Shown here: piece after piece, positions 1 through 64,000 of the stretch
Layout: each line of letters begins with the position of its first letter
Numbering within the stretch: position 1 is the stretch's first letter
Virus record (IMG/VR): IMGVR_UViG_3300027996_002186
Span: 124,001 to 188,000 of that record
Length of the DNA stretch: 64,000 nucleotides
Reading direction: 5' to 3' (one strand)
Program-made: the position numbers and the translations under genes
The notes under the pieces: generated by a model
Told to the model about the DNA's origin: nothing
The model's input: the letters and a program-made list of their open reading frames with translations, nothing else
Databases searched by the model: none

Positions 1-639
1 AGTGAAGTAGATACGTTCAAGTGTAGTCAGGCAATAATGGATACTTTATGGTTATATAAATTTATGTATTTTGAGCATAACTTTATGAATATAGATGCTG
101 TTATATTAATGCCAGATGGTAATTCAATAGAAATGGCACGTGAAAAAAATATGTCTTCTGATAATAATATTAAGATGAAGGTCTCATTTGAGGTACAAAC
201 ATATTATCCAGCTTTTAGAAAAGATAGATATAATGGTGTGGGTTATCCTAGGAATTATGGTGATGGTATGACTGATTTAAATGGTCATACAATAGTAGAT
301 GGGTTTTCGGAGGGATTTGGTACTGATAACCCATCGAATTCTCCTGGACCGTTCGCGCCCGGAGGTGGTACTAATAACGTACCGAATTCTCCTTATGATT
401 ATATTGGTGGTCTAGATCCTAATATTAATACTGGTACTACACCATATGGTGCTACTGGTAATTATACATACATTCAAAATCCTAATGGTTCCGGTGATCC
501 TGATTATTATATCACACCTAAAAGAACTAGATGGTTTAATAATATACTAAGAGCTAGACAAAAATCTAGTATACCAATAAATAACCCAAATTCACAAGAT
601 CCTAATAATGGATCATCAGGAAATCCTTACACTCCGTAA
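1..639 (+). CDS. T4 gp15-like tail sheath stabilizer/terminator, 5'-truncated by the window edge; Pro/Gly/Asn-rich C-tail
   Basis: Frame is open from base 1 (SEVDTFKCSQAIM...). DTFKCSQAIMDTLW and SFEVQTYYP resemble gp15 segments. Morphogenesis context. Confidence 0.5.
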   Translation, partial: SEVDTFKCSQAIMDTLWLYKFMYFEHNFMNIDAVILMPDGNSIEMAREKNMSSDNNIKMKVSFEVQTYYPAFRKDRYNGVGYPRNYGDGMTDLNGHTIVDGFSEGFGTDNPSNSPGPFAPGGGTNNVPNSPYDYIGGLDPNINTGTTPYGATGNYTYIQNPNGSGDPDYYITPKRTRWFNNILRARQKSSIPINNPNSQDPNNGSSGNPYTP

Positions 640-696
640 ATATTTTACGATCTGTTAAAGGAATATATAAAAATGGTAAAAAATGACTTTTTACTA

Positions 697-706
697 TTAA
701 TATATA
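697..706 (+). promoter_or_regulatory. Putative late promoter core TTAATATATA
   Basis: Same decamer recurs upstream of many structural genes; 34 nt before ATG 741. Confidence 0.6.
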
Positions 707-740
707 ATAATAAGTAGAAAAAAAAATAATATTTTAAAGT

Positions 741-2024
741 ATGAAGAATCTTAAACTCGAGTTGTTTAACTTCAAGAAAAATCTTTCACTTGATCAAGAA
801 GACGTTGCACTTATTGTAGAGGGGCATATGAATGCTTGTAATGAGCATGCCGAGAAAGCAATAATTAATTCTCTTAATGAGAAATTAAGATCTTTCACGT
901 ATGATAGCGCTGTGAAGGGTCTATTGGAGAGTTTAAACGATGATATGTCAAATCACGAACTAATATATGAATTAAAAAGTTTATATAATGTTCTTAATAC
1001 CCAAAACCAAGGAGAGCTTTATAGACAACCAATTAATGTTCTTTTACAAACAATCAATTTAGAATCTGATGAAGATAGAATGTCTAAGGTTTTGAATGAA
1101 TTAGCTATTTATGACTGGGTTCCAGAAATTAAAGTATTTGTTCATAACTTAACAAAGTCTCCGGAGAAAAGAAATAACCTATTGAGTGGTGGTTCTGGTG
1201 AGTCAGTATTCACTATTGTTGAATCTGTTGAAGATGGTCACATCGCTTTAATTAAAGATTCTTGGTTCTTACTTACAGAAAATGTTATTGAAAAAACACT
1301 TTTAGAAAACCATGTTAAAAATGAAGAAGACTTAAAAAGTCTTAGAATGATTGAATCAGCTATGAAATATGCTACTATCAGTGAAGATAGAGTTAATTTC
1401 AGAATATCTGAATATCTAACAATTGGTCTTTCTGTTAGTAAAAAAGGTGGTATCTTTATTAATGAAGATGAATTAAATGAAGAAACTACATTAGAAAGTC
1501 TTTTCTCATCTCCAATTGTTCCTATTGTTAACAAAAACTTTTACCCTATTTTACTTGAGGTATCTCATAATATGGATAAATTTGTTGAATTGGATGTTGT
1601 TAAAAAGATTAATAACTTAATCAACCCTTATTTAGAGTGTTTTGCATTCAATTATAAAAACACTACTTTCTTATATAGATGTGATGAGAGATATGGTAAT
1701 TCATTCTTTAAGTATGAATCAGCTATCGAACTTGTTAATGAAGTAAGAAATGAACTTAATTATGATTTGACATATTTTTATGAAAATAAATTAGATGGTG
1801 AGTTAATCATTAAGAGAAAGCTTGAAGATAAAGAAAGAGAAATCACTCTTAAATTAGAGGATGTCAATTTCAATATTGAAAAGGTTAAAGGTTCTATACA
1901 AATGATTGGTGAATCGGAAGTTTTATCAACAGCTCTTAATAACCTAGAGAAAAGAAAAGTAAATCTTGATGGTGAATTATTGGGTATTAAAGAAGTACAA
2001 TTCAAAGAAGTAACTAAACTTTAA
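741..2024 (+). CDS. Hypothetical protein, probably virion/head-associated (427 aa, helical, many [LIV]-x-E sites)
   Basis: Long ORF with a late-type promoter and its own terminator; no recognisable motif. Confidence 0.6.
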   Translation: MKNLKLELFNFKKNLSLDQEDVALIVEGHMNACNEHAEKAIINSLNEKLRSFTYDSAVKGLLESLNDDMSNHELIYELKSLYNVLNTQNQGELYRQPINVLLQTINLESDEDRMSKVLNELAIYDWVPEIKVFVHNLTKSPEKRNNLLSGGSGESVFTIVESVEDGHIALIKDSWFLLTENVIEKTLLENHVKNEEDLKSLRMIESAMKYATISEDRVNFRISEYLTIGLSVSKKGGIFINEDELNEETTLESLFSSPIVPIVNKNFYPILLEVSHNMDKFVELDVVKKINNLINPYLECFAFNYKNTTFLYRCDERYGNSFFKYESAIELVNEVRNELNYDLTYFYENKLDGELIIKRKLEDKEREITLKLEDVNFNIEKVKGSIQMIGESEVLSTALNNLEKRKVNLDGELLGIKEVQFKEVTKL

Positions 2025-2042
2025 TTATAAAAAATAAATATT

Positions 2043-2074
2043 AAAAAATCCTCAAAGAAATTTGAGGATTTTTT
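2043..2074 (+). terminator. Intrinsic terminator
   Basis: Perfect 14-bp stem aaaaaatcctcaaa/tttgaggatttttt with GAAA loop. Confidence 0.85.
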
Positions 2075-2082
2075 GTTTATAT

Positions 2083-2109
2083 AAACTTTTCATGATTTAG
2101 TCCTATAAC
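2083..2109 (+). promoter_or_regulatory. Putative pre-replicative (middle) promoter AAAC-N17-TATAAC
   Basis: Motif and spacing recur upstream of about 12 enzyme genes. Confidence 0.55.
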
Positions 2110-2117
2110 ATGAAAGC

Positions 2118-2162
2118 ATGAAAGAACAAATAGAGTTCTATAAAAAAATAAATGCTAATTAA
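2118..2162 (+). CDS. Possible 14-aa leader ORF (MKEQIEFYKKINAN) abutting the late sigma start
   Basis: ATG 2118; TAA 2160-2162 is directly followed by ATG 2163. Confidence 0.25.
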   Translation: MKEQIEFYKKINAN

Positions 2163-2528
2163 ATGTACTTAAATAATAAAGATTTATATGTAGAGATTAT
2201 CGTATCAAAAGCCCAAGGAAGATTAACCAGATCGGCTGAAAAAATGTTAGAACTTCTAGCTAAAAAAACAATCAAAAAAATGAGATACTACTCAAATGAC
2301 GACAAAATGGATTGTTATCAAAGTGGGTTGTTGGATATGTTCCAAAACTGGTTCAACTTCAATGAGGAAAAATCGGTTAATGCCTTCGCATACTTTACAG
2401 AAGTCTTCAAGAGAGGTATTGCCAAGGGTTATAATGAACTTTATAAGAAAAAAGGTGATAACGAACACAAAATAAAATTAATCTCAATAGAGGGTTCTAA
2501 TGATGGTCAAGGTATTCACTCTTTGTAA
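2163..2528 (+). CDS. gp55: T4 gp55-like late transcription sigma factor
   Basis: YLNNKDL ... NFNEEKSVNAFAYFTEVF matches the gp55 YVNNKEL ... NFDETKYKNPHAYITQ pattern. Confidence 0.85.
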   Translation: MYLNNKDLYVEIIVSKAQGRLTRSAEKMLELLAKKTIKKMRYYSNDDKMDCYQSGLLDMFQNWFNFNEEKSVNAFAYFTEVFKRGIAKGYNELYKKKGDNEHKIKLISIEGSNDGQGIHSL

Positions 2529-2549
2529 TAAGTCATCAAAGGTATTCAC

Positions 2550-2633
2550 ATGTTTGGTCGGATCTCCGAATTTGAGAGAAACCAAATAAGAAAACAGAAA
2601 ATAAATAAGATACTAAAAAACCCACTCAAATAA
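2550..2633 (+). CDS. Possible 27-aa ORF MFGRISEFERNQIRKQKINKILKNPLK carrying the RxxKINxIL motif
   Basis: Hand translation. Lies between gp55 and a terminator; motif shared with other ORFs. Confidence 0.4.
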   Translation: MFGRISEFERNQIRKQKINKILKNPLK

Positions 2634-2649
2634 ATGAGTGGGTTTTTTT
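2615..2649. terminator. Bidirectional intrinsic terminator
   Basis: aaaaaacccactca/tgagtgggtttttt stem between convergent genes. Confidence 0.85.
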
Positions 2650-2667
2650 ATTTAATATAAATTATAT

Positions 2668-3750
2668 TTATACTGAAACTGGTACTTCACTAAATATCGT
2701 CTCTAACATTCTTTCAGTAACTTGGTATGGGTCACAATTAGAAGCTGGTCTTCTATCTTCAAAATACCCTTTCTTATCAACAATTGATTGTGCTGGTATT
2801 CTAATACTTGTGTCTCTCGTACTGTAACCGTGTGTAAATTCGTGTATAGTTGAAGTTTCATGTTCTCCTGTCATTCTCTTATCATTCTCTAATCCATATA
2901 CTGCCATGTGCTCTTTGTGAGTTTCTTTTAATTTCATAACAGCTTCATCTATTAAAGATAATCCACCTTCTTCTCTCATTTCCTTTGTTGAGAAGTTAAC
3001 GTGACACCCTGATCCATTCCAATCACCAGTCATTGGCTTTGGGTGTAATGATACAATAACATTGTATTTTTCAGCTACCCTTTCTAATAAGTATCTAGAT
3101 ACCCACATTTGGTCACATCCATTTAGTGGTTTCACTGGTCCAATTTGATATTCCCATTGGCCTAACATAACTTCCGCATTTACTCCTGAGATGTCTAAAT
3201 CAATTTCTATACACATATTCATATGATCTTCAACTATACCTCTACCAACAACACTATCAGATCCTATACCACAATAATAATCTCCTTGTTGTCTTGGTTC
3301 ACCTTTTTCGAATCCTAATGGTAGTGCTCCATTCGTTCCAAATGGATTTCTATCTTTCTTCGTTAAAGTGTATTCTTGTTCCCATCCAAACCAAGGTAAT
3401 TCATCCTTTTCGATTGTTTCGTCTATACCTAGTTCTTCGATTTTTTCTTGTAGTTTGTTTCTGTGATTACTTTCGTGTTGTGTACCATCTGGGTTTAATA
3501 CCTCACAAAAAACTAATTTGTTTTGGTCACCTCTAAATGGGTCCTTAGTTATGAAAACTGGATTTAGTAAACAATCTGTATTCTTCCCCTTTCCCGCTTC
3601 TGCTTGTTTTGTTGAACTTCCATCAAATGACCACATTGAGTAGTCTTCCACTTTTAAGGAATCCTTTGTTTTAATTACTTTTGTTTTACTTCTTAGTTGT
3701 TGTGGATTTGACCCATCCAACCATATATACTCTAATTTAATATTTTGCAT
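2668..3750 (-). CDS. glnA: Glutamine synthetase type II (GSII)
   Basis: LEYIWLDG, WSFDGSST, EQEY, QWEYQIGP, HPKP, WNGSGCH, GYFEDRRP, DPY; about 360 aa, typical of GSII. Confidence 0.95.
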   Translation of the reverse strand: MQNIKLEYIWLDGSNPQQLRSKTKVIKTKDSLKVEDYSMWSFDGSSTKQAEAGKGKNTDCLLNPVFITKDPFRGDQNKLVFCEVLNPDGTQHESNHRNKLQEKIEELGIDETIEKDELPWFGWEQEYTLTKKDRNPFGTNGALPLGFEKGEPRQQGDYYCGIGSDSVVGRGIVEDHMNMCIEIDLDISGVNAEVMLGQWEYQIGPVKPLNGCDQMWVSRYLLERVAEKYNVIVSLHPKPMTGDWNGSGCHVNFSTKEMREEGGLSLIDEAVMKLKETHKEHMAVYGLENDKRMTGEHETSTIHEFTHGYSTRDTSIRIPAQSIVDKKGYFEDRRPASNCDPYQVTERMLETIFSEVPVSV

Positions 3751-3798
3751 AAAAATAGTTTTTGTTTTTGTTTTTATTTTTATTTTTACTTTTTTTTT

Positions 3799-3823
3799 AA
3801 ACTTTGTTTACTTTTTAATATAA
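3799..3823 (+). promoter_or_regulatory. Putative middle promoter AAAC-N16-TATAA
   Basis: Recurring motif upstream of 3847. Confidence 0.4.
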
Positions 3824-3846
3824 AAAAACATATATAAAATATAATT

Positions 3847-4143
3847 ATGAATAAAGTTATTTTACAAATATGGGAAGAATCAGAGAGGGGTCAAGGATCA
3901 CGGCCTGATGGTTGCTCTTTACACATTGATTTAAATAATCAAAAAAAATATGTAAAGGATTCTTATGAAGATAGAAGTGGTGATGTTCCTGATACCTATG
4001 AAAGAATTGTTGGTGATCCAATAGAGGCTTTTATTGATGATGGTTTATTTGATATTATCAATGAAGATAAAAATGTTAGATTATTTGAAAATGAGTTAAA
4101 TAATCTAATAAAAATGGAAGAAATTATAATAAATCATGATTAA
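3847..4143 (+). CDS. Hypothetical protein (98 aa)
   Basis: ORF with A-rich leader, overlapping the next gene. Confidence 0.7.
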   Translation: MNKVILQIWEESERGQGSRPDGCSLHIDLNNQKKYVKDSYEDRSGDVPDTYERIVGDPIEAFIDDGLFDIINEDKNVRLFENELNNLIKMEEIIINHD

Positions 4144-4477
4144 TGTATTTTACATATTACCTATTTTATTCATTTTTATGAATGTTTATCATATGCTTAA
4201 GAATAAGCAATTAGATAAGAGATTTAGAGAAAGAGATATAATTGGTATGTCAAGATTGGATATTATATATTATTTTACTAAAATTTCATATTGGATATGG
4301 GTACCAATTGGTTTCTTTACTAATCAACCAGAACTATTCTATGTATTATTTGTTTTGGGATTTTTGAAATTTCCCACTTACCATTTTAATAAAAATATTT
4401 TCAGGATCTATAATGATATATACCCAATTTTTTCTATATCCACACTAATTACAATTTTTTTTCATTGGTTGTTTTGA
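4136..4477 (+). CDS. Hypothetical membrane protein (about 4 TM)
   Basis: Several hydrophobic segments. Confidence 0.65.
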   Translation: MINVFYILPILFIFMNVYHMLKNKQLDKRFRERDIIGMSRLDIIYYFTKISYWIWVPIGFFTNQPELFYVLFVLGFLKFPTYHFNKNIFRIYNDIYPIFSISTLITIFFHWLF

Positions 4478-5310
4478 AATTCGTACCATTTTTCAATATT
4501 AATAGATTCTGATACATCAAAGTTTTTAAAATTCTTAATTCTTGGTAATCTACCTTTCCATTTTTTATTTAAAAATAATAGTTTGTTTTTATCAATTTTA
4601 CAATTTTTATTCGAAATACTACCCTCATTAAAAAGGTTTATCATTTCATCCATACTTAATGTTTTATGTTTTTTGTCAAAATTTGGATCCGGATGCGACC
4701 ATCCAAATTTTACTAACCAATTTAATAAAACTTCTTTACTATATTCTTTGTAATCCTCTGTTGTTCCATTACCAGTTCTTTTCGATAGTTTTTTATTACC
4801 TTCGAATAAAAGACCAGCATGTGTTATTTCTGGAAATTGTTTATCAGACTCAACCTCACAAATTTTATTCCATATTATTCTTTGTTTTATTTCATTAGAA
4901 ATATGATCTACACCTCTTACTATATTTGTTACGTCATAATCATAATCATCTAATATAGAAGAGAAGTTATAGGTTGGGAATCCATTATTTCTAAGTATAA
5001 CCATTTCATAACCACCCATATCTAACACATAACCCTTTTCAGTTTTCGTTCCGATTTTCTCAGCAACTTCTTTATATCTGTCTAATCTTTCTGATTGTCT
5101 AAATGTTATATCACTATCCAAACCAAATTTATTCATTTGATCATAGATATAATCTATCCATTCTGGTTTATTTCTTTCTTGATCGGTGTCATCAATACGT
5201 AGTATGAAAGTACCATTGTTAGCTTTAGCCATTAAATAGTTTAGCAATGCTGTTCTTAAAGTTCCTAAGTGGAATTGTCCTGTTGGTGACGGAGCTACTC
5301 TTGTTATCAT
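4462..5310 (-). CDS. Minimal glutamyl-tRNA synthetase-like protein (gltX-like catalytic core, shortened CP insertion, no anticodon-binding domain)
   Basis: RVAPSPTG, HLGT (HIGH), LRIDDTD, PTYNF, RGVDH, KLSKR (KMSKS), stem-contact GWS...KLLFLN; only 282 aa. Confidence 0.85.
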   Translation of the reverse strand: MITRVAPSPTGQFHLGTLRTALLNYLMAKANNGTFILRIDDTDQERNKPEWIDYIYDQMNKFGLDSDITFRQSERLDRYKEVAEKIGTKTEKGYVLDMGGYEMVILRNNGFPTYNFSSILDDYDYDVTNIVRGVDHISNEIKQRIIWNKICEVESDKQFPEITHAGLLFEGNKKLSKRTGNGTTEDYKEYSKEVLLNWLVKFGWSHPDPNFDKKHKTLSMDEMINLFNEGSISNKNCKIDKNKLLFLNKKWKGRLPRIKNFKNFDVSESINIEKWYEFQNNQ

Positions 5311-5335
5311 AATAATATTATTTTTACTTATTAAG

Positions 5336-5345
5336 TATATATTAA
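5336..5345 (-). promoter_or_regulatory. Putative late promoter core TTAATATATA
   Basis: Reverse complement tatatattaa, 25 nt upstream of the GluRS-like gene. Confidence 0.5.
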
Positions 5346-5365
5346 AAATAATATGAGTAAATTTT

Positions 5366-5887
5366 TTAACTAAACATTTTCAAATGATCTTCTGTTATTA
5401 TAATAAATTCATAACCCTTTTTATTACACCAATTTATCATAGTTTCCCATTTATTCTTGTTCTTATATGCCATTTTTAAGTCATACTCGAAGTTTTTCAA
5501 CTTTTTAGTTCCTTTTTCAGGAACACTAAGTTTACCAGCATTAAGAGCGATTACCATATTATATTCCTTTTTAGGTTTTACTTCAACAACTACTTGTTTT
5601 AGTACACCATTTACCCTCATTTCATAATAGAAATCTACATAATACGTATGTTTTTTAACTTTAGCATCTCCATTTTCAAAATGTGTCATTTGGTAAGGTA
5701 TATTTAAACATTCGGCTCCCCACATTGTTACTTGATCATTATTATCTAACCAAAACATTATTTTCTTTTCCCAAGAACTCCTATAATAAAGTCCACGTTC
5801 AGCATTTAACTTTATCACTTTATCTTTATTTTTTGGTATATAATTACCACCATGATATTTAGAATTATTTGGTTTCGAGTTTAACAT
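5366..5887 (-). CDS. gp4: T4 gp4-like head completion nuclease (TnsA-like PD-(D/E)xK)
   Basis: YIPKNKDK, YRSSWE, WLDNN, W.AE...IPY, YYVDFY, VEVKP, NKNKW. Confidence 0.85.
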   Translation of the reverse strand: MLNSKPNNSKYHGGNYIPKNKDKVIKLNAERGLYYRSSWEKKIMFWLDNNDQVTMWGAECLNIPYQMTHFENGDAKVKKHTYYVDFYYEMRVNGVLKQVVVEVKPKKEYNMVIALNAGKLSVPEKGTKKLKNFEYDLKMAYKNKNKWETMINWCNKKGYEFIIITEDHLKMFS

Positions 5888-5926
5888 TATGATTATAATT
5901 TTTTTTATATATAAAAGAAAAATGTC

Positions 5927-6643
5927 TTGATGGGTGAATTAGCAGAAAGAGTTAAAATAAATTTATTGGTTAATGGTAATGGCATTCCGGATAACTTCAA
6001 AAATAATTCTTTATTTTTTTATAATAAATATCAAGAATCTACTAAGGAGGTTCTAGGAGTTTCTGTTACTGATATACAACCTGGAGGGTTTTATTTTATA
6101 CACTATTTAGATACCTCTAGTTGGATGCAATTTTCTCCAGTTTTTGTATCTGATTATAAGAAATTCTCAAATAAAATTATTATATTTGCTATCAACTTTA
6201 ACTTTATACCTATTGAGGTTAGAACATTGTTATTTGATCAGTATGTTAGTGAACAAGACTTTGAGAATGATGCTTTATTAAAAGTTGATTATAAAGGTGT
6301 TTATGATAAATTAAGAGATTTGGGTTTTGAATATGCTATGGTGGAGTATGATGCTTCAAGAGTTAAATTAGTACATAAAATAGAATTAGACCTATTACCA
6401 AGATTTTTATATTCACAACATCCTAAAAATATTTATGACCCTAAGAAGTTAATACAAATATGGGATGCTAAGATAGCTAATAGGGATGAGAGACATAAAG
6501 AAATGATGATGGCTAGTATAGATGAATTCTTTGATATAAATAATGATATATCGGAGAAGTATGGTGTTCTTAGAAACCACGTTTCTAGAATACGAAATAA
6601 TATGAAGAAGTATGGACCGGGAGGTTCTAACACATGGACTTAA
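5927..6643 (+). CDS. gp2: T4 gp2-like DNA end protector
   Basis: PGGFYFIHY...SPVFV...AINFNFIP resembles gp2 PGRIYAFAY...FPLII...GLNLHYIP; adjacent to gp4 as in T4. Confidence 0.65.
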   Translation: MMGELAERVKINLLVNGNGIPDNFKNNSLFFYNKYQESTKEVLGVSVTDIQPGGFYFIHYLDTSSWMQFSPVFVSDYKKFSNKIIIFAINFNFIPIEVRTLLFDQYVSEQDFENDALLKVDYKGVYDKLRDLGFEYAMVEYDASRVKLVHKIELDLLPRFLYSQHPKNIYDPKKLIQIWDAKIANRDERHKEMMMASIDEFFDINNDISEKYGVLRNHVSRIRNNMKKYGPGGSNTWT

Positions 6644-6655
6644 AAAATAATAATA

Positions 6656-7006
6656 ATGAGAATTTTCAGAAAAAGTAAAAAAGAACTTAGTGGTGATGTA
6701 AAACCTATGGGTATTAAATATACAATAGAAAGACCAAGTGAGTCTGATATTGCTAACTTACAGAGGCAAAGAGAAAATATGAAAAAGCCAATTACTAATA
6801 AGGTTGATAAGATGATTTTACAGGATATTTCGGATAGATTATATGGTCCTGATTCTGATGATTATATTAAATCGTTGAATAAATTGAATAAATTATTTAA
6901 ACCTAGAGCTGGAAAATCATGTAATGATTTCTTTGATCCAGATATAGTGGAGAATGTCAAGAAAAACCAGAAAAAAATAAATGAAATAATAAAACACGAG
7001 TCTTAG
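6656..7006 (+). CDS. Hypothetical protein (116 aa)
   Basis: ORF; C-terminal QKKINEII weakly resembles the recurring motif. Confidence 0.65.
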   Translation: MRIFRKSKKELSGDVKPMGIKYTIERPSESDIANLQRQRENMKKPITNKVDKMILQDISDRLYGPDSDDYIKSLNKLNKLFKPRAGKSCNDFFDPDIVENVKKNQKKINEIIKHES

Positions 7007-7019
7007 CTCGTGTTTTTTT
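6991..7019 (+). terminator. Intrinsic terminator
   Basis: aaaacacgag/ctcgtgtttt stem plus T-run. Confidence 0.75.
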
Positions 7020-7042
7020 GTTACAGGAGGTAGGTGTTAAAA

Positions 7043-7052
7043 TTAATATATA
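7043..7052 (+). promoter_or_regulatory. Putative late promoter core TTAATATATA
   Basis: 27 nt upstream of the portal ATG. Confidence 0.6.
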
Positions 7053-7079
7053 ACTTAAATTTTTAAATTATTTTAATAT

Positions 7080-8777
7080 ATGCCATCATATAATAACTTT
7101 AACGGAGCAGCAGGAGCAGATTCTAACTTCGCTGCTAGTAATTCAGCAGTTGAGAATAAAGGACTATTTAGTCGTATTCTAAGAAACCTTTCAAATTATG
7201 GTATGAACTATGATGATATGATCATCAGAAATCAAGTTGGTATCGGTATAAATGAGGATCCATATTCAGCTAGAGGTAATTCGATGTATGATTTCTTTAG
7301 TCAGAGAGCTGTGGCTTCTGTTTTGAATAGAAAGTCAATACCTTATCTAGATAAAGCATATGGTGATAAGAGAAGAATACTTAGAGAGTATTCTATTAAG
7401 GATGAAATAAGAGATTTTGTGAGTACTATATCGGATGAGTCTATTGTTTTTAATGATGATGTTGCCTTTTGCTCACCTAAATCACTATCAAATGAATATC
7501 CACAAGAAGTAAGAGATAAGTATCAAGAATATTTCGAAAAAATATACAATAAGTATGGATTTTCTGATGGTATTAGTGCTTGGGATATGATGAGAGATTT
7601 CCTTATTGATGGTTATATAGCTATTGAGATTATATATGATGATAAGAAAAAGAATATTGTTGGTTTCAATAGAATGAGACCAGAAACTTTAGTACCTGCT
7701 TATGAACCAGCTATTGGACACTTATGGATACAATTTCCAGAGGATCCACAATTAAGGAGAATATTTTTAGATTCACAAATAGTTTATATATCATATTCAA
7801 CACAGAATGATTATTCAGAAACTTCTTATGTTGAAGGTTTGATAAAACCATATAATCAATTAAAAATATTAGAACAAACTAGAATAATGTTCAATGTTAT
7901 AAACGCTACTCTTTATCAAAAATTTACAATTCCTATTAAAGGATTGTCTAGACAAAGAGCAGAAGAACAAATAGGTCAGTTAATACATGATTATTCAGAA
8001 GAAGTTGAGTGGGATGATAGTCTAGGAACACTTACTATCAATGGTGCTAAGCACTTACCTTACAATAAACAAATATGGTTTCCTGAGGGAGATGCTGGTA
8101 CTCCTAATATGGAGATGGTTTCACCAGAAGGTCATGATTTGAATGATGAAACTATGTTATCTTGGTTTTATAAGTCTCTTAAAAGAGCTTCTAAGATACC
8201 TATATCTAGATTCGAAGGTGAAAATGGTGGTGGTAACCTTTTTGGTGACGCTTCTGAGATGACTAGAGATGAGATTAAATTTCACAATTTTATTAGTAGA
8301 TTAAGAGCTAACTTTAAAGAACTTATTGTTAAGCCACTTAAATTACAAATGTTAATTGAGTTTCCTGAATTAACAGAGGATGAGGTATTTACTAATAGAG
8401 TTGATATTGACTTCTATACTAATCAAATATTTGAAGATTGGAAGAAGATAAATAACTTAGCTAAGAAATCAGAAATAGTTGGAACTTTATTAGGTGTTAT
8501 GAGAACAGATGAAAAACCTTATTTTCACATTGAGTGGATAATGGATAATATATTCAAGCTTACTCCAGAGGAGAAAGCTGAGAATGACAGGTATTGGGCT
8601 CGTGATGCTGGTGAAGGTGTTGGTTCTGGTGAAGAAGGCGCTGAAGGCGGAGATGATGGAGGCGACTTTGGTGAATCTGGTGATGTTGGTGGTGTAGATG
8701 ATGCTGGTGGTGGAGATGATGGTGGAGATGCTGGTGGAGATGCTGGTGGAGATGACGGTGGAGAATTTGAATTCTAA
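7080..8777 (+). CDS. gp20: Portal vertex protein (T4 gp20-like)
   Basis: FLIDG.IAIE, LIKPYNQLKILE, WFPEG, KSLKRASKIPISRF, TRDEIKFHNFI.RLR.NF; Gly/Asp-rich tail. Confidence 0.92.
   Translation: MPSYNNFNGAAGADSNFAASNSAVENKGLFSRILRNLSNYGMNYDDMIIRNQVGIGINEDPYSARGNSMYDFFSQRAVASVLNRKSIPYLDKAYGDKRRILREYSIKDEIRDFVSTISDESIVFNDDVAFCSPKSLSNEYPQEVRDKYQEYFEKIYNKYGFSDGISAWDMMRDFLIDGYIAIEIIYDDKKKNIVGFNRMRPETLVPAYEPAIGHLWIQFPEDPQLRRIFLDSQIVYISYSTQNDYSETSYVEGLIKPYNQLKILEQTRIMFNVINATLYQKFTIPIKGLSRQRAEEQIGQLIHDYSEEVEWDDSLGTLTINGAKHLPYNKQIWFPEGDAGTPNMEMVSPEGHDLNDETMLSWFYKSLKRASKIPISRFEGENGGGNLFGDASEMTRDEIKFHNFISRLRANFKELIVKPLKLQMLIEFPELTEDEVFTNRVDIDFYTNQIFEDWKKINNLAKKSEIVGTLLGVMRTDEKPYFHIEWIMDNIFKLTPEEKAENDRYWARDAGEGVGSGEEGAEGGDDGGDFGESGDVGGVDDAGGGDDGGDAGGDAGGDDGGEFEF
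8610..8774 (+). repeat. Low-complexity coding repeat (GGDA/GGDD units) at the portal C-terminus
   Basis: ggtggagatgct-type 12-mers. Confidence 0.8.
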
Positions 8778-8794
8778 AAGATATTTAAAAAAGG

Positions 8795-8826
8795 AAACCT
8801 CTTAAAATTAATTAAGAGGTTTTTTT
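8795..8826. terminator. Bidirectional intrinsic terminator
   Basis: aaacctcttaa/ttaagaggttt stem between convergent genes. Confidence 0.75.
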
Positions 8827-9280
8827 ATGCCGCAGTTTTTGGGTCGGGTATATCAAAGTAAAATTGTGTTACGCTATTACAACTTGGAAGTTTCATTTGT
8901 TTAACTTCTAGTAAACACCCCGATTCTAATATGTTTTTTAATTCTTTACCTTTTGGTGTATCTAGAACTTTTAATACTATTTTTAACTCATCCACTTTAT
9001 TATTCGTTATGATAAAAGACATTGACCTAACAAAAAATGATATACTTTTTAATAATATATCAGAATATTCTGGTTTTCCTAAACTACCATATACCGGACT
9101 ATTTATTTTTGATATTTCGGTTACGTCAAATCCAATCCTTTTACCTTCGTTTAATAAAACATTAAGTTTTATCTCACGTTTATATTGTATCCATTGTGGA
9201 AATTTAGTTAGTAATCGATCATAGTTATTTAACTCAACATCATTTCCTAAAACAACATTATATTCTAGTAAATCATCCAT
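8825..9280 (-). CDS. Catalytically dead paralog of the gp21-type prohead protease
   Basis: VYGSLGKPE vs own protease VYGEFDHPD; KVLDTPKGKELKNILESGC vs KLLSTYWGKEAKALVDDGC; the VSSR motif is absent. Confidence 0.55.
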   Translation of the reverse strand: MDDLLEYNVVLGNDVELNNYDRLLTKFPQWIQYKREIKLNVLLNEGKRIGFDVTEISKINSPVYGSLGKPEYSDILLKSISFFVRSMSFIITNNKVDELKIVLKVLDTPKGKELKNILESGCLLEVKQMKLPSCNSVTQFYFDIPDPKTAA

Positions 9281-11184
9281 TACATTTTTATGAAATCTAT
9301 TTGTTTCTTTTCTAAATCAACACCATTAACTATGATAGTTATCTCATCACCTAATCTGATTCTATCCCCAACATCATTAAAGATTTGATAGTTTTGTGTG
9401 TCTATATTATAATTACCTTCTAAAGATTGGTATCTTATCATACCCTCACATTTACTTTCTGTTAATTCAACATATAATCCCCAATCAGTTACACCAGAAA
9501 CTATCCCAGTGAATACTTTCCCAATTTTATCTAAAAGATATTCGGCTTGTTTGTATTTTATAGAATCTCTTTGGGCTCTGGATGCTATCAATTCTCTACT
9601 TGAACACCATTTAGCCTCATCTTCAACTTTAGTAGGGTTTCCTTGTTTCTTATTATGTAAGAAATCAAGTAACATTCTATGTGTCATTAAATCCGGATAC
9701 CTACGTATTGGACTTGTGAAGTGTGAATAGTGTGTGAATCCTAATCCATAATGTCCTATGTTTTGTATTGTGTATGTTGCTTTAGACATACATCTAGTTA
9801 CAACCGTACTTAACATATTTTCTTCTGGTGTTCCTTTAACATCTTGTAATAACTTGTTTATAGATTTTTTAAGATCTTCAGATTCGCCTTCTATTTTGAA
9901 TTCGTGACCAAAAGTCTTACACACATTTGATAATGCTGTTAACTTCTCCATATTAGGAGTATCATGTACTCTAAATACATTAGTTCTCGAATTACTTGAT
10001 AATAGTTTAGCAACAGATTTATTAGCTAGTAACATAAATTCTTCAATTAATTTATTAGCTTCTTTCTGTTCTTTGAAATAAACACCAATTGGTTTCTTAT
10101 TATCCTCTGCTAATTCGAATCGAACTTCCACACCACCCATCTCTAATGAACCGTCTTTAATTCTTTTCTTTCTTATTTTCTTAGCTAATGTGTTTAGATG
10201 ATTAATCATCAATGGATAAACACTACCATCACCTGTGTATTTTTCATCATTACCCTCGATTATCTCTTGAGCATCCTCATAAGCAAATCTCATATCAGAA
10301 TGTATGACTGTTTTACCGTGCCATTCTTTAACAATTTTACCATCCGAGTCTAGTGTAAATACAACTGAAAATGCTAACCTATCTTCATTAGGTTTTAATG
10401 AACATATTCCATTACTAAGTCTTTCTGGTAACATAGATACACATCTATCAACTAGATACACAGATGTTGCTCTTTCATAAGCTTCATCATCTAATTTAGT
10501 ACCAGGTTTAACATAGTGTCCAACATCAGCAATATGTACTCCTACTTCAAATCTATTATCATTCATTACTTTAAGTGATAATGCGTCATCAAAATCACGA
10601 GCATCTACTGGGTCGATTGTTATTGTTGTTGTATCTCTCATATCTCTACGAGATTTTATTTCCTTTTCGGTTATTACTTCTGGTGTGAGTTCTGATTCGT
10701 TTATAACATCTTGTGGAAAATCAACTGGTAATCCATATTCATACATTATCGAATTCATCTCAGCGTTATTATCACCAACATCTCCTAATATCTTAGTTAT
10801 CTTAGCTTGTGGGGATTTACTATCTACCCACTTTGTGAGTTCGACTATAACCTTTTGGTTATCTTCCGATTTTAATCCACCCTTGATATAGAAATCAACT
10901 GGTATTCTTTTATTATCTGCTATAACAAATGTTGATTTACCATTAATATGTACCTTACCAACGAATTCTTTCTTATTCCTTGATATTGTGTTAATTACTT
11001 TAGCTTCTAATTTCCTATCACCCCTAAATACTTCTACAATTACTTTATCTAAGTGTAAAGCATTTTTAGTATTCTTCTTATAAATGAAAATTGATTTATC
11101 GTTTATTGTGATTGTTGCGTGTCTGTTTGTTGAGAACTCTATTTGACCTTCGTAACGTTCTCCTTCTTTTATATTATTATTCAT
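9280..11184 (-). CDS. rnr: Ribonuclease R (RNB family, S1 C-terminus; N-terminal HTH absent)
   Basis: TIDPVDARDFDDALS, ATSVYLVDR..MLPE.LSN..CSL, LIEEFMLLAN, HFTSPIRRYPD. Frame is open to 11244; likely start MNNNIK at 11184. Confidence 0.95.
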   Translation of the reverse strand: MNNNIKEGERYEGQIEFSTNRHATITINDKSIFIYKKNTKNALHLDKVIVEVFRGDRKLEAKVINTISRNKKEFVGKVHINGKSTFVIADNKRIPVDFYIKGGLKSEDNQKVIVELTKWVDSKSPQAKITKILGDVGDNNAEMNSIMYEYGLPVDFPQDVINESELTPEVITEKEIKSRRDMRDTTTITIDPVDARDFDDALSLKVMNDNRFEVGVHIADVGHYVKPGTKLDDEAYERATSVYLVDRCVSMLPERLSNGICSLKPNEDRLAFSVVFTLDSDGKIVKEWHGKTVIHSDMRFAYEDAQEIIEGNDEKYTGDGSVYPLMINHLNTLAKKIRKKRIKDGSLEMGGVEVRFELAEDNKKPIGVYFKEQKEANKLIEEFMLLANKSVAKLLSSNSRTNVFRVHDTPNMEKLTALSNVCKTFGHEFKIEGESEDLKKSINKLLQDVKGTPEENMLSTVVTRCMSKATYTIQNIGHYGLGFTHYSHFTSPIRRYPDLMTHRMLLDFLHNKKQGNPTKVEDEAKWCSSRELIASRAQRDSIKYKQAEYLLDKIGKVFTGIVSGVTDWGLYVELTESKCEGMIRYQSLEGNYNIDTQNYQIFNDVGDRIRLGDEITIIVNGVDLEKKQIDFIKM

Positions 11185-11194
11185 ATTCCTTTTA

Positions 11195-11596
11195 TTAGGA
11201 AATATCGTTTTGTTTATTATCGCGTTTGGATATGTTGTCAACACCGTACTTATCTATAAGTGTTTTTTTCATTTTTTTCAATATTTTATTGTTTTGTATT
11301 GGATAGTCAACACCGTAATTTTCTCTTAATGATTTTTTCCTTTTTGATTCTGAGCATTTTCTACAAGAGTATTCACCCCAGTTATTATCATATTTAATAT
11401 AGTTCTTGAATATTACATCCTTTTCGATTCCACATTTATCACACTTACACTTTATTTTATAGTGGGATCCTTTGGATAGTAATTCAACTGGTATTATTAA
11501 TAATTCACCAATTGTAACATCACTATATCCTAGATTTTCATAGTATGAATAGTTTGCTTCGCTTATTTTAACTTTTATCTCTCTAGTTATTATCAT
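11195..11596 (-). CDS. Zn-binding protein with YGVD repeats typical of phage homing-endonuclease N-termini, no nuclease domain
   Basis: CKCDKC, CRKC, ENYGVDYP, DKYGVDNIS. Confidence 0.5.
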   Translation of the reverse strand: MIITREIKVKISEANYSYYENLGYSDVTIGELLIIPVELLSKGSHYKIKCKCDKCGIEKDVIFKNYIKYDNNWGEYSCRKCSESKRKKSLRENYGVDYPIQNNKILKKMKKTLIDKYGVDNISKRDNKQNDIS

Positions 11597-11686
11597 AAAA
11601 AACCTCAAAATTTTAATTATTTATTAAATATGTGTTGTCCTCTTCCCGTACTCACCAAACCTTCTTTAATAAAAGATTATAGAGCC

Positions 11687-11739
11687 TCTGTAAAGAATCC
11701 ACCTTTGTTATTTTTAGAATTTACATTGTCAATATATAC
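11687..11739 (+). promoter_or_regulatory. Strong late promoter with upstream box TCTGTAAAGAATCCACCTT and TATATAC core
   Basis: The 19-nt box is identical to 13910-13928; AATCCA lies 37 nt upstream of TATATAC. Confidence 0.7.
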
Positions 11740-11765
11740 TAAGAAGCAAAAAATAATTATTTTAC

Positions 11766-13907
11766 ATGAAACCGGTTTTAATAGTAGAAAATTCACAAAA
11801 CCAACTTATTAGAGAGAGTAACTCTGCTAATAAGGGGTACACATTAGGTGGTACATTCACCGAATTCGGTGTCAAGAACAGAAATGAACGTATTTATTCG
11901 GCTGATAAATTTTTACCAGCATTGAATGAAATGAATGAACGTATAAGTGGCTTAGGTGCTGTTTATGGTGAATTCGATCATCCAGACGTTTTTGACACAT
12001 CACTCTCAAGAGCCTCGCATATTATCACAAAGGCAAGTTATATCCAAGAGAAAAATATCGTAGCGGGAGAGATTAAATTACTAAGTACTTACTGGGGTAA
12101 GGAAGCAAAAGCACTTGTCGATGACGGGTGTCCTGTATTCGTTTCTTCAAGAGCTGCTGGTATTACTGAATCTGATGGTTCAGTTTCCCTTAAAAAATTA
12201 TTTACTTATGACATTGTTGCTGACCCAGGATTTGCGTCAGCTAAAATGGATGTTAAGGTACTTAATGAGTCATTGGGATATAATGACGAAAAATCTAACT
12301 TTAGGATATATGAAATGTCCGATGAGTCAAAAATAAATGAGTTATTCAATATGAACAAAAATGAGTTTGTAACAAAAAAACAATTGACTGACTACTCTAA
12401 CTACTTAGTTAACGAATTAGCATCAACTAAGAAGACAGTTAATACAGCCATTACTAAAGGTAATGTAGCTCCAAAGAAATTGGAACAATTATTAGAGTAT
12501 TATGAAGAGTTAAACAACTCTAATTCAAAAGTAGCTAAGTATCTTGATTATTTATCAGAAAAGGTACAAATAGTAGTTAATGAGAATAAATCATTAAAGA
12601 AGACAACTGAGAAATTAGTTAAACATAATGATTATTTAGCAGAAAACTTAGAGAAATCTATTAATTACGCTGAGTATTTAGGTGAAAACTTAGATAAGAA
12701 CATTGATTATTCTGAGTATTTAGCTGAGAATTTAGACAAGAACATATCTTATGCTGAGTATTTAGCTGAGAATGTTGATAAAAACATTTCATATTCTGAG
12801 TATTTAGCTGAGAGTTTAGATAAGAACATTGCTTATTCTGAATATATCGCTGAGAATTTAGACAAAAACATCGCTTATTCTGAGTATATCGCTGAGAATT
12901 TAGACAAAAACATTGCTTACTCTGAGTATATCGCAGAAAACGTTGATAATAATATCGCTTATTCTGAATACTTATCTGAGCATGTTGAAGGTAACATTGC
13001 TTACTCTGAGTATATCGCAGAACATTTAGATGATAACATCGCTTATTCTGAGTATGTAGCAGAGAATCTTGACAAATCAATTAATTATCAAGGATTGATA
13101 GTTGAGAGATTAAACGGAGATAAATTATTTGAATCTGTTGAAGGATCTGAAAGCTTCCCATCTCTAGACGATGCTGGTTTTGAAGCTTTTGATGATGAAG
13201 AAAACAAAGATGAAGAAAATTGTAATCTTGAAGTATCATTAGATAATAATGATGAAGAAAATGGTGTTGAAGAATCTGTTGAGAATACAGATGATTACGC
13301 AACAGAAGAAAACAAAGATGAAGAAAATAAAGATGAAGAAAACAAAGAAGATAAAACTGAAAGCCATGATATGGTAAACGGTGATAGTGATTCTGAATTA
13401 TCTGAATCTATTGATAAACTAATTGAAGAAGCTAAAAAACGAAAAGTTTCTGAAACAACAGATGTGAATTTCTTGAAGTTCATGTCTAAATCACAAGTTG
13501 ACAGCTTTTACGCTTTGTCAAATGACGAACAAGAGTCAGTTAAAGTCCATATAAACGAAAGAGACTACTTTACTCAAAAAGATGTTTTGTTATTGATATC
13601 TGAAGCACTATCAACTAAGAACGAATCTCTTGAAGAGAGAATAATCAGATTGATGCCTGAAAACACAAAGCCAATCTGGGAACAATTAAACGACACTTCT
13701 AAGAAATCTATCTTGTCACAAGCTAGATTATATCCAGAAGACGTTTTAACTACTGAGGCACAAGTTGAACATTTTTGGTCAACTAGAAAGCTAAAGACAA
13801 ATGAGTCTGTAACAAAGAAACTTGTATCACATGAAAGCCTTATCCAAGAAGATAAACTTTCAGATAATGATGTTCAAGCGATAATGGAAAGATTCAAAAA
13901 TATTTAA
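11766..13907 (+). CDS. gp21: Prohead core protease (gp21-like) fused to scaffold protein (gp22-like)
   Basis: GVKNRNERIY, YGEFDHP, VSSRAAG, TYDIVADPGF, then coiled-coil 14-aa repeats and an acidic region; directly upstream of the MCP. Confidence 0.88.
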   Translation: MKPVLIVENSQNQLIRESNSANKGYTLGGTFTEFGVKNRNERIYSADKFLPALNEMNERISGLGAVYGEFDHPDVFDTSLSRASHIITKASYIQEKNIVAGEIKLLSTYWGKEAKALVDDGCPVFVSSRAAGITESDGSVSLKKLFTYDIVADPGFASAKMDVKVLNESLGYNDEKSNFRIYEMSDESKINELFNMNKNEFVTKKQLTDYSNYLVNELASTKKTVNTAITKGNVAPKKLEQLLEYYEELNNSNSKVAKYLDYLSEKVQIVVNENKSLKKTTEKLVKHNDYLAENLEKSINYAEYLGENLDKNIDYSEYLAENLDKNISYAEYLAENVDKNISYSEYLAESLDKNIAYSEYIAENLDKNIAYSEYIAENLDKNIAYSEYIAENVDNNIAYSEYLSEHVEGNIAYSEYIAEHLDDNIAYSEYVAENLDKSINYQGLIVERLNGDKLFESVEGSESFPSLDDAGFEAFDDEENKDEENCNLEVSLDNNDEENGVEESVENTDDYATEENKDEENKDEENKEDKTESHDMVNGDSDSELSESIDKLIEEAKKRKVSETTDVNFLKFMSKSQVDSFYALSNDEQESVKVHINERDYFTQKDVLLLISEALSTKNESLEERIIRLMPENTKPIWEQLNDTSKKSILSQARLYPEDVLTTEAQVEHFWSTRKLKTNESVTKKLVSHESLIQEDKLSDNDVQAIMERFKNI
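12627..13088 (+). repeat. 11 tandem 42-nt coding repeats (SEYIAENLDKNIAY consensus)
   Basis: 462 nt = 11 x 42, in frame, synonymous variation, no spacers. Confidence 0.92.
13305..13349 (+). repeat. 3 x 15-nt coding repeat (EENKD)
   Basis: gaagaaaa(c/t)aaagat units. Confidence 0.8.
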
Positions 13908-13909
13908 TG

Positions 13910-13962
13910 TCTGTAAAGAATCCACCTTGGTAAAAATCAAGAATTTGTGGGTTTATATATAC
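13910..13962 (+). promoter_or_regulatory. Strong late promoter of the MCP with upstream box
   Basis: TCTGTAAAGAATCCACCTT; AATCCA 13919 to TATATAC 13956 = 37 nt. Confidence 0.7.
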
Positions 13963-13992
13963 ATTAATTAAAAAAAATAAAAAAAGAAAATT

Positions 13993-15723
13993 ATGTCACA
14001 CATTAGAATAGACAAACAAAAAGCTATGAAGAAATGGTCTCCAGTATTAGAGAACATGGGAGTTGCTGGTGAAGATAGATTGGATTGGATGTCAGAATAT
14101 GCTGAATTTCACTCAATCAATGAAAACGCTTACGCAAACGCTTCAAACGTATCGGGTATGGGAGCTGTAGTAGCTGCACAACCTAATTCATTAGCTGGTA
14201 ACACAATTGGCAATTACGCTGACTCAACTGGTTCAGGTGATGTTGGTCAAAACCTTTTACCGGTAGCGATGAAAATAGCAGCTCAAACAATCGGTTTAGA
14301 TTTAGTAGCTGTTAAACCTTCTCCAGGTCCAAAAATTGATTTATTATATATCGACTTTAGATATGATGATGCTCATTTAGGAGATTCAGACGAAAGACCA
14401 CAAGTCTTTAAGATTGCACCAAACGCTACATTTTTAACTACTGGTGCTGGTGGTATGACAGCAGTTATCGCTGGATTAAGAGCTCAATTAGCTACGAATA
14501 CAATCACTGAAACAGTTGGTGGTTTAACTGGTAGAATGTGGAATGATATCACAGATGGTTCAGATGTAGTTGTAGAACCAACACCTTCAAAAGAAGGAAA
14601 AGTTGAATTTTTAGGATTCTCTAGAATTGATGGTTATCCAATGTTCAGAGCTTACAGACAGATGAATACATCTCACACAGATGTTGGTTCAGCTCAAGCA
14701 AACTGGGGATTTGACCCGACTAGAAACACATTTAGTCCTACAATGTCAATGGCTTCTCAAATTACTGATTTAGGAGATGTTACTTTAACTGATGAGCCTA
14801 CTATTGAATTAGTATCAGCTCTTGAAGATCACATTCCTGGTTTCTCTGCAAACTGGATGTCGGATGCTACTGGCCCTGCTGGTAACTATCCAATGGATAG
14901 AGAAATGGACGATAAAAGATACTCTGGTATCATCGGACCAAAAATTAGTTCTAAAACAGTTGCCGTAGGTACTATTGAAGTATCTTCAGCTCTTAGAAGA
15001 ACTGAAATTGAAGATATCAAAGCTAACACTGGTATGGATATCGTTCAAAAAATGGAGTCAATTCTTGTTAATGAATTATCTCAAACAATCTCTAAGCAAA
15101 TTGTTGCTAAGATATTTGAAATGGGTTCACTTAACAGATTATCTGCACCAGCTTATGTTGGAACAGCACCGGCACCATTAGCGGGACAAACAATCTTTGA
15201 CTTAAACACAGCTTATGCAACTGTTGCTGCTGGTAATGGAAACGTTGGTGGTGAAACTACACACGCTGTTCAAAGAAAGCTTGTAACTAAGATAGCTCAC
15301 GCTTCTAACTACATCGCTACAGAGGGACGTGTTGGTCCAGCTCAATACCTTATTACAAATGGGGGATTAGCAGCAGCACTTTCTGATATCTCTGGTTATA
15401 CAATTAACCCAGTGAAATCAAAAATCAATGGTCAAGGTCAATTATACCCAGTAGGTTCAATTGGAGATATTTCAATATATGTTGATCCATATATGAGATA
15501 TAACGACAATAGAATTGCTCTTGGTAGAAAGAACAATCCAGATCAACCAGGTATTATTTTTGTACCTTACTTAATGGCTCAGTCTATATCTGTAATTTCT
15601 GAAGCGACTTTCGCTCCTAGAATGTTACTAAGATCTAGATACGCTGTAACAGAAGTTGGTTGGTTCCCACAAAAACAATTTATGACTATCGAAGTTACAG
15701 ATGTGAATACACTTCTTAACTAA
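13993..15723 (+). CDS. gp23: Major capsid protein (T4 gp23-like)
   Basis: KKWSPVLE, IAAQTIGLDLVAVKP, ILVNELSQTISKQIV, IYVDPY, FVPY, TFAPRMLLRSRYA; follows protease/scaffold. Confidence 0.92.
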   Translation: MSHIRIDKQKAMKKWSPVLENMGVAGEDRLDWMSEYAEFHSINENAYANASNVSGMGAVVAAQPNSLAGNTIGNYADSTGSGDVGQNLLPVAMKIAAQTIGLDLVAVKPSPGPKIDLLYIDFRYDDAHLGDSDERPQVFKIAPNATFLTTGAGGMTAVIAGLRAQLATNTITETVGGLTGRMWNDITDGSDVVVEPTPSKEGKVEFLGFSRIDGYPMFRAYRQMNTSHTDVGSAQANWGFDPTRNTFSPTMSMASQITDLGDVTLTDEPTIELVSALEDHIPGFSANWMSDATGPAGNYPMDREMDDKRYSGIIGPKISSKTVAVGTIEVSSALRRTEIEDIKANTGMDIVQKMESILVNELSQTISKQIVAKIFEMGSLNRLSAPAYVGTAPAPLAGQTIFDLNTAYATVAAGNGNVGGETTHAVQRKLVTKIAHASNYIATEGRVGPAQYLITNGGLAAALSDISGYTINPVKSKINGQGQLYPVGSIGDISIYVDPYMRYNDNRIALGRKNNPDQPGIIFVPYLMAQSISVISEATFAPRMLLRSRYAVTEVGWFPQKQFMTIEVTDVNTLLN

Positions 15724-15743
15724 ATAGTTAAATTGAAAATACC

Positions 15744-15772
15744 GAAAAAAGACTCCTTGTGGGTCTTTTTTC
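15744..15772 (+). terminator. Intrinsic terminator after the MCP
   Basis: gaaaaaagac/gtcttttttc stem. Confidence 0.8.
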
Positions 15773-15797
15773 TTTTTAAATAATTTATATATACACT

Positions 15798-16187
15798 ATG
15801 ATTAAAAAGTATAATTATTTCTTTGAGTCTAAGAAGACTAAGTTCCCTAATATTAAGAAAGTTGAAGTAGAAGGATTCTTTATTCATATAGGTAGAGACT
15901 CCAAATCTAACGACCACTTAACATTTAACGTTGCTGATGATAAAGACATCTGGATGCACGCTAAGGGTGTTCCTGGGAGTCATGTTATTATAAGAGTTAG
16001 AGAAAACTTACCAACTCAAGAAATACTAAGATATGTTGCTGAATTAGCTAAAAAGAATAGTAAAGCTAGTAAAGAAGATAATGTAACTGTTGTTTATTGC
16101 CAAAGAAAATTTGTTAAGAAAGAAAGTGGTATGAATGAGGGTCAAGTAAGAGTTGATTATATCAATGCCTACGAAATCGTAGTTTGA
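15798..16187 (+). CDS. NFACT-R (DUF814-type) RNA-binding domain protein with CTS-like N-terminus
   Basis: IGRDSKSNDHLTF...DIWMHAKGVPGSHVII...VVYCQRKFVKK...GQV; N-terminus MIKKYNYFFES. Confidence 0.85.
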   Translation: MIKKYNYFFESKKTKFPNIKKVEVEGFFIHIGRDSKSNDHLTFNVADDKDIWMHAKGVPGSHVIIRVRENLPTQEILRYVAELAKKNSKASKEDNVTVVYCQRKFVKKESGMNEGQVRVDYINAYEIVV

Positions 16188-16190
16188 TAT

Positions 16191-16200
16191 TTAATATATA
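16191..16200 (+). promoter_or_regulatory. Putative late promoter core TTAATATATA
   Basis: 24 nt upstream of ATG 16225. Confidence 0.55.
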
Positions 16201-16224
16201 AGATTAATAAAATAAATTTTTATA

Positions 16225-17580
16225 ATGGCAGGAGAAACTAAAAGAGTAAAATTTTCGGATAAATTACTAAAGATACTTAAAAGTATGGAGGATAATAATA
16301 GTTATCTAGCTTTTGAACTTCTTTGGATGAATGATCCAACTGCAAAATATCATAATGGCCTTAATATAACAAATGTTGATTGTGGTACAGATAAATCATC
16401 AGATTTTAATTTCACTGTTGTTATTGGTGGTAAGAAAAATATAATGAAAATTGGTAAATTCATTAGATATTACTTTTCTAATCTATTTAGTAGTGATGAG
16501 ATAACAAAATTTGCTCATGCTTTCAATAGAGTGAAGAATGGTGGTAAGGCTGAACAATCTGGTAAAAAAGTTGAAATACCTGAGTTTAGTTATAATCCAA
16601 AAGACCCTAGGTCTACATTCTTATCACTTGTTACAGAAACATACCCACACCCACATGAGGAGAAAGTTATGAAATACTTACCAAAAGACTTAGATAAAGA
16701 TGAATTTGGTAATTATTATAAAGTGATTCCTGGTGATGATACTACAATGTTTAGTTCTCACCTTGATACGGCTGATAGAAGTCCAGTTCCTACTAACCTA
16801 TTCACTAAAGAGGTAGATGGGGATGAGATAATCTATACTGATGGTAGTACAATATTAGGGGCTGATGATAAGTCTGGAGTTACTGTTATGATGTATATGA
16901 TGGTTCATAATATCCCAGGTATTTATTATTTCTTTATTGGTGAAGAAAGAGGTGGTATTGGTTCTAATCAATTAGCTGATGTTTATGATAAATTTGATTT
17001 CCTAAAAAATGTTAAGAAATGTATTTCTTTTGATAGAAGAAGAACAATTTCTGTTATAACACATCAAATGGGTGGTCGTTGTTGTTCTGATGCTTTTGGT
17101 ACAGGACTTTGTAAAGAGTACAATAAACAAGGACTTAACCTTTCATTGGATAATGGTGGCGTTTATACTGATTCTGCTTCATTTATGGATATTATTCCTG
17201 AGTGTACTAATTTATCTGTTGGTTATTTAAATGAACACACAGGTAGAGAAGAACAAAACATGACATTTTTAATACAGTTGTGTAAAACTTCTATTAATGT
17301 TGATTGGGCTGGATTACCAGTTGCTAGAAAAGTAGGTTTGAACCTTGATTTAGTGCAGAAGCACAAATCTTTAATTGATGTTATAAAAAATGCAGTATTT
17401 GAATTAGAGGTGAAGATGGTTGGGTTTGAGGATAAAATATATATAAGAATAGATTTAGATGATACTAATCTAGTAACTGTTTATGATACTTTGAATATTG
17501 TACAAAACTTACTTGATAAACATAAAGTAGATAGTATGTGTATTTTTACTGAAACATATCTTAAAATAGAATTAACATAA
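16225..17580 (+). CDS. M28/M20-family Zn peptidase-like protein with N-terminal extension (paralog 1)
   Basis: SHLDT, LGADDKSG, GEERGG, SFDRR, YTDSA, NLSVGYLNEH. Confidence 0.8.
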   Translation: MAGETKRVKFSDKLLKILKSMEDNNSYLAFELLWMNDPTAKYHNGLNITNVDCGTDKSSDFNFTVVIGGKKNIMKIGKFIRYYFSNLFSSDEITKFAHAFNRVKNGGKAEQSGKKVEIPEFSYNPKDPRSTFLSLVTETYPHPHEEKVMKYLPKDLDKDEFGNYYKVIPGDDTTMFSSHLDTADRSPVPTNLFTKEVDGDEIIYTDGSTILGADDKSGVTVMMYMMVHNIPGIYYFFIGEERGGIGSNQLADVYDKFDFLKNVKKCISFDRRRTISVITHQMGGRCCSDAFGTGLCKEYNKQGLNLSLDNGGVYTDSASFMDIIPECTNLSVGYLNEHTGREEQNMTFLIQLCKTSINVDWAGLPVARKVGLNLDLVQKHKSLIDVIKNAVFELEVKMVGFEDKIYIRIDLDDTNLVTVYDTLNIVQNLLDKHKVDSMCIFTETYLKIELT

Positions 17581-17581
17581 T

Positions 17582-18076
17582 ATGAAGAATATTAAGAATT
17601 ATAAGAAGTTCCTAGAAAAGGAAAATATAAGAGAGGATGAGAACTCATATCTTAATGATGATATTAACGATCCTTGGGGTGATCCAAGTGATAGATGGTC
17701 TGATCGGTCGGATTATGATGATGAGGGTTACCAGTATCTTAATGGTGGTGAGTCTAGATCTAGTGAGGATGATAATGATGATAGAGATGATGTTCAACAT
17801 TTACTTTACTTGTTAAGAACAATGTTTAAGAACAATGGTATTGAGGTTGAAATAGAACATAAGAACTTAGATATTATGATATATTGTGTTATGAATAGAA
17901 AGGAAAGATTAAAAGATGTTATTAATGTTTTAGATGTGGCTAATAAATTGAAGAAGGATGTATTACCACAATATGATTGTGAGTTTGAGATGTGGGAAAC
18001 TAGAAAAGGTAAACCAATGTTAACCTTTAACTTCTTTTATGATGAAGGTTTGAACGATGATCGTGTTCCATTTTAA
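17582..18076 (+). CDS. Acidic hypothetical protein with CTS-like N-terminus
   Basis: MKNIKNYKKFLE. Confidence 0.7.
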   Translation: MKNIKNYKKFLEKENIREDENSYLNDDINDPWGDPSDRWSDRSDYDDEGYQYLNGGESRSSEDDNDDRDDVQHLLYLLRTMFKNNGIEVEIEHKNLDIMIYCVMNRKERLKDVINVLDVANKLKKDVLPQYDCEFEMWETRKGKPMLTFNFFYDEGLNDDRVPF

Positions 18077-18077
18077 C

Positions 18078-18129
18078 TATAAACAATCCATTTTAACAAC
18101 TTTTAAATATTTTAGTATATTATATATAC
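18078..18129 (+). promoter_or_regulatory. tmRNA promoter with upstream AAACAATCCA box and TATATAC core
   Basis: tataaacaatcca is identical to 58921-58933; AATCCA lies 38 nt upstream of TATATAC. Confidence 0.6.
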
Positions 18130-18146
18130 ATTAATTACAAACACTT

Positions 18147-18526
18147 GGGGGTGTCATAGAATAGATTCGCAGAGTAAAGGTAGTTATGCAGGTATCGGAT
18201 TGTTAAATACCCGATTAATAAATTAAATAACAAAACAGTAAACGGAAACGTAACAGAAGTAGCAAGCAAAGAAGATTTAGTATTTGCTCTACAAAACAAC
18301 CTACTTAACGTAGGGGAGTTAGTTGAAGCTTAATAGAGGAAACTCTTGAAAATTTAACAACTGATTTACACAGTTAAAAAGGTAAGACCGTTATTTGATA
18401 ATTTTTAGAAGTCTTTTCAAAAAAATTATCTAGTTTGAAAGTTTAGAAAAACTTTCTAAGCCTGTAAATGAATAATTATTGTTAACTGAGGAAGACACGA
18501 TGGGCAGTACATCGTCATCTCCACAA
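18147..18526 (+). ncRNA. ssrA: tmRNA (one-piece); tag ORF 18244-18333 GNVTEVASKEDLVFALQNNLLNVGELVEA*
   Basis: 5' GGGGGTG pairs with CATCTCC-A (G3:U wobble); T-arm cgatg-GGCAGTA-catcg; about 380 nt; internal ORF after GTAAAC ending TAA TAG. Confidence 0.9.
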
Positions 18527-18529
18527 GAG

Positions 18530-18591
18530 CCGATTGAATACTTTCAATTGGATTTTTTAACCTCACTTCCTACATGGGAGTGAGGTTTTTT
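18530..18591 (+). terminator. Two tandem hairpins/terminators after tmRNA
   Basis: ccgattgaa/ttcaattgg and aacctcacttcc/gggagtgaggtt, each followed by a T-run. Confidence 0.8.
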
Positions 18592-18624
18592 AATGCTATA
18601 GAACTATGACGTATTGTTTTTGAT

Positions 18625-18651
18625 AAACTAATCTATTATTTTAAATATAAT
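18625..18651 (+). promoter_or_regulatory. Putative middle promoter AAAC-N17-TATAAT
   Basis: Directly upstream of NADAR. Confidence 0.55.
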
Positions 18652-18655
18652 AGTT

Positions 18656-19132
18656 ATGATTAATAAATTCGAAGGTCGCTGGAGATTTCTATCAAACTTC
18701 TATCCGTGTGTGGTAGAACACCAAGGTATATCATATCCATCAAATGAACATTATTATGTTGCTATGAAAGTGACGGATGAACAATTTATTAATGGTAGAT
18801 ATTATACCGCTGGTGATTTCAGAGAAATGATAGCGACAATACCAAGTGCTGCTATTGCTAAAAAGTTAGGACAGAAAATAAAGGTTCGTAAAGATTGGGA
18901 AGTTAAGAAGATTGAATTTATGAACTGGGGTGTTAGAGAAAAATTTAATAACAACTCAACTCTTCGAGAATTATTATTATCAACTGGTGACGATGAACTA
19001 ATCGAGGGTAATTTTCATAAAGATACTTTTTGGGGAGTTTGTAATGGAAAGGGTAAAAACCATCTTGGTAAAATTCTTATGGAAGTAAGAAGAGAGTTGA
19101 GAGGTGAGAAGAGAGTTGGTCTGTTTATTTGA
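18656..19132 (+). CDS. NADAR (YbiA-like) ADP-ribosylhydrolase family protein
   Basis: FLSNFYP, YPSNEHYYVAMK, AKKLG, W..KK..FM..GVREKF, LLSTG..ELIEG...DTFWG, GKNHLGKILMEVR. Confidence 0.9.
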   Translation: MINKFEGRWRFLSNFYPCVVEHQGISYPSNEHYYVAMKVTDEQFINGRYYTAGDFREMIATIPSAAIAKKLGQKIKVRKDWEVKKIEFMNWGVREKFNNNSTLRELLLSTGDDELIEGNFHKDTFWGVCNGKGKNHLGKILMEVRRELRGEKRVGLFI

Positions 19133-19143
19133 ATAAAAAAGGG

Positions 19144-19171
19144 AAACTTTTGATAAGATTGCTTCTATAAC
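19144..19171 (+). promoter_or_regulatory. Putative middle promoter AAAC-N18-TATAAC
   Basis: Upstream of the dam operon. Confidence 0.5.
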
Positions 19172-19226
19172 TAAAAGTAAGAAAAAATATAGAAAATAAT
19201 TTCTAAAAAATATAAAACCAATAAAA

Positions 19227-20198
19227 ATGTCTGTTATTAGCTATTTTGGTGGCAAGTCCTCAAAGGTCTTCCATCAGTTCATCAACACAAGAATACCAAA
19301 AGATGGTATCAAAACTTATGTAGAACCATTCTCAGGTGCAATGGGAACGTATATGGATGACCCAAATCTTAAATTCGATACAGTTGTTTATAATGATAAG
19401 AACCGCCACCAGGTGAACTTATATAAGTGTTGTCAAAATCCAACAGAAATGTTGATACATATAGATAATCTAAAGAGTGGTTTATTACACACAACAGAAA
19501 CGGATCCAATAAAAAATTGGGATTTTTATAAAGCTATTTATAAGACATTTCAAAAGAATGATTTCTTAGATGATATGGATTTTGAGATTGGGGATTATGA
19601 AAAAGCTGCTATGTATGCTTTCTTAATTACATCAGCTCATAATTCAGTTTATCCAAGAGGAGCAGGGTTTAATGGTTATAAGAAGAATAATGGCAAACTT
19701 AAAATAGAAGCACTTGTTAATAAACTAAAGAAGGGTAAGTACACAGAGAAATTGGAATCAATTACTGAGTTCTATAATATTGATTTTGAGGAATTGATAA
19801 ACAAATATGATTCAGTAGATACATTTCTTTACTTAGACCCACCTTACGCTAGATTTGACGAGGCTAAAGGAATGGATGATGCTAGGAGACTATTCTGGTA
19901 TGGATGTGATGATGAAGGTGTCTTTGGACCCGAATCACATAGAAGGTTATTAGAAATGCTTAAAAAGACTGATTGTAGATGGTCATTATCTTATTATTAC
20001 TTTCCTTTATTAGAAGAATTATTACCAAGAGACCAATATAACTGGGTTGAGAAAGAAGTATTTAGAAGTTCTGCTCATGGTGGTAACAATTCGGATAATA
20101 AAAAGGTACAAGCTAAAGGTGTTGAGATGCTTATTATGAATTATAATCCAGAAACGGGAGAAAAAATCACTAATAAGGATGTCGAATGTGAACTTTAA
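19227..20198 (+). CDS. dam: Dam-like (D12 class) DNA adenine methyltransferase
   Basis: YFGGKS, YVEPFSGA, YND, FLYLDPPY, EMLIMNY. Confidence 0.88.
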   Translation: MSVISYFGGKSSKVFHQFINTRIPKDGIKTYVEPFSGAMGTYMDDPNLKFDTVVYNDKNRHQVNLYKCCQNPTEMLIHIDNLKSGLLHTTETDPIKNWDFYKAIYKTFQKNDFLDDMDFEIGDYEKAAMYAFLITSAHNSVYPRGAGFNGYKKNNGKLKIEALVNKLKKGKYTEKLESITEFYNIDFEELINKYDSVDTFLYLDPPYARFDEAKGMDDARRLFWYGCDDEGVFGPESHRRLLEMLKKTDCRWSLSYYYFPLLEELLPRDQYNWVEKEVFRSSAHGGNNSDNKKVQAKGVEMLIMNYNPETGEKITNKDVECEL

Positions 20199-20931
20199 GA
20201 TTGTTGATATTTTCGAGAGTGTTAAGGATGATATTTTTTCAATTCAACCATATTTATCTATTAATAATAATCTAAAAAATTTCACTACTAATACATTTAG
20301 TTTATCAATTCCGATGGAATTGGATGGGTTTGGTGTTGATACTGATGCTGAGATGATAAGTCTTATTAGGATTGAGATGAATCAAAGTATTTATAAAACA
20401 ATTTTGAAAGAATTATTCAATACTTCAAAATTTGATTATATAGATATTTCTAAAACTGTTAATACTCACCAATCTGTTAATGATATTATTGATTTTTTAT
20501 CTATTGATTGTATAGATAAAAAATATAAGTATTTAGTTACGAATACTTCTATGGCTAATTCAATAGGTGATAGTTCATTATTTAACTTTAAACCAAGTGC
20601 ATCGGTTGTAGAATCTCAAGGTTTACCATATTTATTTGGGTCTTTGATTAAATATGATGTTTATATAGATCCTTTTATGAAATTTGATGATAATAGAATT
20701 TGCTTATTTGATTCTTGTGAGATTAATATAGAGAATATAAATCAAACTGTTACATCAGCGGCCACATTTGCACCTAAGATGATGATAAGTTATGATGTGG
20801 CTTTTAAAATAGCAGACTCTAAGGTTATATTTGTTTTAGATGGTAATGAATCAAGTAGTTCTTATAAGCAATATAAACAATTACAGCGTGATATAAAAAT
20901 AAATTCTTTATTAGATGGCTCAACAGATTAA
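20179..20931 (+). CDS. Truncated, diverged paralog of the major capsid protein (250 aa)
   Basis: YLVTN, QGLPYLFGSL.....YIDPFMKFDDNRICL and SAATFAPKMM align with MCP YLITN, QGQLYPVGSI.....YVDPYMRYNDNRIAL and SEATFAPRML. Confidence 0.8.
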   Translation: MSNVNFKIVDIFESVKDDIFSIQPYLSINNNLKNFTTNTFSLSIPMELDGFGVDTDAEMISLIRIEMNQSIYKTILKELFNTSKFDYIDISKTVNTHQSVNDIIDFLSIDCIDKKYKYLVTNTSMANSIGDSSLFNFKPSASVVESQGLPYLFGSLIKYDVYIDPFMKFDDNRICLFDSCEINIENINQTVTSAATFAPKMMISYDVAFKIADSKVIFVLDGNESSSSYKQYKQLQRDIKINSLLDGSTD

Positions 20932-21136
20932 TAATACATTCCAGGTGAATTCGGCTTCTAATAAAAATGCTATTGTGGTTGATCCAGATGGATACACAAC
21001 TATTGATAAATTAATACTTGTTGATCAAAAAGATGGAACTAAGTGGGATTTTTCAATTTATGATGGTGAGGTATTAGTTGAGCCACATGGTAAATCAGAA
21101 AAAAGAGAATATAGAATCAATAAGGTTATTTCTTAA
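20915..21136 (+). CDS. Small hypothetical protein with C-terminal REYRINKVI motif
   Basis: ORF coupled to the MCP paralog. Confidence 0.65.
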   Translation: MAQQINNTFQVNSASNKNAIVVDPDGYTTIDKLILVDQKDGTKWDFSIYDGEVLVEPHGKSEKREYRINKVIS

Positions 21137-21584
21137 TTAATTTAATCTTTAAGTTACCATTTCCTTTTATTAGTCTATGATAAACACCCATAGGTATTTC
21201 TACAATACCCTCAATTACTTTTGGAAGTTGATTATCGATTTGAATCATCCAATCAGTTTCATTTATAGACTCTATAATTCTATCTTCTCTATCACGATGC
21301 CAAATAAATTCACCTGAATCAGTTTCTTGTTTAAATTCTCTGATAAATGTATTCTCTGATAACTGTTCTTCAATAAATGGTAATACAACGTCTGGGTTTT
21401 CATTTTGCCATTCTTTCAAAGCTTTCATATCAAATTCTTTTAATTCATTATCATATCCACATTGGTGACATAAATATTTTCTATCATCATTTATTTCAAT
21501 TTCCCAATTCCAATCACAGTTATCACAAGTAATTTCTTTGATTTTAGCGATTTCGAATATTTTATATGTTTCTAAGTGTTTCAT
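21126..21584 (-). CDS. CTS-tagged protein: Zn-ribbon (CDNC...CHQC) plus cupin-like C-terminal domain
   Basis: MKHLETYKIFE; WHRD.EDR and IPMGVYHRLIKG suggest a cupin fold. Confidence 0.6.
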   Translation of the reverse strand: MKHLETYKIFEIAKIKEITCDNCDWNWEIEINDDRKYLCHQCGYDNELKEFDMKALKEWQNENPDVVLPFIEEQLSENTFIREFKQETDSGEFIWHRDREDRIIESINETDWMIQIDNQLPKVIEGIVEIPMGVYHRLIKGNGNLKIKLIKK

Positions 21585-21604
21585 TTATTATAAATACTAA
21601 TATT

Positions 21605-22174
21605 TTACCAATACCCAGGGTAGGTTCGCCCATTCCAAAGATGTCCGTATTTCGTGAGACGACAAGCCCAATATCCAGCAGTTGTTCTATCCTTTTTGGT
21701 TGAGCATTTATGTCTAGCCGCGAAGCTCTTTCTAGCATCTGGGTTACTAACTTTAGCTGTTAGTCCACCATGTACATCTCCAAAGGCAAGTTTTTTAACA
21801 TTACCAGTCTTTGGGTTTTTAACATAAACGTGATATTTCTTAGTCCCGCCTCTTTTAGGATAATTTAATTTAACTTCTTTACCCTTATACTCTGCTTCAT
21901 TTAATTCTTGAATATTTTCTATTGGTAAATCAAGTGGTACTAATTCATTATTAAACACTCCGAACCTACCAATATCTGTTGATTCGAATAATTCATTATC
22001 TATATCACACAATTCAACAGTATTAGAATCGAATAACTTTCTAGCTTCTTTTATTACTTCATAAAAAGCATCTGAACCAGGTCTAAAAACATTTTCAGTT
22101 ATAGGTTTAGAACTATCTAAATGGTATTTTAGATTCTCTGATATTTCTTTATATTGATTAAATTTGTGTATCAT
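21605..22174 (-). CDS. CTS-tagged protein with basic C-terminal domain (RKSFAARHKC...GYWAC)
   Basis: MIHKFNQYKEISE; several [LIF]-x-E sites precede the basic domain. Confidence 0.65.
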   Translation of the reverse strand: MIHKFNQYKEISENLKYHLDSSKPITENVFRPGSDAFYEVIKEARKLFDSNTVELCDIDNELFESTDIGRFGVFNNELVPLDLPIENIQELNEAEYKGKEVKLNYPKRGGTKKYHVYVKNPKTGNVKKLAFGDVHGGLTAKVSNPDARKSFAARHKCSTKKDRTTAGYWACRLTKYGHLWNGRTYPGYW

Positions 22175-22590
22175 TCTTCTACTTCATTTTCACCATCACT
22201 TGTAAATTCAGAGAAGTTAATAACACCAACACCATCACTCTCAACACATTCGCATCCGGGGCATCCACATTCACAGCCAGCTTCTCCGGTGCAATTATCA
22301 CAACAAGCACAATCTCCTGATAAAGTTTCATCACTTTCTTCTTCTAATTCATTCTCCATATCAATATTCTCAATATTCTCAATATTATCGATGTTAATCG
22401 TTATGAAGTTTTCAAACTTAACAATCTTATCCATTTCTTTTTTAAATGCCTTATCAACCTTTTCTTGGTCCTCAACAGATGTTGTGAATCCAGGTTCAAC
22501 ATCTTTATCAACTAGTTCTTTAGCATCAAATGTAATTTCTTGTGTTTCTTCTTCTTTTTTGGCTTCATTAAACCTTTTAATCTTTTTCAT
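22171..22590 (-). CDS. CTS-tagged acidic protein with metallothionein-like Cys cluster
   Basis: MKKIKRFNE; CACCDNCTGEAGCECGCPGCEC. Confidence 0.7.
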   Translation of the reverse strand: MKKIKRFNEAKKEEETQEITFDAKELVDKDVEPGFTTSVEDQEKVDKAFKKEMDKIVKFENFITINIDNIENIENIDMENELEEESDETLSGDCACCDNCTGEAGCECGCPGCECVESDGVGVINFSEFTSDGENEVEE

Positions 22591-22598
22591 AGTTTTAA

Positions 22599-22805
22599 TT
22601 ATTTCTTTTGGTACATTCCTTCCAGTACTTGGTACATAGCATCAACAACTCCATAAGAGTCAACTCCGAAGTCACCTTCATATTTTTCAGCAATTGAGAT
22701 TATATCCTTTTCAAGTTCTTCCCATTTATCTCCAGATCTTTGTTTTTTTAGAACATCATCCCAATTAAACTCTTCACTTTCGTTAAATTTCTTTAAGTGT
22801 TTCAT
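22599..22805 (-). CDS. CTS-tagged small protein
   Basis: MKHLKKFNE. Confidence 0.7.
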   Translation of the reverse strand: MKHLKKFNESEEFNWDDVLKKQRSGDKWEELEKDIISIAEKYEGDFGVDSYGVVDAMYQVLEGMYQKK

Positions 22806-23179
22806 TATTTACTACTTATTTTTTTAATTATCTGAGCACATTTTTCATACTCTTCTTTATCTTCATATTCAGTTAGAAACTCTCTTAATTGTTGAGTATC
22901 TGCCAATTCTAATTTTATTAGAAATTTAATTTCCTTTAATTCATCGAAGTTTTTTATTTCATGGTCAATTATTTTATCAACAATTTCTCTATCAAATTGT
23001 GACATTCCCATAAAATCATTCCAATCATTAATATCATTATCTTTTAAGAATTCTAAAATGTTAAATAAACAAGTATCTAATCTTGATTTTTTAGATGACT
23101 TATTTGTTTTTTTCTTATTAAATATCTTTCTAAAGAATTCTTCGTTTATAAATTCCATATAGCTATCGATTCTTATCAT
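22805..23179 (-). CDS. CTS-tagged protein with C-terminal UVR-like motif
   Basis: Likely start MIRIDSYMEFINE at 23179; EDKEEYEKCAQI at the C-terminus. Confidence 0.6.
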   Translation of the reverse strand: MIRIDSYMEFINEEFFRKIFNKKKTNKSSKKSRLDTCLFNILEFLKDNDINDWNDFMGMSQFDREIVDKIIDHEIKNFDELKEIKFLIKLELADTQQLREFLTEYEDKEEYEKCAQIIKKISSK

Positions 23180-23183
23180 TACA

Positions 23184-23227
23184 TATATATTAATTTTCTC
23201 TATCAAGAAATGTAAAATTAATATATA
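23184..23227. promoter_or_regulatory. Divergent pair of late promoter cores TTAATATATA (23184-23193 minus; 23218-23227 plus)
   Basis: Exact decamer on each strand facing the divergent operons. Confidence 0.65.
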
Positions 23228-23249
23228 AACAAAACCGGAATGTAAATAG

Positions 23250-26200
23250 ATGTCAAATCATAAGAATCTTGTATTTTTCAATAAAGAAGGAGACTACTTA
23301 AACTTTAATTATAGTGAATCTAATGATAGATTCGAAGGAGATATGCTCTTTCACGAAAATTCAACAGATACGTTTAAGACTTATGGTCTTTATACTATGG
23401 AAAATATACCATCTTTTGAGTTTGAATTACCTGGTGAATTAACAACTAAAAAGTTTCAATTATTTAATGAATATGGTTTAAACCTATATGGTGCTAAGTA
23501 TGATGACCAAGATATAATAAATATCGAACCGGTTAATAACGATCCCTCTTTCTACTCTAAATGGATATATGGTATTGACTTTGAATCAAAATTCCCAACA
23601 GGAACACTTATCAAGTTTAATAGTCCTTTATTTGAGTTTAATAATATTAACCAAACATATGCTGTTGTTAGTAGTAAGAAAAATGCTATTATGATTATTG
23701 GGCAGATGGATAATGCTACATTTGAAAGTACTTACTATTCATCATATATTGATGTGAATAGTTATGATAATAAAACGATAACGGGAATTAATGCTGTTGG
23801 TGTTTATAATTATATAGATTCTTCTTATGATAATAATTTATCTGATTGGTCAGAGCCGGATTTTTATGATGAATATTATGTTGGTAAGAAATTAAATTTA
23901 GTTAATACTGAATTTAATGATTCGGTAGTCTCTGTTGAGAATATAGATGTTACAGATCAAGTTCATTTTGAATTCTCAACAAACAATTCTAATTTACCCG
24001 ATGATTCAAATTTTATAATAGAAGTTATAACAAAAACTGATATACCTAAGGTGTATGAAGGAGGGTTAAGTATAACTACTGATAGTAGAATCTATATAAA
24101 TAACGTTTTTAATTACCCACATATACTAAAATCTGGTACGGAATTCAAAATTATAGGATCTGTTGATAATCAAAATTTTTTAAGAGTTTCTAATATACCA
24201 ACATTTGCTGGTAACACACAATTAACATATTATGCTACACAGTCTCAAGTTTTATTCAATAATAGAATATATGAATGTGTAAAAGGTTATACACAAAGCT
24301 TTGCATCACAAACAACATCCTTTGTAACACCTTTAAATACTAATTATTGGTCTAACCCAACTTATGTTAAAGTTGAACAGTCCACGGTTGCAGAATCTTT
24401 ATTATCTGCTCAGATATATTTAACAACAGATAGATATTATTTTTATACTGGTTGGACTAGTTCAGCTGCTGTTACATTAGCGTCTGCTGCTGATAAATAT
24501 AAAGAAGATCTTAAAATATTTAATATTGATTTATTTTATAAAAATAATACATTAAAATCTGATTTAATTTATCCTAGTGATTATGCTAAAGTTAACTTTT
24601 ATCATAGTGAAATAGGTGCTACCTATTCCATCGGCTCTGAATTAAAAACTTCTGAGAGATTGGTTGAGGTTGAAGAAGAATTAAATTATGAATTAAATTA
24701 TGATATATCTGAGAATTTCAAATATAATATTGTTTTTACTGATATTGATGAATTTGGTATACTGGTCGAGGTCAATAAAATGATATATGATGAAGAAGTT
24801 GCCTTTATTTATACCGGATCAATCATTGATATGGAAAGAACAATAGATAGAACTTTAAGATCTTGGTTATCACGGTGGTATTTAAGATTATTATCATTAG
24901 GTATAATAGCTGAATTAAAATATGTAGGTAATTATACTTCTGTATTTTATAATTCAATTGTTTTGAGAACAGAATATCCTAATGTTCCACTTGATATAAA
25001 TAATGTTGAGGTTGGTATAACAGCAAATTATCATATAGAACACTCTAGAGTTTTGTTCGATGACATGGGACCATTTTTAAATATCATAATAAATGATGAA
25101 TCATATTCACAACAAACAATTTATAGTGGATTACTTCCGGATATCCCATCTACTTTATCAGCTTGGATGGAAAAACATTCTGAGATATTAGTCAGCTTCG
25201 AGATTTTCGTAACAAATATTAATAATTTATTGAAATTTGATATTAAGCATTTGGGTAGAAGACTAGATTATACAATAACTACTGGTAAATTAAATATACC
25301 GGGTTTACAAGATTATATAATAACAGAAAAGATATTAGGTAATCATGGTATGTTAATAGCTTCTAATGAGGTTTTACTACCTGATACATCATTAACATCA
25401 TTTGAGGATTCTGGGTTCGCTACGGGTATGGTATTTGCTATAAACAATACATACCATCCATATGTTAATCAAGATTTTAATATACAATTTTTAGACCCAC
25501 AGGTGCTGAATTTGAGTTATCAAGGACCTTTTTGGGGATTAACCGATAGTATTTGTAATTCATCAGCTTTTGTTACATTAGCATTTGATTATGGTTTTGG
25601 CCAAACTGGTTGCCAGCCAATAATTGTACCAACTCAATCTGAGGGTGGTGCGTTTGGCGGAGGTGATGATGGTGCTTCTCCAGGATTACCAATGAGCTCC
25701 TTCGATTTGAATATGTTCTCTTTATCATATAATCTGAATGAATATGTGGTTAATGAATATGATTTAAATTCTTTCTCTGGGACTACCGGATTAGTTGATA
25801 TTAAATATGTTCAGTTATCTAATTCTATGTATGCTTATGGAGATGAATTAGTTGTTATAGATGCTTATATAGGACAATATATAACAACAGTTGCTTTACC
25901 AGGTAATACACAAAGTATAGAGGTTGAATTTAACCCTATAAATAATTATCTTTACTGTTTATCTAAAAACAGTATTTATGTTGTTGATCCTCTTATTAAT
26001 ACCTTGATTAACACAATTTCTTTATCTAATGACGCTTTTGATATCGGGATGAATCCAATAAATGGTGATGTTTATGTTACATATGATAATATACCATATA
26101 TTGATATTTGGGAATATAATAATTTAACTAATATACCAAATCATAATCTGACAACACCATCACCATTAGATACTAAGACGGGAAAAATGGTATTTAATGA

Positions 26201-29117
26201 TTTTGAAGGTGATATGTATATTACAACTAATGCTGATTTGGTAGTTAGAATAGATGGTTTAACAAGAACATTTCAGACGAGTTATGGTGTTACTGGATTA
26301 ACACATTCGATTTTTTATGAACCGGTTAATGAGGGTATATATGTTTATGGATCTGCTAGTTTATGGAAAATAGATAATGGCGCTACACAATCGATTGCTT
26401 TACCATCACAAGCATTCAATGATGTTATATTTAATAATATAACTGGTGAGATGAACGTATCCGATTCATCTACAAATTTTACTAGAATGAATTTAGATAC
26501 TGATTTTTATTTACAAACCGGTGTTTCTAATTATGGGTATTTAATGATAAATCAATTTGATGGTGATGTTTATTTATCATCACAAACATATGATAATATA
26601 CTGGTTTTGGATGGTGTTGATGGTACTGTTAAATATACCGCTCCTGTGAGCGCACAGACGACAAAATTAGTTTATAATCCTGAAAGAAAATCTATATGGG
26701 CAATACAGCCATCTATAAACTCAGTCGTTGAGCTTGATGTTGAGCTTGGTGGTGTTATAAATTTATTACCACCAACATATGATACAATTGAGGATAATCA
26801 ATACGGTACTTTGGATCCAGATTATGAACAAAGAGAAAGTATTTGGTTAAAAACCAGAGATTATATGAGAAGACCGAGAGAAAATTTTGAGGGTGATGTC
26901 TCTGTTAAGTATTATTGGAGGTGGCTTTCTGATAATGTTCCTCAATTCTTCTTATATGATTTTAGTGGTATTCAATTAGATAGAACCACAACTGGATCAT
27001 ATTCTTATATTGGTGAAAGACCTTTAACAGAAGTAGTTCTTAATAAATATCCAAATAGTGATATTAGTAAGGTATCTTTGTCACAATACCAACAAACTAT
27101 ATTCGATAAGGTCGAACAAACATTAAGTTATGTTGATGATGAGGATGATATTTCAACTGATGTAGAACCTTTGCAATTATTTTTGGGATTCAAATCTGAA
27201 AATCCAGGTGCTTTAAGATCTGTATTGCAATTGTATAAGAAAGAAGAAATTTATTTCGATATTATATCGGATACTGTGAATAGTATTACACTTGAAACTT
27301 TGGATATTAATAATGAGAATAAAAGAGGTCAATTAACAATATTAGAATCATCAATTGAAACATTTACTAAAAAGGGATTAAAACCTGGTCAACATATTGT
27401 TGTTTATTTAAAGGATACTATGAATGATGAAAATCAGTATATATCTGGTAATAATGGTATTCTTTTGAAGGTTAGGGAGGTTTATACCAAGACGTTAGTT
27501 GTGGATTTCTTTAATCTATCTTATGACTTCATAGAGTATGAAAATACTGTTATATCGGATTATCCATTTGTCGGTACTAATACTTATTTAGATTTAAGTA
27601 TAAAGGTTGTTGATAGAGAAATAGGTAGGTTCACAACCTATGCTGAGACAGAGGAGGAAGATATTCGATTTAAAGTAGAATTGGGTAATGTTGGTAAATT
27701 AATTGGTCCAAATGAAGTTTTTATATTCAAGGAGTATGATATATTAGAGGGTGGTATAGACTGGCCTTATCTCAATAAGAAGAGAAAGGAGATGTTGATG
27801 ATGAAACATTTGATATATCCTTATATCGGAGCTTATAAGTCTATTATAAATGCGATTAATTACTTTGGTTATAATGATTTACAATTGAATGAATATTATA
27901 AAAATGTTGATCCAGCTTCCGAGAATTTCTCTAAGTTGTTTAAGGTTGAAATACCTGATATATTTGATAATAGTGTTGATGGTTGGGAAGAAAATGACTT
28001 CATAAAACACACAATGCCGAATAATAAATTTGATGGTACAAATTTATTTAATTTAACATATTTTATAACAGATAAAGAGGGTAATAATGTACTCAGTTAT
28101 AGTATTGATGAAATTATTATAAAATTACAAGGATTGAAATTTTGGCTTAAGAATAATATTATCCCATTGACACATAAGATAATGGATATAACAGGTAAAT
28201 CTTATATAAATAATGGTACTTATATAGTACACAAGGTACATGATGTTAGAATATTTAATATAAATCAAGAAATGACACCGATAACATTTAAATTAAATGA
28301 GTCTTATTTATCTCCTGTTAATAGTGGATCTACTGTTTATGATTGTGTTCTTGATTTTTATTCAATAATACCTGGAGTTGGTGCTGAGATTACACCATCG
28401 GAGACATTATTAGAAAAGCCTAAAACTTTTAATGGTTCTAATTTGGTTCTTCCTGATTATTTTAATATTAAAATAAGAACTTATAAAACTTATAAAGAAT
28501 GGGCTCCTTTTAAAACTTATATTACCGGTGATAAGGTTACTTATTATGATAAATTATATGAGTCTGTTATTGATAACAATAAGGTTAAAAATCCTAGAAA
28601 ATATGAAAATGCTACTGAGTGGAATGCTACTGATGGTTACCAATTAACTAATATAGTTCAATATAGAAGAGATTTTTATGTTTATAGTGGTTTAGGTAAT
28701 ACACAATCAATCATCAGTCCTAATTTAGATCCAGGAAATTGGTTAGATGTTACTGAGTGGAGGCAACTTGATTATGATCCTGTACAGACTATAAATGAAT
28801 TTAGATCTGGTGATGATTTGTTACCATTTAATTTCATTATTGATTCAAATATTGACCCGTTTATAGTCATTGAAGTTACATCAGATAATGGATATGGTAG
28901 TGTTTATAGTGATAAAAAAAATTATGAAATTAGAGGATTGAAAGATTTAACAGAACCATATAATCCTATTGATCCAATTGGTCCTTTTGAGCCAATACCA
29001 CCAGTTTATGGAGAACAACCAGCAATTCCTTTCCATGGTGGGCATGGAAACCCACATGGTGAGCCACCAGTACTACCACCACCCGGCCGTGGAGGAATTC
29101 CAAATATTTCGCCGTAG
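23250..29117 (+). CDS. Large virion structural protein (baseplate wedge/tail-associated) with beta-propeller and CBM-like modules
   Basis: 1955 aa; YVTN-like repeats (EFNPINNYLY, MNPINGDVYV); W...TY.TGDKV.Y..KLY modules; YIGAYKSIINAINYFGY is baseplate-like. Confidence 0.65.
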   Translation: MSNHKNLVFFNKEGDYLNFNYSESNDRFEGDMLFHENSTDTFKTYGLYTMENIPSFEFELPGELTTKKFQLFNEYGLNLYGAKYDDQDIINIEPVNNDPSFYSKWIYGIDFESKFPTGTLIKFNSPLFEFNNINQTYAVVSSKKNAIMIIGQMDNATFESTYYSSYIDVNSYDNKTITGINAVGVYNYIDSSYDNNLSDWSEPDFYDEYYVGKKLNLVNTEFNDSVVSVENIDVTDQVHFEFSTNNSNLPDDSNFIIEVITKTDIPKVYEGGLSITTDSRIYINNVFNYPHILKSGTEFKIIGSVDNQNFLRVSNIPTFAGNTQLTYYATQSQVLFNNRIYECVKGYTQSFASQTTSFVTPLNTNYWSNPTYVKVEQSTVAESLLSAQIYLTTDRYYFYTGWTSSAAVTLASAADKYKEDLKIFNIDLFYKNNTLKSDLIYPSDYAKVNFYHSEIGATYSIGSELKTSERLVEVEEELNYELNYDISENFKYNIVFTDIDEFGILVEVNKMIYDEEVAFIYTGSIIDMERTIDRTLRSWLSRWYLRLLSLGIIAELKYVGNYTSVFYNSIVLRTEYPNVPLDINNVEVGITANYHIEHSRVLFDDMGPFLNIIINDESYSQQTIYSGLLPDIPSTLSAWMEKHSEILVSFEIFVTNINNLLKFDIKHLGRRLDYTITTGKLNIPGLQDYIITEKILGNHGMLIASNEVLLPDTSLTSFEDSGFATGMVFAINNTYHPYVNQDFNIQFLDPQVLNLSYQGPFWGLTDSICNSSAFVTLAFDYGFGQTGCQPIIVPTQSEGGAFGGGDDGASPGLPMSSFDLNMFSLSYNLNEYVVNEYDLNSFSGTTGLVDIKYVQLSNSMYAYGDELVVIDAYIGQYITTVALPGNTQSIEVEFNPINNYLYCLSKNSIYVVDPLINTLINTISLSNDAFDIGMNPINGDVYVTYDNIPYIDIWEYNNLTNIPNHNLTTPSPLDTKTGKMVFNDFEGDMYITTNADLVVRIDGLTRTFQTSYGVTGLTHSIFYEPVNEGIYVYGSASLWKIDNGATQSIALPSQAFNDVIFNNITGEMNVSDSSTNFTRMNLDTDFYLQTGVSNYGYLMINQFDGDVYLSSQTYDNILVLDGVDGTVKYTAPVSAQTTKLVYNPERKSIWAIQPSINSVVELDVELGGVINLLPPTYDTIEDNQYGTLDPDYEQRESIWLKTRDYMRRPRENFEGDVSVKYYWRWLSDNVPQFFLYDFSGIQLDRTTTGSYSYIGERPLTEVVLNKYPNSDISKVSLSQYQQTIFDKVEQTLSYVDDEDDISTDVEPLQLFLGFKSENPGALRSVLQLYKKEEIYFDIISDTVNSITLETLDINNENKRGQLTILESSIETFTKKGLKPGQHIVVYLKDTMNDENQYISGNNGILLKVREVYTKTLVVDFFNLSYDFIEYENTVISDYPFVGTNTYLDLSIKVVDREIGRFTTYAETEEEDIRFKVELGNVGKLIGPNEVFIFKEYDILEGGIDWPYLNKKRKEMLMMKHLIYPYIGAYKSIINAINYFGYNDLQLNEYYKNVDPASENFSKLFKVEIPDIFDNSVDGWEENDFIKHTMPNNKFDGTNLFNLTYFITDKEGNNVLSYSIDEIIIKLQGLKFWLKNNIIPLTHKIMDITGKSYINNGTYIVHKVHDVRIFNINQEMTPITFKLNESYLSPVNSGSTVYDCVLDFYSIIPGVGAEITPSETLLEKPKTFNGSNLVLPDYFNIKIRTYKTYKEWAPFKTYITGDKVTYYDKLYESVIDNNKVKNPRKYENATEWNATDGYQLTNIVQYRRDFYVYSGLGNTQSIISPNLDPGNWLDVTEWRQLDYDPVQTINEFRSGDDLLPFNFIIDSNIDPFIVIEVTSDNGYGSVYSDKKNYEIRGLKDLTEPYNPIDPIGPFEPIPPVYGEQPAIPFHGGHGNPHGEPPVLPPPGRGGIPNISP

Positions 29118-29234
29118 TGTTTCGAATCCAAAATAATAGCTCATCAAAAGTTGAATATTTTACCTAACGCTCGATTAATTTAATGGTACACGTTTCCAGA
29201 CATATACGGTTTTTAGTAAAACTAAACATCATAA

Positions 29235-29266
29235 AAAAACCCCATCATAAAAATGATGGGGTTTTT
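29235..29266. terminator. Bidirectional intrinsic terminator
   Basis: aaaaaccccatcat/atgatggggttttt. Confidence 0.85.
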
Positions 29267-29287
29267 ATTTATTGTTTATTCTATTAT

Positions 29288-29968
29288 TTAGTTGTTTGGT
29301 TCAACAACGTTTGCTTCAACAACTTCCGATTCAACCTCTTTAGCTACTGGTGGTGCGATATTAACACCCTCTTCAAAAGAAAGTACCCAGTCTTGTATTT
29401 GAGTTGAAAGATTCTTAGCTGTAGCATCATAGTAATTAAATACTTTACTGATTGCTCCAATTCTACGTAGAACTTGTGCGAAGTAATAAGCTGCGTTTGT
29501 AAGTCCTTTTACTTTATGCTCTGATATTAAGTGATAGATATATGTTATCTCAGTTGCGTTTACAGGAAAAGATACTAGGTCTGTATCATTTGTGTATTTA
29601 GCTTCTTTCATACCACCTAATAATTCTGTTAGTTCGATAGCAAAGAATACAGTATTTGTATCATATTCTAAATGCTTAAGAATTAAATCAGTTAAGAATT
29701 TATATTGTTTTCTGTTTAGGTGAAAATTATATTTCGCATTTGTCATAACAACCGACAATTCTTTCCAAAGCATTTGTGAATTTTTATAAAGTTCATCTTT
29801 TTCTTCAGCGGATTTACCTTCACCATGATTATTTATCATATAATCATTGATTTCTTCTATTTTAGAATCAAGAGCTGATTCATTTTCAGGTGTTAATAAC
29901 AGTTGTTCTATTTCATTTTCCATGAAAGTAACATCTGGTTTGATAACATTTGTTTCGATTTGTGTCAT
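29288..29968 (-). CDS. Hypothetical protein (226 aa)
   Basis: ORF in a minus-strand operon. Confidence 0.7.
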   Translation of the reverse strand: MTQIETNVIKPDVTFMENEIEQLLLTPENESALDSKIEEINDYMINNHGEGKSAEEKDELYKNSQMLWKELSVVMTNAKYNFHLNRKQYKFLTDLILKHLEYDTNTVFFAIELTELLGGMKEAKYTNDTDLVSFPVNATEITYIYHLISEHKVKGLTNAAYYFAQVLRRIGAISKVFNYYDATAKNLSTQIQDWVLSFEEGVNIAPPVAKEVESEVVEANVVEPNN

Positions 29969-29998
29969 ATTAATTAATTTATTTTTTATCTATATTTA

Positions 29999-30253
29999 TT
30001 ATACTCTTTCTGTGTAAATTGTTTCGTCAAATATTGAATTTAATGATTCTAATTTATCTTTTGAGTTTGTATATTTTTCAATCCATTTATCATGTTCATC
30101 CATTAAATCAGAATGTTCACCTATAGCTACTAAGTTGTTTACATATAGTGAAAGGTTAGCTCTTGCTTCTTCCATTTCTGCTTCATACTTTTTTCTTAAA
30201 GCTTTGATGTAGTTATATCCTAGGTTTTCACCTTGTTTTATCTTGTTTTCCAT
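29999..30253 (-). CDS. Small coiled-coil hypothetical protein (IGEHSD motif)
   Basis: ORF in operon. Confidence 0.7.
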   Translation of the reverse strand: MENKIKQGENLGYNYIKALRKKYEAEMEEARANLSLYVNNLVAIGEHSDLMDEHDKWIEKYTNSKDKLESLNSIFDETIYTERV

Positions 30254-30254
30254 A

Positions 30255-30686
30255 TTAAACTATAAATTCTTCGTCACTTTTAGCATCCTTTTGTTGCTCT
30301 TGATACAATTCCTCAACTTTATTAGCTCTTGCTACTTTTTCCACACCATATTTGTTTACTAATCCAGAGAATGTATTAAGGTCTGTTCTAACTAATTTAA
30401 TTTTACCAGAATCGATGTTAATATTAATTTTATCAATTTCTTGTTCGAATAAAATTGTTATTGATTCATCATCATAAGCAGTTAATAAATCTTCATTGAT
30501 TGAAATCAATAATTCCTTATCCATGATTGCTACATACTTATCTGGTATTTTACTCACGTTGATGATTGCTTTTTGTTTCTGGTCTCCTTGAAATTGAAAT
30601 TTCATTGATACAGGGAATGACTTTTTATTGAAAATCTCATAAAAGTCGCTTATTGTGTCTTCCGACAGTTCGTAAAATCTATCCAT
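30255..30686 (-). CDS. Hypothetical protein, possibly a degenerate phage metallopeptidase-like fold
   Basis: LLISINE...ILFEQEIDKI sits where HExxH would be expected; weak. Confidence 0.5.
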   Translation of the reverse strand: MDRFYELSEDTISDFYEIFNKKSFPVSMKFQFQGDQKQKAIINVSKIPDKYVAIMDKELLISINEDLLTAYDDESITILFEQEIDKININIDSGKIKLVRTDLNTFSGLVNKYGVEKVARANKVEELYQEQQKDAKSDEEFIV

Positions 30687-30708
30687 TGTTTAATGTTTTT
30701 GTTTTTAT

Positions 30709-30735
30709 ATTATAAGGTGTATATATGAAAAGTTT
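30709..30735 (-). promoter_or_regulatory. Putative middle promoter AAAC-N17-TATAAT
   Basis: Minus-strand copy upstream of 30686. Confidence 0.5.
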
Positions 30736-30740
30736 ACTAT

Positions 30741-31214
30741 TTATATAAATAAAAATAGTAATATCGTTGATAAAACGACAGCAGTTGGTATTACTTTATA
30801 ATATAAGTTATTGTAATACTTATCTGACTTAAAAATTGAAAATCCAACAACAATTAAGTATGAGTATTTATCAACTTTATCAATCTTATAAACATCATAA
30901 AGTTCTAGTAGTCCTTTTGAAGATAAATACTTTGATAATTCTGATGTATATTCTTTTATGTAGGTTTCTGATATTTTATCTATATCTGCCTTTTTAAGTG
31001 AAAAATTTTCCCCTATTAAATCTTCTGGTACGTTAAGTACTGTGTAAATTCTCTTAGCACTATCAATTCTAACATTGAATTTTGGCTCTAGTTCAAATTG
31101 TATTTCCTTTAAAATCTTTTTATAAGATCTAAAGAGTTTGATCTTTTTAAAGAGTGATATATTCTTATTCATAAATGTTATATCATTAATAATGTTTTTG
31201 TTTATGTGAATCAT
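30741..31214 (-). CDS. Hypothetical protein with C-terminal membrane anchor
   Basis: VIPTAVVLSTILLFLFI. Confidence 0.65.
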   Translation of the reverse strand: MIHINKNIINDITFMNKNISLFKKIKLFRSYKKILKEIQFELEPKFNVRIDSAKRIYTVLNVPEDLIGENFSLKKADIDKISETYIKEYTSELSKYLSSKGLLELYDVYKIDKVDKYSYLIVVGFSIFKSDKYYNNLYYKVIPTAVVLSTILLFLFI

Positions 31215-31226
31215 TAATTTTAAAAA

Positions 31227-34200
31227 TTAGTTTAATTCCTCTACATTCTGAATCTTTCCATCACTCGCATCTTGTATAAATTCATCTATTGTGTTTGTTG
31301 ATTTGTCAATATTTGTCAATAATCCTATTAATAAATCCAGTTGTTGTGGTATTGATCTACCTTCTAAACCATACTTAGTTTTATCTGTAAGATTAGGTAA
31401 CTTAACATTCTTTTTACCAACTGATTCTGGTTTATCTTCTCCACCCCATAATCCGGTAAATTTACCGAGGTCATCCATTGGGTGCCATCCACCATCATTC
31501 TCACTTTTTATTTGACTTAAATCATTTGCTAATTGATCAGTTTGAAGAGATTTAACTTCCTTTAGCTTTTCCATGTTGATTGCTTCTAAAGCAATTCCAA
31601 ATTTCTCAAAAGAGGTGGTTAATATATCATATGAATCCGCTAATACAACCATACCACCTGCAATTCTCATTATTGGATCCTCTCCAAATCCAAATGCGCC
31701 AGCAACACTACCCAAGAAGGATCCTTCTTTTTCTTCGACTCTTGTTAAATACTCAGCTAATCTAGTATAGTCTATTATATTTCTGCTTAATTTCTTTATA
31801 AAGAGAGGGTCTATTTTAACATCAAAATATTTTTTATTTTTATAAAAAATATAAGCTGTGTTTGCCATAGCTTGTGCTACTCTATCAATAATACCCATAT
31901 CTTTTTCAGTTCTAACCACTTCCGTTTTCGTACTCGTCTTAGCACCGAAACCAGCAAATCCTCCTGATTTACTACTTGTAGTTTTTGTTGAAGTAGTTAC
32001 TAACATATCATCAAGCCATTTTCCCAACTTTGCGAATCCCATTACATTCGTAGCTATATTTGGTATAAATTTTGGATCTAGTTTAACTGCAAAATATCTT
32101 TTATTATCAAAAAGAATACGGGCTGTGTTTGCCATTGATTGAACACCACCCTCCAACATTGAGGAGTTCACAGAAAAACTGTATTCGCTGTATCCAGCCA
32201 TAGTTAAATCATAAAATATATCTAAAAAGGAATTTATCGCCTTTCGAATACCGATACCCCATGCTTCATCAGGATGATTTTGCCAATATTCTTTCCCAAC
32301 ACTCCCTAGTGTTTCTCCAGCACTCCTTATAGATCTAGCTATGATTCTTATCCCAGATCCTAGTGATTGTGCTACTTCCTCTTGGCTTGGTCCAGTCCAT
32401 CCACCACCATTTGTCATCATCAGATTAAAGACTTCCGAGAACGATCCAATTGCTTCTGCAACACCTTTACCCCAACCTTTACCAGGAACATTGTCCTTTT
32501 TCCATATTTCTGGGATAGTGTCATAAAATATCCAACCCGCATCAACTATCGCCCTTGAAACCGATCGAATTCCGTAACTCATTGCCTTTATTGTCGTAAC
32601 AGACGAAGAATACCAGCTCGTATTGTTCATAGCTTCAAATACTGGTGCAAATGAGTTAATTGCTGCTCCAACACCTTCTCCCCAACGTTTTTTTGGATAG
32701 TTTTTCTTAAATGCTGCTTTATTTTCTGCGAATATACCCGCTGCATCTATAATAGCATAAGATATAGATCGGATAGCTCTTTCCATATCAGCTACTGATG
32801 GTCCATTGGACCACCCTCCTTGATTGTTCAAAACCTCATATACTGGTGCGAATGCGCCAATTGCTGTTCCAACCCCTTCGGCCCAACGTTTTGATGGTCC
32901 ATCCTTGAATTGGTCACTCGCTCCGGAAAATTTATCAGCGGCTGATATAATACCATCAGAAACCGTTGTGATAGCATTCGTAAAATCATCAGGACCTACA
33001 CCACTACCACCAAGTATTGACATTATAGAATTCATCTGCATCATTTTATAAATAGGCATAAATGCTCCTAATGCTATCGATATTCCTTCTGCCCACTCTT
33101 TTGTTGGACCACCTTTATAATTTCCCTTATAAAGAGTATGTGATACGGCTACTATTGTATCTGCTATCGTCAACATCATACCCTGTGCTACTAAAAATGG
33201 ATCATCTCCTCCGAAGAATGAAATAATAGCACCCGCTACACTCATGACACCCAATGCCATTATAATTGGTGTAAATGTTAAATATAATAATGCTGTAGCT
33301 GTTGCCCATTCTAACATACCTGCATTATCATATTTACCCTTGGATAGAATATCTGATACTTTTGCTATAGTAGCAGCTACAACTAGTATAGCACCTAAAC
33401 CAGCTAAAAATATTAGTGCTTGTGGACCAAATACCATCAGACCCAAGAGTATAGCGGCGGTAGCCATAACTGTCATAGCTAAGGCCACTCCGGCTAACCA
33501 CTCTATACCTGGGTAGGTTTCATAAGTACCTAATGCTTGAATGTAATCCAATGCTACAATAGCAAGTGCTACAACTAGTATAGCAACTAAACCAGCTAAA
33601 AATACTAGTGCTTGTGGACCAAATACAAACGATCCTAAGAGTACAGCAGCGACACCCATCGCTACCATACTTAAACCTACTCCGATTATCCAATCTAAAC
33701 CTGGATATGTATCATAATTACCTAATGCTAAAATGTGTGATGTTACCATTACTGCTACCGCTATAATCAAAATTGCTAATCCACCTTTTAATAGATCAAC
33801 AACACCCATCTTACTTAATACCTTCATTGGTCCGACTAATGCAATAGTAAGACCGGCCATTAATACACCAATTGCTGCTATTTTAAGTATTAGTCCCCAA
33901 CTTATATCAGCGGTTAATGCTAAAATGTGTGATGATACCATAATCGCTATTGATATCAATGTAAAGAATATTGGTATTTTAGGGAGTGATGACCATTCCA
34001 TTTTATTCATTGCTTTAACTATTTTTACCATCCCAAATGATAAAACAACAAATAATATTGCTATAAGTACTGATGTAAACCATTGCATAAGACCCACTGG
34101 TTGTACTAAAGAGAGTGCGTATGATGCTCCTGCTATACCTAGTGCGATAGCTGGTAGAATTAATGGTAAGAAAATAGATGCTTGTATTAAATCTTTGGTA

Positions 34201-35051
34201 CCCATTCCCTTAAATGCTTGTAACATATTTCTAATACCATATGATACTACTGCGAATATTGCCGCTATGAATATAGATGCTATTACTTGTGAGAATCCTA
34301 TTGGTTGTACTAATCCTAATGCGTATGATGCGAGAGCAATACCTAATGCGATAGCTGGTAAAATCAATGGTAAGAAAAGAACAGATTTCACTATACTGGC
34401 CATTGATAGACCCTTAAATGCTCCTAATAATTTTCTAATACCAAATGCAATTACCGAAAATACACCAGCTACAAAAACAGCGGTTATTGCTTGCATAAAT
34501 GATATAGGCCTTATCATTGATAATGCGTAAGATGAAAGAGCTACTGCTATTGACATAAATACCATAGCTAAAGAAGCCAGAGCTATATCTTTTAATGAGG
34601 ATCCTTTGGTCGCTTCCGCCACTTGAGCAAACGCGAATCCTATTGCTACCATAGCTAATCCTAAACCAATAGCTGATAAAACATCAACCGGTCCGACTAA
34701 TTTCAACGCTAATCCTATTGCTAAAACAGCTACTGCTATTAGTAATATAGTACCAACACCTTTTTTAATACTACTTTCTTTCTTCTTATCAGTACCACTT
34801 TCCTCAATAACATCCTTAGATTTCTCTTTGGAAAGAGCTATTATTGTTTTCTGATTGGTTAAAATTTCTTGAGTATCAGTTTTAATTGATTGTATACCTA
34901 CGTTTATGGCTTCTAATTTCTTACCAAAATCACCTCCTTTTAATGCAGCGCCTGTTGCAGAAGCACCATCTTTCTTACTATCGAGAGCTGCCGCTATCAT
35001 TTCTAATGAAACTGATAAATTGTCTAATGCTTTTAATAATTGCTTATCCAT
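31227..35051 (-). CDS. Tape-measure-like protein (1274 aa)
   Basis: Ala/Gly-rich helical repeats (VQPIGF x3; W.EG...AI..F.PV x5) with long hydrophobic stretches; late promoter upstream. Confidence 0.65.
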   Translation of the reverse strand: MDKQLLKALDNLSVSLEMIAAALDSKKDGASATGAALKGGDFGKKLEAINVGIQSIKTDTQEILTNQKTIIALSKEKSKDVIEESGTDKKKESSIKKGVGTILLIAVAVLAIGLALKLVGPVDVLSAIGLGLAMVAIGFAFAQVAEATKGSSLKDIALASLAMVFMSIAVALSSYALSMIRPISFMQAITAVFVAGVFSVIAFGIRKLLGAFKGLSMASIVKSVLFLPLILPAIALGIALASYALGLVQPIGFSQVIASIFIAAIFAVVSYGIRNMLQAFKGMGTKDLIQASIFLPLILPAIALGIAGASYALSLVQPVGLMQWFTSVLIAILFVVLSFGMVKIVKAMNKMEWSSLPKIPIFFTLISIAIMVSSHILALTADISWGLILKIAAIGVLMAGLTIALVGPMKVLSKMGVVDLLKGGLAILIIAVAVMVTSHILALGNYDTYPGLDWIIGVGLSMVAMGVAAVLLGSFVFGPQALVFLAGLVAILVVALAIVALDYIQALGTYETYPGIEWLAGVALAMTVMATAAILLGLMVFGPQALIFLAGLGAILVVAATIAKVSDILSKGKYDNAGMLEWATATALLYLTFTPIIMALGVMSVAGAIISFFGGDDPFLVAQGMMLTIADTIVAVSHTLYKGNYKGGPTKEWAEGISIALGAFMPIYKMMQMNSIMSILGGSGVGPDDFTNAITTVSDGIISAADKFSGASDQFKDGPSKRWAEGVGTAIGAFAPVYEVLNNQGGWSNGPSVADMERAIRSISYAIIDAAGIFAENKAAFKKNYPKKRWGEGVGAAINSFAPVFEAMNNTSWYSSSVTTIKAMSYGIRSVSRAIVDAGWIFYDTIPEIWKKDNVPGKGWGKGVAEAIGSFSEVFNLMMTNGGGWTGPSQEEVAQSLGSGIRIIARSIRSAGETLGSVGKEYWQNHPDEAWGIGIRKAINSFLDIFYDLTMAGYSEYSFSVNSSMLEGGVQSMANTARILFDNKRYFAVKLDPKFIPNIATNVMGFAKLGKWLDDMLVTTSTKTTSSKSGGFAGFGAKTSTKTEVVRTEKDMGIIDRVAQAMANTAYIFYKNKKYFDVKIDPLFIKKLSRNIIDYTRLAEYLTRVEEKEGSFLGSVAGAFGFGEDPIMRIAGGMVVLADSYDILTTSFEKFGIALEAINMEKLKEVKSLQTDQLANDLSQIKSENDGGWHPMDDLGKFTGLWGGEDKPESVGKKNVKLPNLTDKTKYGLEGRSIPQQLDLLIGLLTNIDKSTNTIDEFIQDASDGKIQNVEELN

Positions 35052-35071
35052 AAAAAACTTTTATTTCCAAA

Positions 35072-35108
35072 GTATATATAAAAACTGGATACGTCTTCTT
35101 AATATATA
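35072..35108. promoter_or_regulatory. Divergent late promoter cores (TTATATATAC minus 35072-35081; TTAATATATA plus 35099-35108)
   Basis: Motif on each strand between divergent genes. Confidence 0.55.
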
Positions 35109-35130
35109 CATGTACAAATAATACATTATT

Positions 35131-35580
35131 ATGGGATTTAAAAAGTTAGTTAATTACTACGTATTACGCAAATCTTTAAAAGAAATCGAGATGAATAGAA
35201 TTTTAGAAAAAATATACAAGAAAATAAAAATTTCTACTAAAGAAAAGAAATTTTTGGATTTATATAATCGTACTACCGAAGAGGTTGCTAAGGATTTGAT
35301 GTTCTTGTCTAAAAATGCAACTTCTAGAAAGGTTAAAGAAATATTAGAAAGAGGTAAGAAAGTCATTTGTGATTTACATGATAGGGATGGTAAAATTGGA
35401 CTTGAGATACTTAGTATTGAGAATAATGTCGATTCTGTTACATGTGATGTTATTATGAGAAATGAGACACATCAATTACATGATAGATTTTTATATAATA
35501 TTATTTATAATAATATAAAAAAAGAGTATTCATTACAAGAACAAGACGAATATTATGAAAAAATAGAAGCTACGAAATGA
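35131..35580 (+). CDS. Hypothetical protein with DUF6576-like segment
   Basis: MNRILEKI......TKEKKFL. Confidence 0.65.
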   Translation: MGFKKLVNYYVLRKSLKEIEMNRILEKIYKKIKISTKEKKFLDLYNRTTEEVAKDLMFLSKNATSRKVKEILERGKKVICDLHDRDGKIGLEILSIENNVDSVTCDVIMRNETHQLHDRFLYNIIYNNIKKEYSLQEQDEYYEKIEATK

Positions 35581-35849
35581 TAAAGAAATTTAAACAATTT
35601 AATGAAGAAATATCTGGTACTGAATTGGTTGGTCCTATTGGTCCTGCTTATGGTGAGACGGGGTTACAGAATAAAACCATAAATTCACATGACACAAATG
35701 TTATTTATTCAGAGATGGATTCTAAGATATATACAATAGATGAATATAATGATATTTATGGTGAGTACCTTAAATTTGGTGGATCTCCGTTAGATGGATT
35801 TACAAAAGAAAATATAGATATAATATTGGATTTTTTACAAACTAATTAA
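35577..35849 (+). CDS. CTS-tagged small protein
   Basis: MIKKFKQFNEE. Confidence 0.7.
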   Translation: MIKKFKQFNEEISGTELVGPIGPAYGETGLQNKTINSHDTNVIYSEMDSKIYTIDEYNDIYGEYLKFGGSPLDGFTKENIDIILDFLQTN

Positions 35850-35894
35850 TTTAATTTATATATACATTTTGATAAAAAACAGAAATCAAAATTT

Positions 35895-37223
35895 ATGAGC
35901 AAGTTAGTAACATTAAACGGGTTAAATGATGAAGAAATATTAAATGATATATTCATCGATGAGATAATTGTCCTTGAAGATATACAGGGAAGTAAAATAT
36001 GGGTTAATTGGGATGGTAAGCATTTTAATATCAAACCTAAATCTATATCAAATGAGTCAATAAATCTAATTGACTTAGCAATGCAAAATTATTATAATCC
36101 GGCTATCAATTATTTAAATTCATTAGATGATAGAACAAAAAGCCTTTTAAATAAAAAATGGTGGTTTTGTTTCGAGTATTTTCCTGATGAGCAACCTGCT
36201 AATATAGAGTATAATAGAGTTCCTAAGAATAATCTTGTTCTTACAGCTATTTCTAAGTCTAGAAAATATGAATTTACTATTGAAGAGTTAGATGAGTATT
36301 CTAGATTATTTAATGTTGATGTGGTGCCGGTTATATATCAAGGTACTTTGACCGAAAGTATGAAAGAAGCGATAAAGTATTTTATTAATACTAGTGAGGA
36401 TGATTTAGAGTATATTTTTGGTGAAAAGTCATTTGCATTCTTCTTTTATGGAATATTAAACCCATCAGTTAATAACTCTTTCTTAATGGATAATGAATTC
36501 CAAAATAATGTTGAGAAACTTATTATTAAGAGTAAAACAAAGGATATTTCATTTCAGTTATTAAATCCTTTATATAAAAGGTTGAGTGATGATAATCATA
36601 CAGACTTTGTTGAGATTTATACATTAATATTAATTAATTTCTTGAATTTTTCTCAATCTATTAATTTAGAAGATATTAAATTGAAAGGTGATAGAAAAGA
36701 TGAAGTTTACATATATTTAGTTTCTAAAATATTCAATGTTTATATATCGGAGGTCAAACAAGATTTACTTGACTTTGACTTTGTTGTTCCTGAATTCTTT
36801 GATAAGGATAAATTTAAGATAAATATTGAATTGATTAGTAATAAATTAACAAAGGATTATATAAAAGAGAGTGATAAATTAGAATATATTTTTAAGGTTA
36901 TTCTTGGATCTTTCAACAAGAAAAGAAAGAAACCAATTGGTATATTCACTGAGAATACAGTTAAGTTATTTAATAAATTTGTAGTTGATATCGATGATTA
37001 TATCGATACTTATTTAGGAAAACTACATGAAATTGAATTAGGTAGATCTGGTCTACTAGATTTCGGTGACTTCTTTGATATTCAATATGATACTGATGGA
37101 GAGGGTGAAGTTTATCCAGATGTTTACTCAGAGTTTTCTAAGACTGGTGGTCAGAACAAGAAGAAGAAAAAAGGTAAGGGTGGTAAATTCCCAATTGATC
37201 CAGGTAAAATTCCATTTAAATAA
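35895..37223 (+). CDS. RNA-ligase-like (Rnl2-type nucleotidyltransferase fold) protein lacking the adenylated Lys
   Basis: VLEDIQGS in place of EKxDGS; FCFEYF, VVPVIYQG, VEKLIIK resemble motifs III, IIIa and IV. Confidence 0.45.
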   Translation: MSKLVTLNGLNDEEILNDIFIDEIIVLEDIQGSKIWVNWDGKHFNIKPKSISNESINLIDLAMQNYYNPAINYLNSLDDRTKSLLNKKWWFCFEYFPDEQPANIEYNRVPKNNLVLTAISKSRKYEFTIEELDEYSRLFNVDVVPVIYQGTLTESMKEAIKYFINTSEDDLEYIFGEKSFAFFFYGILNPSVNNSFLMDNEFQNNVEKLIIKSKTKDISFQLLNPLYKRLSDDNHTDFVEIYTLILINFLNFSQSINLEDIKLKGDRKDEVYIYLVSKIFNVYISEVKQDLLDFDFVVPEFFDKDKFKINIELISNKLTKDYIKESDKLEYIFKVILGSFNKKRKKPIGIFTENTVKLFNKFVVDIDDYIDTYLGKLHEIELGRSGLLDFGDFFDIQYDTDGEGEVYPDVYSEFSKTGGQNKKKKKGKGGKFPIDPGKIPFK

Positions 37224-37414
37224 TGATTGATATTAAAATGACCTCTGTCGAGGTAAAGGCCGAAGTACGCGAACTAAAATGTAAATATACTCGTGAAATG
37301 GCTAAGGATATACACTATTATAGTGGTTTAGATCCTTTTAGTATGGATAATAGAAGAACAACAAGAAAAGATTCGATTAATAATATTTTTAATATAACAA
37401 AACATGATAAATAA
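37223..37414 (+). CDS. 63-aa mini-protein consisting of a gp23-like capsid segment plus the R..SINNIF motif
   Basis: VEVKAEVRELKCKYTREMAKDIHYYSGLD resembles T4 gp23 VIEAKSRQLKAAYSIELAQDLRAVHGMD; overlaps both neighbours. Confidence 0.65.
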   Translation: MIDIKMTSVEVKAEVRELKCKYTREMAKDIHYYSGLDPFSMDNRRTTRKDSINNIFNITKHDK

Positions 37415-38666
37415 TCCGCCTATAAAGAATATGAAGGTATCAAAAAAATTATCCAGTACGGATTCTTCCAAAAATATAGTTGAAAAGCTAAACAAGAAAA
37501 CTTTCCTATTACAATACTTACCATCCGTTTTAGAATACTTAGAATCAGAAAAATACATAAATTATAAAAATGAAAAGTTAAAAACAGCTTACTTGATCGA
37601 TATCATACATAATATGGTATTAAAATATTATTTCAAGAAAGAGAATAAATTTGTTATAAATGCAACTATATTGAAAGATAAGTATGGATATCTTTATAAT
37701 TATTATATCAATTATCTAATTGAGACCAAGATAATAAGTATGGTTTCTAATTATAGGAAAGGTGTATCTTCTCGTAAATATTCACTAAATGCTAAAATCA
37801 TCAAATCAAAGATTCAAAGAAGATATAGAAACAAAGATAAAGTCTTATTGAAGAAATATAAAAAGAAAGTAATGGATAGCATTGACTTCTCTGATAATGA
37901 TGATTATTTGATAGGTAAAGATATCCGAGAGAAATTAATATCTGACCTTTTTTCCGTTGAGATTCAATTCGATAGAGCTATATTTTTCCTGGATGCATTA
38001 AAAGATGAAAAATATGATGTCTATAATAGAAATGTTTATTCTGTTGAGTGTGTTAATGATAAGCATATATTTTATCACTTTGATAGCTATGGTAGAATGC
38101 ACACCAATTTCACAATACTTAGATCATTCATTAGAAAGAATTGTTTATTGATAGATGGTGAGGAAACTTGTGAGATAGATATTAAAAATAGCCAACCATT
38201 ATTCCTATCTAAATTAATAAAAGATAGTGATACTAAGTGGGTCAAGGAGGAAGAGTTTGAATTATTTAGAGAACTAACACTTAGTGGTAATTACTACCAA
38301 TACATGATGAATGTATTGGGTATTAAAAATAGAAACGATGCTAAGGAATTAACATACAAAGTTCTTTTTGGTAGAAACATTACTAGTAAGGCTGATATTG
38401 GATTTAGAAAGGCTTTCCCGACTATACACAATTTTATAAAATTATATAAAAAGGATAATGGTAATTATAAAACGATGGCTTATGATTTACAAAAAGCAGA
38501 GTCGAATCTTATATTCAATCGAATAATAAGACGTATAATTGTATTATACCCAGAAATAAAAATGATAACGGTACATGATAGTATTGTTTTTCCTAAAAAA
38601 TATAAAGACATTATTGATGATATCTTTGAACAAGAACTTGAAAATGAATTCAATTTAACAAAATAA
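37404..38666 (+). CDS. Compact family-A polymerase-superfamily protein (TV-Pol/T7-RNAP-like core, no exonuclease)
   Basis: YGRMH, motif A EIDIKNSQP, motif B RNDAKELTYKVLFG, Q..ES, motif C TVHDS. Confidence 0.75.
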   Translation: MINNPPIKNMKVSKKLSSTDSSKNIVEKLNKKTFLLQYLPSVLEYLESEKYINYKNEKLKTAYLIDIIHNMVLKYYFKKENKFVINATILKDKYGYLYNYYINYLIETKIISMVSNYRKGVSSRKYSLNAKIIKSKIQRRYRNKDKVLLKKYKKKVMDSIDFSDNDDYLIGKDIREKLISDLFSVEIQFDRAIFFLDALKDEKYDVYNRNVYSVECVNDKHIFYHFDSYGRMHTNFTILRSFIRKNCLLIDGEETCEIDIKNSQPLFLSKLIKDSDTKWVKEEEFELFRELTLSGNYYQYMMNVLGIKNRNDAKELTYKVLFGRNITSKADIGFRKAFPTIHNFIKLYKKDNGNYKTMAYDLQKAESNLIFNRIIRRIIVLYPEIKMITVHDSIVFPKKYKDIIDDIFEQELENEFNLTK

Positions 38667-38676
38667 TATATACAAT

Positions 38677-38838
38677 ATGAAAACTTACTATTTAAAATCA
38701 AAATTATCAAAAGAGGTTATAAGTAAATCAGTTTTTGAATCATTATCAATAGCTATTGAGTATTTTTCTGAAGTTAAGAGATTAAACCCTGAAGAACTTC
38801 TTAAAATATACATAGTCAATGATAGTGAACTAAAATAG
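38677..38838 (+). CDS. 53-aa hypothetical protein missed by the ORF track (MKTYYLKSKLSKEV...ELK)
   Basis: Hand translation; TAATATATAC immediately upstream; fills the intergenic gap. Confidence 0.6.
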   Translation: MKTYYLKSKLSKEVISKSVFESLSIAIEYFSEVKRLNPEELLKIYIVNDSELK

Positions 38839-38853
38839 TTAATATATACCTTT

Positions 38854-39393
38854 GTGATTGATTTAACTAACCCCAAAATATCATATATTGTGATATCATC
38901 TGAAAAGATTGATGATATTATGTCAATTTTGTATGCTAAAAATTATCAAATTATACCGATAAAGGGTTATTATCAAGGTCAATATGAGGATTCATTGATG
39001 GCTTTTGGTGTTGATAATGATGAGTTAAGAAAAGATTTGATTTTTTTACTTAACCATTTTAGAGAGGATTGTGGTATAGTTAAATACTTTGGTGAGACCG
39101 GTGCTAAGAAAGTGTTCAAAGACGGCTCAGAGAAGCCCTTAGGTATCGTATTGTATAATACAGACTCAGATAACATTTCATATTTATATGATGGTATATC
39201 GTTCTCTTTTGTTGAACAAGTTAGATATTGGAAACCTAAGAATAAAGAAGATTTTTCTGTTGGTATGTTAGTTGAATATATGAATAATAATAAGTGGTAT
39301 GAAAAGGAAGTTATTAATCCATCAGAAGAATACCATAAGCTATATAAGCTTATGATAAAGTATGATAAGATTAGAGTAGCTACTACTAACTAA
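38854..39393 (+). CDS. Hypothetical protein (179 aa)
   Basis: GTG start 5 nt after TTAATATATA. Confidence 0.7.
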   Translation: MIDLTNPKISYIVISSEKIDDIMSILYAKNYQIIPIKGYYQGQYEDSLMAFGVDNDELRKDLIFLLNHFREDCGIVKYFGETGAKKVFKDGSEKPLGIVLYNTDSDNISYLYDGISFSFVEQVRYWKPKNKEDFSVGMLVEYMNNNKWYEKEVINPSEEYHKLYKLMIKYDKIRVATTN

Positions 39394-40189
39394 TCTCAAA
39401 CCAAACAATTCGATTCTCGAATGTTGGTGTTTCTTTTATAAAATAAGTTTGATAATTATCTCCGTTATTAACATTGTTAACAACATTTAATCCTGTACAT
39501 CTCTCACCTTTTGGTCTTACTCCGATTACTTTACTTGGATTTATTTTACTTGAGTGTATTACTTGAGCCCCATTTATATTACCTATGATGTCATCATAAT
39601 TATTTGATAAATTAAAATTATATGATGTTGATAATAAGTATTCTACTATATTATCTCCTATAATAAATGCGGTAGCGGGACCTAAGTTACTTTTCATAGA
39701 TAAAACATTACTAATAAATGTCATCTTTGTGATTATTCTTCTGGAATCAGCATCTGATTGTTCATTTGTTGTTAAAAATTTATCATTTTTTAATTTAAGA
39801 GTTACGTCTGTGTAAAATTTACATTTTTTCATTGGTTTACTTGTTAAAGTATCCAATGTTGATATAATATCATTATATAATAATGCTTCACTTATGAATT
39901 TTTTAGCAGTTACATTTTGCGACATCATTCTTGTTGAGAATGTTCCAATTGTATCCAACCCATCATAAATACCTTGCGGTAACCAATCCATATCATCATA
40001 TTCTTCTTGTTTTTCAGCAAGAACAGAATTTATAGATGATTGTCTATGTCTTCTTTTGAGTTCATTCATTATCCACTCATCATCAGATGATAAAGTATCC
40101 GTATAATAAATAACACCCTTGGGTAAAGAGGGTTTATTATTTTCTGTGTAATTACATATCAATTTTATATTAGACAGCAAGGTGCTCAT
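39386..40189 (-). CDS. Second diverged, truncated major-capsid-protein paralog
   Basis: SRRIITKMTFISNVLSMKSNLGPATAFI aligns with MCP QRKLVTKIAHASNYIATEGRVGPAQYLI; IGNING..V and VIGVR..GL.VV also align. Confidence 0.6.
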   Translation of the reverse strand: MSTLLSNIKLICNYTENNKPSLPKGVIYYTDTLSSDDEWIMNELKRRHRQSSINSVLAEKQEEYDDMDWLPQGIYDGLDTIGTFSTRMMSQNVTAKKFISEALLYNDIISTLDTLTSKPMKKCKFYTDVTLKLKNDKFLTTNEQSDADSRRIITKMTFISNVLSMKSNLGPATAFIIGDNIVEYLLSTSYNFNLSNNYDDIIGNINGAQVIHSSKINPSKVIGVRPKGERCTGLNVVNNVNNGDNYQTYFIKETPTFENRIVWFEIS

Positions 40190-40937
40190 ATTTGTTTTTC
40201 ATTCCTATTTTTGGTATAGATGCGTTTGTTATCTTTTGTATTTCTTCTTTACTCATCTTGGAAGTTTTTTCTAATAATTGTAAAGTTCTTTGGTAATATC
40301 TATTATCAGGAGCCACTCTTTCATGGTATAGGTGATAACATCTAGCTTTTAATTCGGTGTGTTTCAAGAAGTGTTTAACTTTCATTGTTTGATAATCATC
40401 TTCACCACCCCAGCCTATAAAGTCTTCGTTCCACCCACCAATTCTTAATAAAGAATCTCGTCTGAAAATTGCTATACCTCCTGAAATATTTATTTTTTGG
40501 TTATCTGTCTCACCTCTACCAGGTCTATTAATATTAACAACCTGTTCCAAAGGTAGATTGGACTCCTGTGGATTTAGATCAACCACGGAATGATATGGAC
40601 TAACCATATCATATTCTGTTAATGCCTGGAGACCCTTTATGAAATCTTTTGGATTCATAACTAAATCAGAATCACCACAAACAATTATGTTTGAGTTGGA
40701 GTGTTTTAATCCTATATTAAATGCCCAAGACCTATTATAAGGCATTTTTGATTTTATGAAAATATGCTTACATCTTAAATTTAAGTGTGATATTTTTGAG
40801 TGTTTATCTTGTTCTACAAGAATAATTTCTGATCCTGAAAAGGAGTTAGCCCAATCCAGTGTTCTTCTTAGGTTGTTTAACCTATCTATTGTGTGTCTAT
40901 ATCCTATTATAAACGTGAATTTGTATGATTGTTGCAT
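40170..40937 (-). CDS. GT-A glycosyltransferase (galactosyltransferase-like C-terminus)
   Basis: YNRSWAFNIG, CGDSDL (DxD), GGWNEDFIGWGGEDD, YHLYH. Confidence 0.85.
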   Translation of the reverse strand: MQQSYKFTFIIGYRHTIDRLNNLRRTLDWANSFSGSEIILVEQDKHSKISHLNLRCKHIFIKSKMPYNRSWAFNIGLKHSNSNIIVCGDSDLVMNPKDFIKGLQALTEYDMVSPYHSVVDLNPQESNLPLEQVVNINRPGRGETDNQKINISGGIAIFRRDSLLRIGGWNEDFIGWGGEDDYQTMKVKHFLKHTELKARCYHLYHERVAPDNRYYQRTLQLLEKTSKMSKEEIQKITNASIPKIGMKNKYEHLAV

Positions 40938-40955
40938 TAAAAAAGTTATTTTTTA

Positions 40956-41025
40956 TTTATATAAACACTTATAGCTTTTGTTTTATAGTTCTTAACTAAA
41001 CATTATATAAATATTATTCTATAAT
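40956..41025. promoter_or_regulatory. Divergent middle promoters (AAAC-N18-TATAAA minus 40956-40983; AAAC-N18-TATAAT plus 40998-41025)
   Basis: Motif on each strand. Confidence 0.5.
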
Positions 41026-41042
41026 ACTTTAAATCTTATATT

Positions 41043-41447
41043 ATGGATAAAAAAGTAGGAAGATTTGAAAAAATATTTTTTCCTGAACTAAATATAAAAG
41101 TGGATTCTAAAATAGACACTGGTGCTTATAGCGTTTCTTTACACGTTGAGGATATCAACGAAGTGGATGGTAAATTATACTTCTGGGTTGGTGATGAATC
41201 TAATAAATTCATATATGATGATTTTAATATTATTAGTGTTAAGAGTTCTTTTGGTAAAAATCAAAAAAGATATTCTATAAAATTGAAGATGCATCTGGGT
41301 AAACTTACCTATGATGTTTTCGTATCACTGAGTGATAGAAAAAAAATGAAGTTTCCTTGTTTGATAGGTAGAAAATTTCTACATAAACACGGATTTTTGG
41401 TAGATGTGAGAAAAAAGAATTTACATGATAGAAATAAAAAAATGTAA
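41043..41447 (+). CDS. Retropepsin-like putative protease (RimK-associated family)
   Basis: SKIDTGAYSVSLH, LSDRKKMKFPCLIGRKFL. Confidence 0.8.
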   Translation: MDKKVGRFEKIFFPELNIKVDSKIDTGAYSVSLHVEDINEVDGKLYFWVGDESNKFIYDDFNIISVKSSFGKNQKRYSIKLKMHLGKLTYDVFVSLSDRKKMKFPCLIGRKFLHKHGFLVDVRKKNLHDRNKKM

Positions 41448-41964
41448 TTATTTTACTGGTGATAATAGCATCTCTGATGGTATTAAAGATATTGTTAATT
41501 TTTTAGAATTATCAGGCAGAAATTATTTGCTATTAACTCCACCTAAAAATAGTGACATTGATAAATCAACACAAACAAATACAATAAAATATTATTTGGA
41601 TAATCAATTACACTTTAATAACTTTGTTGAGTTTGTTGATATTATAGAAAATGAAGGCAATTTATTTAGGGTTGATTTGTTGGTTTTGGATTTTTGGCAT
41701 TTAACACCTATTGAGATATCTATTTGGAAAAAAGAAATTGATAAATTGGGATTAGACCATTTGATAATAGCTAAAGAATATCACTATAAATCTACTGATG
41801 ATGTTACAGACTATCATCTTAGAAGAGAGTATAAAACGGTTGGTAAAAATGAATTATTTATAACTGATAATATAAATAAATGGACATCAACTTTAGAATC
41901 TTTAATAAAATCTTATAGAAGAGATAAGAAAATCAATGATATATTTGGTGGAACTGATAATTAG
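41425..41964 (+). CDS. Hypothetical protein, possibly a degenerate RecA-like fold; C-terminal RDKKINDIF motif
   Basis: RVDLLVLDFWHL resembles helicase KIDMIVVDYITL; no Walker A. Confidence 0.55.
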   Translation: MIEIKKCNYFTGDNSISDGIKDIVNFLELSGRNYLLLTPPKNSDIDKSTQTNTIKYYLDNQLHFNNFVEFVDIIENEGNLFRVDLLVLDFWHLTPIEISIWKKEIDKLGLDHLIIAKEYHYKSTDDVTDYHLRREYKTVGKNELFITDNINKWTSTLESLIKSYRRDKKINDIFGGTDN

Positions 41965-41975
41965 CCCTATATTTG
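41944..41975 (+). promoter_or_regulatory. Bacteroidota sigma-A-type promoter TTTG-N20-TATATTTG
   Basis: Exact -33/-7 consensus, 24 nt upstream of ATG 42000. Confidence 0.6.
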
Positions 41976-41999
41976 TTATTAAATATAAACTAAATATAT

Positions 42000-43082
42000 A
42001 TGAGAACTAGACGAAAATTTATTAAACTAACAAAGTTTACATATCCATATGGAACCGAAAATCAATTAAAAAAATTCTTACCGAAGGGATATACAGAAGA
42101 TGAGCATGGTAATTTCTATTTGAAGATTGGTGATAAACCATCTACTATGTTTACTTGTCACCTTGATACGGCTTGTGCTGAACAAGAAAGAGTTAATCAT
42201 GTATTTCGTGGTAAGTTTGTTGGTACTGATGGGACTACAATTTTAGGAGCTGATGATAAAGCCGGAATGGTTATTATCTTATCACTTATCGAAAAAAAAG
42301 TACCTGGACTTTATTACTTCTTTATTGGAGAGGAAGTTGGGTGTATTGGTTCAAACGCACTTTCCGGAACTTGGTTAAAAACTGAATTCTCTGAATACAT
42401 TACAAAATGTGTATCTTTTGATAGAAGAGGTACTACTTCTGTTATTACAGAACAATTGTATGGTAGATGTGCGTCTGATGAATTCGCAACTGAACTTTCA
42501 CTTAGATTAAATAATGTTGGTAAATTTAATTTCTCACCTGATGATACTGGAGTTCTAACAGACTCAATTAACTTTATGGATTTTGTACCGGAGTGTACTA
42601 ATATATCTGTTGGTTATTATAATGAACATGGTGGTGATGAAATCCAAGATTTGGATTTCTTGAAGAAATTAAGTAAAGCTGTTTGTGAAATTGATTGGGA
42701 AACACTTCCAATTAAAAGAGATCCAATATCTGATTTTGATGATGATGATGATGATTTACATGAGTATGAAGAAGATGGTAAATTCTCAACAGAGTTCTAT
42801 TCATACTTTAAGAGTAAAGAAGATGTGAAGAAAATGTATATATCTATTAATCATATAGAATCCGAAAAAGCTGAAATACGCAATTGGTTATATGTGAGTG
42901 GTTCTTATCCTGGATTTACTGATATTTTATGGAATGGCCATAAATTAAGAGTTAAAATTAATGATGATATAGAAGTTGTTGGTGATAGAATTGAGTTAAT
43001 TGATTTGATGCCGGAATTAGGATCTGTTCCTAAAAGTCAATTAAGTGCTAGTGTTAAAAAATATAGAAGTATTGTGATGTAA
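42000..43082 (+). CDS. M28/M20-family Zn peptidase-like protein (paralog 2)
   Basis: CHLDT, LGADDKAG, GEEVG, SFDRRG, LTDS, NISVGYYNEH. Confidence 0.8.
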   Translation: MRTRRKFIKLTKFTYPYGTENQLKKFLPKGYTEDEHGNFYLKIGDKPSTMFTCHLDTACAEQERVNHVFRGKFVGTDGTTILGADDKAGMVIILSLIEKKVPGLYYFFIGEEVGCIGSNALSGTWLKTEFSEYITKCVSFDRRGTTSVITEQLYGRCASDEFATELSLRLNNVGKFNFSPDDTGVLTDSINFMDFVPECTNISVGYYNEHGGDEIQDLDFLKKLSKAVCEIDWETLPIKRDPISDFDDDDDDLHEYEEDGKFSTEFYSYFKSKEDVKKMYISINHIESEKAEIRNWLYVSGSYPGFTDILWNGHKLRVKINDDIEVVGDRIELIDLMPELGSVPKSQLSASVKKYRSIVM

Positions 43083-43607
43083 TCAGATTCTTTTATCTGG
43101 ACTTACAAAATCATTATAGGTGTCTGCCTTTACAACGAGGTAGGCATCTTCTAGTTCATACCAATTTCCTTCATCCACATCATCACCTCCTAATCCTCTA
43201 TTAGCAACATCATCAGTAAAAACTTTGAACTTATAAATTGAATAACCACCATCAAAATAAACAGCGATAACTTCATCACCGTCCTTAACAGAATCTCTTT
43301 CATCAGAAAGTTCTTTTAATTCATTAACATCAATTTCACTTGATCTTATTTTTTTGAAATCTTTTCCTAGATTTTGATGAACTTGTTTAGATATTAACTT
43401 AGCCATTTTCTCTTGAAGGTCACCCAATTCAAATGATTGTCCTGGTGTTATATCTCCTGATACTGTATCAAATTCTCCGTGTATATCAAAAAATAAATCA
43501 TTAATTTTATCTTCTAATAAATCTAATGTATATTTATAAATATCATCCTCTGTATGAGAAACCTTTTCAAAAGACTCAGTTATATATTCTGACCATTTTT
43601 TAATCAT
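43083..43607 (-). CDS. CTS-tagged acidic protein
   Basis: MIKKWSEYITE. Confidence 0.7.
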   Translation of the reverse strand: MIKKWSEYITESFEKVSHTEDDIYKYTLDLLEDKINDLFFDIHGEFDTVSGDITPGQSFELGDLQEKMAKLISKQVHQNLGKDFKKIRSSEIDVNELKELSDERDSVKDGDEVIAVYFDGGYSIYKFKVFTDDVANRGLGGDDVDEGNWYELEDAYLVVKADTYNDFVSPDKRI

Positions 43608-43756
43608 AATTTAGGGGTTTTATATTCTGGTTTATTTGCTATTATTAACATCTGTCCAGTTGTTAACTCATTATAATTCCAACCATTCTTTTTACAAAAG
43701 CCTATTATAAACCTCTCTCTTAGTATCGATTTTCCTTTATTTGCTTTCTTTTTCAT
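43604..43756 (-). CDS. 50-aa basic protein missed by the ORF track (MKKKANKGKSILRERF...PKL)
   Basis: Hand translation; ATGA overlap with 43607; fills the gap. Confidence 0.6.
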   Translation of the reverse strand: MKKKANKGKSILRERFIIGFCKKNGWNYNELTTGQMLIIANKPEYKTPKL

Positions 43757-43758
43757 AA

Positions 43759-44166
43759 TTAAATTAAAAATATATATATGAACACTTGTAAAGAAACACC
43801 AAATAAAACCATTGGTGTTTTCTTTTTATCTTGTTCTGAAGGTGGTAAATGCACATGTGTCTCTGTTATTGAATTTTTATCCAATTTTTTAATTGTTTGT
43901 TCAAATATTATTCTATGAAAATACTTGAACATAAAAATTTGTGCTATTATAAATGGTATTGATACCCATCCAATTGTATATGTTAATAATGTCCCAGTCG
44001 TTAATAACACTAAAAATCTTTGAATATTGAATATTTTTTTAGCACAAAATTCAGAACTCCTTTTATTTTTACTCTTGATATGTTCAAAAAAACCTTCCCG
44101 TAAACCTTCCGACATAGAATAAAGTATCCAGATTAAGTTTGTTATTGTTATTGCTATAAAATCCAT
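43759..44166 (-). CDS. Hypothetical membrane protein
   Basis: 3-4 hydrophobic segments; TTAATATATA (minus) at 44190-44199. Confidence 0.65.
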   Translation of the reverse strand: MDFIAITITNLIWILYSMSEGLREGFFEHIKSKNKRSSEFCAKKIFNIQRFLVLLTTGTLLTYTIGWVSIPFIIAQIFMFKYFHRIIFEQTIKKLDKNSITETHVHLPPSEQDKKKTPMVLFGVSLQVFIYIFLI

Positions 44167-44185
44167 ACTTATAAACTTCTGCTTT

Positions 44186-44217
44186 TTTGTATATATTAAA
44201 TATAATAACTATATTTG
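44186..44217 (+). promoter_or_regulatory. Bacteroidota sigma-A-type promoter TTTG-N20-TATATTTG
   Basis: Exact consensus; only 4 nt before ATG 44222. Confidence 0.55.
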
Positions 44218-44221
44218 TTGT

Positions 44222-44680
44222 ATGTTTGAAATAAAAGGTAAAATAGTATTCGATCCAATCGATAAAACTAAGAAGCACTCTAAGCAGTCTTCCTGGAAGA
44301 AAGTCGTTATGATCGAGTTCAAGGATGATACTTGGTCTTACTATTCTTGGTTTTTAAAAAAAAGATTTGGACTAGTCTTGAATAAACCACTTCGAGGAAC
44401 CCACTTTACTATTATTAACGATATTGTTGATGATGTAATATACAAACAAGCTAAGAAAATGTTTGATGGTACTGAAATAACAATTCAATACGATCCAACA
44501 AATATACGTTCTAATGATAAAGGTCACTGGTGGATAAAGGCTTATTCTGATGATGCTATAAATATAAGAAGTGTTATGGGATTGGGTGATCCTTATTTCG
44601 GTTTCCACATTACTATGGGATTAGCTACTAACACACAATTAGAACACTCTAAATATATTAAACAATATTTGAGATTGTAA
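44222..44680 (+). CDS. 2H phosphoesterase superfamily protein
   Basis: Two HxT motifs: GTHFTII and GFHITMG. Confidence 0.7.
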   Translation: MFEIKGKIVFDPIDKTKKHSKQSSWKKVVMIEFKDDTWSYYSWFLKKRFGLVLNKPLRGTHFTIINDIVDDVIYKQAKKMFDGTEITIQYDPTNIRSNDKGHWWIKAYSDDAINIRSVMGLGDPYFGFHITMGLATNTQLEHSKYIKQYLRL

Positions 44681-44705
44681 ACTAAAATAATAATACCACT
44701 ATAAT
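44679..44705 (+). promoter_or_regulatory. Putative middle promoter AAAC-N17-TATAAT
   Basis: Upstream of 44710/thyA. Confidence 0.5.
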
Positions 44706-44709
44706 CTAT

Positions 44710-45186
44710 GTGGTTAATAATCTAAGAAATATAATTATTGGTGATACCAATGTAGGAAAATCTACTTATTTGTATCAAATAGCAAACACATTAAATAAAT
44801 GTGGGTATTCGGTATGCCTTATTGATGGTGATGGGTCTGGTATATCAAACCCTATTGATAATGATGTTATAAACCTTGTGAATAAGAATGATGTTAGGTT
44901 ATTTAAGATGGTAAATAATATTGATGATATTGATGTTATTTTAATTGATGATATTGGATATTTATCTTCTGAGTGTATATCTGAGGTTTCTGATAGTAAA
45001 AAGGTTATTATATCAATTTGTTTCAAGGACTGGGGATCCAAACTGAATAAGTTTGTTGAAAAAAGTGAAATATTTAAATTGACTAAGACAACAATTGAGT
45101 ATAATAATTCTATTATAGATAGAAATGGATATTTATTACAATCAATAAGAGAAACAAAACTAAAATACTTATTAAATGAAAAATAG
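44710..45186 (+). CDS. Miniature P-loop NTPase (RecA/DnaB-like fragment) with C-terminal RETKLKYLL motif
   Basis: IIIGDTNVGKS Walker A, VILIDD Walker B; 158 aa. Confidence 0.65.
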   Translation: MVNNLRNIIIGDTNVGKSTYLYQIANTLNKCGYSVCLIDGDGSGISNPIDNDVINLVNKNDVRLFKMVNNIDDIDVILIDDIGYLSSECISEVSDSKKVIISICFKDWGSKLNKFVEKSEIFKLTKTTIEYNNSIIDRNGYLLQSIRETKLKYLLNEK

Positions 45187-46234
45187 TGTGGATAAACAGT
45201 ATATAGATTTTCTAAAATATATACTTGAAAATGGTGAATTAAAAGAAGATAGAACCGGAACCGGAACCATTTCAATATTTGATTATTCAATGACATTTGA
45301 TATGTCAGAGGGTTTTCCGTTATTAACTTCTAAGAAAGTTTTTACAAAAGCTGTAATACACGAGCTAATATGGTTTTTGAGAGGTGATACAAATATAAAA
45401 TATCTTGTCGATAATGGTGTTAATATTTGGAATGGTGATGCCTTTAAGAATTATATGAAGAATTCTAGTGAATTTAAGGGTGATTGGCCAGATACTATGA
45501 TTGATTTTATTGATAGGGTTAAATCTGATGGTGAATTTGCTAAGAAATGGGGAGATTTAGGCCCTGTTTATGGTAAACAATGGAGAAACTGGAAAGGTTA
45601 TAAGAAAGTTGTTAATGGTTGGGAACATAATTCTCCTTCTAGTTGGAAGGACGTTCCTCAGGTAGACCAAATAGCCGATTTAATAAGAGACCTTAAAAAT
45701 AATCCAGATTCTAGAAGGCTTATGGTCAGTGCTTGGAATCCTGGAGAGCTTGATAAGATGGTTTTACCACCTTGTCATTATGGGTTTCAGTGTTATACTA
45801 ATAAAATGACACACGATGAAAGAAGGGAATGGTGGTGTTCGTCAATAAATAAGTCTTTAATATATTCACAGGATATGACTGATGATATGTTAGATGATAG
45901 AGAAGTACCTAGAAAAAAATTGAGTCTTAAATGGAATCAAAGATCAGTGGATTCATTTTTAGGATTACCATTTAATATAGCATCATATGGTATATTATTA
46001 CACCTTTTAGCTAGAGAGGTTAATATGGTTCCAAATCAATTAAAGTTTTCTGGTGGTGATTGTCATATATATACTAACCATGTTGATCAAGTAAAACAAC
46101 AATTAACAAGAGAAACATTTGGTTTGTGTAAAATAGAATTAAATAACATTTCGATAGATAATTTATATTTTGATAATATCAAGATTATTAATTATGAATC
46201 ATCTGGTGTTATAAAAGCACCTTTATCAAACTAA
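45176..46234 (+). CDS. thyA: Thymidylate synthase
   Basis: DRTGTGT, FPLLTSKK, ELIWFLRG, LGPVYGKQWR, RRLMVSAWNP, LPPCH, QRSVD.FLGLPFN, HIY.NH. Confidence 0.97.
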   Translation: MKNSVDKQYIDFLKYILENGELKEDRTGTGTISIFDYSMTFDMSEGFPLLTSKKVFTKAVIHELIWFLRGDTNIKYLVDNGVNIWNGDAFKNYMKNSSEFKGDWPDTMIDFIDRVKSDGEFAKKWGDLGPVYGKQWRNWKGYKKVVNGWEHNSPSSWKDVPQVDQIADLIRDLKNNPDSRRLMVSAWNPGELDKMVLPPCHYGFQCYTNKMTHDERREWWCSSINKSLIYSQDMTDDMLDDREVPRKKLSLKWNQRSVDSFLGLPFNIASYGILLHLLAREVNMVPNQLKFSGGDCHIYTNHVDQVKQQLTRETFGLCKIELNNISIDNLYFDNIKIINYESSGVIKAPLSN

Positions 46235-46279
46235 TTTATTATTAATAGATGGGTTTAAAAATTAAAATTAAAAATATAA

Positions 46280-46774
46280 ATGAGTAATTTAGCAAAACAA
46301 TATGAATATTTAGAAAAACTTGTTGAACAGGTTAAAGATATGGATACTGATGAATTATCAGATGAGGTGGATAATGAATCTTCTACTAAGGTAATTGAAG
46401 AACAAAAGATATTTTTTTGGATTAGACTTTATTTAAGTGAGGAAGATCCTAATGTTAAAGTTGGTGATGATATCACAATAGAATGGGTACATACGGGTGA
46501 GAAGTTAAAAACTAAATTTGCTGCTTATGGTAAAGAAGGTGTTAATAAAGACCAAGGTGATGAAATGACAAATTATAACCCAGAAGATGATAAAAGAATA
46601 CTTTGTTTGATGATAGATACTAAAATGATTAACTTCAATGATGATTTACCTTTTATAAGAACATTATTTAAGACTGGTTATCATTATGAGTATCAATTAG
46701 TGAAAAGAAATGATTTAACATTTACTAATGATAGAAGTGGTATTATGTTGGATTATTTTGATTGTGATTTTTAA
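46280..46774 (+). CDS. Hypothetical protein (164 aa)
   Basis: ORF with A-rich leader. Confidence 0.7.
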   Translation: MSNLAKQYEYLEKLVEQVKDMDTDELSDEVDNESSTKVIEEQKIFFWIRLYLSEEDPNVKVGDDITIEWVHTGEKLKTKFAAYGKEGVNKDQGDEMTNYNPEDDKRILCLMIDTKMINFNDDLPFIRTLFKTGYHYEYQLVKRNDLTFTNDRSGIMLDYFDCDF

Positions 46775-46815
46775 TAAAAGTGTATTTCATACTTTATATA
46801 TACTTTAATTAATTA

Positions 46816-46860
46816 TATCCCGAAATATCAAGGAAACGAGTTTTTGGATATAATATATAC
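46816..46860 (+). promoter_or_regulatory. Late promoter TAATATATAC with upstream TATCC...GGATA dyad
   Basis: TATCC 46816, GGATA 46846; same spacing as the AATCCA box. Confidence 0.45.
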
Positions 46861-46883
46861 AGTATAAAAAATTATATTTTAAT

Positions 46884-47279
46884 ATGAAATATTTAAAGAC
46901 GTTTGAAAATTACTCTCCAGTAAATGAAGAGGAAGAAGGAATAAGAAAGTTCTTTACTGGTCATGACAGTAGTGATGATAGAGATAAGGCTATGGTAGCT
47001 TTCAATAAAGCTTTAGATGATGCTGAAGAAGCTGCAAATAAAAATCCAAAGGGTTATTCGTTTAACAGAGAACGTTTAGAAAAAGAAGCTAGTGAAAATA
47101 ACTATAAAGGTGGATTAAGAATCCAAAGAGGTGGTAGAAAAGACAGATCACCCGGTCAAGCATCCGCTAATTCGAGTAGAATGTACGTTGTTTATGACGA
47201 TGGTGTTACTGGATTTGTAGATGTGTTTGTAAAACCAGCAGCTGCTAATAGAAAAGATAGTGGATTTAATAGACCATAA
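46884..47279 (+). CDS. CTS-tagged protein
   Basis: MKYLKTFENYSPVNE. Confidence 0.75.
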   Translation: MKYLKTFENYSPVNEEEEGIRKFFTGHDSSDDRDKAMVAFNKALDDAEEAANKNPKGYSFNRERLEKEASENNYKGGLRIQRGGRKDRSPGQASANSSRMYVVYDDGVTGFVDVFVKPAAANRKDSGFNRP

Positions 47280-47300
47280 TTCATAAGGAGTTAAATAAAT

Positions 47301-47330
47301 AAAAAAAGGGACTTTTGAGTCCCTTTTTTT
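47301..47330. terminator. Bidirectional intrinsic terminator
   Basis: aaaaaaagggact/agtcccttttttt. Confidence 0.85.
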
Positions 47331-47339
47331 ATGCCTTTT

Positions 47340-47756
47340 TTATGATGCTGTTGATGATAAAATATTTTTATCAATTTTATCTAGTGAGTCCATACCAGTT
47401 TCATTAATCTTATCAAGTATATCATCAATCGAAGTCGTTTCTACTCGAAAATCTTCAAATAGGTAAGGTGTTAATTTCTCTACTTCTGGATATTTTTTTT
47501 GTGTCTTACCCTTAATAACCGAATCAGTTACATCAAGAACATCAAATTCAAATCCGTATTTTGTGAAAATATTAGCAAATGTATCAACTTTATAATCATT
47601 TAGTCTAATAAAGACATCATCATTTTCTGTGAATCCTACATATTTTACATCCTCAGGATTTAAACAATTAGTAAAGTCATTATATATTGGGTGTTTTACA
47701 TCCTCAATATCGACAAGTTTCGTGAATTTTAGTAAGTAAATTTTGTTAGCTTTCAT
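47340..47756 (-). CDS. Hypothetical protein with C-terminal DUF6576-like motif
   Basis: IDDILDKINETGMDSL...DK.IL. Confidence 0.65.
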   Translation of the reverse strand: MKANKIYLLKFTKLVDIEDVKHPIYNDFTNCLNPEDVKYVGFTENDDVFIRLNDYKVDTFANIFTKYGFEFDVLDVTDSVIKGKTQKKYPEVEKLTPYLFEDFRVETTSIDDILDKINETGMDSLDKIDKNILSSTAS

Positions 47757-47899
47757 AATAGTGGTTTTAATGAATATCTTAATTGATATACTACAATATA
47801 CGAATAATATATCAATTAACCTAATTTTTAGTAAGTTATTTTTAATATAATTACTTTATATATTGTCTAATAAATATACACATATTATTTCGATAAACA

Positions 47900-47926
47900 A
47901 AACATTTCATAACTTTTCTCTATAAA
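47900..47926 (+). promoter_or_regulatory. Putative middle promoter AAAC-N17-TATAAA
   Basis: Upstream of the PolB gene. Confidence 0.5.
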
Positions 47927-47953
47927 TTATCTATAATAAATTAAAATAAGAAT

Positions 47954-49492
47954 ATGTTAGTCGAAACTCAATATTTAACACATAGTAAAAAATTAGTAGT
48001 AAGTTACGTTGATAAGACGGGCGATATAAAATTAAAATATTATAATTGGGATAATCCAATGAAATATGTTTCTTGTGAAGATACTGATAAGCAAAAGCAT
48101 CCAAAGTTTAAATCTTGGGATGGTAAGAATGTTAAGCAAATAGAGGTTAATCACCCAGATAGATATGCTGTTTATGAATTCTTAGATGGTTTACCAGAGA
48201 GTGAGAGAGAAGAAATATTCGAATTTAATTTACCTAAAATATACTTTATTGATATTGAGACAGAAATTGTTGATGGCTTTCCAGAAGCTGCTGATATTTA
48301 TAAGGAGGATGCTGATGGTAATAATATCCTTATAAAGGAGGGAGCTTGTACTAGAGTATTATCTATATCGATAGTTTATGATGATAAAATCATTCTATTG
48401 GGATTAAAGGATATGCCGGAAGATATGCAGGAAAGAATAATAACAAATACCAATGAATATTTCAAAGATGTTGGTGGTGTAGAGTATAAATTTAAGTATG
48501 TCAAATATGAAGATGAGTTTGATATGTTATATGCTTTCTTTCATAAGATGGTTCCTAAGATGCCACTACTAACTGGTTGGAATTTCCTTAAATATGATTG
48601 GTTGTATTTAGTTAACCGTTGTAAAAAGATATCAAAATGGGTAAATGGTAAAGAATATACCATAAATCCAAATGTTTCATCTTTAACAAAAAGATTAAAT
48701 AAGAAATGGGGTACTGAATATGAAGTTCCTGCTCATAGGATGATTTTTGATTATATGCAGTTGTATGAGATATGTGATACATCTATTAAAGTAAAGGAAT
48801 CATCATCTTTAGATTTCGTTTCGAGTAAATTAGTTGGTGTTGAAAAGATTAAATACACTGGGTCGTTACAGAAGCTATATGAGGATGACTTTGAAACATT
48901 TATGTATTATAATGCTGTCGATTCTGTATTGGTACAAAAAATACATGATTCAAGAAATTATATCTCTATTATTTATGCGATTTCTTCATTGTCTAAAATC
49001 AGAATAGTTGATGTTGTTTCTCAAATGAATAATGCTCTTGGTTCATTAGCTATTACAGAAGGCGTTTTGAGAAACAGATTTCGTGAAATGGATAACATAG
49101 TATTATTCAAAGAAGAAAAGGGTGATGCTGAATCCACAATCGCCGGCGGATGGGTTAAGGATCCTGTCGTGGGTATGAATGAGTGGGTTGTGTGTTACGA
49201 TTTTGCTTCCTTGTATCCAACTACACAAAGGCAATTTTATATATCACCAGAGAACTTTGTGGGTATCCAAGATAAAGAGGATAAGGCTAAGTGTGCTAAT
49301 GGTAGACCGATTGAAGATAATATGGTCGTCTGTGTAAACGGTAGTGTTTTTGAAAAAAGATTATCACCTACACTTAGGATGTTGGAGGATGTTTATGGTG
49401 ATAGAAAGAAGAATAAGAAAATAATGATGGTTAAGAAAGAAGAACGTAAAGATATTCTTGATCAAATAGCTGAATTAGAAGGAGAGATATAA
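47954..49492 (+). CDS. gp43: Family B DNA polymerase, N-terminal subunit (3'-5' exonuclease plus motif A); split gp43A-like
   Basis: FIDIETE, TGWNFLKYDW.Y, YNAVD, YDFASLYP; ends before KxxxNSxYG and YGDTDS. Confidence 0.88.
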   Translation: MLVETQYLTHSKKLVVSYVDKTGDIKLKYYNWDNPMKYVSCEDTDKQKHPKFKSWDGKNVKQIEVNHPDRYAVYEFLDGLPESEREEIFEFNLPKIYFIDIETEIVDGFPEAADIYKEDADGNNILIKEGACTRVLSISIVYDDKIILLGLKDMPEDMQERIITNTNEYFKDVGGVEYKFKYVKYEDEFDMLYAFFHKMVPKMPLLTGWNFLKYDWLYLVNRCKKISKWVNGKEYTINPNVSSLTKRLNKKWGTEYEVPAHRMIFDYMQLYEICDTSIKVKESSSLDFVSSKLVGVEKIKYTGSLQKLYEDDFETFMYYNAVDSVLVQKIHDSRNYISIIYAISSLSKIRIVDVVSQMNNALGSLAITEGVLRNRFREMDNIVLFKEEKGDAESTIAGGWVKDPVVGMNEWVVCYDFASLYPTTQRQFYISPENFVGIQDKEDKAKCANGRPIEDNMVVCVNGSVFEKRLSPTLRMLEDVYGDRKKNKKIMMVKKEERKDILDQIAELEGEI

Positions 49493-49496
49493 TTAA

Positions 49497-50135
49497 TTAC
49501 TTGACCTTAATAGGTTCCCAATTTAAATTTGGAAGTCTTTCTTTTATAACCTTAGTTGCTTTTCTTAAAAATTTTGAATTATCATCATAGAATATAACTT
49601 TATTAACACCAGTTTCTTTAACAAGTTCAACTATTTTGTGACCTTTCCACTCACCCGCATTTTTTATTCTGGTTGGTAACATATGTAATCCATATTTTGG
49701 ATATTCAATTCCTAACTTTGATAAAACGGATATTAACTTTTCTTTTATTACTTCTGGTCTAGCTGTTACTATACATTTATTATCCACCTTATTATATAGG
49801 TCAATTAGTGGTTTTAATTCTGTTGGTAAACTCTCATCTGTTTGTGAAAATATATTTGGAGTTACTAGATATAATCTAGATTTTTTTCTAACCCAGTTTC
49901 CAAATTCTTTATATCTATATGTTGGGTCGTCAAGATATATGCGACCATTTTCCCATTTTAAATCTTCGATTTTACAACCTGATCTTCTAATAGAAATATC
50001 TAATAGGTCTTTGACTGAATAACTCTCCTTTAAGTATTTTAGAGCTAGTTCCTCAAAACTAGGAGTCTCTACTAATGTATCATCAAAATCAAATACATAT
50101 AAGGTATCATATTCTTCAAATCTGTTAATCCTCAT
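49497..50135 (-). CDS. HAD-superfamily phosphatase (RNA-repair-associated type), CTS-like N-terminus
   Basis: VFDFDDTL, IVTAR, FYDDN; MRINRFEE. Confidence 0.75.
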   Translation of the reverse strand: MRINRFEEYDTLYVFDFDDTLVETPSFEELALKYLKESYSVKDLLDISIRRSGCKIEDLKWENGRIYLDDPTYRYKEFGNWVRKKSRLYLVTPNIFSQTDESLPTELKPLIDLYNKVDNKCIVTARPEVIKEKLISVLSKLGIEYPKYGLHMLPTRIKNAGEWKGHKIVELVKETGVNKVIFYDDNSKFLRKATKVIKERLPNLNWEPIKVK

Positions 50136-50304
50136 AAAGAACTTCGTTAATTATATCCGAAAGCATATCACCAAACATAAATATACATTTATTATAAACG
50201 ATTTTATCATCAGTCTCTCCTAGACCAATCAAATTTTCGATATATATTTCAATGTCTTCTTTTGTTGTGTAAGTTCCGAATTCGTCATAAAAGTGCGGTA
50301 TCAT
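50125..50304 (-). CDS. 59-aa hypothetical protein missed by the ORF track (MIPHFYDEFG...VLYED)
   Basis: Hand translation; overlaps the HAD start by 11 nt. Confidence 0.6.
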   Translation of the reverse strand: MIPHFYDEFGTYTTKEDIEIYIENLIGLGETDDKIVYNKCIFMFGDMLSDIINEVLYED

Positions 50305-50361
50305 AAAATATTTAGGTGTTTTCTTATATATTTATATTACTTCTTAAAAAAGTACATTTTA

Positions 50362-50388
50362 CAACTAAAGTCTAAAAAAAGATATAAT
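50362..50388 (+). promoter_or_regulatory. Putative middle promoter variant CAAC-N17-TATAAT
   Basis: Upstream of ATG 50410. Confidence 0.4.
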
Positions 50389-50409
50389 TTTTATAAAATA
50401 AATTATTCT

Positions 50410-52077
50410 ATGTCTCTAAAAAAAGATTTATCCAAATACAAACCTAGAAAAGAACAACAAGAAGCTTTAGAATTTATTGATGGTCAATTCAATGCTGATC
50501 CTCTAAAGAAATTCTTTCTACTTAATTTACCAGTTGGGACCGGTAAAAGTCACTTAGCTTTGATGATATCAGAATGGTATCGAAAAAATGTTAACCGAAC
50601 AGCTAGAGTTGATATTATAACTAACAGTAAAATATTACAAGATCAATATGCTGATACTTATAAATCAATATCCGATTTAAAGGGTAAAGATAATTATGAG
50701 TGTGAGCAATACTCTTGTTCTTGTGCTCAAGGTGCTGAGTTTAATAAACTTAATAAGACTACTTGTGATTCTTGTCCATATTCAAATTCTAGAGAATCTT
50801 ATATGGCTGGGGGTATTTCATTGACAAATTTCTATCTTTATATATTATACGCTATGTATAATCCTAAGATGATGGAGAATAGAGGGGCTAGGGTATTGGT
50901 GGTCGATGAAGCTCATGATTTTGATGATGTTATGTCTGATTTTGTTTCTATTAGAATGACAGAGGGTATAATTAAGAAATTTATGTTTAGTGACGAAAAG
51001 AATCTTATTAAGAAATTAAAAGCTGTTCGTAACATAGAACAGTATGTTTCATATCTTAGAATATTAAATAGTGAGATACTATCAACTGTTGAGAGTATGG
51101 AAAAGGGAATTGGTTCTAAGAGTAGAAATGTTCGAGAAGATAAGAGAGATCTTAAATTAAGTAAGTTATTTAAATCTAAAAATTCGGATGTTAAGGTAAT
51201 GCAATTAGTTAATGATTTGAGACAGTATCAAGTCAAGATAGAACTTTTCTTAAAAGAGTTCAAGGAGAATCCAAATAACTGGGTGCTTGAATCTAGATAT
51301 AATGAAAAGTTAAGGCAAAAAGAGTTATCATTAGAGCCTATTTGGGCTTATGACTACTTAGATAAGTATGTATTTAGTAATTATGATATGGTTTTTCTTA
51401 TGTCTGGTACTATTTTGGATAAGAATTTATTCTGTCAGTTGAATGGTTTAGATATTAAGAAAGCAGCTTATTACTCAATTGAGTCTCCATTTCCATTAAA
51501 GAATAGACCACTATATTATATGCCTCTTGGTAAGATGTCATATAAGAGTAAAGAGGAAACATTCAAAAGATATATTCCATATATTAAGAAGTTATTGAGT
51601 AAGTATGAGGGTAAGAAAGGTATTATACACACCAATTCATTTGAATTAGCTAATTGGATACAGAAATCAATAAAGGATCCAAGATTGGTTTACCATGATT
51701 CATCCAATAAAGATGAAGTTCTAAAGATGCATTTTGAGAGTGATGAACCAACAGTTATTGTTAGTCCAAGTATGGGTACTGGTGTTTCGTTTGATGATGA
51801 AAGAGCTAGATTTCAAATAATCGCTAAGGTTCCTTATCCTAGTTTAGCTTCTCAGAAGAATAAATTGAGACAAAGTAATAACCCGGATTGGTATGCTTGG
51901 AAGACGGTTTCTGGTATAATACAGATGAGTGGTAGAGCAGTTAGGTCAAATACTGACTACTGTGATACGATTATAATCGATGGTTCTTTTGGTGATGTTA
52001 TTAAACATAGTTCACACTTCTTACCACAATGGGTACAAAGTGCGGTCAAACGTATTAATATAAAAATAGAAGCCTAA
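50410..52077 (+). CDS. DinG/XPD-like SF2 helicase
   Basis: LPVGTGKS, DEAH, MSGTI, IIAKVPYP, QMSGRAVRS..D; likely start MSLKK at 50410. Confidence 0.85.
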   Translation: MSLKKDLSKYKPRKEQQEALEFIDGQFNADPLKKFFLLNLPVGTGKSHLALMISEWYRKNVNRTARVDIITNSKILQDQYADTYKSISDLKGKDNYECEQYSCSCAQGAEFNKLNKTTCDSCPYSNSRESYMAGGISLTNFYLYILYAMYNPKMMENRGARVLVVDEAHDFDDVMSDFVSIRMTEGIIKKFMFSDEKNLIKKLKAVRNIEQYVSYLRILNSEILSTVESMEKGIGSKSRNVREDKRDLKLSKLFKSKNSDVKVMQLVNDLRQYQVKIELFLKEFKENPNNWVLESRYNEKLRQKELSLEPIWAYDYLDKYVFSNYDMVFLMSGTILDKNLFCQLNGLDIKKAAYYSIESPFPLKNRPLYYMPLGKMSYKSKEETFKRYIPYIKKLLSKYEGKKGIIHTNSFELANWIQKSIKDPRLVYHDSSNKDEVLKMHFESDEPTVIVSPSMGTGVSFDDERARFQIIAKVPYPSLASQKNKLRQSNNPDWYAWKTVSGIIQMSGRAVRSNTDYCDTIIIDGSFGDVIKHSSHFLPQWVQSAVKRINIKIEA

Positions 52078-52106
52078 AAAAAGAGACTCGATTGAGTCTC
52101 TTTTTT
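52077..52106. terminator. Bidirectional intrinsic terminator
   Basis: aaaaaagagactc/gagtctctttttt. Confidence 0.85.
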
Positions 52107-52124
52107 GTTTTATATATCTGTTAA

Positions 52125-52466
52125 TTATTTCTTTTCTATTGTTACTTCATAATAAGTACCATTTCTACCACCTACACTAAGTACTGGAAATTTCTCTTTC
52201 ATTTCTTTGAGAATTTCCTCATCAAAAGGCATATATACATAAAAAGCTTCTTTACCATCATTTTTCCATCCATCTCCATTCCAAATGAATGCTGTTTTAT
52301 CTGACCCAGGATCACTTACACCCTTGAACTTTTTACCTAAATCATGACCCTCATTACCTGAGTTGATATCTTTAACTTCTAAATCATTGTTTTGTAAGAA
52401 GGATTTAGCCATGTCAATTTCTTTAGATTCTACACTTTCGTTAAATTTTAACCAATTCTTAATCAT
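52125..52466 (-). CDS. CTS-tagged small protein
   Basis: MIKNWLKFNE. Confidence 0.7.
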   Translation of the reverse strand: MIKNWLKFNESVESKEIDMAKSFLQNNDLEVKDINSGNEGHDLGKKFKGVSDPGSDKTAFIWNGDGWKNDGKEAFYVYMPFDEEILKEMKEKFPVLSVGGRNGTYYEVTIEKK

Positions 52467-52939
52467 TATTTCTTTTTCTTTTTAGCTAAGATTGCTTTTT
52501 GTAATCCAGCTGGAAGTTTCTTTTGACCCGCAGTTAATCCTTTGGTATCTACTTTATCTTCCTTCTTATCTTCCTTCTTATCTTTAGTATCTTTCTTACC
52601 TTTAACATCTTTCTTATCATCCTTATCAACATCTTTACCTTCTTTTTTCTTACCTTTTTGTTTATCTAAGTAAGCTTTTAACCCAGCGTTCATGCCTTTT
52701 TTCTCAACTACTTGTGATTCTTCGTCACCCCAGAGTCTTATTTTTCTTTGGTTTTCTTTTTCTTCTAAATCTTCTTCTTCTTCATCTGATACGGAACCTA
52801 ACTGTCCTTCAAAATCTTCAATACCTTCAACATCATCGATTAAATCTGTATTTTCTTCTTCCGGATTGATATCATCTTCATTATTAAATCTACCAAGATC
52901 TCTAGGATCGTAGTTTTCAAATTTCTTTAGGTATTTCAT
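52466..52939 (-). CDS. CTS-tagged protein: acidic N-half, Lys-rich C-half (possible DNA-binding internal protein)
   Basis: MKYLKKFEN; KKDxK repeats; KLPAGLQKAILAKK; TTAATATATA (minus) at 52963-52972. Confidence 0.7.
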   Translation of the reverse strand: MKYLKKFENYDPRDLGRFNNEDDINPEEENTDLIDDVEGIEDFEGQLGSVSDEEEEDLEEKENQRKIRLWGDEESQVVEKKGMNAGLKAYLDKQKGKKKEGKDVDKDDKKDVKGKKDTKDKKEDKKEDKVDTKGLTAGQKKLPAGLQKAILAKKKKK

Positions 52940-53074
52940 ATATGTTAATATTTTTTATAACTTATATATTAAATTATATAATGTAATTTCTTGATTTATC
53001 TTCTTTTGTTAATGTTTTTAAAAAAAAACATTTTATTTCACCTTTTTTCTAGGTGGTTTTTAATATATATTAAT

Positions 53075-53887
53075 ATGAATAGTATAAAGAGATATGGTGA
53101 ATATGTGAGTTTCGATGACATGGCCTTTGAGTTTGTTGACTCATTCCAAACGATGATAAAAGAGAATGATGAGTTGGATGATGATGGTGATTGGAAAACA
53201 CATTGGAAAAAATTTAAAAACGATTTAAAATTACACGGTGGTCTTATCGGTACATTTGGTGCTGGTATCGGTGCTTTCATACCCGTTGTTCAATCAATGA
53301 TGGGTAATATGAATATATCAACCGAGGTCACTCTTGAAATTTCTGTATTACTCACTATATGTTCATTGACTATAATTTATTTAGAAGAAAAGAAATTTAA
53401 AAATTATGAGGAAGAAGCTTTATTAACAAAAGATTCTAAATCTATGTTAGAAGAATTGAAGATGAGAGGTATTGGAAACGGCCTTGTTAAATTGGTTATC
53501 AAATCTTTTGAATCTGTGACTAATATATTTTCGGTTATTGGAAAACATTTAGGAGCTCTTGTTGGAGGTGTTATTGATATGTTTACTTATACAGCTTTAA
53601 TGATTCCTGTTATGAATGGTATATTGTATTTAATTGGTAAGTATGAACTTACTCCTGAAACAGTTATTCAAAATCTTATAGGCCTTGCTGCTGGTATAGG
53701 TACATTAGTTGCTAAACATGGCATAAATTATATAATTAATAAGATTAAAGGAAAATTCAAAATAGAAAAAGGTGATGTCCTTGATGAACTCGACACACCA
53801 AAAATCCAAAAATTTAATCTTTATGGATCCGATATCGATGATATGTTTGATGATATTGAACCTATAAACGATGAGAACTTAATTTAA
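53075..53887 (+). CDS. Membrane protein with CTS-like N-terminus
   Basis: Likely start MNSIKRYGEY, 5 nt after TTAATATATA; 4-5 hydrophobic helices. Confidence 0.65.
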   Translation: MNSIKRYGEYVSFDDMAFEFVDSFQTMIKENDELDDDGDWKTHWKKFKNDLKLHGGLIGTFGAGIGAFIPVVQSMMGNMNISTEVTLEISVLLTICSLTIIYLEEKKFKNYEEEALLTKDSKSMLEELKMRGIGNGLVKLVIKSFESVTNIFSVIGKHLGALVGGVIDMFTYTALMIPVMNGILYLIGKYELTPETVIQNLIGLAAGIGTLVAKHGINYIINKIKGKFKIEKGDVLDELDTPKIQKFNLYGSDIDDMFDDIEPINDENLI

Positions 53888-53903
53888 GATACTGGATTAT
53901 TAT

Positions 53904-53930
53904 AAACTTAGTTAGTTCATTTAATATAAT
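53904..53930 (+). promoter_or_regulatory. Putative middle promoter AAAC-N17-TATAAT
   Basis: Upstream of the replicative helicase. Confidence 0.55.
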
Positions 53931-53950
53931 ATTAAAATAAAAGATATTTA

Positions 53951-55285
53951 ATGACTACACCTCAATTAGAGAAAGTATATTTTAATTACGTTGTAAGCAA
54001 CAAGAAGTTTTTCGAGATCGTAAAACCGTTCTTCTTTAGGAATTCAGAAATCCAATTTGTTTATGGGGTAATTAGAAATTATATGTTAAGTGGTAAAGAC
54101 CCTGACATTCCAAGCCCAAGACAAATATTAGATATGGTTTCTTTAGAAGATAAAGAAGGTAATATCACGAAAGATATTTTAAAATCAATACTAAAAGTAG
54201 ATCTTAAAGAATATGATGAGAAGAATTTCATCGAACCTAATTTTAATGGTTGGGTACTTTCTAATAGGTTGAAAACTGGTACTGTTGATATAATAGATGA
54301 GACAAGAGGTCTTGATAATATATCTGATTTTGATAAAGCGATTGAAGCAGCAAATAGAATAAAATGTATAGTTGATGATATGTCAAGTTTAAATTTTATT
54401 CAAGATGATGATTTAGGATCCGATTTTGATGATGCTGAAAATCACATACAAGATTCTTCCAAATTTAAAGTTAAATGTGGATTTGAGACAATTGATCATA
54501 TGCTTGGTGGTGGATGGGACATTCAAACACTAAATGTGATAATGGCTGAAACTAATGGTGGTAAATCACTATGGATGCAAAATTTTGCTGTTCATTCCGC
54601 TAATATGGGTTCTAACGTCCTATATATAACTATGGAAATGAGTGAGCGAAAAGTTATGAAGAGACTTGGTGCTATGAGATTGAAGATTCCTATCAATGAT
54701 TATGATAATGTATCAAAGGATACTGATTTAATTAAAAAGAAAATAGCGGCTTTGAGTCAAACTGAGGGGGTTGGTGATATTTTTGAAAAGAGTGTCGGTA
54801 AAATTTATACTAAATTTTGGGCTGCTGGTACCGCGAACATTTCAGACTTTGATAACTATATTCAAAGATTGAAAGAAAAGAAAGGTATTAAGATAGACAT
54901 GATAGTTGTTGATTATATAACATTAATTGCTCCTATTAAAGGAATCGGATCTGATAACTTATACTCTAAAGGTAAACAATTAGCCGAGGGTCTGAGAGCA
55001 CTGGGAGCTAAATATATGTGTCCTGTTATCACCGGTGTTCAAGTAGCTAAAGATGCTTGGGGATCATCTGATATAACATTAGAGAGTGTTCCTGAGTCTA
55101 AGGCGATAGCCGAAACTGCTGATACATTCTTCGCTATTATCAGAACGGAAGAAATGAAAAGACAAAACCTTTATAGGTTTAAGTTATTAAAACAAAGAGA
55201 TGGTGATTTCTTAAAATCACAGATAAGGTTGAATTTGAATTCGACATATTTGACTCTTGAAAATGATCAATTTATCGATCAATAA
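53951..55285 (+). CDS. gp41: DnaB-like replicative helicase (T4 gp41-like)
   Basis: GFETID.MLGGG, MAETNGGKS, YITMEMSE, IVVDY, ITGVQ, ESKAIAETAD, KQRDG. Confidence 0.9.
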   Translation: MTTPQLEKVYFNYVVSNKKFFEIVKPFFFRNSEIQFVYGVIRNYMLSGKDPDIPSPRQILDMVSLEDKEGNITKDILKSILKVDLKEYDEKNFIEPNFNGWVLSNRLKTGTVDIIDETRGLDNISDFDKAIEAANRIKCIVDDMSSLNFIQDDDLGSDFDDAENHIQDSSKFKVKCGFETIDHMLGGGWDIQTLNVIMAETNGGKSLWMQNFAVHSANMGSNVLYITMEMSERKVMKRLGAMRLKIPINDYDNVSKDTDLIKKKIAALSQTEGVGDIFEKSVGKIYTKFWAAGTANISDFDNYIQRLKEKKGIKIDMIVVDYITLIAPIKGIGSDNLYSKGKQLAEGLRALGAKYMCPVITGVQVAKDAWGSSDITLESVPESKAIAETADTFFAIIRTEEMKRQNLYRFKLLKQRDGDFLKSQIRLNLNSTYLTLENDQFIDQ

Positions 55286-55300
55286 AAATGAAAAAAATCT

Positions 55301-56203
55301 ATGATTAAAAAGAAAGATGAAGAATTCGATGATGAGTTGAATGATGAAATAAATGATGATGATAAATTAGACATCGTTGAAGAGTCGGGTGATGCTGAAG
55401 AGTCGGGTGATGCTGAAGAGTCGGGTGATGCTGAAGAGTCGGGTGATGCTGAAGAGTCGGGTGATGCTGATAAGAAGAAAGAGGGAGATGTTCTTTTATC
55501 TAAACATAAAGAGGAAGGTAAACACGCATTGAAATATGACTCTATATTTAAGGGTAGTAAAAAAGAACCTTTAGCTGATGATGACTTTGATAGTTTTTCT
55601 GGATACTATCCAGATAGTATTGAGGTTGATAAATCATCACAATATCATTTTGAATCTATTGATAACGAGCAGTATGTTAGACAGAAGCAAGTTAAAGAAA
55701 GTGTTTATGATATTTTAAATGAACATACTAGTATAAATTTTTTGAATAATAGAAGAAAACCCTCTAAAGTTGATTTCAATAATTACTACGCTTTATTGAA
55801 ATCACATCTTAAAGAAGAGAGTTTTACCAATATTGAATTGTTCAATGAGTTGTCTGTTTATTTTTCAGATAATATATTTAATATGTTTAAGCTTTTAGAT
55901 AACGAATGGAGAAATTTGATATTAAAAGAACTTGAAGACCATATTGGCAAAAACAAAAAATCAAAAGATGTCATAAATCGTAATATTTATGAAGGAACTG
56001 AAATTGAATTCATGTGGGAAGATGAATTTGGTGATGATAAAGTAATAACAGGAGTTGTGTTGGAAACAGATTATGAAAATTCATGTTACAAGATAGATTC
56101 TTATGAAAATATTTTCACGATTGAGCTAGATCAGATAACACAAATTTTAAATAATAAATTCAAGTATAACTTAAATAAGTTAAACAACATAGACTTTTTG
56201 TAA
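55301..56203 (+). CDS. Acidic hypothetical protein with EESGDA repeats
   Basis: ORF directly after the helicase. Confidence 0.7.
   Translation: MIKKKDEEFDDELNDEINDDDKLDIVEESGDAEESGDAEESGDAEESGDAEESGDADKKKEGDVLLSKHKEEGKHALKYDSIFKGSKKEPLADDDFDSFSGYYPDSIEVDKSSQYHFESIDNEQYVRQKQVKESVYDILNEHTSINFLNNRRKPSKVDFNNYYALLKSHLKEESFTNIELFNELSVYFSDNIFNMFKLLDNEWRNLILKELEDHIGKNKKSKDVINRNIYEGTEIEFMWEDEFGDDKVITGVVLETDYENSCYKIDSYENIFTIELDQITQILNNKFKYNLNKLNNIDFL
55379..55468 (+). repeat. 5 perfect tandem copies of 18-nt GAAGAGTCGGGTGATGCT
   Basis: Read directly; in frame; no spacers. Confidence 0.95.
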
Positions 56204-56225
56204 AAATTTTTATAAAAAAAGATAA

Positions 56226-56252
56226 AAACTTTAATATAAAAAACCTTATAAA
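56226..56252 (+). promoter_or_regulatory. Putative middle promoter AAAC-N17-TATAAA
   Basis: Upstream of nrdA. Confidence 0.45.
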
Positions 56253-56325
56253 AATGAAATGTTGTACTTTTTAATGTAAGTAAAACATCAATATATAAAA
56301 AACAAAAAATAATTAATAAAAAGCA

Positions 56326-58869
56326 ATGATAAAAGTAATAAAAAGAAATGGGAAGAAAGAGCCGGTAATGTTAGATAAGATTGTTGATAGAATAACTCAA
56401 CAAACTTACAAACTAGACCAGAAGTGGGTAATTCCTTTTGACGTAGCTCAAAAAGTAATTGCTGGAGTGGCTCCTAATATTAAAACTTCCGTACTTGATA
56501 GATTAGCTATGGAAACTGCAGCGTCTTTGGCGACTAAACATCCAGATTATTCTATACTAGCAGCTAGGTTGGCTATAACAACCTTACACAAAGAAACTAA
56601 GAAGAGTTTTTCGGAGACAGTTTCAGACTTATATAATTATATTGATCCAAGAACAAATAGATTATCTCCTATTGTTTCTGATTCTTTTCAGAATATTGTA
56701 AATGAGCATAAGGGTAGATTAGATTCTGCTATTGTTCACTCTCGTGATCATAATTTTGATTATTTTGGATTTAAGACACTTGAGAAATCATATCTATTGA
56801 AATTAAATGGTGTTGTAGCTGAAAGACCTCAGTATATGTATATGAGAACAGCAATACAAATTTGGGGTAATAATATTGATAAGGTTATTGAAACATATAA
56901 CTACCTATCAGAAGGATATTATACACACGCTACACCAACATTATTTAATTCCGGTACAGGTAGACCACAATTATCTTCTTGTTTTCTATTAGATACCGAA
57001 GATGATTCAATTGAGGGAATATTTAATACTCTTAAAGAATCAGCTCAAATATCAAAGAACGCCGGAGGTATTGGTATATCTTTTAATAAAGTAAGAGGTA
57101 AAGGAACATATATCGCTGGTACTAATGGTACTTCAAATGGTATTATTCCATTCTTGAAGATTTTTAATGAGACTGCAAGAGCTGTTGATCAAGGTGGGGG
57201 AAAACGTAAAGGTTCTATTGCTATTTATATGGAACCTTGGCACTCTGATATTATGGAGTTCTTAGACCTTCGTAAGAATCAAGGTAAAGATGAGATTAGA
57301 GCTAGAGATTTATTCTTGGCTATGTGGATGAATGACTTATTTATGGAAAGAGTTGATTTAGATGAGGATTGGTCTTTGATGTGTCCACATGAATGTACTG
57401 GTTTGAATGAAACTTATGGTGAAGAATTCCGTGAATTGTATTTGAAATATGAAAAGGAAGGAAGATATAAGAAAGTTATTAAGGCTAGAGAAGTTTGGAA
57501 TAAAATACTTGAATCGCAAATAGAAACTGGTACACCATATATCTTATATAAAGATGCTATTAATGAGAAATCAAATCAATCAAATATTGGTATTGTTAGA
57601 TCTTCTAACTTATGTGCTGAGATTGTTGAAGCTACTGGTATTACTAAGATTCAAAAGGAAGTATTGAAGAATAAAGAATTACTTGAGAGTTTAGATTTGG
57701 GTGAGTTTTATGGTAGAGAATATGTTAATGAAACTGCTGTATGTAACTTAGCGTCTATTGCTCTTCCAAAGTTTGTGAATAAGAATAAAACTTATAACCA
57801 TAAGAAGTTATATGATGTGGCTTACAATGCTACTATTAACCTTAATAATGTTATTGATGTTAATTTTTATCCATCAGAGGGTGCTAAATTTTCTAACCTA
57901 TTACATAGACCAATTGGTTTGGGTGTTCAGGGATTGGCTGATGTTTTCTTTATGACAAACTTAGCATATGATTCAGATGAGGCTAAAGAATTAAACAGAG
58001 AGATATTTGAAACGATTCACTTCGCGGCAATGAAAGCTTCTTGTGACTTAGCTAAAGAACAAGGACCATACGCTACTTATAAAGGTTCTCCGATATCAGA
58101 GGGTAAATTTCAATTTGATTTGTGGGGTGTTGTTCCGACAAAGAGATGGGATTGGGATAAACTAAGATCTGAGATTTTAGAATTTGGTGTGAGAAACTCA
58201 TTAACTGGTTGTATAATGCCAACAGCATCAACGGCTAATATATTGGGTAACGAAGCATCTTGTGAGGGTCAAACTTCAAATATGTACACTAGAAGTGTTC
58301 TTTCTGGAACTTTCATTATGGTTAATAAATATTTAGTTAAAGAATTGGTTAAATTAGGAATTTGGGATGATTCGTTAAGAAGAAAGATAATTTCTGAGAA
58401 TGGTTCAGTTCAAAACATACCAGAAGTACCAACGAATATTAAAGAAATATTTAAAACTGTTTATGAGATTAAACAAAAAGATGTAATTGATATGGCGGCT
58501 GATAGAGGAGCCTTTATTGACCAAACACAATCAATGAATATCTTTATGGATTCTCCGAATTTTGCTAAATTAACAGCAATGCACTTCTACGGTTGGGGAA
58601 GAAGAAACTTTATGTTAGATGATAAAGGACAACCAATCTTACCAAAAGGTGAAGGTATCGAAATCGTTTATGATGAAGATGGGAAACCAAGATTCTTTAG
58701 AGATAAGAAGTACTCACTTAAAACTGGTATTTATTATTTGAGAAATAAATCAGCAACGGATGCTGTTAAATTCACTGTTCAAGAAGATAAGAAATCTATT
58801 GAGGAGCAAATGGATGAAATAGCTTGTTCGCTTGATAATCCAGATGATTGTTTGTCTTGTGGAGCATAA
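56326..58869 (+). CDS. nrdA: Ribonucleotide reductase class Ia alpha subunit with ATP cone
   Basis: VIKRNG, THATPTLFN.G, QLSSCF, SSNLCAEI, TAVCNLAS, IMPTAST, LKTGIYYLR, C-terminal CLSC. Confidence 0.96.
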   Translation: MIKVIKRNGKKEPVMLDKIVDRITQQTYKLDQKWVIPFDVAQKVIAGVAPNIKTSVLDRLAMETAASLATKHPDYSILAARLAITTLHKETKKSFSETVSDLYNYIDPRTNRLSPIVSDSFQNIVNEHKGRLDSAIVHSRDHNFDYFGFKTLEKSYLLKLNGVVAERPQYMYMRTAIQIWGNNIDKVIETYNYLSEGYYTHATPTLFNSGTGRPQLSSCFLLDTEDDSIEGIFNTLKESAQISKNAGGIGISFNKVRGKGTYIAGTNGTSNGIIPFLKIFNETARAVDQGGGKRKGSIAIYMEPWHSDIMEFLDLRKNQGKDEIRARDLFLAMWMNDLFMERVDLDEDWSLMCPHECTGLNETYGEEFRELYLKYEKEGRYKKVIKAREVWNKILESQIETGTPYILYKDAINEKSNQSNIGIVRSSNLCAEIVEATGITKIQKEVLKNKELLESLDLGEFYGREYVNETAVCNLASIALPKFVNKNKTYNHKKLYDVAYNATINLNNVIDVNFYPSEGAKFSNLLHRPIGLGVQGLADVFFMTNLAYDSDEAKELNREIFETIHFAAMKASCDLAKEQGPYATYKGSPISEGKFQFDLWGVVPTKRWDWDKLRSEILEFGVRNSLTGCIMPTASTANILGNEASCEGQTSNMYTRSVLSGTFIMVNKYLVKELVKLGIWDDSLRRKIISENGSVQNIPEVPTNIKEIFKTVYEIKQKDVIDMAADRGAFIDQTQSMNIFMDSPNFAKLTAMHFYGWGRRNFMLDDKGQPILPKGEGIEIVYDEDGKPRFFRDKKYSLKTGIYYLRNKSATDAVKFTVQEDKKSIEEQMDEIACSLDNPDDCLSCGA

Positions 58870-58880
58870 CATATATAATT

Positions 58881-58918
58881 AAAAAAAAGGAGAAGATTTT
58901 TAACTTCTCCCTTTTTTT
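58881..58918 (+). terminator. Intrinsic terminator after nrdA
   Basis: ggagaag/cttctcc stem flanked by A and T runs. Confidence 0.8.
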
Positions 58919-58920
58919 GC

Positions 58921-58971
58921 TATAAACAATCCACCTTCGAAAAAAATGAAATTTTAGAGGTTGATATATAC
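58921..58971 (+). promoter_or_regulatory. Promoter for the Y-RNA-like locus with AAACAATCCACCTT box and TATATAC core
   Basis: AATCCA 58928 to TATATAC 58965 = 37 nt. Confidence 0.65.
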
Positions 58972-58997
58972 ATATAGAAATTAGAAACGAATAAAAA

Positions 58998-59069
58998 ACC
59001 AGTAGTGATTTAAAGAGTTACTTCGAAATATAAATTCTAAAAACACACTCTTTGATAACTTCCTCTGGT
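58998..59069 (+). ncRNA. Y-RNA-like RNA 1 (short, 72 nt)
   Basis: Terminal stem accag/ctggt; TAGTGA; inner stem aaagagt/actcttt followed by TACTTCGA; upstream of Ro60. Confidence 0.7.
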
Positions 59070-59084
59070 CTATTATTATAATAA

Positions 59085-59298
59085 GCAAACATAGCGATAG
59101 TTTGAGATACTTCGAGATCTAAATGATCAACTATGAAAAAAAGTGATTAGCGACAGCGAATCTACCAAAACACTATAAAGTAGTTGAGGTGAAAAAGTCC
59201 GAGTGACTACGTAAAGGTCAAAGTGAGATGGTCACTTAAACTATCGGCGAATATTCTCACGAATCTTCGTAGCGCTTCGGCTAAATTTTCTTGTTTGC
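59085..59298 (+). ncRNA. Y-RNA-like RNA 2 (long, 214 nt)
   Basis: Terminal stem gcaaaca/tgtttgc; TAGCGA; 12-bp stem cgatagtttgag/cttaaactatcg followed by ATACTTCGA; multi-hairpin insert. Confidence 0.7.
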
Positions 59299-59309
59299 AA
59301 ATATTATAT

Positions 59310-59355
59310 AAAAGACCAGATTAACTACAAATGTAGAGAGTCTGGTCTTTTTTTT
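59310..59355 (+). terminator. Terminator-like hairpin between the Y-like RNAs and Ro60
   Basis: aaaagaccaga/tctggtctttt plus inner ctac/gtag and a long T-run. Confidence 0.8.
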
Positions 59356-59384
59356 GAATTAAAAATTAAATAAAAATAAAAATT

Positions 59385-60836
59385 ATGTCAAAATTTAACA
59401 CAACAATGCCAAAGGCAATAACAAAGACTTCCAATTTAGCTGGTGGGGAATCTTATTCACAATCTAATGAGTTAGTGTTGGTTTCGCTATTATTAACATC
59501 ATTTGTTAATACTCAATTTTATAGAGATGGTGGTAATTCTTTAGTAGATTTGAAAAATATTTCTGAGAAGGTTAAGGATAAAGAGTTTGTTGCGAAAGCT
59601 GCTATATTTGCTCGTGACCGTTTCGGGATGAGAAGTATTACTCACGCTTTAGCTGGTGAATTGACTTCACAACTTACTGGTCAAGAGTGGGCTAAGGATT
59701 TCTACGAGAAAGTGGTTGTTCGTGTTGATGATATGACAGAAATATTATCTTACTACTTAGAAAACAAAACATCTAAAGATAATCCAAAGTTTCCAAATGC
59801 TTTGAAGAAGGGATTTGCGAAGGCTTTTGATAAATTTGATGGATATAATCTATCTAAGTATAAAGGTGAGAATAAGGAAGTGAAGTTAGTTGATATTGTG
59901 AACTTAGTTCACCCTGTTCCGACTTCTAGAAATAAAGAAGCGCTTGAGTCACTTATCAGAGGTGAGTTGAAAAACACACAAACTTGGGAAGCTAAGTTAT
60001 CTGAAGCTGGTCAAAAGGCTGATTCTAAGGAAGATTTGGAAAAATTAAAATCAGATGCTTGGGGAGAGTTAATCTCAACTGGTAAGATTGGATATTTCGC
60101 TCTTTTGAGAAACTTGAGAAATATTATAACTCAATCACCTACTTCTATTAAGGAAGCTTGTGAGATGTTAGTTAATGAAAAGTTAATCAAGAAGTCAAGA
60201 ATTCTTCCATTCCGTTTCGCTACGGCTTATGAGGAAATCAATAAGATTGGTTCTTCTAAGGATGTCAGAGATGTACTTATTGCTCTTAATCAAGCACTTG
60301 ATATATCAGTAGCTAACGTTCCTAAGTTCGAAGGAGAAACACTTGTAGTTATGGACGTTTCAGCTTCTATGAGGGGTATAGCATCTGACACGGCTTCTTT
60401 ATTCGGTGCAATTCTATCAAAGGTTAATAACTGTGATGTTATGACATTTGCTAGAGAAGCTAACTATATGGCATATAATCCAATGGATTCTGTGTTAACT
60501 ATTAGAGATGGTTTTAGATTTGCTGGTGGTGGAACAAACTTTAAGTCAATTTTCACAACTGCTAACAAGAAGTATGATAGAATAATAATTCTTTCAGATA
60601 TGCAAGGATGGGTTGGTTATACTACACCATCTGATGAATTTAACCAATATAAGAATATGTTTGGTGCTACACCATTCGTTTATTCTTGGGATCTCGCTGG
60701 GTATGGTACATTGCAGTTCCCAGAAAATAATGTCTTTGCTTTAGCCGGATTTTCCGATAAAGTATTCGATATTATGAAGTTGATGGAGGTCGACAAAAAG
60801 GCTCTCTTCAATGAGATAAAGTCTATCCAGCTTTAA
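59385..60836 (+). CDS. rsr: Ro60/Rsr TROVE-vWA ribonucleoprotein
   Basis: NLAGGESY, ARDRFGMRS, RVDDMTEIL, IGYFALLRNLRNI, ILPFRF, MIDAS DVSASM, GGTNF, LSDMQ. Confidence 0.93.
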   Translation: MSKFNTTMPKAITKTSNLAGGESYSQSNELVLVSLLLTSFVNTQFYRDGGNSLVDLKNISEKVKDKEFVAKAAIFARDRFGMRSITHALAGELTSQLTGQEWAKDFYEKVVVRVDDMTEILSYYLENKTSKDNPKFPNALKKGFAKAFDKFDGYNLSKYKGENKEVKLVDIVNLVHPVPTSRNKEALESLIRGELKNTQTWEAKLSEAGQKADSKEDLEKLKSDAWGELISTGKIGYFALLRNLRNIITQSPTSIKEACEMLVNEKLIKKSRILPFRFATAYEEINKIGSSKDVRDVLIALNQALDISVANVPKFEGETLVVMDVSASMRGIASDTASLFGAILSKVNNCDVMTFAREANYMAYNPMDSVLTIRDGFRFAGGGTNFKSIFTTANKKYDRIIILSDMQGWVGYTTPSDEFNQYKNMFGATPFVYSWDLAGYGTLQFPENNVFALAGFSDKVFDIMKLMEVDKKALFNEIKSIQL

Positions 60837-60839
60837 CAA

Positions 60840-60880
60840 AAACACACTTCTTTGAAGTGGGTTTTTTGTTTTAATATATA
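60840..60880 (+). terminator. Terminator hairpin (60840-60867) followed by late promoter TTAATATATA (60871-60880)
   Basis: cacttc/gaagtg stem plus T-run; exact decamer. Confidence 0.65.
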
Positions 60881-60901
60881 CAAAAAAGAAATATAAATAT
60901 T

Positions 60902-61201
60902 ATGGCTATTAAAAAATTTAATGAAGCTTGGGATGAGAATTCTGGTGAGTATGTTGATTACAATGGATATATAGATCAACACGGAGAATTTGGTGATATA
61001 CATGATTCTTTAGGATCGAGTAAATATGGTGTGGGTGAGTTTAATAATATGATGGCTGAGTTAAATGTTAATGAAAATGAATTACCACAAGAATTGATTG
61101 ATATGATAGAAGATATCAGAGGTGATTTAGGTGGAATCAAAGGTAAAATAGTAGATTTATTCTCGGCCTTAACAAAAGAAGATATGTCATATTTAAAATA
61201 A
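60902..61201 (+). CDS. CTS-tagged acidic protein
   Basis: MAIKKFNE. Confidence 0.75.
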   Translation: MAIKKFNEAWDENSGEYVDYNGYIDQHGEFGDIHDSLGSSKYGVGEFNNMMAELNVNENELPQELIDMIEDIRGDLGGIKGKIVDLFSALTKEDMSYLK

Positions 61202-61524
61202 TGAAACATTTGAAAACATTTAATGAGGGAAATTTACCAGAAAGAGAGGTAGTTTTTACTAATAAGAGAAATAGACATATGGTTTTTTCTGTGTTTAAAA
61301 CTCCTGATGGTAAAATAACAAGAATCGAAAAATTACCAAATATTAGATTCCCTTTTCAAGTAGGTCAACTATTTAATAGAACTATTGAAGTATGGGCTTG
61401 TAATAATAATTACCTAATGGATGGTAAAGATACTTGTCCTGAGAAAAAGATTATGGGTATGAGAGCTTCTGATATACCAAAGGGTCATGAACTAAGACAC
61501 ATATTCCCACATAAATTCAAATAA
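61201..61524 (+). CDS. CTS-tagged protein
   Basis: MKHLKTFNE. Confidence 0.75.
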   Translation: MKHLKTFNEGNLPEREVVFTNKRNRHMVFSVFKTPDGKITRIEKLPNIRFPFQVGQLFNRTIEVWACNNNYLMDGKDTCPEKKIMGMRASDIPKGHELRHIFPHKFK

Positions 61525-61544
61525 TAAAATTAATATATAGAATA

Positions 61545-61829
61545 ATGAAACATTTAATAAAATTTAATGAGGGTGTTATAGGTAGAAGTGATGATGATTT
61601 TGATCCACCTAAATCTAAGTGTCCTAGTTACGAAGAAGCTTTAGAAAAAATGTGTAAATATATAGCAGATCAGATATACGGTGATTATATGGATGGATCT
61701 ATGAATCCTAGTTATGATGGTCAGTCAGGTTGTGAAGATACATTATCAATATTATATGGTGTTAGTAGGAAGAAGGTACGTAGGGATGTTGATACTATCA
61801 TCGAAGAATACAGAACAGGAAAAAGATAA
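61545..61829 (+). CDS. CTS-tagged protein
   Basis: MKHLIKFNE; TTAATATATA at 61530-61539. Confidence 0.75.
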   Translation: MKHLIKFNEGVIGRSDDDFDPPKSKCPSYEEALEKMCKYIADQIYGDYMDGSMNPSYDGQSGCEDTLSILYGVSRKKVRRDVDTIIEEYRTGKR

Positions 61830-61837
61830 TTATAATT

Positions 61838-62245
61838 ATGAAATATTTAAGAAAATTTAACGAAGAATTAGAGAGTGAGGGATTAGATACTATCAATGAT
61901 TTGAAAGAAATATTTGAAAATGGTATTAATGTTCCGGTATTCTTAGAAGATTTATTATCTGGTACAGGTATTATACTTGTAACAACAGAGGGTAAGGTAT
62001 TTGAAAAATCAAAATCAGGAGAATGGAAAGAATATGAATCACCAGAAGCATTTAAAAATGAGACAGGTGCTTCTTTGGACGAAGAATATGTAGGTAGTAA
62101 AAGTCAACAATTGTTGAATTTAATAACTGGTGCCGATGGTGAGTATGATGGTATTGATGATTATAGAGTAGGTTATATAGAATCAATTTATTTTGATGAT
62201 GAGCCAACTGATATGTTAAAAAAATTATTAAGAAATTATGATTAA
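61838..62245 (+). CDS. CTS-tagged protein
   Basis: MKYLRKFNE. Confidence 0.75.
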   Translation: MKYLRKFNEELESEGLDTINDLKEIFENGINVPVFLEDLLSGTGIILVTTEGKVFEKSKSGEWKEYESPEAFKNETGASLDEEYVGSKSQQLLNLITGADGEYDGIDDYRVGYIESIYFDDEPTDMLKKLLRNYD

Positions 62246-62729
62246 AAAGTGGAAACAATTCGTTAATGAATCAAATAGTGATTATAGTTTATTGAACTTC
62301 TTTCAGGAGATGCAATCATTTCCAGCGGCGGGAGTAGATAAACAAGACATTGAAGAAGCGTCTAAACCTGTGAATAAAATGAAGACAGTTAGTAATGTTC
62401 CTGAACTTCAAGGATTGTTAGATGATTGGAGTGGTGGGAAGTATGATGAAGATCCTGGATATTTAGTAAATGAATTAAGAGGTTTACTTGAGAGTAATAA
62501 AATTGATGAGAATCTATCAGCAGAATTAGATAAAGAAACAATATTACATATTTTAAATTTGAAAGTTAAAGAAGGTCTAAATAAGAAAGTAAATTATGAA
62601 TTATGGGATTTTGATGATGCCTACAAAGGTGTCTCTGATGGTGGTACAGTAAATGCTTATAAATCTGGTAGAAAAAAAGCTTTTAAGGAAGTTTTGGATA
62701 TGATAAATGATTTTGATAAAAATAAATAA
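62238..62729 (+). CDS. CTS-tagged protein
   Basis: MIKKWKQFVNE. Confidence 0.75.
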   Translation: MIKKWKQFVNESNSDYSLLNFFQEMQSFPAAGVDKQDIEEASKPVNKMKTVSNVPELQGLLDDWSGGKYDEDPGYLVNELRGLLESNKIDENLSAELDKETILHILNLKVKEGLNKKVNYELWDFDDAYKGVSDGGTVNAYKSGRKKAFKEVLDMINDFDKNK

Positions 62730-62735
62730 AGAAAG

Positions 62736-63176
62736 ATGATTAAAAAGTGGAGTCAATTTAACGAAAGTAAAGCAGAGAAACCAGGTGAAAATATACCGGG
62801 TTCTGTTAAGGTAAATTTAACTGATGAGGATGTTAACGCATTTACAGATAACACATCTTTACAAAAATTAATTTCTGATGATAAAGTTGCATTACTTGAT
62901 GGAGAAGCTTGGTATTGGGAAGATGATATGACTACTAAAGGTATTTTAGATCAATATTTAGAAATACCTGGTACTGTTGAAGAAGAACCAACTGGAGATT
63001 TAGTTAGTGAGAATTTTCAATGGTCGGATGATGAAATCAATAAATTAGAAATAGATATTCATGATGAGATTGCTAAAGGTATGACTAAGGAAGAATTTTT
63101 AGAATATTCTTCTAGTTACTCTTTTGGTATGGGTGAGGTTTTTGAAGTATTGAAAAAGTGGGCTTTTAGACCTTAA
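62736..63176 (+). CDS. CTS-tagged protein
   Basis: MIKKWSQFNE. Confidence 0.75.
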   Translation: MIKKWSQFNESKAEKPGENIPGSVKVNLTDEDVNAFTDNTSLQKLISDDKVALLDGEAWYWEDDMTTKGILDQYLEIPGTVEEEPTGDLVSENFQWSDDEINKLEIDIHDEIAKGMTKEEFLEYSSSYSFGMGEVFEVLKKWAFRP

Positions 63177-64000
63177 TTATCTTTTAAGATTTTCCCAAAG
63201 TATTTGATAGATATCATCTATTTTATTATACTTTATTCTAATTAAATTAATATAATTATCTTCACAGTAATTCTTCTTAATTTTATCTATTTCCCTTATC
63301 CTATTTAGTGTTTTTAATCCCCCAAACTCATCTATTGGTTCAAAATGATGTCTACCATCAAATTCTATTATTGTTCTTGTTTTTGGTAGATAATAATTAA
63401 ATATTAAACCATCTATGTTGTGGTTTTTATAATACCTTATGTCATTTTCATCTAAGAAATGTGATATATAATTCATATACTTAAATTCATCACATTTTTT
63501 ACAACCTATTCCGTAATTTAAGTGTGTATATGCCCTTTGTATAAAGGAACCGTGTATAGGACACAAAACTTCTATATGTGAGTTTATATTTTTATATTCA
63601 TTTACATTTATAATGTATTTATATTTAAAATTGTGTGTTATTTGACACTTGGATATTAGTTCATTTATTTTATTTTCTCTTGTTTTCTTATAAACTTTAA
63701 CCTTTGGTTGCTTCGCCTTTTTTGCTTCTGTGAGAGAGTAATATTCTGCTAATATATTTTCTATGTTTTTATAATCGGTGAATTTTATCCTCAATAAATC
63801 TATTTTATTATCGGTACAAAACTTATTTTTAATATTATCTCTTATTTGTGTTTCCTTTAACTTTTTGATACCACCCCATGTTTCTATTATTTCCGAGTGT
63901 TGTGGTCCATCATATTCTATACAAGAATTGAATTTGGGTATATAAAAATCAAATTTTAAGTTTTTTTTATATTCACACCCCTCAAATTCCTTTTGTGATA
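63177..64000 (-). CDS. Homing-endonuclease-like protein with two tandem PD-(D/E)xK (Vsr/DUF559-like) modules; 5'-truncated by the window edge
   Basis: Frame stays open to the window end: LKFDFYIP...CIEYDGPQH...RIK, then CPIHG/GCKKC Zn motif and IFNYYLP...IIEFDGRHH...RIK. Confidence 0.75.
   Translation of the reverse strand, partial: SQKEFEGCEYKKNLKFDFYIPKFNSCIEYDGPQHSEIIETWGGIKKLKETQIRDNIKNKFCTDNKIDLLRIKFTDYKNIENILAEYYSLTEAKKAKQPKVKVYKKTRENKINELISKCQITHNFKYKYIINVNEYKNINSHIEVLCPIHGSFIQRAYTHLNYGIGCKKCDEFKYMNYISHFLDENDIRYYKNHNIDGLIFNYYLPKTRTIIEFDGRHHFEPIDEFGGLKTLNRIREIDKIKKNYCEDNYINLIRIKYNKIDDIYQILWENLKR

Follow-up and report, generated by a model that had tools for sequence, protein, structure and literature searches.

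A short C-terminal motif shared by about one in ten proteins of a megaphage lineage

INTRODUCTION

The tails of T4 gp43, gp55 and gp33 bind the sliding clamp through a hydrophobic peptide of the type [SL]-L-D-F-L-[FY] located within a few residues of the C-terminus; the PIP box of PCNA partners is analogous, and partners of the beta clamp use the sequence QL[SD]LF. A different kind of tag is the T4 capsid targeting sequence (CTS) of the internal proteins IPI-III and Alt. This is an N-terminal propeptide of 10-19 residues. T4 internal proteins pair a conserved tag with hypervariable bodies, and T4 propeptides are cleaved by gp21 (PMC9026906) at an L/I-x-E site. Encapsulin cargo-loading peptides and the C-terminal capsid-binding tails of the HK97 protease and the P22 scaffold bind the inside of an HK97-fold shell. 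C-terminal degrons of the ssrA/ClpX type are unstructured and have a fixed relation to the free carboxylate.

Here we analyse a motif of 9-13 residues (R-D-x-K-I-N-x-I-L) in a stretch of 64 000 nt (the window; positions 124,001 to 188,000 of IMG/VR record IMGVR_UViG_3300027996_002186) from a lineage of 0.6-Mb megaphages. A first-pass annotation made from the sequence alone had listed eight instances, usually at a terminus, and considered six of the carriers to be broken copies of essential proteins (i.e. three derived from the capsid protein, one dead prohead protease, and one or two helicase-like fragments). It proposed that these were tagged mimics made before the real proteins. ORFs are named below by their first coordinate in the window (Table 1).

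RESULTS

The motif is real and is selected at the protein level

All eight instances are present at the positions that had been listed, so the observation is confirmed. Six lie 0-7 residues from the stop codon and two are N-proximal, and the description of the motif as usually terminal is therefore correct. The pattern used in the first-pass annotation gives 9 hits in 80 proxy genes of the window against 0.19 expected from residue shuffles, and 5 hits lie within 8 aa of a C-terminus against 0.0115 expected. The pattern was fitted after the fact, but orthologues give independent support. In the related genomes LR745206 (the nearest complete genome) and LR756502 every carrier keeps the motif while the remainder of the protein diverges; the key motif positions are identical at 38/42 (90%) compared with 609/1078 (56%) elsewhere (p = 4e-6). 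Two further hits that had been missed (17897 and 63680) are not conserved in orthologues and look like chance.

The third codon positions and the downstream DNA carry no information, and the arginine is kept through both AGA and CGN codons. In the family of 41425 the motif is retained in 117 of 120 homologues, down to 45% identity, with Arg and Ile invariant. It is modelled as the end of a helix in the two carriers for which models were examined (39386 and 41425). The consensus is K-[SQ]-x-[IL]-R-[DE]-x-K-[IL]-[NDK]-x-[IL]-[LFI], and a variant tail (R-T-E-L-I-D-x-I-L) is present in LR756501.

Table 1. Coordinates of motif carriers and related features in the window
Position	Strand	Feature	Motif
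2163..2528	+	gp55-like late sigma factor lacking the C-terminal tail that T4 gp55 has	
2550..2633	+	Tiny ORF (27 aa), directly after the gp55-like gene and before a terminator hairpin	2589-2615(+); at the end of the ORF
8825..9280	-	Prohead-protease paralogue (151 aa), catalytic His and Ser regions lost	9152-9178(-); N-proximal (aa 35-43), followed by L-N-E
11766..13907	+	Genuine prohead protease fused to a scaffold with about 12 repeats of a 14-aa unit; parent of the 8825 paralogue	None
13993..15723	+	Genuine gp23-type major capsid protein (MCP); parent of the capsid-like paralogues	None
20179..20931	+	Paralogue of the C-terminal 2/5 of the capsid protein (spine helix to C-terminus)	20887-20913(+); C-terminal
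20915..21136	+	73-aa orphan	21104-21130(+); one residue from the C-terminus
37223..37414	+	63-aa ORF; only weak capsid-protein similarity	37364-37390(+); C-terminal
39386..40189	-	Complete small HK97-fold paralogue (267 aa)	40019-40045(-); ends an N-terminal helix (aa 49-57), then invariant L-x-E and a low-confidence linker
41425..41964	+	RecA/KaiC-like fold without a Walker A motif	41920-41946(+); end of the terminal helix 157-174
44710..45186	+	Small P-loop NTPase (Walker A present)	45148-45174(+); C-terminal
47954..49492	+	N-terminal half of a split family-B DNA polymerase; the C-terminal half, encoded elsewhere in the genome, carries the motif-like tail	
50293-52077		XPD/DinG-like helicase	51145..51171(+); internal motif-like site (RDLKLSKLF), significance uncertain

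Relationship of the carriers to core phage proteins

Profile and fold comparison with the capsid protein, the prohead protease and the helicase had been named in advance as the means of testing the proposed homologies, and these mostly hold. Alignment of 20179 to the MCP by hhalign gave a probability of 98.9% (E 2e-17) over MCP aa 344-551. For 39386 the sequence link is weak (E 1e-3), but the best PDB match of its AF2 model found by Foldseek is T4 gp23, followed by HK97 and gp24 (E 3e-8 to 1e-5). It is a whole small HK97 fold and not a broken copy. ORF 37223 gave only weak hits to Gp23 and phrog_138 (E 1e-4 and 2e-3) and an hhalign E of 0.086, which leaves its membership of the HK97-fold family undecided. 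ORF 8825 is homologous to the prohead protease (peptidase S77; probability 90.9%, E 1e-6), but EFDHPD is replaced by SLGKPE and the Ser region is not conserved. It is a relative and not an active member. The model of 41425 has a RecA/RadA/KaiC-like fold, while 44710 gave only generic P-loop hits; neither has a sequence link to the DnaB-like helicase of the phage (hhalign E 0.058 and 0.11), and the proposed link to gp41 fails. A search of the ESM Atlas with 20915 found nothing.

The sequence AAAC-N16-18-TATA[AT] lies upstream of the operons that contain 20179/20915, 39386, 41425 and 44710, as had been claimed, and also of PolB and the DnaB-like gene. Head and tail genes instead have ATATATA 28-38 nt upstream.

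Distribution of the motif in related genomes

Whether the motif keeps company with degenerate core-gene copies in related genomes had also been set out as a test, and the outcome was that it does not mark such copies. In LR745206 there are 123 hits, against 5.7 in shuffled and 7 in reversed proteins. Of these, 99 are C-terminal (in a total of 1057 proteins), against 0.3 and 1 respectively, and none lies within 8 residues of an N-terminus. In other parts of LR756502 the motif is found in 15 of 117 and 4-6 of 74 genes. Nearly all of the 99 proteins are unrelated orphans. Only 9 of 123 carriers have any paralogue once the motif is masked, and the larger C-terminal carriers have no Pfam hit. Of the ten largest carriers overall, six have Pfam hits and four of those are nucleic-acid enzymes (i.e. 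UvsW-like and XPD-like helicases, an RNA ligase and a weak PolyA_pol-type nucleotidyltransferase hit), although in the helicases and the ligase the motif is internal and could be a chance match.

Carriers are depleted in the late-type promoter, which is found for 15% of them compared with 41% of other small proteins (p = 5e-7). Their bodies evolve fast, with a median identity of 56% against 79.5% (p = 0.0025), and they are soluble, with a TM-like segment in 5 of 96. Paralogues derived from head proteins carry the motif more often than average (7 of 10 against 12% overall, p = 2e-5), although only 3 of 6 do so in the set that was found without reference to the motif. The MCP has at least 5-8 partial paralogues per genome, more than any other parent. 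Fragments of about 17 other large proteins lack the motif, as do the genuine scaffold, MCP and portal.

Similarity to the clamp-binding tails of T4

T4 gp43 ends ...SLDFLFG and gp55 ends ...SLDFLYEAND (read from AF158101). The motif core K-[IL]-[ND]-x-[IL]-[LF] has the same [SK]-[LI]-[DN]-x-[LI]-[FLY] spacing and the same near-terminal position, and thus conforms to the form of a T4-type clamp-binding peptide. The C-terminal half of PolB, read in LR745206 (the copy belonging to the genome studied here lies outside the window), ends in [KR]-R-L-S-V-V-M-D-I-F-[GS]-G. This is conserved across all 120 listed homologues apart from a few single substitutions, and shares the skeleton R-x3-[ILV]-x2-I-F-G with the ...RRDKKINDIFGG of 41425. 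The polar signature (D1, K3, N5) is absent, however, and the tail was not found by the motif HMM. The chance rate of the skeleton in a tail is 0.8%, but since 14% of proteins carry the skeleton a chance overlap is not negligible, so that the polymerase tail does not decide the matter in either direction.

The gp55-like protein matches phrog_234 (late sigma transcription factor; E 1.9e-7, profile positions 10-123 of 181) and is 100% identical to that of LR745206. It ends in two stop codons, followed by 33 in-frame codons that hold the motif. In LR745206 the adjacent tiny ORF is 53 aa long with its own ATG in the +1 frame, whereas in the window deletions of 6 and 22 nt leave a 27-aa restart; the tail is identical at the protein level despite synonymous changes. 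The motif is therefore next to the late factor and not on it, which leaves its association with late-transcription factors unsettled, and no homologue of gp33 was sought. A T4-type clamp loader is present (phrog_168, E 1.5e-45). No clamp gene was identified, and the 236-aa ORF next to the loader has no hits, so that only half of the expected clamp and loader pair was observed.

DISCUSSION

The analysis demonstrates that the motif is selected as protein and is attached to unrelated, soluble, fast-evolving and mostly non-late small proteins in about 10% of the proteome of this lineage (the genome of the window, LR745206, LR756502 and many metagenomic relatives). That the carriers use it to bind one common partner, through the invariant Arg, the Lys and three aliphatic residues, is an inference. 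We tentatively suggest that the partner is the T4-type sliding clamp of the phage. The motif would then be the version of the clamp-binding tail in this lineage, acting as an address label that concentrates tagged proteins on clamp-loaded, replicating phage DNA. The form of the core, the polymerase tail, the tiny tagged ORF that directly follows the gp55-like gene, the clamp loader and the nucleic-acid enzymes among the large carriers are consistent with this. However, binding was not assayed or predicted here, about 100 mostly orphan clamp partners would be unprecedented for a phage, and there is no obvious reason for proteins derived from the capsid, scaffold and protease to bind a clamp. 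The capsid-, protease- and RecA-like paralogues are a real but minority subset of the tagged proteins.

Other explanations are possible, though each seems less likely. The tag could dock its carriers on another hub, encoded by phage or host (for example RNA polymerase, the ribosome, a chaperone, a replication factory or a compartment scaffold), with the resemblance to clamp-binding tails being coincidental. The evidence for a modular, conserved docking helix on unrelated proteins serves this equally, no clamp was found, and the polymerase tail matches only the hydrophobic skeleton; yet no candidate hub emerged (the two giant ORFs have no internal repeats), and the coincidences of the polymerase tail and the neighbour of gp55 would be unexplained. 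Still less likely is a signal for targeting to the prohead core or capsid, with the carriers being internal or ejected proteins. The enrichment of head-derived paralogues favours this, and the N-proximal motifs followed by L-x-E fit a capsid-targeting propeptide better than a clamp tail. L-x-E is invariant in the 39386 family, where a flexible linker follows, and is found in two of three orthologues of 8825, and the scaffold is full of I-A-E sites. But Glu follows only about 20% of C-terminal tags, so that the observations on cleavage sites point both ways. Most tags are C-terminal with no useful cleavage site, carriers lack the expected co-expression with head genes, the genuine head proteins named above lack the motif, and about 100 cargo species is a very large number; the protein content of virions was not examined. 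A degron or timer that hands early proteins to a protease once they are no longer wanted is unlikely. The C-terminal position, the non-late expression and the potentially harmful inactive copies of assembly proteins would suit it, but the distance to the free end varies from 0 to 8 residues, about 20% of sites are internal or N-proximal, the tag is helical in the models and continuous with a folded domain, and its conservation is stronger than known degrons need. No dedicated protease was identified.

The proposal that the carriers are non-functional mimics, made early to titrate host sensors or poison the assembly of a rival phage, is partly supported. The motif is a genuine, selected, terminal signal, several carriers are inactive or minimal relatives of capsid, protease and RecA-fold proteins that are conserved, and most are in non-late transcription units. 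Bacterial Avs sensors recognize the core folds of MCP and RecA-fold ATPases (bioRxiv 10.64898/2026.01.04.697583). However, the motif does not define a set of mimics, more than 90% of carriers show no relation to any core protein, no sensor or target is known for these uncultured phages, and a decoy that binds a sensor would be expected to trigger it. Nothing in our analysis examines a decoy or titration function, which is not required by the data, and we consider it very unlikely; the suggestion of a docking or localization signal is the part that we retain. It is possible, though improbable, that more than 100 fast-evolving early proteins, including catalytically dead or minimal copies of the capsid protein, scaffold, prohead protease and RecA-fold ATPases, are all sent to a single platform, either clamps loaded on phage DNA or an unknown hub or compartment, where the copies of core proteins act as regulators, decoys or poison subunits. 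Chance or a compositional artefact of an AT-rich genome, or a DNA or RNA signal at gene ends, is excluded. K, I, N and L are very common at 30% GC, but there is a roughly 300-fold excess over shuffles at C-termini with none at N-termini or in reversed proteins, in addition to the free third positions and the conservation across homologues.

Most genes of huge phages are orphans with no handle for study, and a conserved tag on about 10% of the proteome gives a direct experimental entry point, in that identification of the partner could assign about 100 unknown proteins to one pathway or location. If the partner is the sliding clamp this would be by far the largest clamp interactome known in any virus, and a way to tell phage DNA from host DNA. 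The repeated, conserved mini-copies of the capsid protein, up to a complete 267-aa HK97 fold under a non-late promoter type, are themselves unexplained.

Compared with the clamp-binding tails, the motif has the same [LI]-[DN]-x-[LI]-[FL] spacing a few residues from the C-terminus and is similarly modular, but has an additional conserved R-[DE]-x-K N-terminal half, is predicted to be alpha-helical, and is carried by about 100 proteins rather than a handful of replication and transcription factors. It resembles the T4 CTS as a short conserved tag on otherwise hypervariable small proteins of a T4-like phage, and in two head-derived carriers it is N-proximal and followed by L-x-E, yet 80% of tags are C-terminal and carriers avoid the promoter type of head genes. 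Encapsulin cargo peptides and the tails of the HK97 protease and P22 scaffold are also C-terminal, but differ in sequence pattern; the small HK97-fold paralogue 39386 carries the tag itself, and there is no evidence that it forms shells. Like T4 gp24, 39386 and 20179 are HK97-fold or gp23-derived paralogues encoded apart from the MCP gene, but they are much smaller, fast-evolving and driven by a non-late promoter type, and one covers only part of the fold.

Genomic context

The window is about 30% GC and 93% coding in the standard code. Stop-codon recoding was considered as the source of the apparent protein fragments, but the standard code already gives this coverage and reading TGA or TAG as sense adds little. 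The closest deposited relatives are the unannotated records LR745206 (634,780 bp; 86% protein identity for one test gene) and LR756502 (642,428 bp), while LR756501/3, LR756504 and LR756500 are more distant. These phages are uncultured. The four largest genomes reported by Al-Shayeb et al. 2020 are of 634, 636, 642 and 735 kb; that paper places its largest genomes in the 'Mahaphage' clade and predicts Bacteroidetes hosts for those over 634 kb (PMC7162821).

The window holds a T4-like head module, together with tail genes, replication genes and many small ORFs. The portal protein ends in a roughly 60-residue Gly/Asp/Glu-rich acidic tail finishing in EFEF. The scaffold-like region fused to the prohead protease contains about 12 tandem 14-aa repeats (…YSEYIAENLDKNIA…), each ending in an I-A-E site like those cut by T4 gp21, and the N-terminus of the MCP has a similar S-E-Y-A-E-F. 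A 1274-aa Ala/Gly/Leu-rich protein with hydrophobic segments, apparently a tape measure, is only 44% identical to its LR745206 orthologue, while its neighbours are about 75-85% identical. The family-B DNA polymerase is split into two genes that are about 100 kb apart in the relative, the exonuclease and N-terminal palm half lying in the window and the C-terminal half elsewhere. The class I RNR large subunit has no syntenic orthologue in LR745206 (the best hit is 26% identical and lies elsewhere), and a 282-aa gene has its orthologue about 170 kb away in LR745206; both are local gene gain or movement in an otherwise collinear region. The window also carries cargo that is unusual for a phage: an RNase II/R inside the head module, a Ro60/TROVE protein, a glutamine-synthetase-like enzyme, a NADAR domain protein and a PF05618 'zinc protease'.

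Coordinates of features in the window and in the related genomes
Feature	Sequence	Coordinates	Strand
gp55-like late sigma gene	window	2163-2528	
gp55-like late sigma gene with the tagged tail that follows	window	2163-2633	
Glutamine-synthetase-like enzyme	window	2668-3750	-
282-aa gene	window	4462-5310	-
Portal	window	7080-8777	
RNase II/R	window	9280-11244	-
Prohead protease fused to repeat-rich scaffold	window	11766-13907	
gp23-type MCP	window	13993-15723	
NADAR domain protein	window	18656-19132	
Apparent tape measure	window	31227-35051	-
PF05618 'zinc protease'	window	41043-41447	
PolB, N-terminal half	window	47954-49492	
XPD-like and DnaB-like helicases	window		
Class I RNR large subunit	window	56326-58869	
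Ro60/TROVE protein	window	59385-60836	
PolB, C-terminal half	LR745206	130568-131992	-
Protein resembling single-strand DNA-binding proteins	LR745206	182319-182906	
Array of small ORFs with variant tail	LR756501 240001-290000 (segment L016)	34127-38528 of L016	-

Conservation of the motif

The observation made in the first-pass annotation is confirmed, in that all eight instances of the motif (R-x-x-K-I-N-x-I-L and variants) lie where it had placed them. Its pattern gives nine hits in 80 proxy genes against 0.19 in shuffles, with five at a C-terminus against 0.0115. Orthologues in LR745206 and LR756502 keep the motif while the remainder diverges; constrained motif positions are 90% identical against 56% for other residues (p = 4e-6). 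Two extra pattern hits, in the ORFs at 17582 and 63177, are not conserved and are thus ascribed to chance. The 179-aa carrier 41425 (carriers are named by their position in the window) has 153 metagenomic homologues down to 45% identity. Of 120 of these, 117 end in K-S-Y-I-R-D-K-K-I-[DE]-x-[LI]-F, with Arg and Ile invariant.

The signal is in the protein and not in the DNA. Arg is encoded by both AGA and CGN, third codon positions carry almost no information and nothing is conserved downstream. This rules out a DNA or RNA signal at gene ends.

Distribution of the motif in related genomes

We scanned 1057 proxy genes (i.e. sets based on ORFs) covering the whole of LR745206. A relaxed core pattern hits 123 times, with 99 hits lying within 8 residues of a C-terminus and none within 8 of an N-terminus. 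The corresponding totals and C-terminal counts are 5.7 and 0.3 in shuffles, and 7 and 1 in reversed proteins. Other parts of LR756502 show the same density, with 15 of 117 and 4-6 of 74 genes. The carriers have a median length of 105 aa and are soluble. When the motif is masked only 9 of 123 have any paralogue, so that the carriers do not form one large paralogous family, and the larger C-terminal carriers have no Pfam hits. The motif is therefore a modular tag on about 10% of the proteome, and not a mark of core-gene copies.

Carriers evolve faster than their neighbours (56% against 79.5% identity, p = 0.0025). Three promoter-like classes are visible in the window, upstream of 7080, 11766, 13993, 23250, 31227(-) and others. 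TAATATATA lies 28-38 nt before structural genes, AAAC-N16-18-TATA[AT] lies before PolB, the DnaB-like gene and several small-gene operons, and TA..TTTG lies before many small ORFs. The carriers avoid the ATATATA element that lies 28-38 nt upstream of head and tail genes (15% against 41% of other small proteins, p = 5e-7). They are enriched for TA..TTTG-type sites (42% against 28%), which resemble the Bacteroidetes -7 promoter element, while enrichment for AAAC-N16-18-TATA[AT] sites is weaker (23% against 15%, p = 0.055). Note that these classes are consensus matches whose timing is inferred; no read or RNA data were examined. The first-pass annotation had placed most of the carriers it listed under the AAAC-type promoter and not the late one.

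The strict motif is absent from the syntenic 50 kb of the more distant LR756501, LR756504 and LR756500. LR756501 has a rarer variant, R-T-E-L-I-D-x-[IM]-L, that is found mostly in one array of about 10 small ORFs ending in R-T-[EK]-L-I-D-x-[IM]-[LTC]. A 196-aa mini-MCP, matching MCP aa 5-98 and 314-373, is embedded in this array.

Carriers that resemble core phage proteins

The first-pass annotation had taken several carriers to be broken copies of capsid, prohead protease and helicase proteins, and had proposed profile searches and structure prediction to examine this. In these comparisons carrier 20179 is homologous to MCP residues 344-551 (probability 98.9%). Carrier 39386, which has 13 homologues, folds in the model with a mean pLDDT of 75, and its best PDB match is T4 gp23 (E 3e-8), followed by HK97 and gp24. 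It is a complete 267-aa HK97 fold. The motif ends an N-terminal helix of 39386, and is followed by an invariant L-x-E and a low-confidence linker. Carrier 8825 is a prohead-protease relative (probability 90.9%) without the catalytic His and Ser regions, while 37223 is only weakly capsid-like. Carrier 41425 is modelled (pLDDT 84) as a RecA/RadA/KaiC-like core lacking a Walker A motif, with the motif forming the end of its terminal helix. It has no sequence link to the DnaB-like helicase of the phage or to 44710, another carrier.

Across the genome the MCP has at least 5-8 partial paralogues, more than any other parent, and a scaffold-repeat fragment and a protease fragment also exist. Seven of ten head-derived paralogues carry the motif against 12% overall (p = 2e-5), although this falls to 3 of 6 for those found without reference to the motif. 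Fragments of about 17 other large proteins lack it. The C-terminus of the MCP itself is not the origin of the motif, as it is not conserved among MCP orthologues. The association is real but covers well under 10% of carriers, and the interpretation offered in the first-pass annotation is supported only in part.

Possible role of the tag

The existence, constraint and wide distribution of the tag come directly from the sequences, whereas what it does is inferred and has not been shown. Several simple options fit poorly, including a DNA signal, a single protein family and a classical degron. A membrane-binding amphipathic helix was rejected because the bodies are soluble, the polar residues are conserved and, on inspection, Arg lies on the hydrophobic face. 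Giant ORFs were considered as repeat-bearing receptors, but no repeats were found in them.

The best lead is provided by the sliding clamp. T4 gp43 and gp55 (read from AF158101) end in ...SLDFLFG and ...SLDFLYEAND; these are their gp45-clamp-binding tails. The motif core K-[IL]-[ND]-x-[IL]-[LF] has the same spacing and position. The C-terminal half of the family-B polymerase in LR745206 (Pfam DNA_pol_B, E 2.7e-21) ends in ...[KR]RLSVVMDIF[GS]G, and this tail is conserved, apart from a few single substitutions, in all 120 listed homologues. It shares R-x3-[ILV]-x2-I-F-G with the ...RRDKKINDIFGG of 41425. That skeleton occurs in 0.8% of shuffled tails, but in 14% of real ones.

The gp55-like late sigma (phrog_234, E 1.9e-7; 100% identical to LR745206) covers only profile positions 10-123 of 181, and is followed immediately by the tiny tagged ORF. 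The sigma gene ends in two consecutive stops (TAA TAA), after which come 33 in-frame codons carrying the motif. In LR745206 the same tail belongs to a 53-aa ORF with its own ATG in the +1 frame, overlapping the sigma gene; deletions of 6 and 22 nt in the window broke that ORF and left a 27-aa restart. A T4-type clamp loader lies just left of the syntenic region. Near it in LR745206 is a 195-aa protein resembling single-strand DNA-binding proteins (phrog_6015, E 2e-4), with a strongly acidic C-terminal tail.

We therefore rank a sliding-clamp-binding address tag first, but only tentatively. No clamp gene was found, a sequence search of the PDB for a clamp returning nothing useful. Moreover, the polymerase tail lacks the polar half of the motif, and nothing explains why capsid-derived proteins would bind a clamp. 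Docking on another hub is possible but doubtful. A capsid-targeting role like that of the T4 CTS is less likely again, yet it fits some facts: head-derived carriers are enriched, L-x-E sites follow the N-proximal motifs, the scaffold repeats end in I-A-E, and T4 internal proteins also pair a conserved tag with hypervariable bodies (PMC9026906). By contrast the promoter data, the C-terminal position, and the absence of the motif from scaffold, MCP and portal stand against it. A T4-like N-terminal CTS ([DE]-[FYW]-[ILVM]-[AS]-E) was found only in the scaffold repeats, the MCP N-terminus and a few ORFs. A degron is unlikely, and the system of decoys proposed in the first-pass annotation, in which non-functional mimics titrate host sensors or poison the assembly of a competing phage, is the least likely of these readings.

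Comparison with known systems

The multiple mini-capsid paralogues are a second oddity, separate from the tag. We found no description of such a tag in full-text literature searches, and searches of the ESM Atlas returned nothing useful. Terminal docking or sorting peptides are already known, as in clamp-binding tails, the PIP box, the CTS and encapsulin cargo peptides. A version spread over about 100 orphan proteins of the largest known phages is new in scale and in sequence.

What the first reader, a model, noticed from the sequence alone, without database searches (positions are those of the whole stretch)
8825..9280. Catalytically dead copy of the prohead protease
Seen: VYGSLGKPE aligns with the protease's VYGEFDHPD (His to Lys), KVLDTPKGKELKNILESGCLLEV aligns with KLLSTYWGKEAKALVDDGCPVFV, and the following VSSR serine motif is replaced by VKQM. 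It carries REIKLNVLL and is encoded antisense to the head operon, downstream of RNase R. Inference: a pseudo-protease acting as an inhibitor/timer of head maturation (analogous in role to T4 Inh) or as a decoy.
Basis: partly seen in the sequence, partly recalled or inferred. Interest (0 to 1): 0.6.

Follow-up and report, generated by a model that had tools for sequence, protein, structure and literature searches.

The report
Dead copy of capsid protease
A marine giant phage carries, next to its capsid genes, a small, conserved but fast-evolving gene whose product has the fold of the phage's own capsid-maturation protease but has lost the catalytic residues; it probably acts by binding, and what it binds is still open.

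Summary

The catalytic His and Ser positions are Lys69 and Lys127. Across 114 family members these columns hold no His and almost no Ser, and they are the least conserved part. The gene is real: 146 clusters at 50% identity, dN/dS 0.12-0.39, fixed synteny, a one-base stop/start overlap with RNase R, and a terminator. It evolves far faster than its neighbours.

The family is absent from Pfam and PHROGs. Short prohead-protease paralogues of unknown function are already known in phiKZ-like phages (SPN3US gp117), but this family shows no sequence link to gp117.

The inhibitor/timer idea stays an inference. A predicted complex with the protease domain gave only weak support (0.36 against 0.00 for controls). 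A family-specific conserved helix and a C-terminal Ala-Ala tail are new leads.

The parts
8825..9280 (-). Pseudo-protease gene (151 aa plus stop): stand-alone, catalytically dead paralogue of the gp21-type protease domain
9074..9076 (-). Codon of Lys69, at the position of the catalytic His (protease H72, T4 gp21 H85)
   Evidence: Alignments. The family column holds D20/K17/E14/N14 and no His.
8894..8905 (-). Codons of V126-K127-Q128-M129, replacing the protease's VSSR nucleophile motif (S127 corresponds to T4 S140)
   Evidence: Alignments. Family column 127 is K54/R10/N8, with Ser in only 5 of 114.
9131..9190 (-). Codons of residues 31-50, the family-specific helical segment with invariant Arg35 (includes REIKLNVLL); the most conserved part of the family
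   Evidence: Per-column conservation is 2.3-2.7 bits here against 0.9-1.3 bits at the ex-active-site segments, and R35 is present in 114 of 114. The model shows helices at 28-35 and 37-45.
8795..8822 (.). Stem-loop terminator (11 pairs, flanked by A and T runs) between the convergent pseudo-protease and portal genes
9280..11184 (-). RNase R-type exoribonuclease gene. Its stop overlaps the pseudo-protease start by one base. The likely start is MNNNIK at 11184; the ORF lister begins at GTG 11244.
   Evidence: Pfam RNB 1e-110, CSD2 and S1. Junction sequence. Orthologue starts.
11195..11608 (-). First gene of the antisense operon: small zinc-finger protein matching only the N-terminal part of homing endonucleases (DUF7487)
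   Evidence: Pfam DUF7487 6.3e-7, phrog_12131 homing endonuclease 1.4e-11 covering profile positions 1-127 of 313. dN/dS 0.04-0.09.
11766..13907 (+). Protease-scaffold fusion gene. Residues 1-175 (11766..12290) are the active gp21-type protease domain with H72 (11979..11981) and S127 (12144..12146). This is the parent of the paralogue.
7080..8777 (+). T4-type portal gene, convergent with the pseudo-protease gene
   Evidence: Pfam Portal_T4 2e-56.
13993..15723 (+). gp23-type major capsid protein gene, downstream of the protease-scaffold gene
   Evidence: Pfam Gp23 2.7e-26.

Best explanation
Identity (shown). The gene encodes a stand-alone pseudo-protease. It is a duplicated, trimmed core of the phage's own gp21-type prohead protease domain, and it has lost the catalytic His and Ser (now Lys69 and Lys127). 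It also lacks the N-terminal strand that gp21 cleaves from itself, the hairpin after the Ser, and the whole scaffold part. It is the last gene of a three-gene antisense operon (homing-endonuclease-like protein, RNase R, pseudo-protease). That operon sits between the portal and protease-scaffold genes in one clade of marine huge phages. The gene is kept under purifying selection but evolves several times faster than its neighbours.

Mechanism (inferred). It works by binding, not by cleaving. The retained gp21 fold and a family-specific, strongly conserved basic helix (residues 31-50, invariant Arg35) would let it associate with the highly conserved protease domain or with the assembling prohead core. 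There it would act as a non-catalytic subunit that restrains or times protease self-association and activation. The Lys-x-Ala-Ala C-terminus found in many members may make it short-lived.

My confidence in the identity is about 0.95. My confidence that it regulates the protease is about 0.35.
For: Homology:
- BLASTP E 2e-6.
- hhalign prob 96%, E 1.5e-9 and 2.4e-9.
- The family profile hits the protease gene in its own genome and in four related genomes.

Fold:
- The model has pLDDT 77 and pTM 0.74.
- The best viral matches are prohead scaffold/protease fusions, E 1.9e-5.

Loss of catalysis:
- K69 and K127 occupy the positions that are mutated to Ala in the 5jbl construct.
- Only 1 of 114 members has both a His and a Ser anywhere near those columns.

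A real gene:
- 146 clusters at 50% identity, nearly all 130-160 aa.
- dN/dS 0.12-0.39.
- Identical synteny in diverse members.
- One-base stop/start overlap and a terminator.

Binding:
- Predicted complex with protease residues 1-175: median ipSAE 0.36 (runs 0.34, 0.36, 0.43), best of 3 controls 0.00, partner pLDDT at least 77, contact agreement at least 54%.
- By the tool's calibration, the mark was reached by 58 of 80 solved complexes and 2 of 110 mismatched pairs.
- At a score of 0.60 or under, it was reached by only 7 of those 80 solved complexes and by both mismatches. The verdict is therefore weak support.

Other:
- The most conserved surface is a family-specific helix, which fits a conserved partner such as the protease domain (over 85% identical across the clade).
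- C-terminal Ala-Ala occurs in 27 of 114 members, and [AVIL]-Ala in 39 of 114, although Ala is only 1.7% of family residues.
Against: - There is no experimental evidence of any interaction.
- The complex score is in the range the tool calls more often wrong than right. It may also merely reflect memory of the solved gp21 oligomer.
- The gene lies on the opposite strand from the head genes and is translationally coupled to RNase R or to the endonuclease-like gene. This suggests a different expression class and possibly a different job.
- The related huge phage LR756504 has no such paralogue, so it is not essential for this type of head.
- Its very fast evolution, against a nearly invariant protease domain, is not what a tight partner of that domain would be expected to show over its whole surface.
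- Metatranscriptome contigs with exact matches cover the protease, portal and RNase R genes but not this gene. That result is uninformative, not negative.
Confidence: 0.45

Rival explanations
1. It is neo-functionalised outside head assembly. The dead protease fold is used as a binding scaffold for the other products of its operon or for a host target. Examples would be an adaptor or regulator of the phage RNase R, or a decoy or blocker for a host factor that recognises the prohead protease.
For: It is co-oriented and translationally coupled with RNase R or the endonuclease-like gene in every genome examined. It is antisense to the late head genes. Its fast, arms-race-like divergence gives 146 clusters at 50% identity, while the neighbours stay 75-95% identical. 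The conserved part is a basic helix that has no counterpart in the protease.
Against: The gene persists, with the same one-base overlap, in LR756502, which has no RNase R, so RNase R cannot be an obligate partner. Its locus is always inside the head module. No nucleic-acid-binding or defence-related family matches were found.
Confidence: 0.25
2. It is a packaged prohead core or internal protein in the manner of the T4 internal proteins. It would be carried into the prohead, possibly cleaved at [L/I/V]-x-Glu sites, and either discarded or injected. On this reading its fast evolution reflects low constraint or host interaction.
For: It lies in the head module. The protease keeps a T4-like L-I-V-E|N N-terminus (invariant), which suggests [LIV]-x-E specificity as in T4 (ITE and LTE sites are quoted in PMC5694885). 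The small protein carries L-L-E (4-6) and L-N-E (43-45) motifs. T4 internal proteins are similarly variable (background knowledge).
Against: The Glu of the 43-45 motif is present in only about 60% of members. The N-terminal part is an integral strand and helices of the predicted fold, not a detachable targeting peptide. There is no scaffold-like or known capsid-targeting extension. No proteome exists for these uncultured phages.
Confidence: 0.15
3. It is a decaying remnant of a partial duplication of the protease gene, for example a by-product of homing-endonuclease activity at this insertion hot spot, and has no function.
For: The portal-protease gap is variable. It is empty in LR756501 and holds a 612-aa endonuclease-like ORF in LR756504. 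The paralogue is truncated relative to the protease domain.
Against: Intact ORFs of constant length are found in 146 divergent clusters. dN/dS is well below 1. Arg35 is invariant and the family has a conserved motif of its own. The model is confidently folded.
Confidence: 0.03
4. It is still an active peptidase that uses non-canonical residues.
For: The fold is retained. An acidic residue (D143) may correspond to the third triad residue. This position is not aligned by hhalign, and 37 of 114 members have Asp there.
Against: The columns that correspond to His and Ser, and the segments around them, are the least conserved in the family. No alternative conserved nucleophile/base pair is present.
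Confidence: 0.02

Closest known systems
T4 gp21 prohead protease (MEROPS/Pfam Peptidase S77; PDB 5jbl) and the protease domain of this phage's own protease-scaffold fusion
   Different: No catalytic His or Ser and no NRNxRxY motif. It lacks the self-cleaved N-terminal strand, the hairpin after the Ser, the C-terminal helices and the scaffold part. It has an extra conserved helical segment (residues 17-52). No Pfam S77 hit at E <= 1. It is therefore a non-peptidase homologue, not a member of the enzyme family.
SPN3US gp117, 201phi2-1 gp206 and PhiPA3 gp143: short diverged paralogues of the prohead protease in phiKZ-like giant phages (Ali et al. 2017, PMC5694885, section 17)
   Same: These are stand-alone proteins of about 136-161 aa. 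They are homologous to the phage's own prohead protease, lack its C-terminal targeting part, occur in giant phages, and have no known function. Foldseek also pairs the model with about 140-aa uncharacterised proteins of phiKZ-like phages.
   Different: No detectable sequence relation to gp117: hhalign of the family profile against gp117 gives E 0.8. An independent origin is therefore likely. gp117 was reported to keep the Ser and Asp, whereas here both His and Ser are gone throughout the family. The location also differs: inside the T4-type head module, antisense, and coupled to RNase R.
T4 Inh (inhibitor of the gp21 protease)
   Same: Only the proposed role: a phage protein that restrains the prohead protease.
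   Different: No homology was tested or claimed. As far as I know, Inh is not a gp21 paralogue. The comparison is an analogy, not a family assignment.
Regulatory dead paralogues of enzymes in general (for example the AdoMetDC prozyme, PMC5201418; the pseudo-caspase FLIP(L), PMC7586951; iRhom pseudoproteases)
   Same: A catalytically dead paralogue that keeps the fold and may act through association with the active enzyme.
   Different: Those cases have demonstrated complexes and effects. Here the association is only weakly predicted.

Membership tests
Peptidase S77 / gp21-type prohead serine protease | gp21/herpesvirus-assemblin-like fold | tested here: met
Peptidase S77 / gp21-type prohead serine protease | Catalytic histidine (T4 H85; H72 in this phage's protease) | tested here: not met
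   Lys69 occupies that position. The family column holds D/K/E/N and no His.
Peptidase S77 / gp21-type prohead serine protease | Nucleophilic serine (T4 S140; S127 of the VSSR motif here) | tested here: not met
   Lys127 occupies that position. The family column is K54/R10/N8, with Ser in 5 of 114.
Peptidase S77 / gp21-type prohead serine protease | Third triad residue (Asp; D149 in this phage's protease) | tested here: inconclusive
   The C-terminal strand is not aligned by hhalign. By eye, F-Y-F-D143 resembles F-T-Y-D149. Asp is present in only 37 of 114 members.
Peptidase S77 / gp21-type prohead serine protease | Match to the curated family model (Pfam PF03420, phrog_207) | tested here: not met
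   No Pfam hit at E <= 1 for P0001 or any of the 114 members. phrog_207 scores 0.38 for P0001 and matches weakly in 12 of 114 members, best 0.0021.
Giant-phage short prohead-protease paralogues (SPN3US gp117-like) | Stand-alone protein of about 140-160 aa, homologous to the phage's own prohead protease and lacking its C-terminal part | tested here: met
   151 aa, homology to the protease, no scaffold or targeting extension. The kind is described in PMC5694885.
Giant-phage short prohead-protease paralogues (SPN3US gp117-like) | Sequence relationship to gp117 and its homologues | tested here: not met
   hhalign of the 114-member family profile against SPN3US gp117 gives prob 0.05%, E 0.8.
Giant-phage short prohead-protease paralogues (SPN3US gp117-like) | Retention of the catalytic Ser and Asp, as reported for gp117 | tested here: not met
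   The Ser is replaced by Lys and the Asp is not conserved. gp117 features are as stated in PMC5694885.
T4 Inh-type protease inhibitor | Inhibition of the prohead protease | not testable with these tools
   There is only a weak predicted association with the protease domain.

The most novel reading that the evidence does not exclude
A phage-encoded dead paralogue of the capsid-maturation protease acts as a regulatory, short-lived subunit. It co-assembles with the active protease through the shared gp21 fold and a dedicated conserved helix, and keeps the protease off. It is then removed, possibly through its C-terminal Ala-Ala tail acting as a degradation signal. This would time capsid maturation in very large capsids. 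It would be the first known regulation of a prohead protease by its own pseudo-enzyme, and it would suggest a function for the orphan gp117-type paralogues of other giant phages.
Probability: 0.2. Interest if true: 0.7.

Novelty: new variant of a known kind. Interest (0 to 1): 0.5.

Why it matters
How prohead proteases are kept inactive until the shell is complete is only partly understood, even in T4. Giant capsids with thousands of cleavage events raise the problem more sharply. Short paralogues of the prohead protease were noticed in phiKZ-like phages in 2017 and have stayed without a function.

This work finds a second family that shows no sequence link to the first. It is clearly catalytically dead, large and strongly diversified. 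It sits inside the head module of marine huge phages. That suggests such pseudo-proteases are a recurrent solution in giant phages.

The work also gives concrete handles for testing what they do: a conserved helix, an invariant Arg, a C-terminal Ala-Ala tail and a defined candidate partner. The family is missing from Pfam and PHROGs, so these genes are currently annotated as hypothetical.

Tried and rejected
- **Family scans.** Pfam gave nothing for P0001 or for any of the 114 family members. PHROGs gave only weak phrog_207 hits.
- **Sequence search of the PDB.** The family profile gave only a chance-level Cmr6 hit, E 0.52. The single protease domain gave nothing meaningful. The protease profile reached 5jbl only at E 0.23; that alignment was useful for mapping residues, not as proof.
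- **ESM Atlas feature search.** No usable hit.
- **Genomic context of two intermediate-looking proteins.** P0268 has His changed to Gln with the Ser kept. P0274 has His changed to Ser. Their contigs were too short to be informative.
- **Metatranscriptome contigs.** Exact-match contigs cover the protease-scaffold, portal and RNase R genes but not 8825..9280. One contig of a relative (about 7% mismatches) spans 9186..9459, across the RNase R/pseudo-protease junction. Contigs show neither strand nor level, and RNA libraries can hold DNA, so expression and co-transcription stay unshown.
- **Cleavage-site idea.** I considered that the conserved L-L-x-E-G-K is a protease cleavage site. The Glu is present in only about 60% of members and the segment is a helix cap in the model, so I did not adopt this.
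- **Link to SPN3US gp117.** No sequence relation was found.
- **Pseudogene and active-enzyme readings.** Both were rejected on the conservation data.

Full report
**What is there**

The window is part of a marine huge phage. A 7-kb stretch around the finding is 82.5% identical in DNA to the 634,780-base uncultured phage LR745206. It is more distantly related to LR756502 (642 kb), LR756504 (636 kb) and LR756501/3 (735 kb). The window lies on a 76.9-kb virus contig. Near-identical DNA occurs in many marine and seawater metagenomes from 13 studies.

The local gene order is as follows:

| Gene | Coordinates | Strand |
|---|---|---|
| T4-type portal | 7080..8777 | + |
| the finding | 8825..9280 | - |
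| RNase R | 9280..11184 | - |
| small zinc-finger protein matching the N-terminal part of homing endonucleases (DUF7487) | 11195..11608 | - |
| protease-scaffold fusion | 11766..13907 | + |
| gp23-type major capsid protein | 13993..15723 | + |

**Checking the observation**

The ORF at 8825..9280(-) is real and encodes 151 aa (P0001). BLASTP against the first 200 residues of the protease-scaffold protein gives 33% identity over 61 residues, E 2e-6 for the pair.

Profile-profile comparison gives prob 96.3%, E 1.5e-9 with 13 family members. With 114 members it gives prob 96.2%, E 2.4e-9. The aligned ranges are P0001 60-129 and protease 63-129. A profile of the small-protein family finds the protease gene of its own genome at E 4.5e-8. 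It also finds the protease genes of the four related huge phages at 2e-6 to 9e-9.

In these alignments Lys69 stands opposite His72. V126-K127-Q128-M129 stand opposite V126-S127-S128-R129.

The protease profile aligns His72 and Ser127 with the two positions that are Ala in the crystallised T4 gp21 construct 5jbl. From my own knowledge, these are the inactivating H85A and S140A changes. PMC5694885 confirms that gp21 has a His/Ser/Asp triad.

**Fold**

Among predicted viral structures, the best matches are prohead core scaffold/protease fusions of Tenacibaculum phages, at E 1.9e-5. The whole protein is a trimmed gp21 core, not only the 65 residues that align by sequence.

I compared the two models' secondary structure. 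The paralogue lacks:
- the protease's first roughly 20 residues (in T4 this is the self-cleaved strand that blocks the active site; my own knowledge of Fokine and Rossmann 2016);
- the hairpin that follows the Ser;
- the C-terminal helices.

In place of the single long helix of the protease, it carries a longer helical segment plus a strand (residues 17-52).

**A real gene and a large family**

The word-based search found ten proteins of 69-99% identity. The exhaustive profile search of 1.84 billion cluster representatives found 146 clusters at E <= 0.001, of which 88 are at <= 1e-10. Nearly all are 130-160 aa. Neither Pfam nor PHROGs contains the family.

Synteny is fixed in every longer contig examined. 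The small gene follows RNase R and converges on the portal gene, with the protease-scaffold and capsid genes on the other side. In LR756502 RNase R is absent, and the small gene follows the endonuclease-like gene directly, again with a one-base overlap.

In the window, the RNase R stop and the P0001 start overlap as TAATG. An 11-pair stem-loop with flanking A and T runs lies between P0001 and the portal gene.

Pairwise dN/dS for the small gene is 0.12-0.39. For the protease domain, portal, RNase R and the endonuclease-like gene in the same genome pairs it is 0.04-0.16. Its amino-acid identity falls to 34-41% in genomes whose protease domain is still 79-89% identical. The gene is thus under purifying selection but diverges several times faster than its neighbours.

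**The family as a whole is catalytically dead**

The following comes from a 114-member alignment:
- The His-equivalent column holds Asp 20, Lys 17, Glu 14, Asn 14 and no His.
- The Ser-equivalent column holds Lys 54, Arg 10, Asn 8, with Ser in 5.
- Only one member has both a His and a Ser anywhere near these columns.
- The two ex-active-site segments are the least conserved parts, at about 0.9-1.3 bits per column.
- The most conserved part is the family-specific segment at residues 31-50 (2.3-2.7 bits).

Selection therefore acts on a new surface, not on the old catalytic groove. That argues against a substrate-mimicking decoy and for a binding function acquired after duplication.

**Related dead copies**

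LR756504 has no separate paralogue. LR756501 has none at this locus, but it carries another stand-alone 178-aa copy elsewhere (L022 1285..1821). That copy is much closer to the protease (E 2.7e-28) and has His changed to Tyr and Ser-Ser changed to Arg-Pro. Loss-of-catalysis copies of this protease have therefore arisen or been kept more than once in the group.

**What it probably does**

Nothing here measures function. The most economical reading is a non-catalytic subunit that associates with the active protease domain or with the prohead core and modulates activation. The protease domain is over 85% identical across more than 1,600 database proteins.

The single complex prediction allowed was protease residues 1-175 plus P0001, each with its own alignment. 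The results were:
- median ipSAE 0.36 (runs 0.34, 0.36 and 0.43), against 0.00 for the best of three controls;
- partner pLDDT at least 77, and contact agreement at least 54%.

The tool's verdict is weak support. The mark was reached by 58 of 80 solved complexes and 2 of 110 mismatched pairs. At 0.60 or under, only 7 of those 80 solved complexes reached it, as did both mismatches. The solved gp21 oligomer may also be remembered by the model. I count this as a small increment only.

A further lead is the C-terminus. Ala makes up only 1.7% of family residues. Yet 45 of 114 members end in Ala, 27 end in Ala-Ala, and 39 end in [AVIL]-Ala, usually preceded by Lys. Of 85 background ORFs in the window, only 1 ends in [AVIL]-Ala. 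From general knowledge, C-terminal Leu-Ala-Ala-like ends are recognised by ClpX. A built-in degradation signal would fit a timer, but this is untested speculation.

Four points count against the head-regulator reading:
- the gene's antisense orientation;
- its translational coupling to RNase R or the endonuclease-like gene;
- its absence from LR756504;
- its fast divergence.

I therefore keep three rivals open, besides a negligible active-enzyme reading (0.02): a role outside head assembly (0.25), a packaged or internal protein (0.15), and a functionless remnant (0.03). The main mechanism stands at about 0.35, and the identity at about 0.95.

**Expression**

Contigs from four marine metatranscriptomes were laid on 7001..13000. 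Exact-match contigs cover the protease-scaffold gene in three runs, part of the portal gene in one run, and part of RNase R in one run. None covers 8825..9280. One contig from a relative (20 mismatches in 274 bases) spans 9186..9459, across the RNase R/small-gene junction. Contigs show neither strand nor level, and RNA libraries can contain DNA. This neither shows nor excludes expression.

**Comparison with what is known**

Ali et al. 2017 (PMC5694885, section 17) reported a diverged paralogue of the prohead protease in the giant Salmonella phage SPN3US (gp117). They reported similar short proteins in 201phi2-1 (gp206, 145 aa) and PhiPA3 (gp143, 136 aa). They called a protease paralogue in a phage genome unprecedented, and its function remains unknown.

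The present family is the same kind of thing: a short stand-alone copy of the protease core without the targeting part, in a giant phage. It shows no sequence relation to gp117 (hhalign E 0.8). It also differs in two other ways. It has lost both His and Ser, whereas gp117 reportedly keeps Ser and Asp. And it sits inside a T4-type head module, in an antisense operon with RNase R.

It is not a member of peptidase family S77 in the enzymatic sense, because the fold is met but the catalytic residues and the family model are not. The comparison with T4 Inh is an analogy of the proposed role only.

**Verdict**

The inhibitor/timer interpretation is plausible but unproven.

On novelty, this is a new and unannotated variant of a kind first noticed in phiKZ-like phages. 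Interest is moderate (0.5). It would rise to about 0.7 if the regulatory-subunit mechanism were shown.

Noticed in passing
window 9280..11184 (-): This is a full-length RNase R-type exoribonuclease (RNB 1e-110, two cold-shock-like domains, S1) encoded by a phage, between the portal and protease genes. It is present in LR745206 and many metagenomic relatives but precisely absent from LR756502, where the flanking genes abut with the same one-base overlap.
   Followed up: partly
window 11195..11608 (-): This is a 133-137-aa zinc-finger protein that matches only the N-terminal, DNA-binding-like part of homing endonucleases (phrog_12131 positions 1-127 of 313; DUF7487). It has no nuclease domain, yet it is under the strongest purifying selection of the locus (dN/dS 0.04-0.09). 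It looks like a domesticated endonuclease fragment rather than a mobile gene.
   Followed up: partly
L003 4452..6290 (LR756504) and L004 4629..4747 (LR756501): The portal-protease gap is an insertion hot spot. LR756504 holds a 612-aa endonuclease-like ORF with the same repeated motifs there. In LR756501 the portal gene is followed directly by the protease gene.
   Followed up: partly
L022 1285..1821 (-) (LR756501 about 11.4-11.8 kb); also LR756501 240978..241175: This is a second, independent-looking dead copy of the protease (178 aa). His is changed to Tyr and Ser-Ser to Arg-Pro, but the NGRIY and RAAG motifs are kept. It matches the protease profile at E 2.7e-28 and lies far from the head module. 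An 84-aa ORF elsewhere in that genome matches protease residues 1-60 (E 7e-5).
   Followed up: partly
window 8825..8845 (-) and family-wide: A conserved C-terminal tail, Lys-x-[Ala/Val/Ile]-Ala, occurs in about a third of the family. 27 of 114 members end in Ala-Ala, although Ala is only 1.7% of family residues. It is reminiscent of ClpX-type C-terminal degradation signals. This was not tested.
   Followed up: partly
window 12629..13075 (+): The scaffold part of the protease-scaffold gene holds about 9.5-10.6 tandem copies of a 42-base unit, giving 14-residue repeats of the type N-I-A-Y-S-E-Y-I-A-E-N-L-D-K. An acidic stretch with 15-base repeats follows at 13305..13348. The total protein length varies (654-750 aa) among close relatives.
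   Followed up: partly
window about 8640..8774 (+): The portal protein ends in a long Gly/Asp/Glu-rich tail that finishes with E-F-E-F. The tail's composition changes between relatives (Gly/Asp here, Pro/Glu/Ala-rich elsewhere), but the aromatic-acidic end (EFEF, FDF) is kept.
   Followed up: no
P0268 (161 aa) and P0274 (157 aa), metagenomic proteins: These are short stand-alone protease-like proteins with partial loss of the triad. P0268 has His changed to Gln but keeps the Ser-Ser-Arg-Gly motif and a Pfam S77 hit. P0274 has His changed to Ser and has lost the Ser motif. They may be intermediates or further independent pseudo-proteases. Their contigs are too short to show context.
   Followed up: partly
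L013 6417..6851: In one relative, an extra 144-aa gene of unknown function sits between the pseudo-protease gene and the portal gene, overlapping the pseudo-protease stop.
   Followed up: no

Follow-up and report, generated by a model that had tools for sequence, protein, structure and literature searches.

In phage T4, the internal proteins IPI, IPII, IPIII and Alt are loaded into the head by a short N-terminal label, the capsid targeting sequence (CTS), which is shared by otherwise unrelated, hypervariable small proteins and is cut after Glu (PMC3012670, PMC5694885, PMC8442874). T4 carries three IPs, which are basic DNA-binding proteins, plus a few core proteins. The giant phages phiKZ, 201phi2-1 and SPN3US also have a gp21-related protease that cuts many head-internal proteins after Glu, and dozens of different proteins are packaged in them (PMC5694885). 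A sequence-only reading of a 64,000-nt stretch of a marine virus genome (positions 124,001 to 188,000 of IMGVR_UViG_3300027996_002186; here, the window) had claimed that about 20 unrelated late genes share a T4 CTS-like N-terminal tag. It had suggested that the tagged proteins are an injected host-takeover or anti-defense payload far larger than that of T4. Therefore, we asked whether the tag is real and whether it can be read in this way. We found that it most resembles the T4 label, and if it works the same way these giant phages would carry a very large protein cargo, although this is so far inferred from sequence alone in an uncultured clade.

We first confirmed the observation: all 20 ORF starts and peptides were as listed. 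About 13 fit a tight consensus, M-K-[H/Y]-[L/I]-K-K-F-N-E or MIKKWxxFNE, and seven (15798, 17582, 21584, 22174, 23179, 43607 and 53075) are looser variants. Twelve scored 13 or more in our PSSM, and 22590 (MKKIKRFNE), which is also canonical, was missing from our gene calls. The pattern [KRQT]F[NE][EN] at residues 4 to 12 occurred in 11 genes against 0.08 expected, and FNE occurred in 8 against 0.17. Thus, the tag is far beyond chance. The protein bodies from residue 14 onward gave no BLASTP match to one another below E = 0.009. The tag codons vary synonymously (TTT/TTC, AAT/AAC, GAA/GAG, AAA/AAG and TTA/TTG/CTA), and in 72 tags of the sequenced relative LR745206 the synonymous usage equals genome usage, so selection acts on the peptide. 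As had been claimed, the enzymes identified in the window carry no tag: DNA polymerase, DnaB-like and XPD-like helicases, ribonucleotide reductase, thymidylate synthase, Dam methylase, glutamine synthetase and a GluRS-like protein.

We then asked how widely the tag is distributed. The window is a marine relative of the 634- to 735-kb "Mahaphage" genomes. In LR745206, 72 of 938 ORFs carry the tight tag (0.6 expected), and about 130 more than expected carry a looser one. Thus, the set is not about 20 genes but a genome-wide class, 8 to 19% of the ORFs in the relative. The exact tag gave more than 120 loci in IMG/VR viral contigs, with 119 of 126 carrying LR745206 homologues, against 6 stretches in 596 Gb of cellular genomes. 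The tag is therefore specific to this megaphage clade.

The tagged genes of the window begin directly after the gene for the major capsid protein (MCP). The conserved core gene at 15798 to 16187 (+) encodes an NFACT-R domain protein (Pfam NFACT-R_1, 8e-16), as had been proposed. Its N terminus, MIKKYNYFFE, is loose but genuine, because more than 120 clusters of orthologues at 67% identity or more mostly begin MIKKFNSFNE. In its AF2 model, residues 1 to 14 have a pLDDT below 50 although they are nearly invariant, while the domain at residues 17 to 129 is above 90. The ORFan at 17582 to 18076 (+) has the long variant MKNIKNYKKFLE (PSSM 7.6), and its syntenic LR745206 orthologue keeps the tag. 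A five-gene tagged operon follows on the minus strand. Its first gene, an ORFan at 22805 to 23179 (-), begins MIRIDSYMEFINE, with the T4-CTS-like heptad Y-M-E-F-I-N-E. Next are a 68-aa ORFan at 22599 to 22805 (-) with the exact consensus MKHLKKFNE (PSSM 26.6; orthologue 87% identical) and an acidic Cys-rich protein (9 Cys) at 22171 to 22590 (-), the orthologue of which keeps the tag. This is the protein that had been described as a Cys-rich metal binder. The ORFan at 21605 to 22174 (-), MIHKFNQYKEISE, is fused behind the 22590 homologue in relatives. The ORFan at 21126 to 21584 (-), MKHLETYKIFE, has an N-terminal CxxC region plus a C-terminal domain that stands alone and untagged in relatives.

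Further downstream, tagged ORFans with LR745206 orthologues were found at 35577 to 35849 (+), MIKKFKQFNE (PSSM 19.9); at 43083 to 43607 (-), MIKKWSEYITE, which contains the T4-CTS-like heptad W-S-E-Y-I-T-E and has an identical tag in the orthologue; and at 46884 to 47279 (+), MKYLKTFEN (PSSM 19.4). A weakly tagged HAD-like protein is encoded at 49497 to 50135 (-), where MRINRFEEYD is followed by FDFDDTL (PSSM 13.4). Its assignment as a HAD phosphatase is only weakly supported, resting on sub-threshold NCBIfam hits plus the DxDxT motif, with no Pfam hit at 0.01. The ORFan at 52125 to 52466 (-), MIKNWLKFNE (PSSM 18.7), has no LR745206 orthologue and adjoins another at 52466 to 52939 (-), MKYLKKFEN (PSSM 20.8). 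The weakest tag, MNSIKRYGEY, is that of 53075 to 53887 (+), which is the only tagged protein here with a TM-like helix (residues 85 to 103) and so the only counterpart of the membrane protein that had been proposed as cargo. The last array contains ORFans at 60902 to 61201 (+), MAIKKFNE (PSSM 17.6); 61201 to 61524 (+), MKHLKTFNE (PSSM 25.1); 61545 to 61829 (+), MKHLIKFNE (PSSM 22.6); 61838 to 62245 (+), MKYLRKFNE (PSSM 24.2); 62238 to 62729 (+), MIKKWKQFVNE (PSSM 13.3); and 62736 to 63176 (+), MIKKWSQFNE (PSSM 19.1), the last with an orthologue. In a relative, the body of 61201 sits behind an extra 160-aa domain, with the tag still at the N terminus. Where two tagged genes are fused, the internal copy decays to KFSNFND. 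Thus, the position of the tag is constrained.

The tagged genes share a promoter motif with the head genes. The motif TTAATATATA occurs 14 times in the window against 2.3 expected, always just upstream of a gene, and every tagged gene in the window lies behind it or its relatives TATATATA and TATAAATA, either directly or within an operon. A copy at 23184 to 23193 (-), 4 nt upstream of 23179, heads the five-gene operon and is paired with a divergent copy at 23218 to 23227 that heads the 1955-aa gene. Copies at 60871 to 60880 (+), which heads the last array, and at 61530 to 61539, 5 nt upstream of 61545, serve the genes there, and others lie 23 nt upstream of 52939 and 5 nt upstream of 53075. 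In LR745206, 65 of 72 tagged genes sit in TTWATATATA operons against 343 of 866 others (P = 7e-18). In the window the same motif precedes the MCP, the portal and the giant structural genes. That these promoters are late rests on analogy with the T4 late promoter and on position only.

We next examined the head module, which is in the T4 order of portal, protease and MCP. The gp20-type portal gene at 7080 to 8777 (+) is preceded by TTAATATATA at 7043 to 7052 and matches phrog_213 (9e-58) and, by BLASTP, T4 gp20 (2e-22). The ORF at 11766 to 13907 (+) encodes a gp21-type prohead protease (residues ~1 to 240) fused to a helical, scaffold-like extension, and is the presumed reader and cutter of the tag. 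It matches phrog_207 (1.6e-30), and the clade profile hits the T4 gp21 structure 5JBL at 7e-4. Pfam S77 reaches only 18.8 bits against a cutoff of 27, but His72 and Ser127/128 are invariant and align with T4 GELNHP and GVSSRG. Inside this ORF, at 12629 to 13075 (+), are about ten 14-aa repeats NIAYSEYIAENLDK (TRF period 42, 9.5 copies), which are conserved in four relatives. Each holds Y-S-E and I-A-E, and together these form the heptad Y-S-E-Y-I-A-E. The array was modeled as one long helix at pLDDT 55 to 76, in an otherwise poor single-sequence model. The gp23-type MCP gene at 13993 to 15723 (+) follows TATATATA at 13954 to 13961. Its product matches Pfam Gp23 (2.7e-26), is 78% identical to the LR745206 protein, and has a conserved propeptide that ends ...WMSEYAEFHSINE, followed by NA.

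To compare the tag with that of T4, we read the IP leaders from AF158101: MKTYQEFIAE for IPII and IPIII and MKTFKEF... for IPI. The main tag, MK[HY]LKKFNE, shares M1, K2, a hydrophobic residue at 4 and F7 with them, and in the 50 kb of T4 examined only the three IP genes begin this way. However, the main tag class is not the T4 CTS: its Glu is at position 9 rather than 10, our PSSM scores the T4 IPs negatively, and nine residues cannot prove homology. A subclass comes closer, since it carries the T4 heptad Ar-x-E-Ar-I-x-E. The strict heptad Ar-x-E-Ar-[ILV]-x-E, which T4 YQEFIAE fits, occurs 23 times in the 196,451-residue LR745206 proteome. Eight are within the first residues of proteins (about 0.24 expected), ten are in the protease-scaffold repeats, one is in a small scaffold-like ORF and only four are elsewhere. 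In addition, the tags end in [FY]-[NE]-E, the scaffold repeats hold Y-S-E and I-A-E, and the MCP propeptide ends I-N-E. All three fit cleavage after Glu, as in T4, phiKZ and SPN3US (PMC5694885).

With moderate confidence, somewhat better than even, we favor the explanation that the tag is a capsid-targeting propeptide of the T4 type. In this view, tagged proteins would be made from the same promoter class as the head genes, and their first 9 to 12 residues, of the form basic-hydrophobic-x-x-aromatic-x-Glu, would dock them onto the assembling prohead core, built around the protease whose C-terminal extension carries about ten copies of a closely related heptad. After the shell closes, the protease would cut after the Glu of [F/Y/I]-x-E, removing the tag, trimming the MCP propeptide and chopping the repeat array into short peptides. 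The mature, mostly small, soluble and acidic cargo would stay in the head with the DNA and would probably enter the host with it. Our analysis establishes the tag, its statistics and peptide-level selection, its restriction to viruses and to this clade, its location outside the folded domain, the T4-type head genes with conserved catalytic residues, the shared heptad and the promoter association, whereas docking, cleavage, retention in the virion and injection are inferred. Thus, the sequence-only interpretation is partly supported.

Other observations bear on this in both directions. The tagged genes are hypervariable ORFans, often in tandem arrays, and six of the 20 have no orthologue in the nearest genome, much like the T-even IP loci (PMC3012670). 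A virion share of 15 to 20% of genes is normal for jumbo phages. SPN3US has about 50 head proteins (PMC5694885), but up to about 130 tagged proteins in one genome would be unprecedented. The tagged bodies are mostly acidic (median pI 4.8), unlike the T4 IPs. In four marine metatranscriptomes the MCP is well covered, but tagged genes 15798 and 17582 are barely covered; if packaged, they are not abundant. A few weakly tagged proteins look like cytoplasmic enzymes (Toprim/primase-like and HAD-like), and the untagged stand-alone form of the 21584 C-terminal domain also counts against this reading.

It is possible, although unlikely, that the tag is a trans-acting N-terminal signal read by a machine other than the prohead: a degradation tag (for example, a ClpX/Lon-type N-degron used for timing), a docking peptide for a phage chaperone or intracellular compartment, or a processing signal for another peptidase, such as the PepT-like enzyme at 16225 in the head module. 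A peptide-level, disordered, N-terminal, virus-specific linear motif fits any trans-acting reader, and the number of tagged proteins, their acidity and their low RNA coverage are easier to accept if they are not all virion cargo. However, this does not explain why one subclass equals the T4 CTS heptad, why that heptad is otherwise almost confined to the protease-scaffold repeats, why the tags share their hydrophobic-x-Glu ending with the MCP propeptide, or why tagged genes share the head-gene promoter motif. The tag has no hydrophobic core, so it is not a Sec, Tat or lipoprotein signal, and only 2.8% of tagged proteins have a TM-like stretch.

It is less likely still that the shared start is a trace of descent with no signal function, left by a huge, rapidly diverging family or by cassettes exchanged by recombination at a conserved 5' end. 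Tagged genes do often lie in tandem (25 of 72 have a tagged neighbor against about 11 expected), a few small paralogue groups exist, and T-even IP loci were reportedly proposed to exchange cassettes at the conserved CTS-coding sequence (work cited in PMC3012670). However, of 186 candidates, 159 are BLAST singletons, hardly more clustered than random untagged genes. Synonymous sites in the tag are not conserved, so there is no DNA-level recombination site, and a 9-residue block that survives while the rest diverges beyond recognition itself implies strong selection on the peptide. Orthologues also switch between tag classes, for example MIKKFNSFNE and MKYLKYFE in the NFACT-R family.

A role in translation, as an A/U-rich, unstructured start or favorable nascent peptide for mRNAs without a Shine-Dalgarno sequence or with very short leaders in a Bacteroidetes-type host, fits the AT-rich tag codons, the absence of visible Shine-Dalgarno sequences and the several tagged genes that start 4 to 5 nt after the promoter motif (which suggests near-leaderless mRNAs), but is very unlikely, since synonymous usage in the tag equals genome usage, AT-richness does not require the fixed positions (hydrophobic at 4, F at 7, E at 9), the most highly expressed genes (MCP and portal) lack the tag, the motif is essentially absent from the cellular genomes searched, including AT-rich ones, and among non-start ATGs with 30 or more open codons only 11 of 4957 reach the score, most of them miscalled true starts.

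Compared with the T4 CTS, the tag is likewise a short N-terminal peptide on otherwise unrelated, hypervariable small proteins, beginning M-K-x-hydrophobic-x-x-F and ending in hydrophobic-x-Glu, in a phage with gp20, gp21 and gp23 homologues, and the heptad of T4 YQEFIAE recurs in a subclass (for example, MKIRKYIEFITE in LR745206, and MIKKWSEYITE and ...SYMEFINE in the window). It differs in scale, with 20 in 64 kb and 72 to about 130 per genome in the relative, in the Lys-rich first half and Glu9 of the dominant tag, and in the mostly acidic putative cargo. The propeptides of phiKZ, 201phi2-1 and SPN3US head and ejection proteins are mostly long (about 80 to 130 residues), do not form a common short consensus and are cut at S/A/G-x-E rather than aromatic-x-E (PMC5694885). 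The T4 scaffold and core proteins (gp22, gp67, gp68 and gp21) offer a parallel to the proposed role of the repeat array, as helical core components that carry many protease sites and are degraded to short peptides; we detected no sequence homology to gp22, and the exact 14-residue periodicity and the fusion to the protease are features of this clade. Encapsulin cargo-loading peptides are a functional analogy only: they too are short portable peptides that direct unrelated cargo into an HK97-fold shell, but they are usually C-terminal, bind the shell protein directly and are not cleaved.

To place the phage before asking what its shared N-terminal tag might do, we first compared its major capsid protein (MCP) with those of related phages. 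The 64-kb window is about 30% G+C, and its MCP (13993-15723) is 78% and 73% identical to proteins encoded in LR745206.1 (634,780 bp) and LR756502.1 (642,428 bp), about 52% identical to those of the 636 kb and 735 kb genomes, and 30% identical to those of Lak phages. These are the largest "Mahaphage" genomes of Al-Shayeb et al., predicted to infect Bacteroidetes (PMC7162821). Sequencing runs that hold the window at full identity are marine or seawater metagenomes, and a marine sister lineage, Mar_Mega_1, has been described (PMC9723777). Five IMG/VR viral contigs (our loci L029, L061, L066, L085, and L105) encode proteins 100% identical to the window's tagged genes. One of them (L066) is the 483,262-bp IMGVR_UViG_3300027996_002186; the same phage is therefore already in IMG/VR at near-genome length. 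The Mahaphage, Mar_Mega_1, and phage G papers do not mention an N-terminal motif, and string searches of the literature for the tag found nothing.

The sequence-only reading had reported about 20 unrelated genes that begin with the same short motif, and this observation held: every one of the 20 starts and peptides is as it was reported. Thirteen of the tags are canonical and seven are looser. The tetrapeptide class [KRQT]F[NE][EN] lies within residues 4 to 12 of 11 window genes, against 0.08 expected from its internal frequency, and FNE does so in 8 genes against 0.17. With the first 13 residues removed, the 20 proteins gave no BLASTP match to each other better than E = 0.009 in a tiny database, and the codons of the tag vary synonymously. 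One of the looser cases, the NFACT-R protein at 15798, is shown to be genuine by its more than 120 orthologue clusters. Most of these begin MIKKFNSFNE and some begin MKYLKYFE, so the tag classes are interchangeable.

This led us to ask how far the tag extends in a whole genome. We assembled LR745206 from 13 pieces and scored all N-termini with a PSSM built from the tight matches. We found that 72 of 938 ORFs score 8 or more, against 0.63 expected from internal decoys, and that 44 score 14 or more against none. The consensus is M-K-[H/Y]-[L/I]-[K/R]-[K/R/T]-F-[N/E]-E, with F at residue 7. A looser pattern (hydrophobic-x-x-aromatic-x(0-2)-E within the first residues) matches 180 ORFs against 50 expected and reveals further classes, such as MKYLKKYK[I/L]FES and M..KKYxEFIxE. 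That the motif might be no more frequent than codon bias predicts had been set beforehand as a condition that would refute the tag. However, among 4,957 non-start ATGs with 30 or more open codons in all six frames, only 11 reach the score, and most of those are true starts that our crude gene caller missed. Synonymous codon usage inside the 72 tags matches genome usage for F, N, E, K, H, Y, L, I, and R. Selection is therefore on the peptide, and chance or AT bias is rejected as the source of the motif.

We next asked whether the tag is widespread in phages or a general feature of AT-rich cells. A scan of IMG/VR with the back-translated exact tag returned at least 120 loci, in which 238 of 1,555 ORFs are tagged. 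Of 126 loci, 119 carry homologues of LR745206 proteins, so they are fragments of the same clade, and a wide spread over many phage types is rejected. A tblastn search for cultured relatives, with a tagged ORFan against 50,697 phage records, found only LR745206. The same pattern occurs in only 6 stretches, in 4 MAGs, of 596 Gb of bacterial and archaeal genomes, and the contigs with several hits also carry megaphage homologues; a general feature of AT-rich cells is thus rejected too. Among these are JALOAD01 contigs of a "Candidatus Muiribacterium halophilum" MAG (L134 to L136 and L139), which carry several exact tags and homologues of LR745206 proteins and are probably megaphage contigs binned into a bacterial MAG. 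Among other clade members, tags are enriched in LR756504 (16 against 5 expected) and present in LR756501 and LR756502. Two samples totalling about 90 kb of LR756500 and 42 kb of Lak-B5 show no enrichment, although Lak ORF calling may be affected by recoding.

The tagged proteins are mostly ORFans. Of the 72 LR745206 proteins, 67 have no Pfam family, and the few hits are an M15 peptidase, a Zn-protease-like protein, a Toprim/primase-like protein, a MazE-like protein, and DUF6576. In the window only NFACT-R is confirmed, while the HAD assignment for 50135 is weak. The proteins are small (median 141 aa), hydrophilic, rarely membrane-like, and acidic, with a median pI of 4.8 against 5.6 for other ORFs. 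We considered whether they could be one paralogous family, but 186 candidates fall into 169 BLAST clusters with 159 singletons, which, with the lack of matches between the window proteins, rejects this. Fourteen of the 20 window genes have syntenic, still-tagged orthologues in LR745206 and six have none. Tagged genes often sit in tandem arrays.

To determine where the tag lies relative to the folded protein, we examined an AlphaFold model of the NFACT-R protein built from 40 homologues (mean pLDDT 86.5). Residues 1 to 14 are below 50, whereas the domain from about residue 17 is above 90. Yet I2, F8, E10, K12, K13, and K15 are invariant or nearly so. This is the signature of a linear motif that acts in trans. 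Natural rearrangements also keep the tag at the very N terminus. In one relative, the body of 61201 lies behind an extra 160-residue domain, with the tag still first. In relatives, 22590 and 22174 form one 327-328-aa protein whose internal junction is only a decayed tag-like stretch (KFSNFND or IKKASEF), whereas the split window gene 22174 starts with MIHKFNQYKE. In relatives, the C-terminal domain of 21584 is a stand-alone untagged 87-89-aa ORF, in one case start-stop coupled to a tagged upstream ORF. The tag does not fit a Sec, Tat, or lipoprotein signal, which would have a hydrophobic core of about 10 or more residues (or a twin-Arg motif or lipobox Cys) after a basic N-region: it is 9 to 12 residues long, with two hydrophobic positions followed by acidic or polar residues.

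We then examined the promoters of the tagged genes. TTAATATATA occurs 14 times in the window against 2.3 expected, always upstream of a start. With its variant TTTATATATA it precedes the portal, the MCP, the 1955-aa and 1274-aa genes, the PepT-like peptidase, and every tagged operon of the window. In LR745206, 65 of 72 tagged genes lie in operons headed by TATATATA or TAATATAT, against 343 of 866 other ORFs (Fisher p = 7e-18). The sequence-only reading called this motif late; that name is by analogy only and rests on its resemblance to the T4 late promoter TATAAATA and on the genes it precedes. At 23184-23227 and 52963-53073, back-to-back divergent copies of TTAATATATA drive operons on both strands, and at 53060-53073 the two copies overlap as a palindrome. 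In the genes starting at 23179, 53075, 61545, 15798, and 38854 the promoter-like motif ends only 4 to 5 nt before the start codon, while in the others it ends 21 to 34 nt before. This suggests that some mRNAs are leaderless or nearly so, and no Shine-Dalgarno sequences are visible anywhere. Untagged accessory genes include a TROVE (Ro60-like) protein directly upstream of the tagged array (59385-60836, +), a glutamine synthetase (2668-3750, -), and a 282-aa Glu/Gln-tRNA-synthetase catalytic-domain protein (4462-5310, -) that is preceded by TTAATATATA.

Contigs of four marine metatranscriptomes cover the MCP gene and an ORF-free stretch at 18155-18532 but barely cover tagged genes 15798 and 17582, and they gave no transcription starts. 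This neither supports nor excludes packaging, but it argues against very high abundance of these two. The ORF-free gap (18147-18532, +) is the most deeply covered piece in all four runs (depth 30.5, 27, 10.2, and 18.2, above the MCP). It has a TTATATATAC motif at 18120-18129 and a terminator-like hairpin near 18560-18593, and the sequence at 18120-18141 repeats the MCP upstream region. ARAGORN and Rfam gathering thresholds find nothing, but the Rfam tmRNA model aligns end to end (1-374) at only 8.8 bits. It is a candidate abundant divergent tmRNA-like RNA; the Mar_Mega_1 paper reports one tmRNA (PMC9723777).

One criterion for a targeting sequence of the T4 type is a head assembled with gp20 portal, gp21 protease, and gp23 MCP homologues, and we looked at the head module for these. 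The window encodes a gp20-type portal (phrog_213 9e-58; BLASTP to T4 gp20 2e-22), a gp23-type MCP (Pfam Gp23 2.7e-26), and a 713-aa protein (ORF 11766-13907, +) whose first ~240 residues are a gp21-type prohead protease (phrog_207 1.6e-30). The protease is a divergent relative: its score to Pfam Peptidase S77 (PF03420) is 18.8 bits, below the gathering cutoff of 27, and phmmer searches of the PDB with the MCP and with the protease found nothing. However, a profile of six clade members hits the T4 gp21 structure 5JBL at 7e-4, and His72 and Ser127/128, in GE-x-x-H-P and V-S-S-R-x-x-G contexts, are invariant in the six and align with T4 GELNHP and GVSSRG. The protease is fused to about ten 14-residue repeats, NIAYSEYIAENLDK (12629-13075, +; found by TRF), followed by an acidic low-complexity stretch and a conserved C-terminal domain. 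It looks like a protease-scaffold fusion and is conserved across the 634-735 kb genomes; the repeats are conserved in LR745206, LR756502, LR756504, and LR756501 and degenerate in LR756500. A single-sequence model, poor overall (pLDDT 42.6) and usable only for the repeat, predicts the repeats as one long helix. Each repeat has Y-S-E and I-A-E, the hydrophobic-x-Glu form after which T4, phiKZ, and SPN3US proteases cut (PMC5694885). The MCP propeptide is conserved as WMSEYAE[F/Y]H.[I/M]NE followed by N[A/V], and its start resembles, weakly, the T4 gp23 propeptide (KKWSPVLE against NKWKPLLE). A PepT/M20-like metallopeptidase (16225-17580, +; tripeptidase-like; PDB 3GB0 7e-6, TIGR01883 1e-8, phrog_4191 8e-63) sits in the head module behind its own TTAATATATA. 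It is possible, though speculative, that it clears the short peptides released by the prohead protease.

The interpretation in the sequence-only reading, that the tag loads an injected protein cargo into the capsid, is partly supported. The set is much larger than the 20 genes it saw, and the mechanism best supported is a T4-type capsid-targeting propeptide, cut after Glu by the gp21-type protease, which we hold to be somewhat more likely than not. What our analysis establishes is the tag itself; that the tag suffices for encapsidation, that the protease removes it, and that the mature proteins are present in virions and injected are all inferred for this uncultured clade, for which literature searches found no virion proteome. 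The main rival, another trans-acting N-terminal signal, is possible but considerably less likely. Descent without function fits the data poorly and is improbable. An effect on translation fits them poorly as well and is very unlikely.

If the tag is a loading signal, it would explain what a sizeable share of the unknown genes of 0.6-0.7 Mb phages are for, and it would give a sequence-only way to list the capsid cargo of phages nobody can grow. It would also point to a rich source of early-acting host-takeover or anti-defence proteins and would offer a very short portable tag for loading foreign proteins into large capsids. A bolder view, which the data allow but which we regard as tentative and less likely than not, is that the largest known phages load on the order of a hundred different, mostly acidic ORFan proteins into the capsid through a 9-residue tag that imitates one repeat of their own protease-linked scaffold. 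In this view the virion would deliver a host-takeover or anti-defence proteome of unprecedented complexity, and the tag would let that injected proteome be read directly from metagenomic sequence for an uncultured clade. If the tag does something else, it is still a strongly selected, virus-specific linear motif on 8-19% of a proteome, and it needs an explanation.

Finally, we compared the tag with T4 sequence directly. T4-type targeting sequences are conserved N-terminal peptides of 10 to 20 residues on otherwise unrelated proteins, and the tagged proteins fit this description. The peptide ends in the prohead-protease site, hydrophobic-x-Glu, at the level of sequence: [FY]-[NE]-E lies at residues 7 to 9 in 32 of 32 seed tags. 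T4 IPII and IPIII begin MKTYQEFIAE and IPI begins MKTFKEF; the CTS string is also printed in PMC8442874. The main megaphage tag shares M1, K2, a hydrophobic residue at 4, and F7, but it otherwise differs, and the T4 IPs score negatively in our PSSM. The heptad Ar-x-E-Ar-[ILV]-x-E, which T4's YQEFIAE fits, is shared by a tag subclass. It occurs 23 times in the whole LR745206 proteome: eight at N termini, ten in the protease-scaffold repeats, one in a small ORF outside the head module (460435-460686, -) with a scaffold-type repeat (LEKNISYSEYISENL), the only such copy outside the protease gene, and four elsewhere. In the window it occurs in the ten repeats and in tagged genes 43607 and 23179 only. 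The tags therefore look like single copies of the scaffold repeat, which suggests that they may join the core by the same contacts and be cut by the same enzyme. That tag, MCP propeptide, and scaffold repeats share one short motif also suggests that T4-type targeting sequences, whose mechanism is still unclear even for T4, may work by imitating a scaffold repeat. Relative to the literature, a signal of this kind is already known from T4, and what is new here is a putative form of it that is specific to this megaphage clade and very large in scale.
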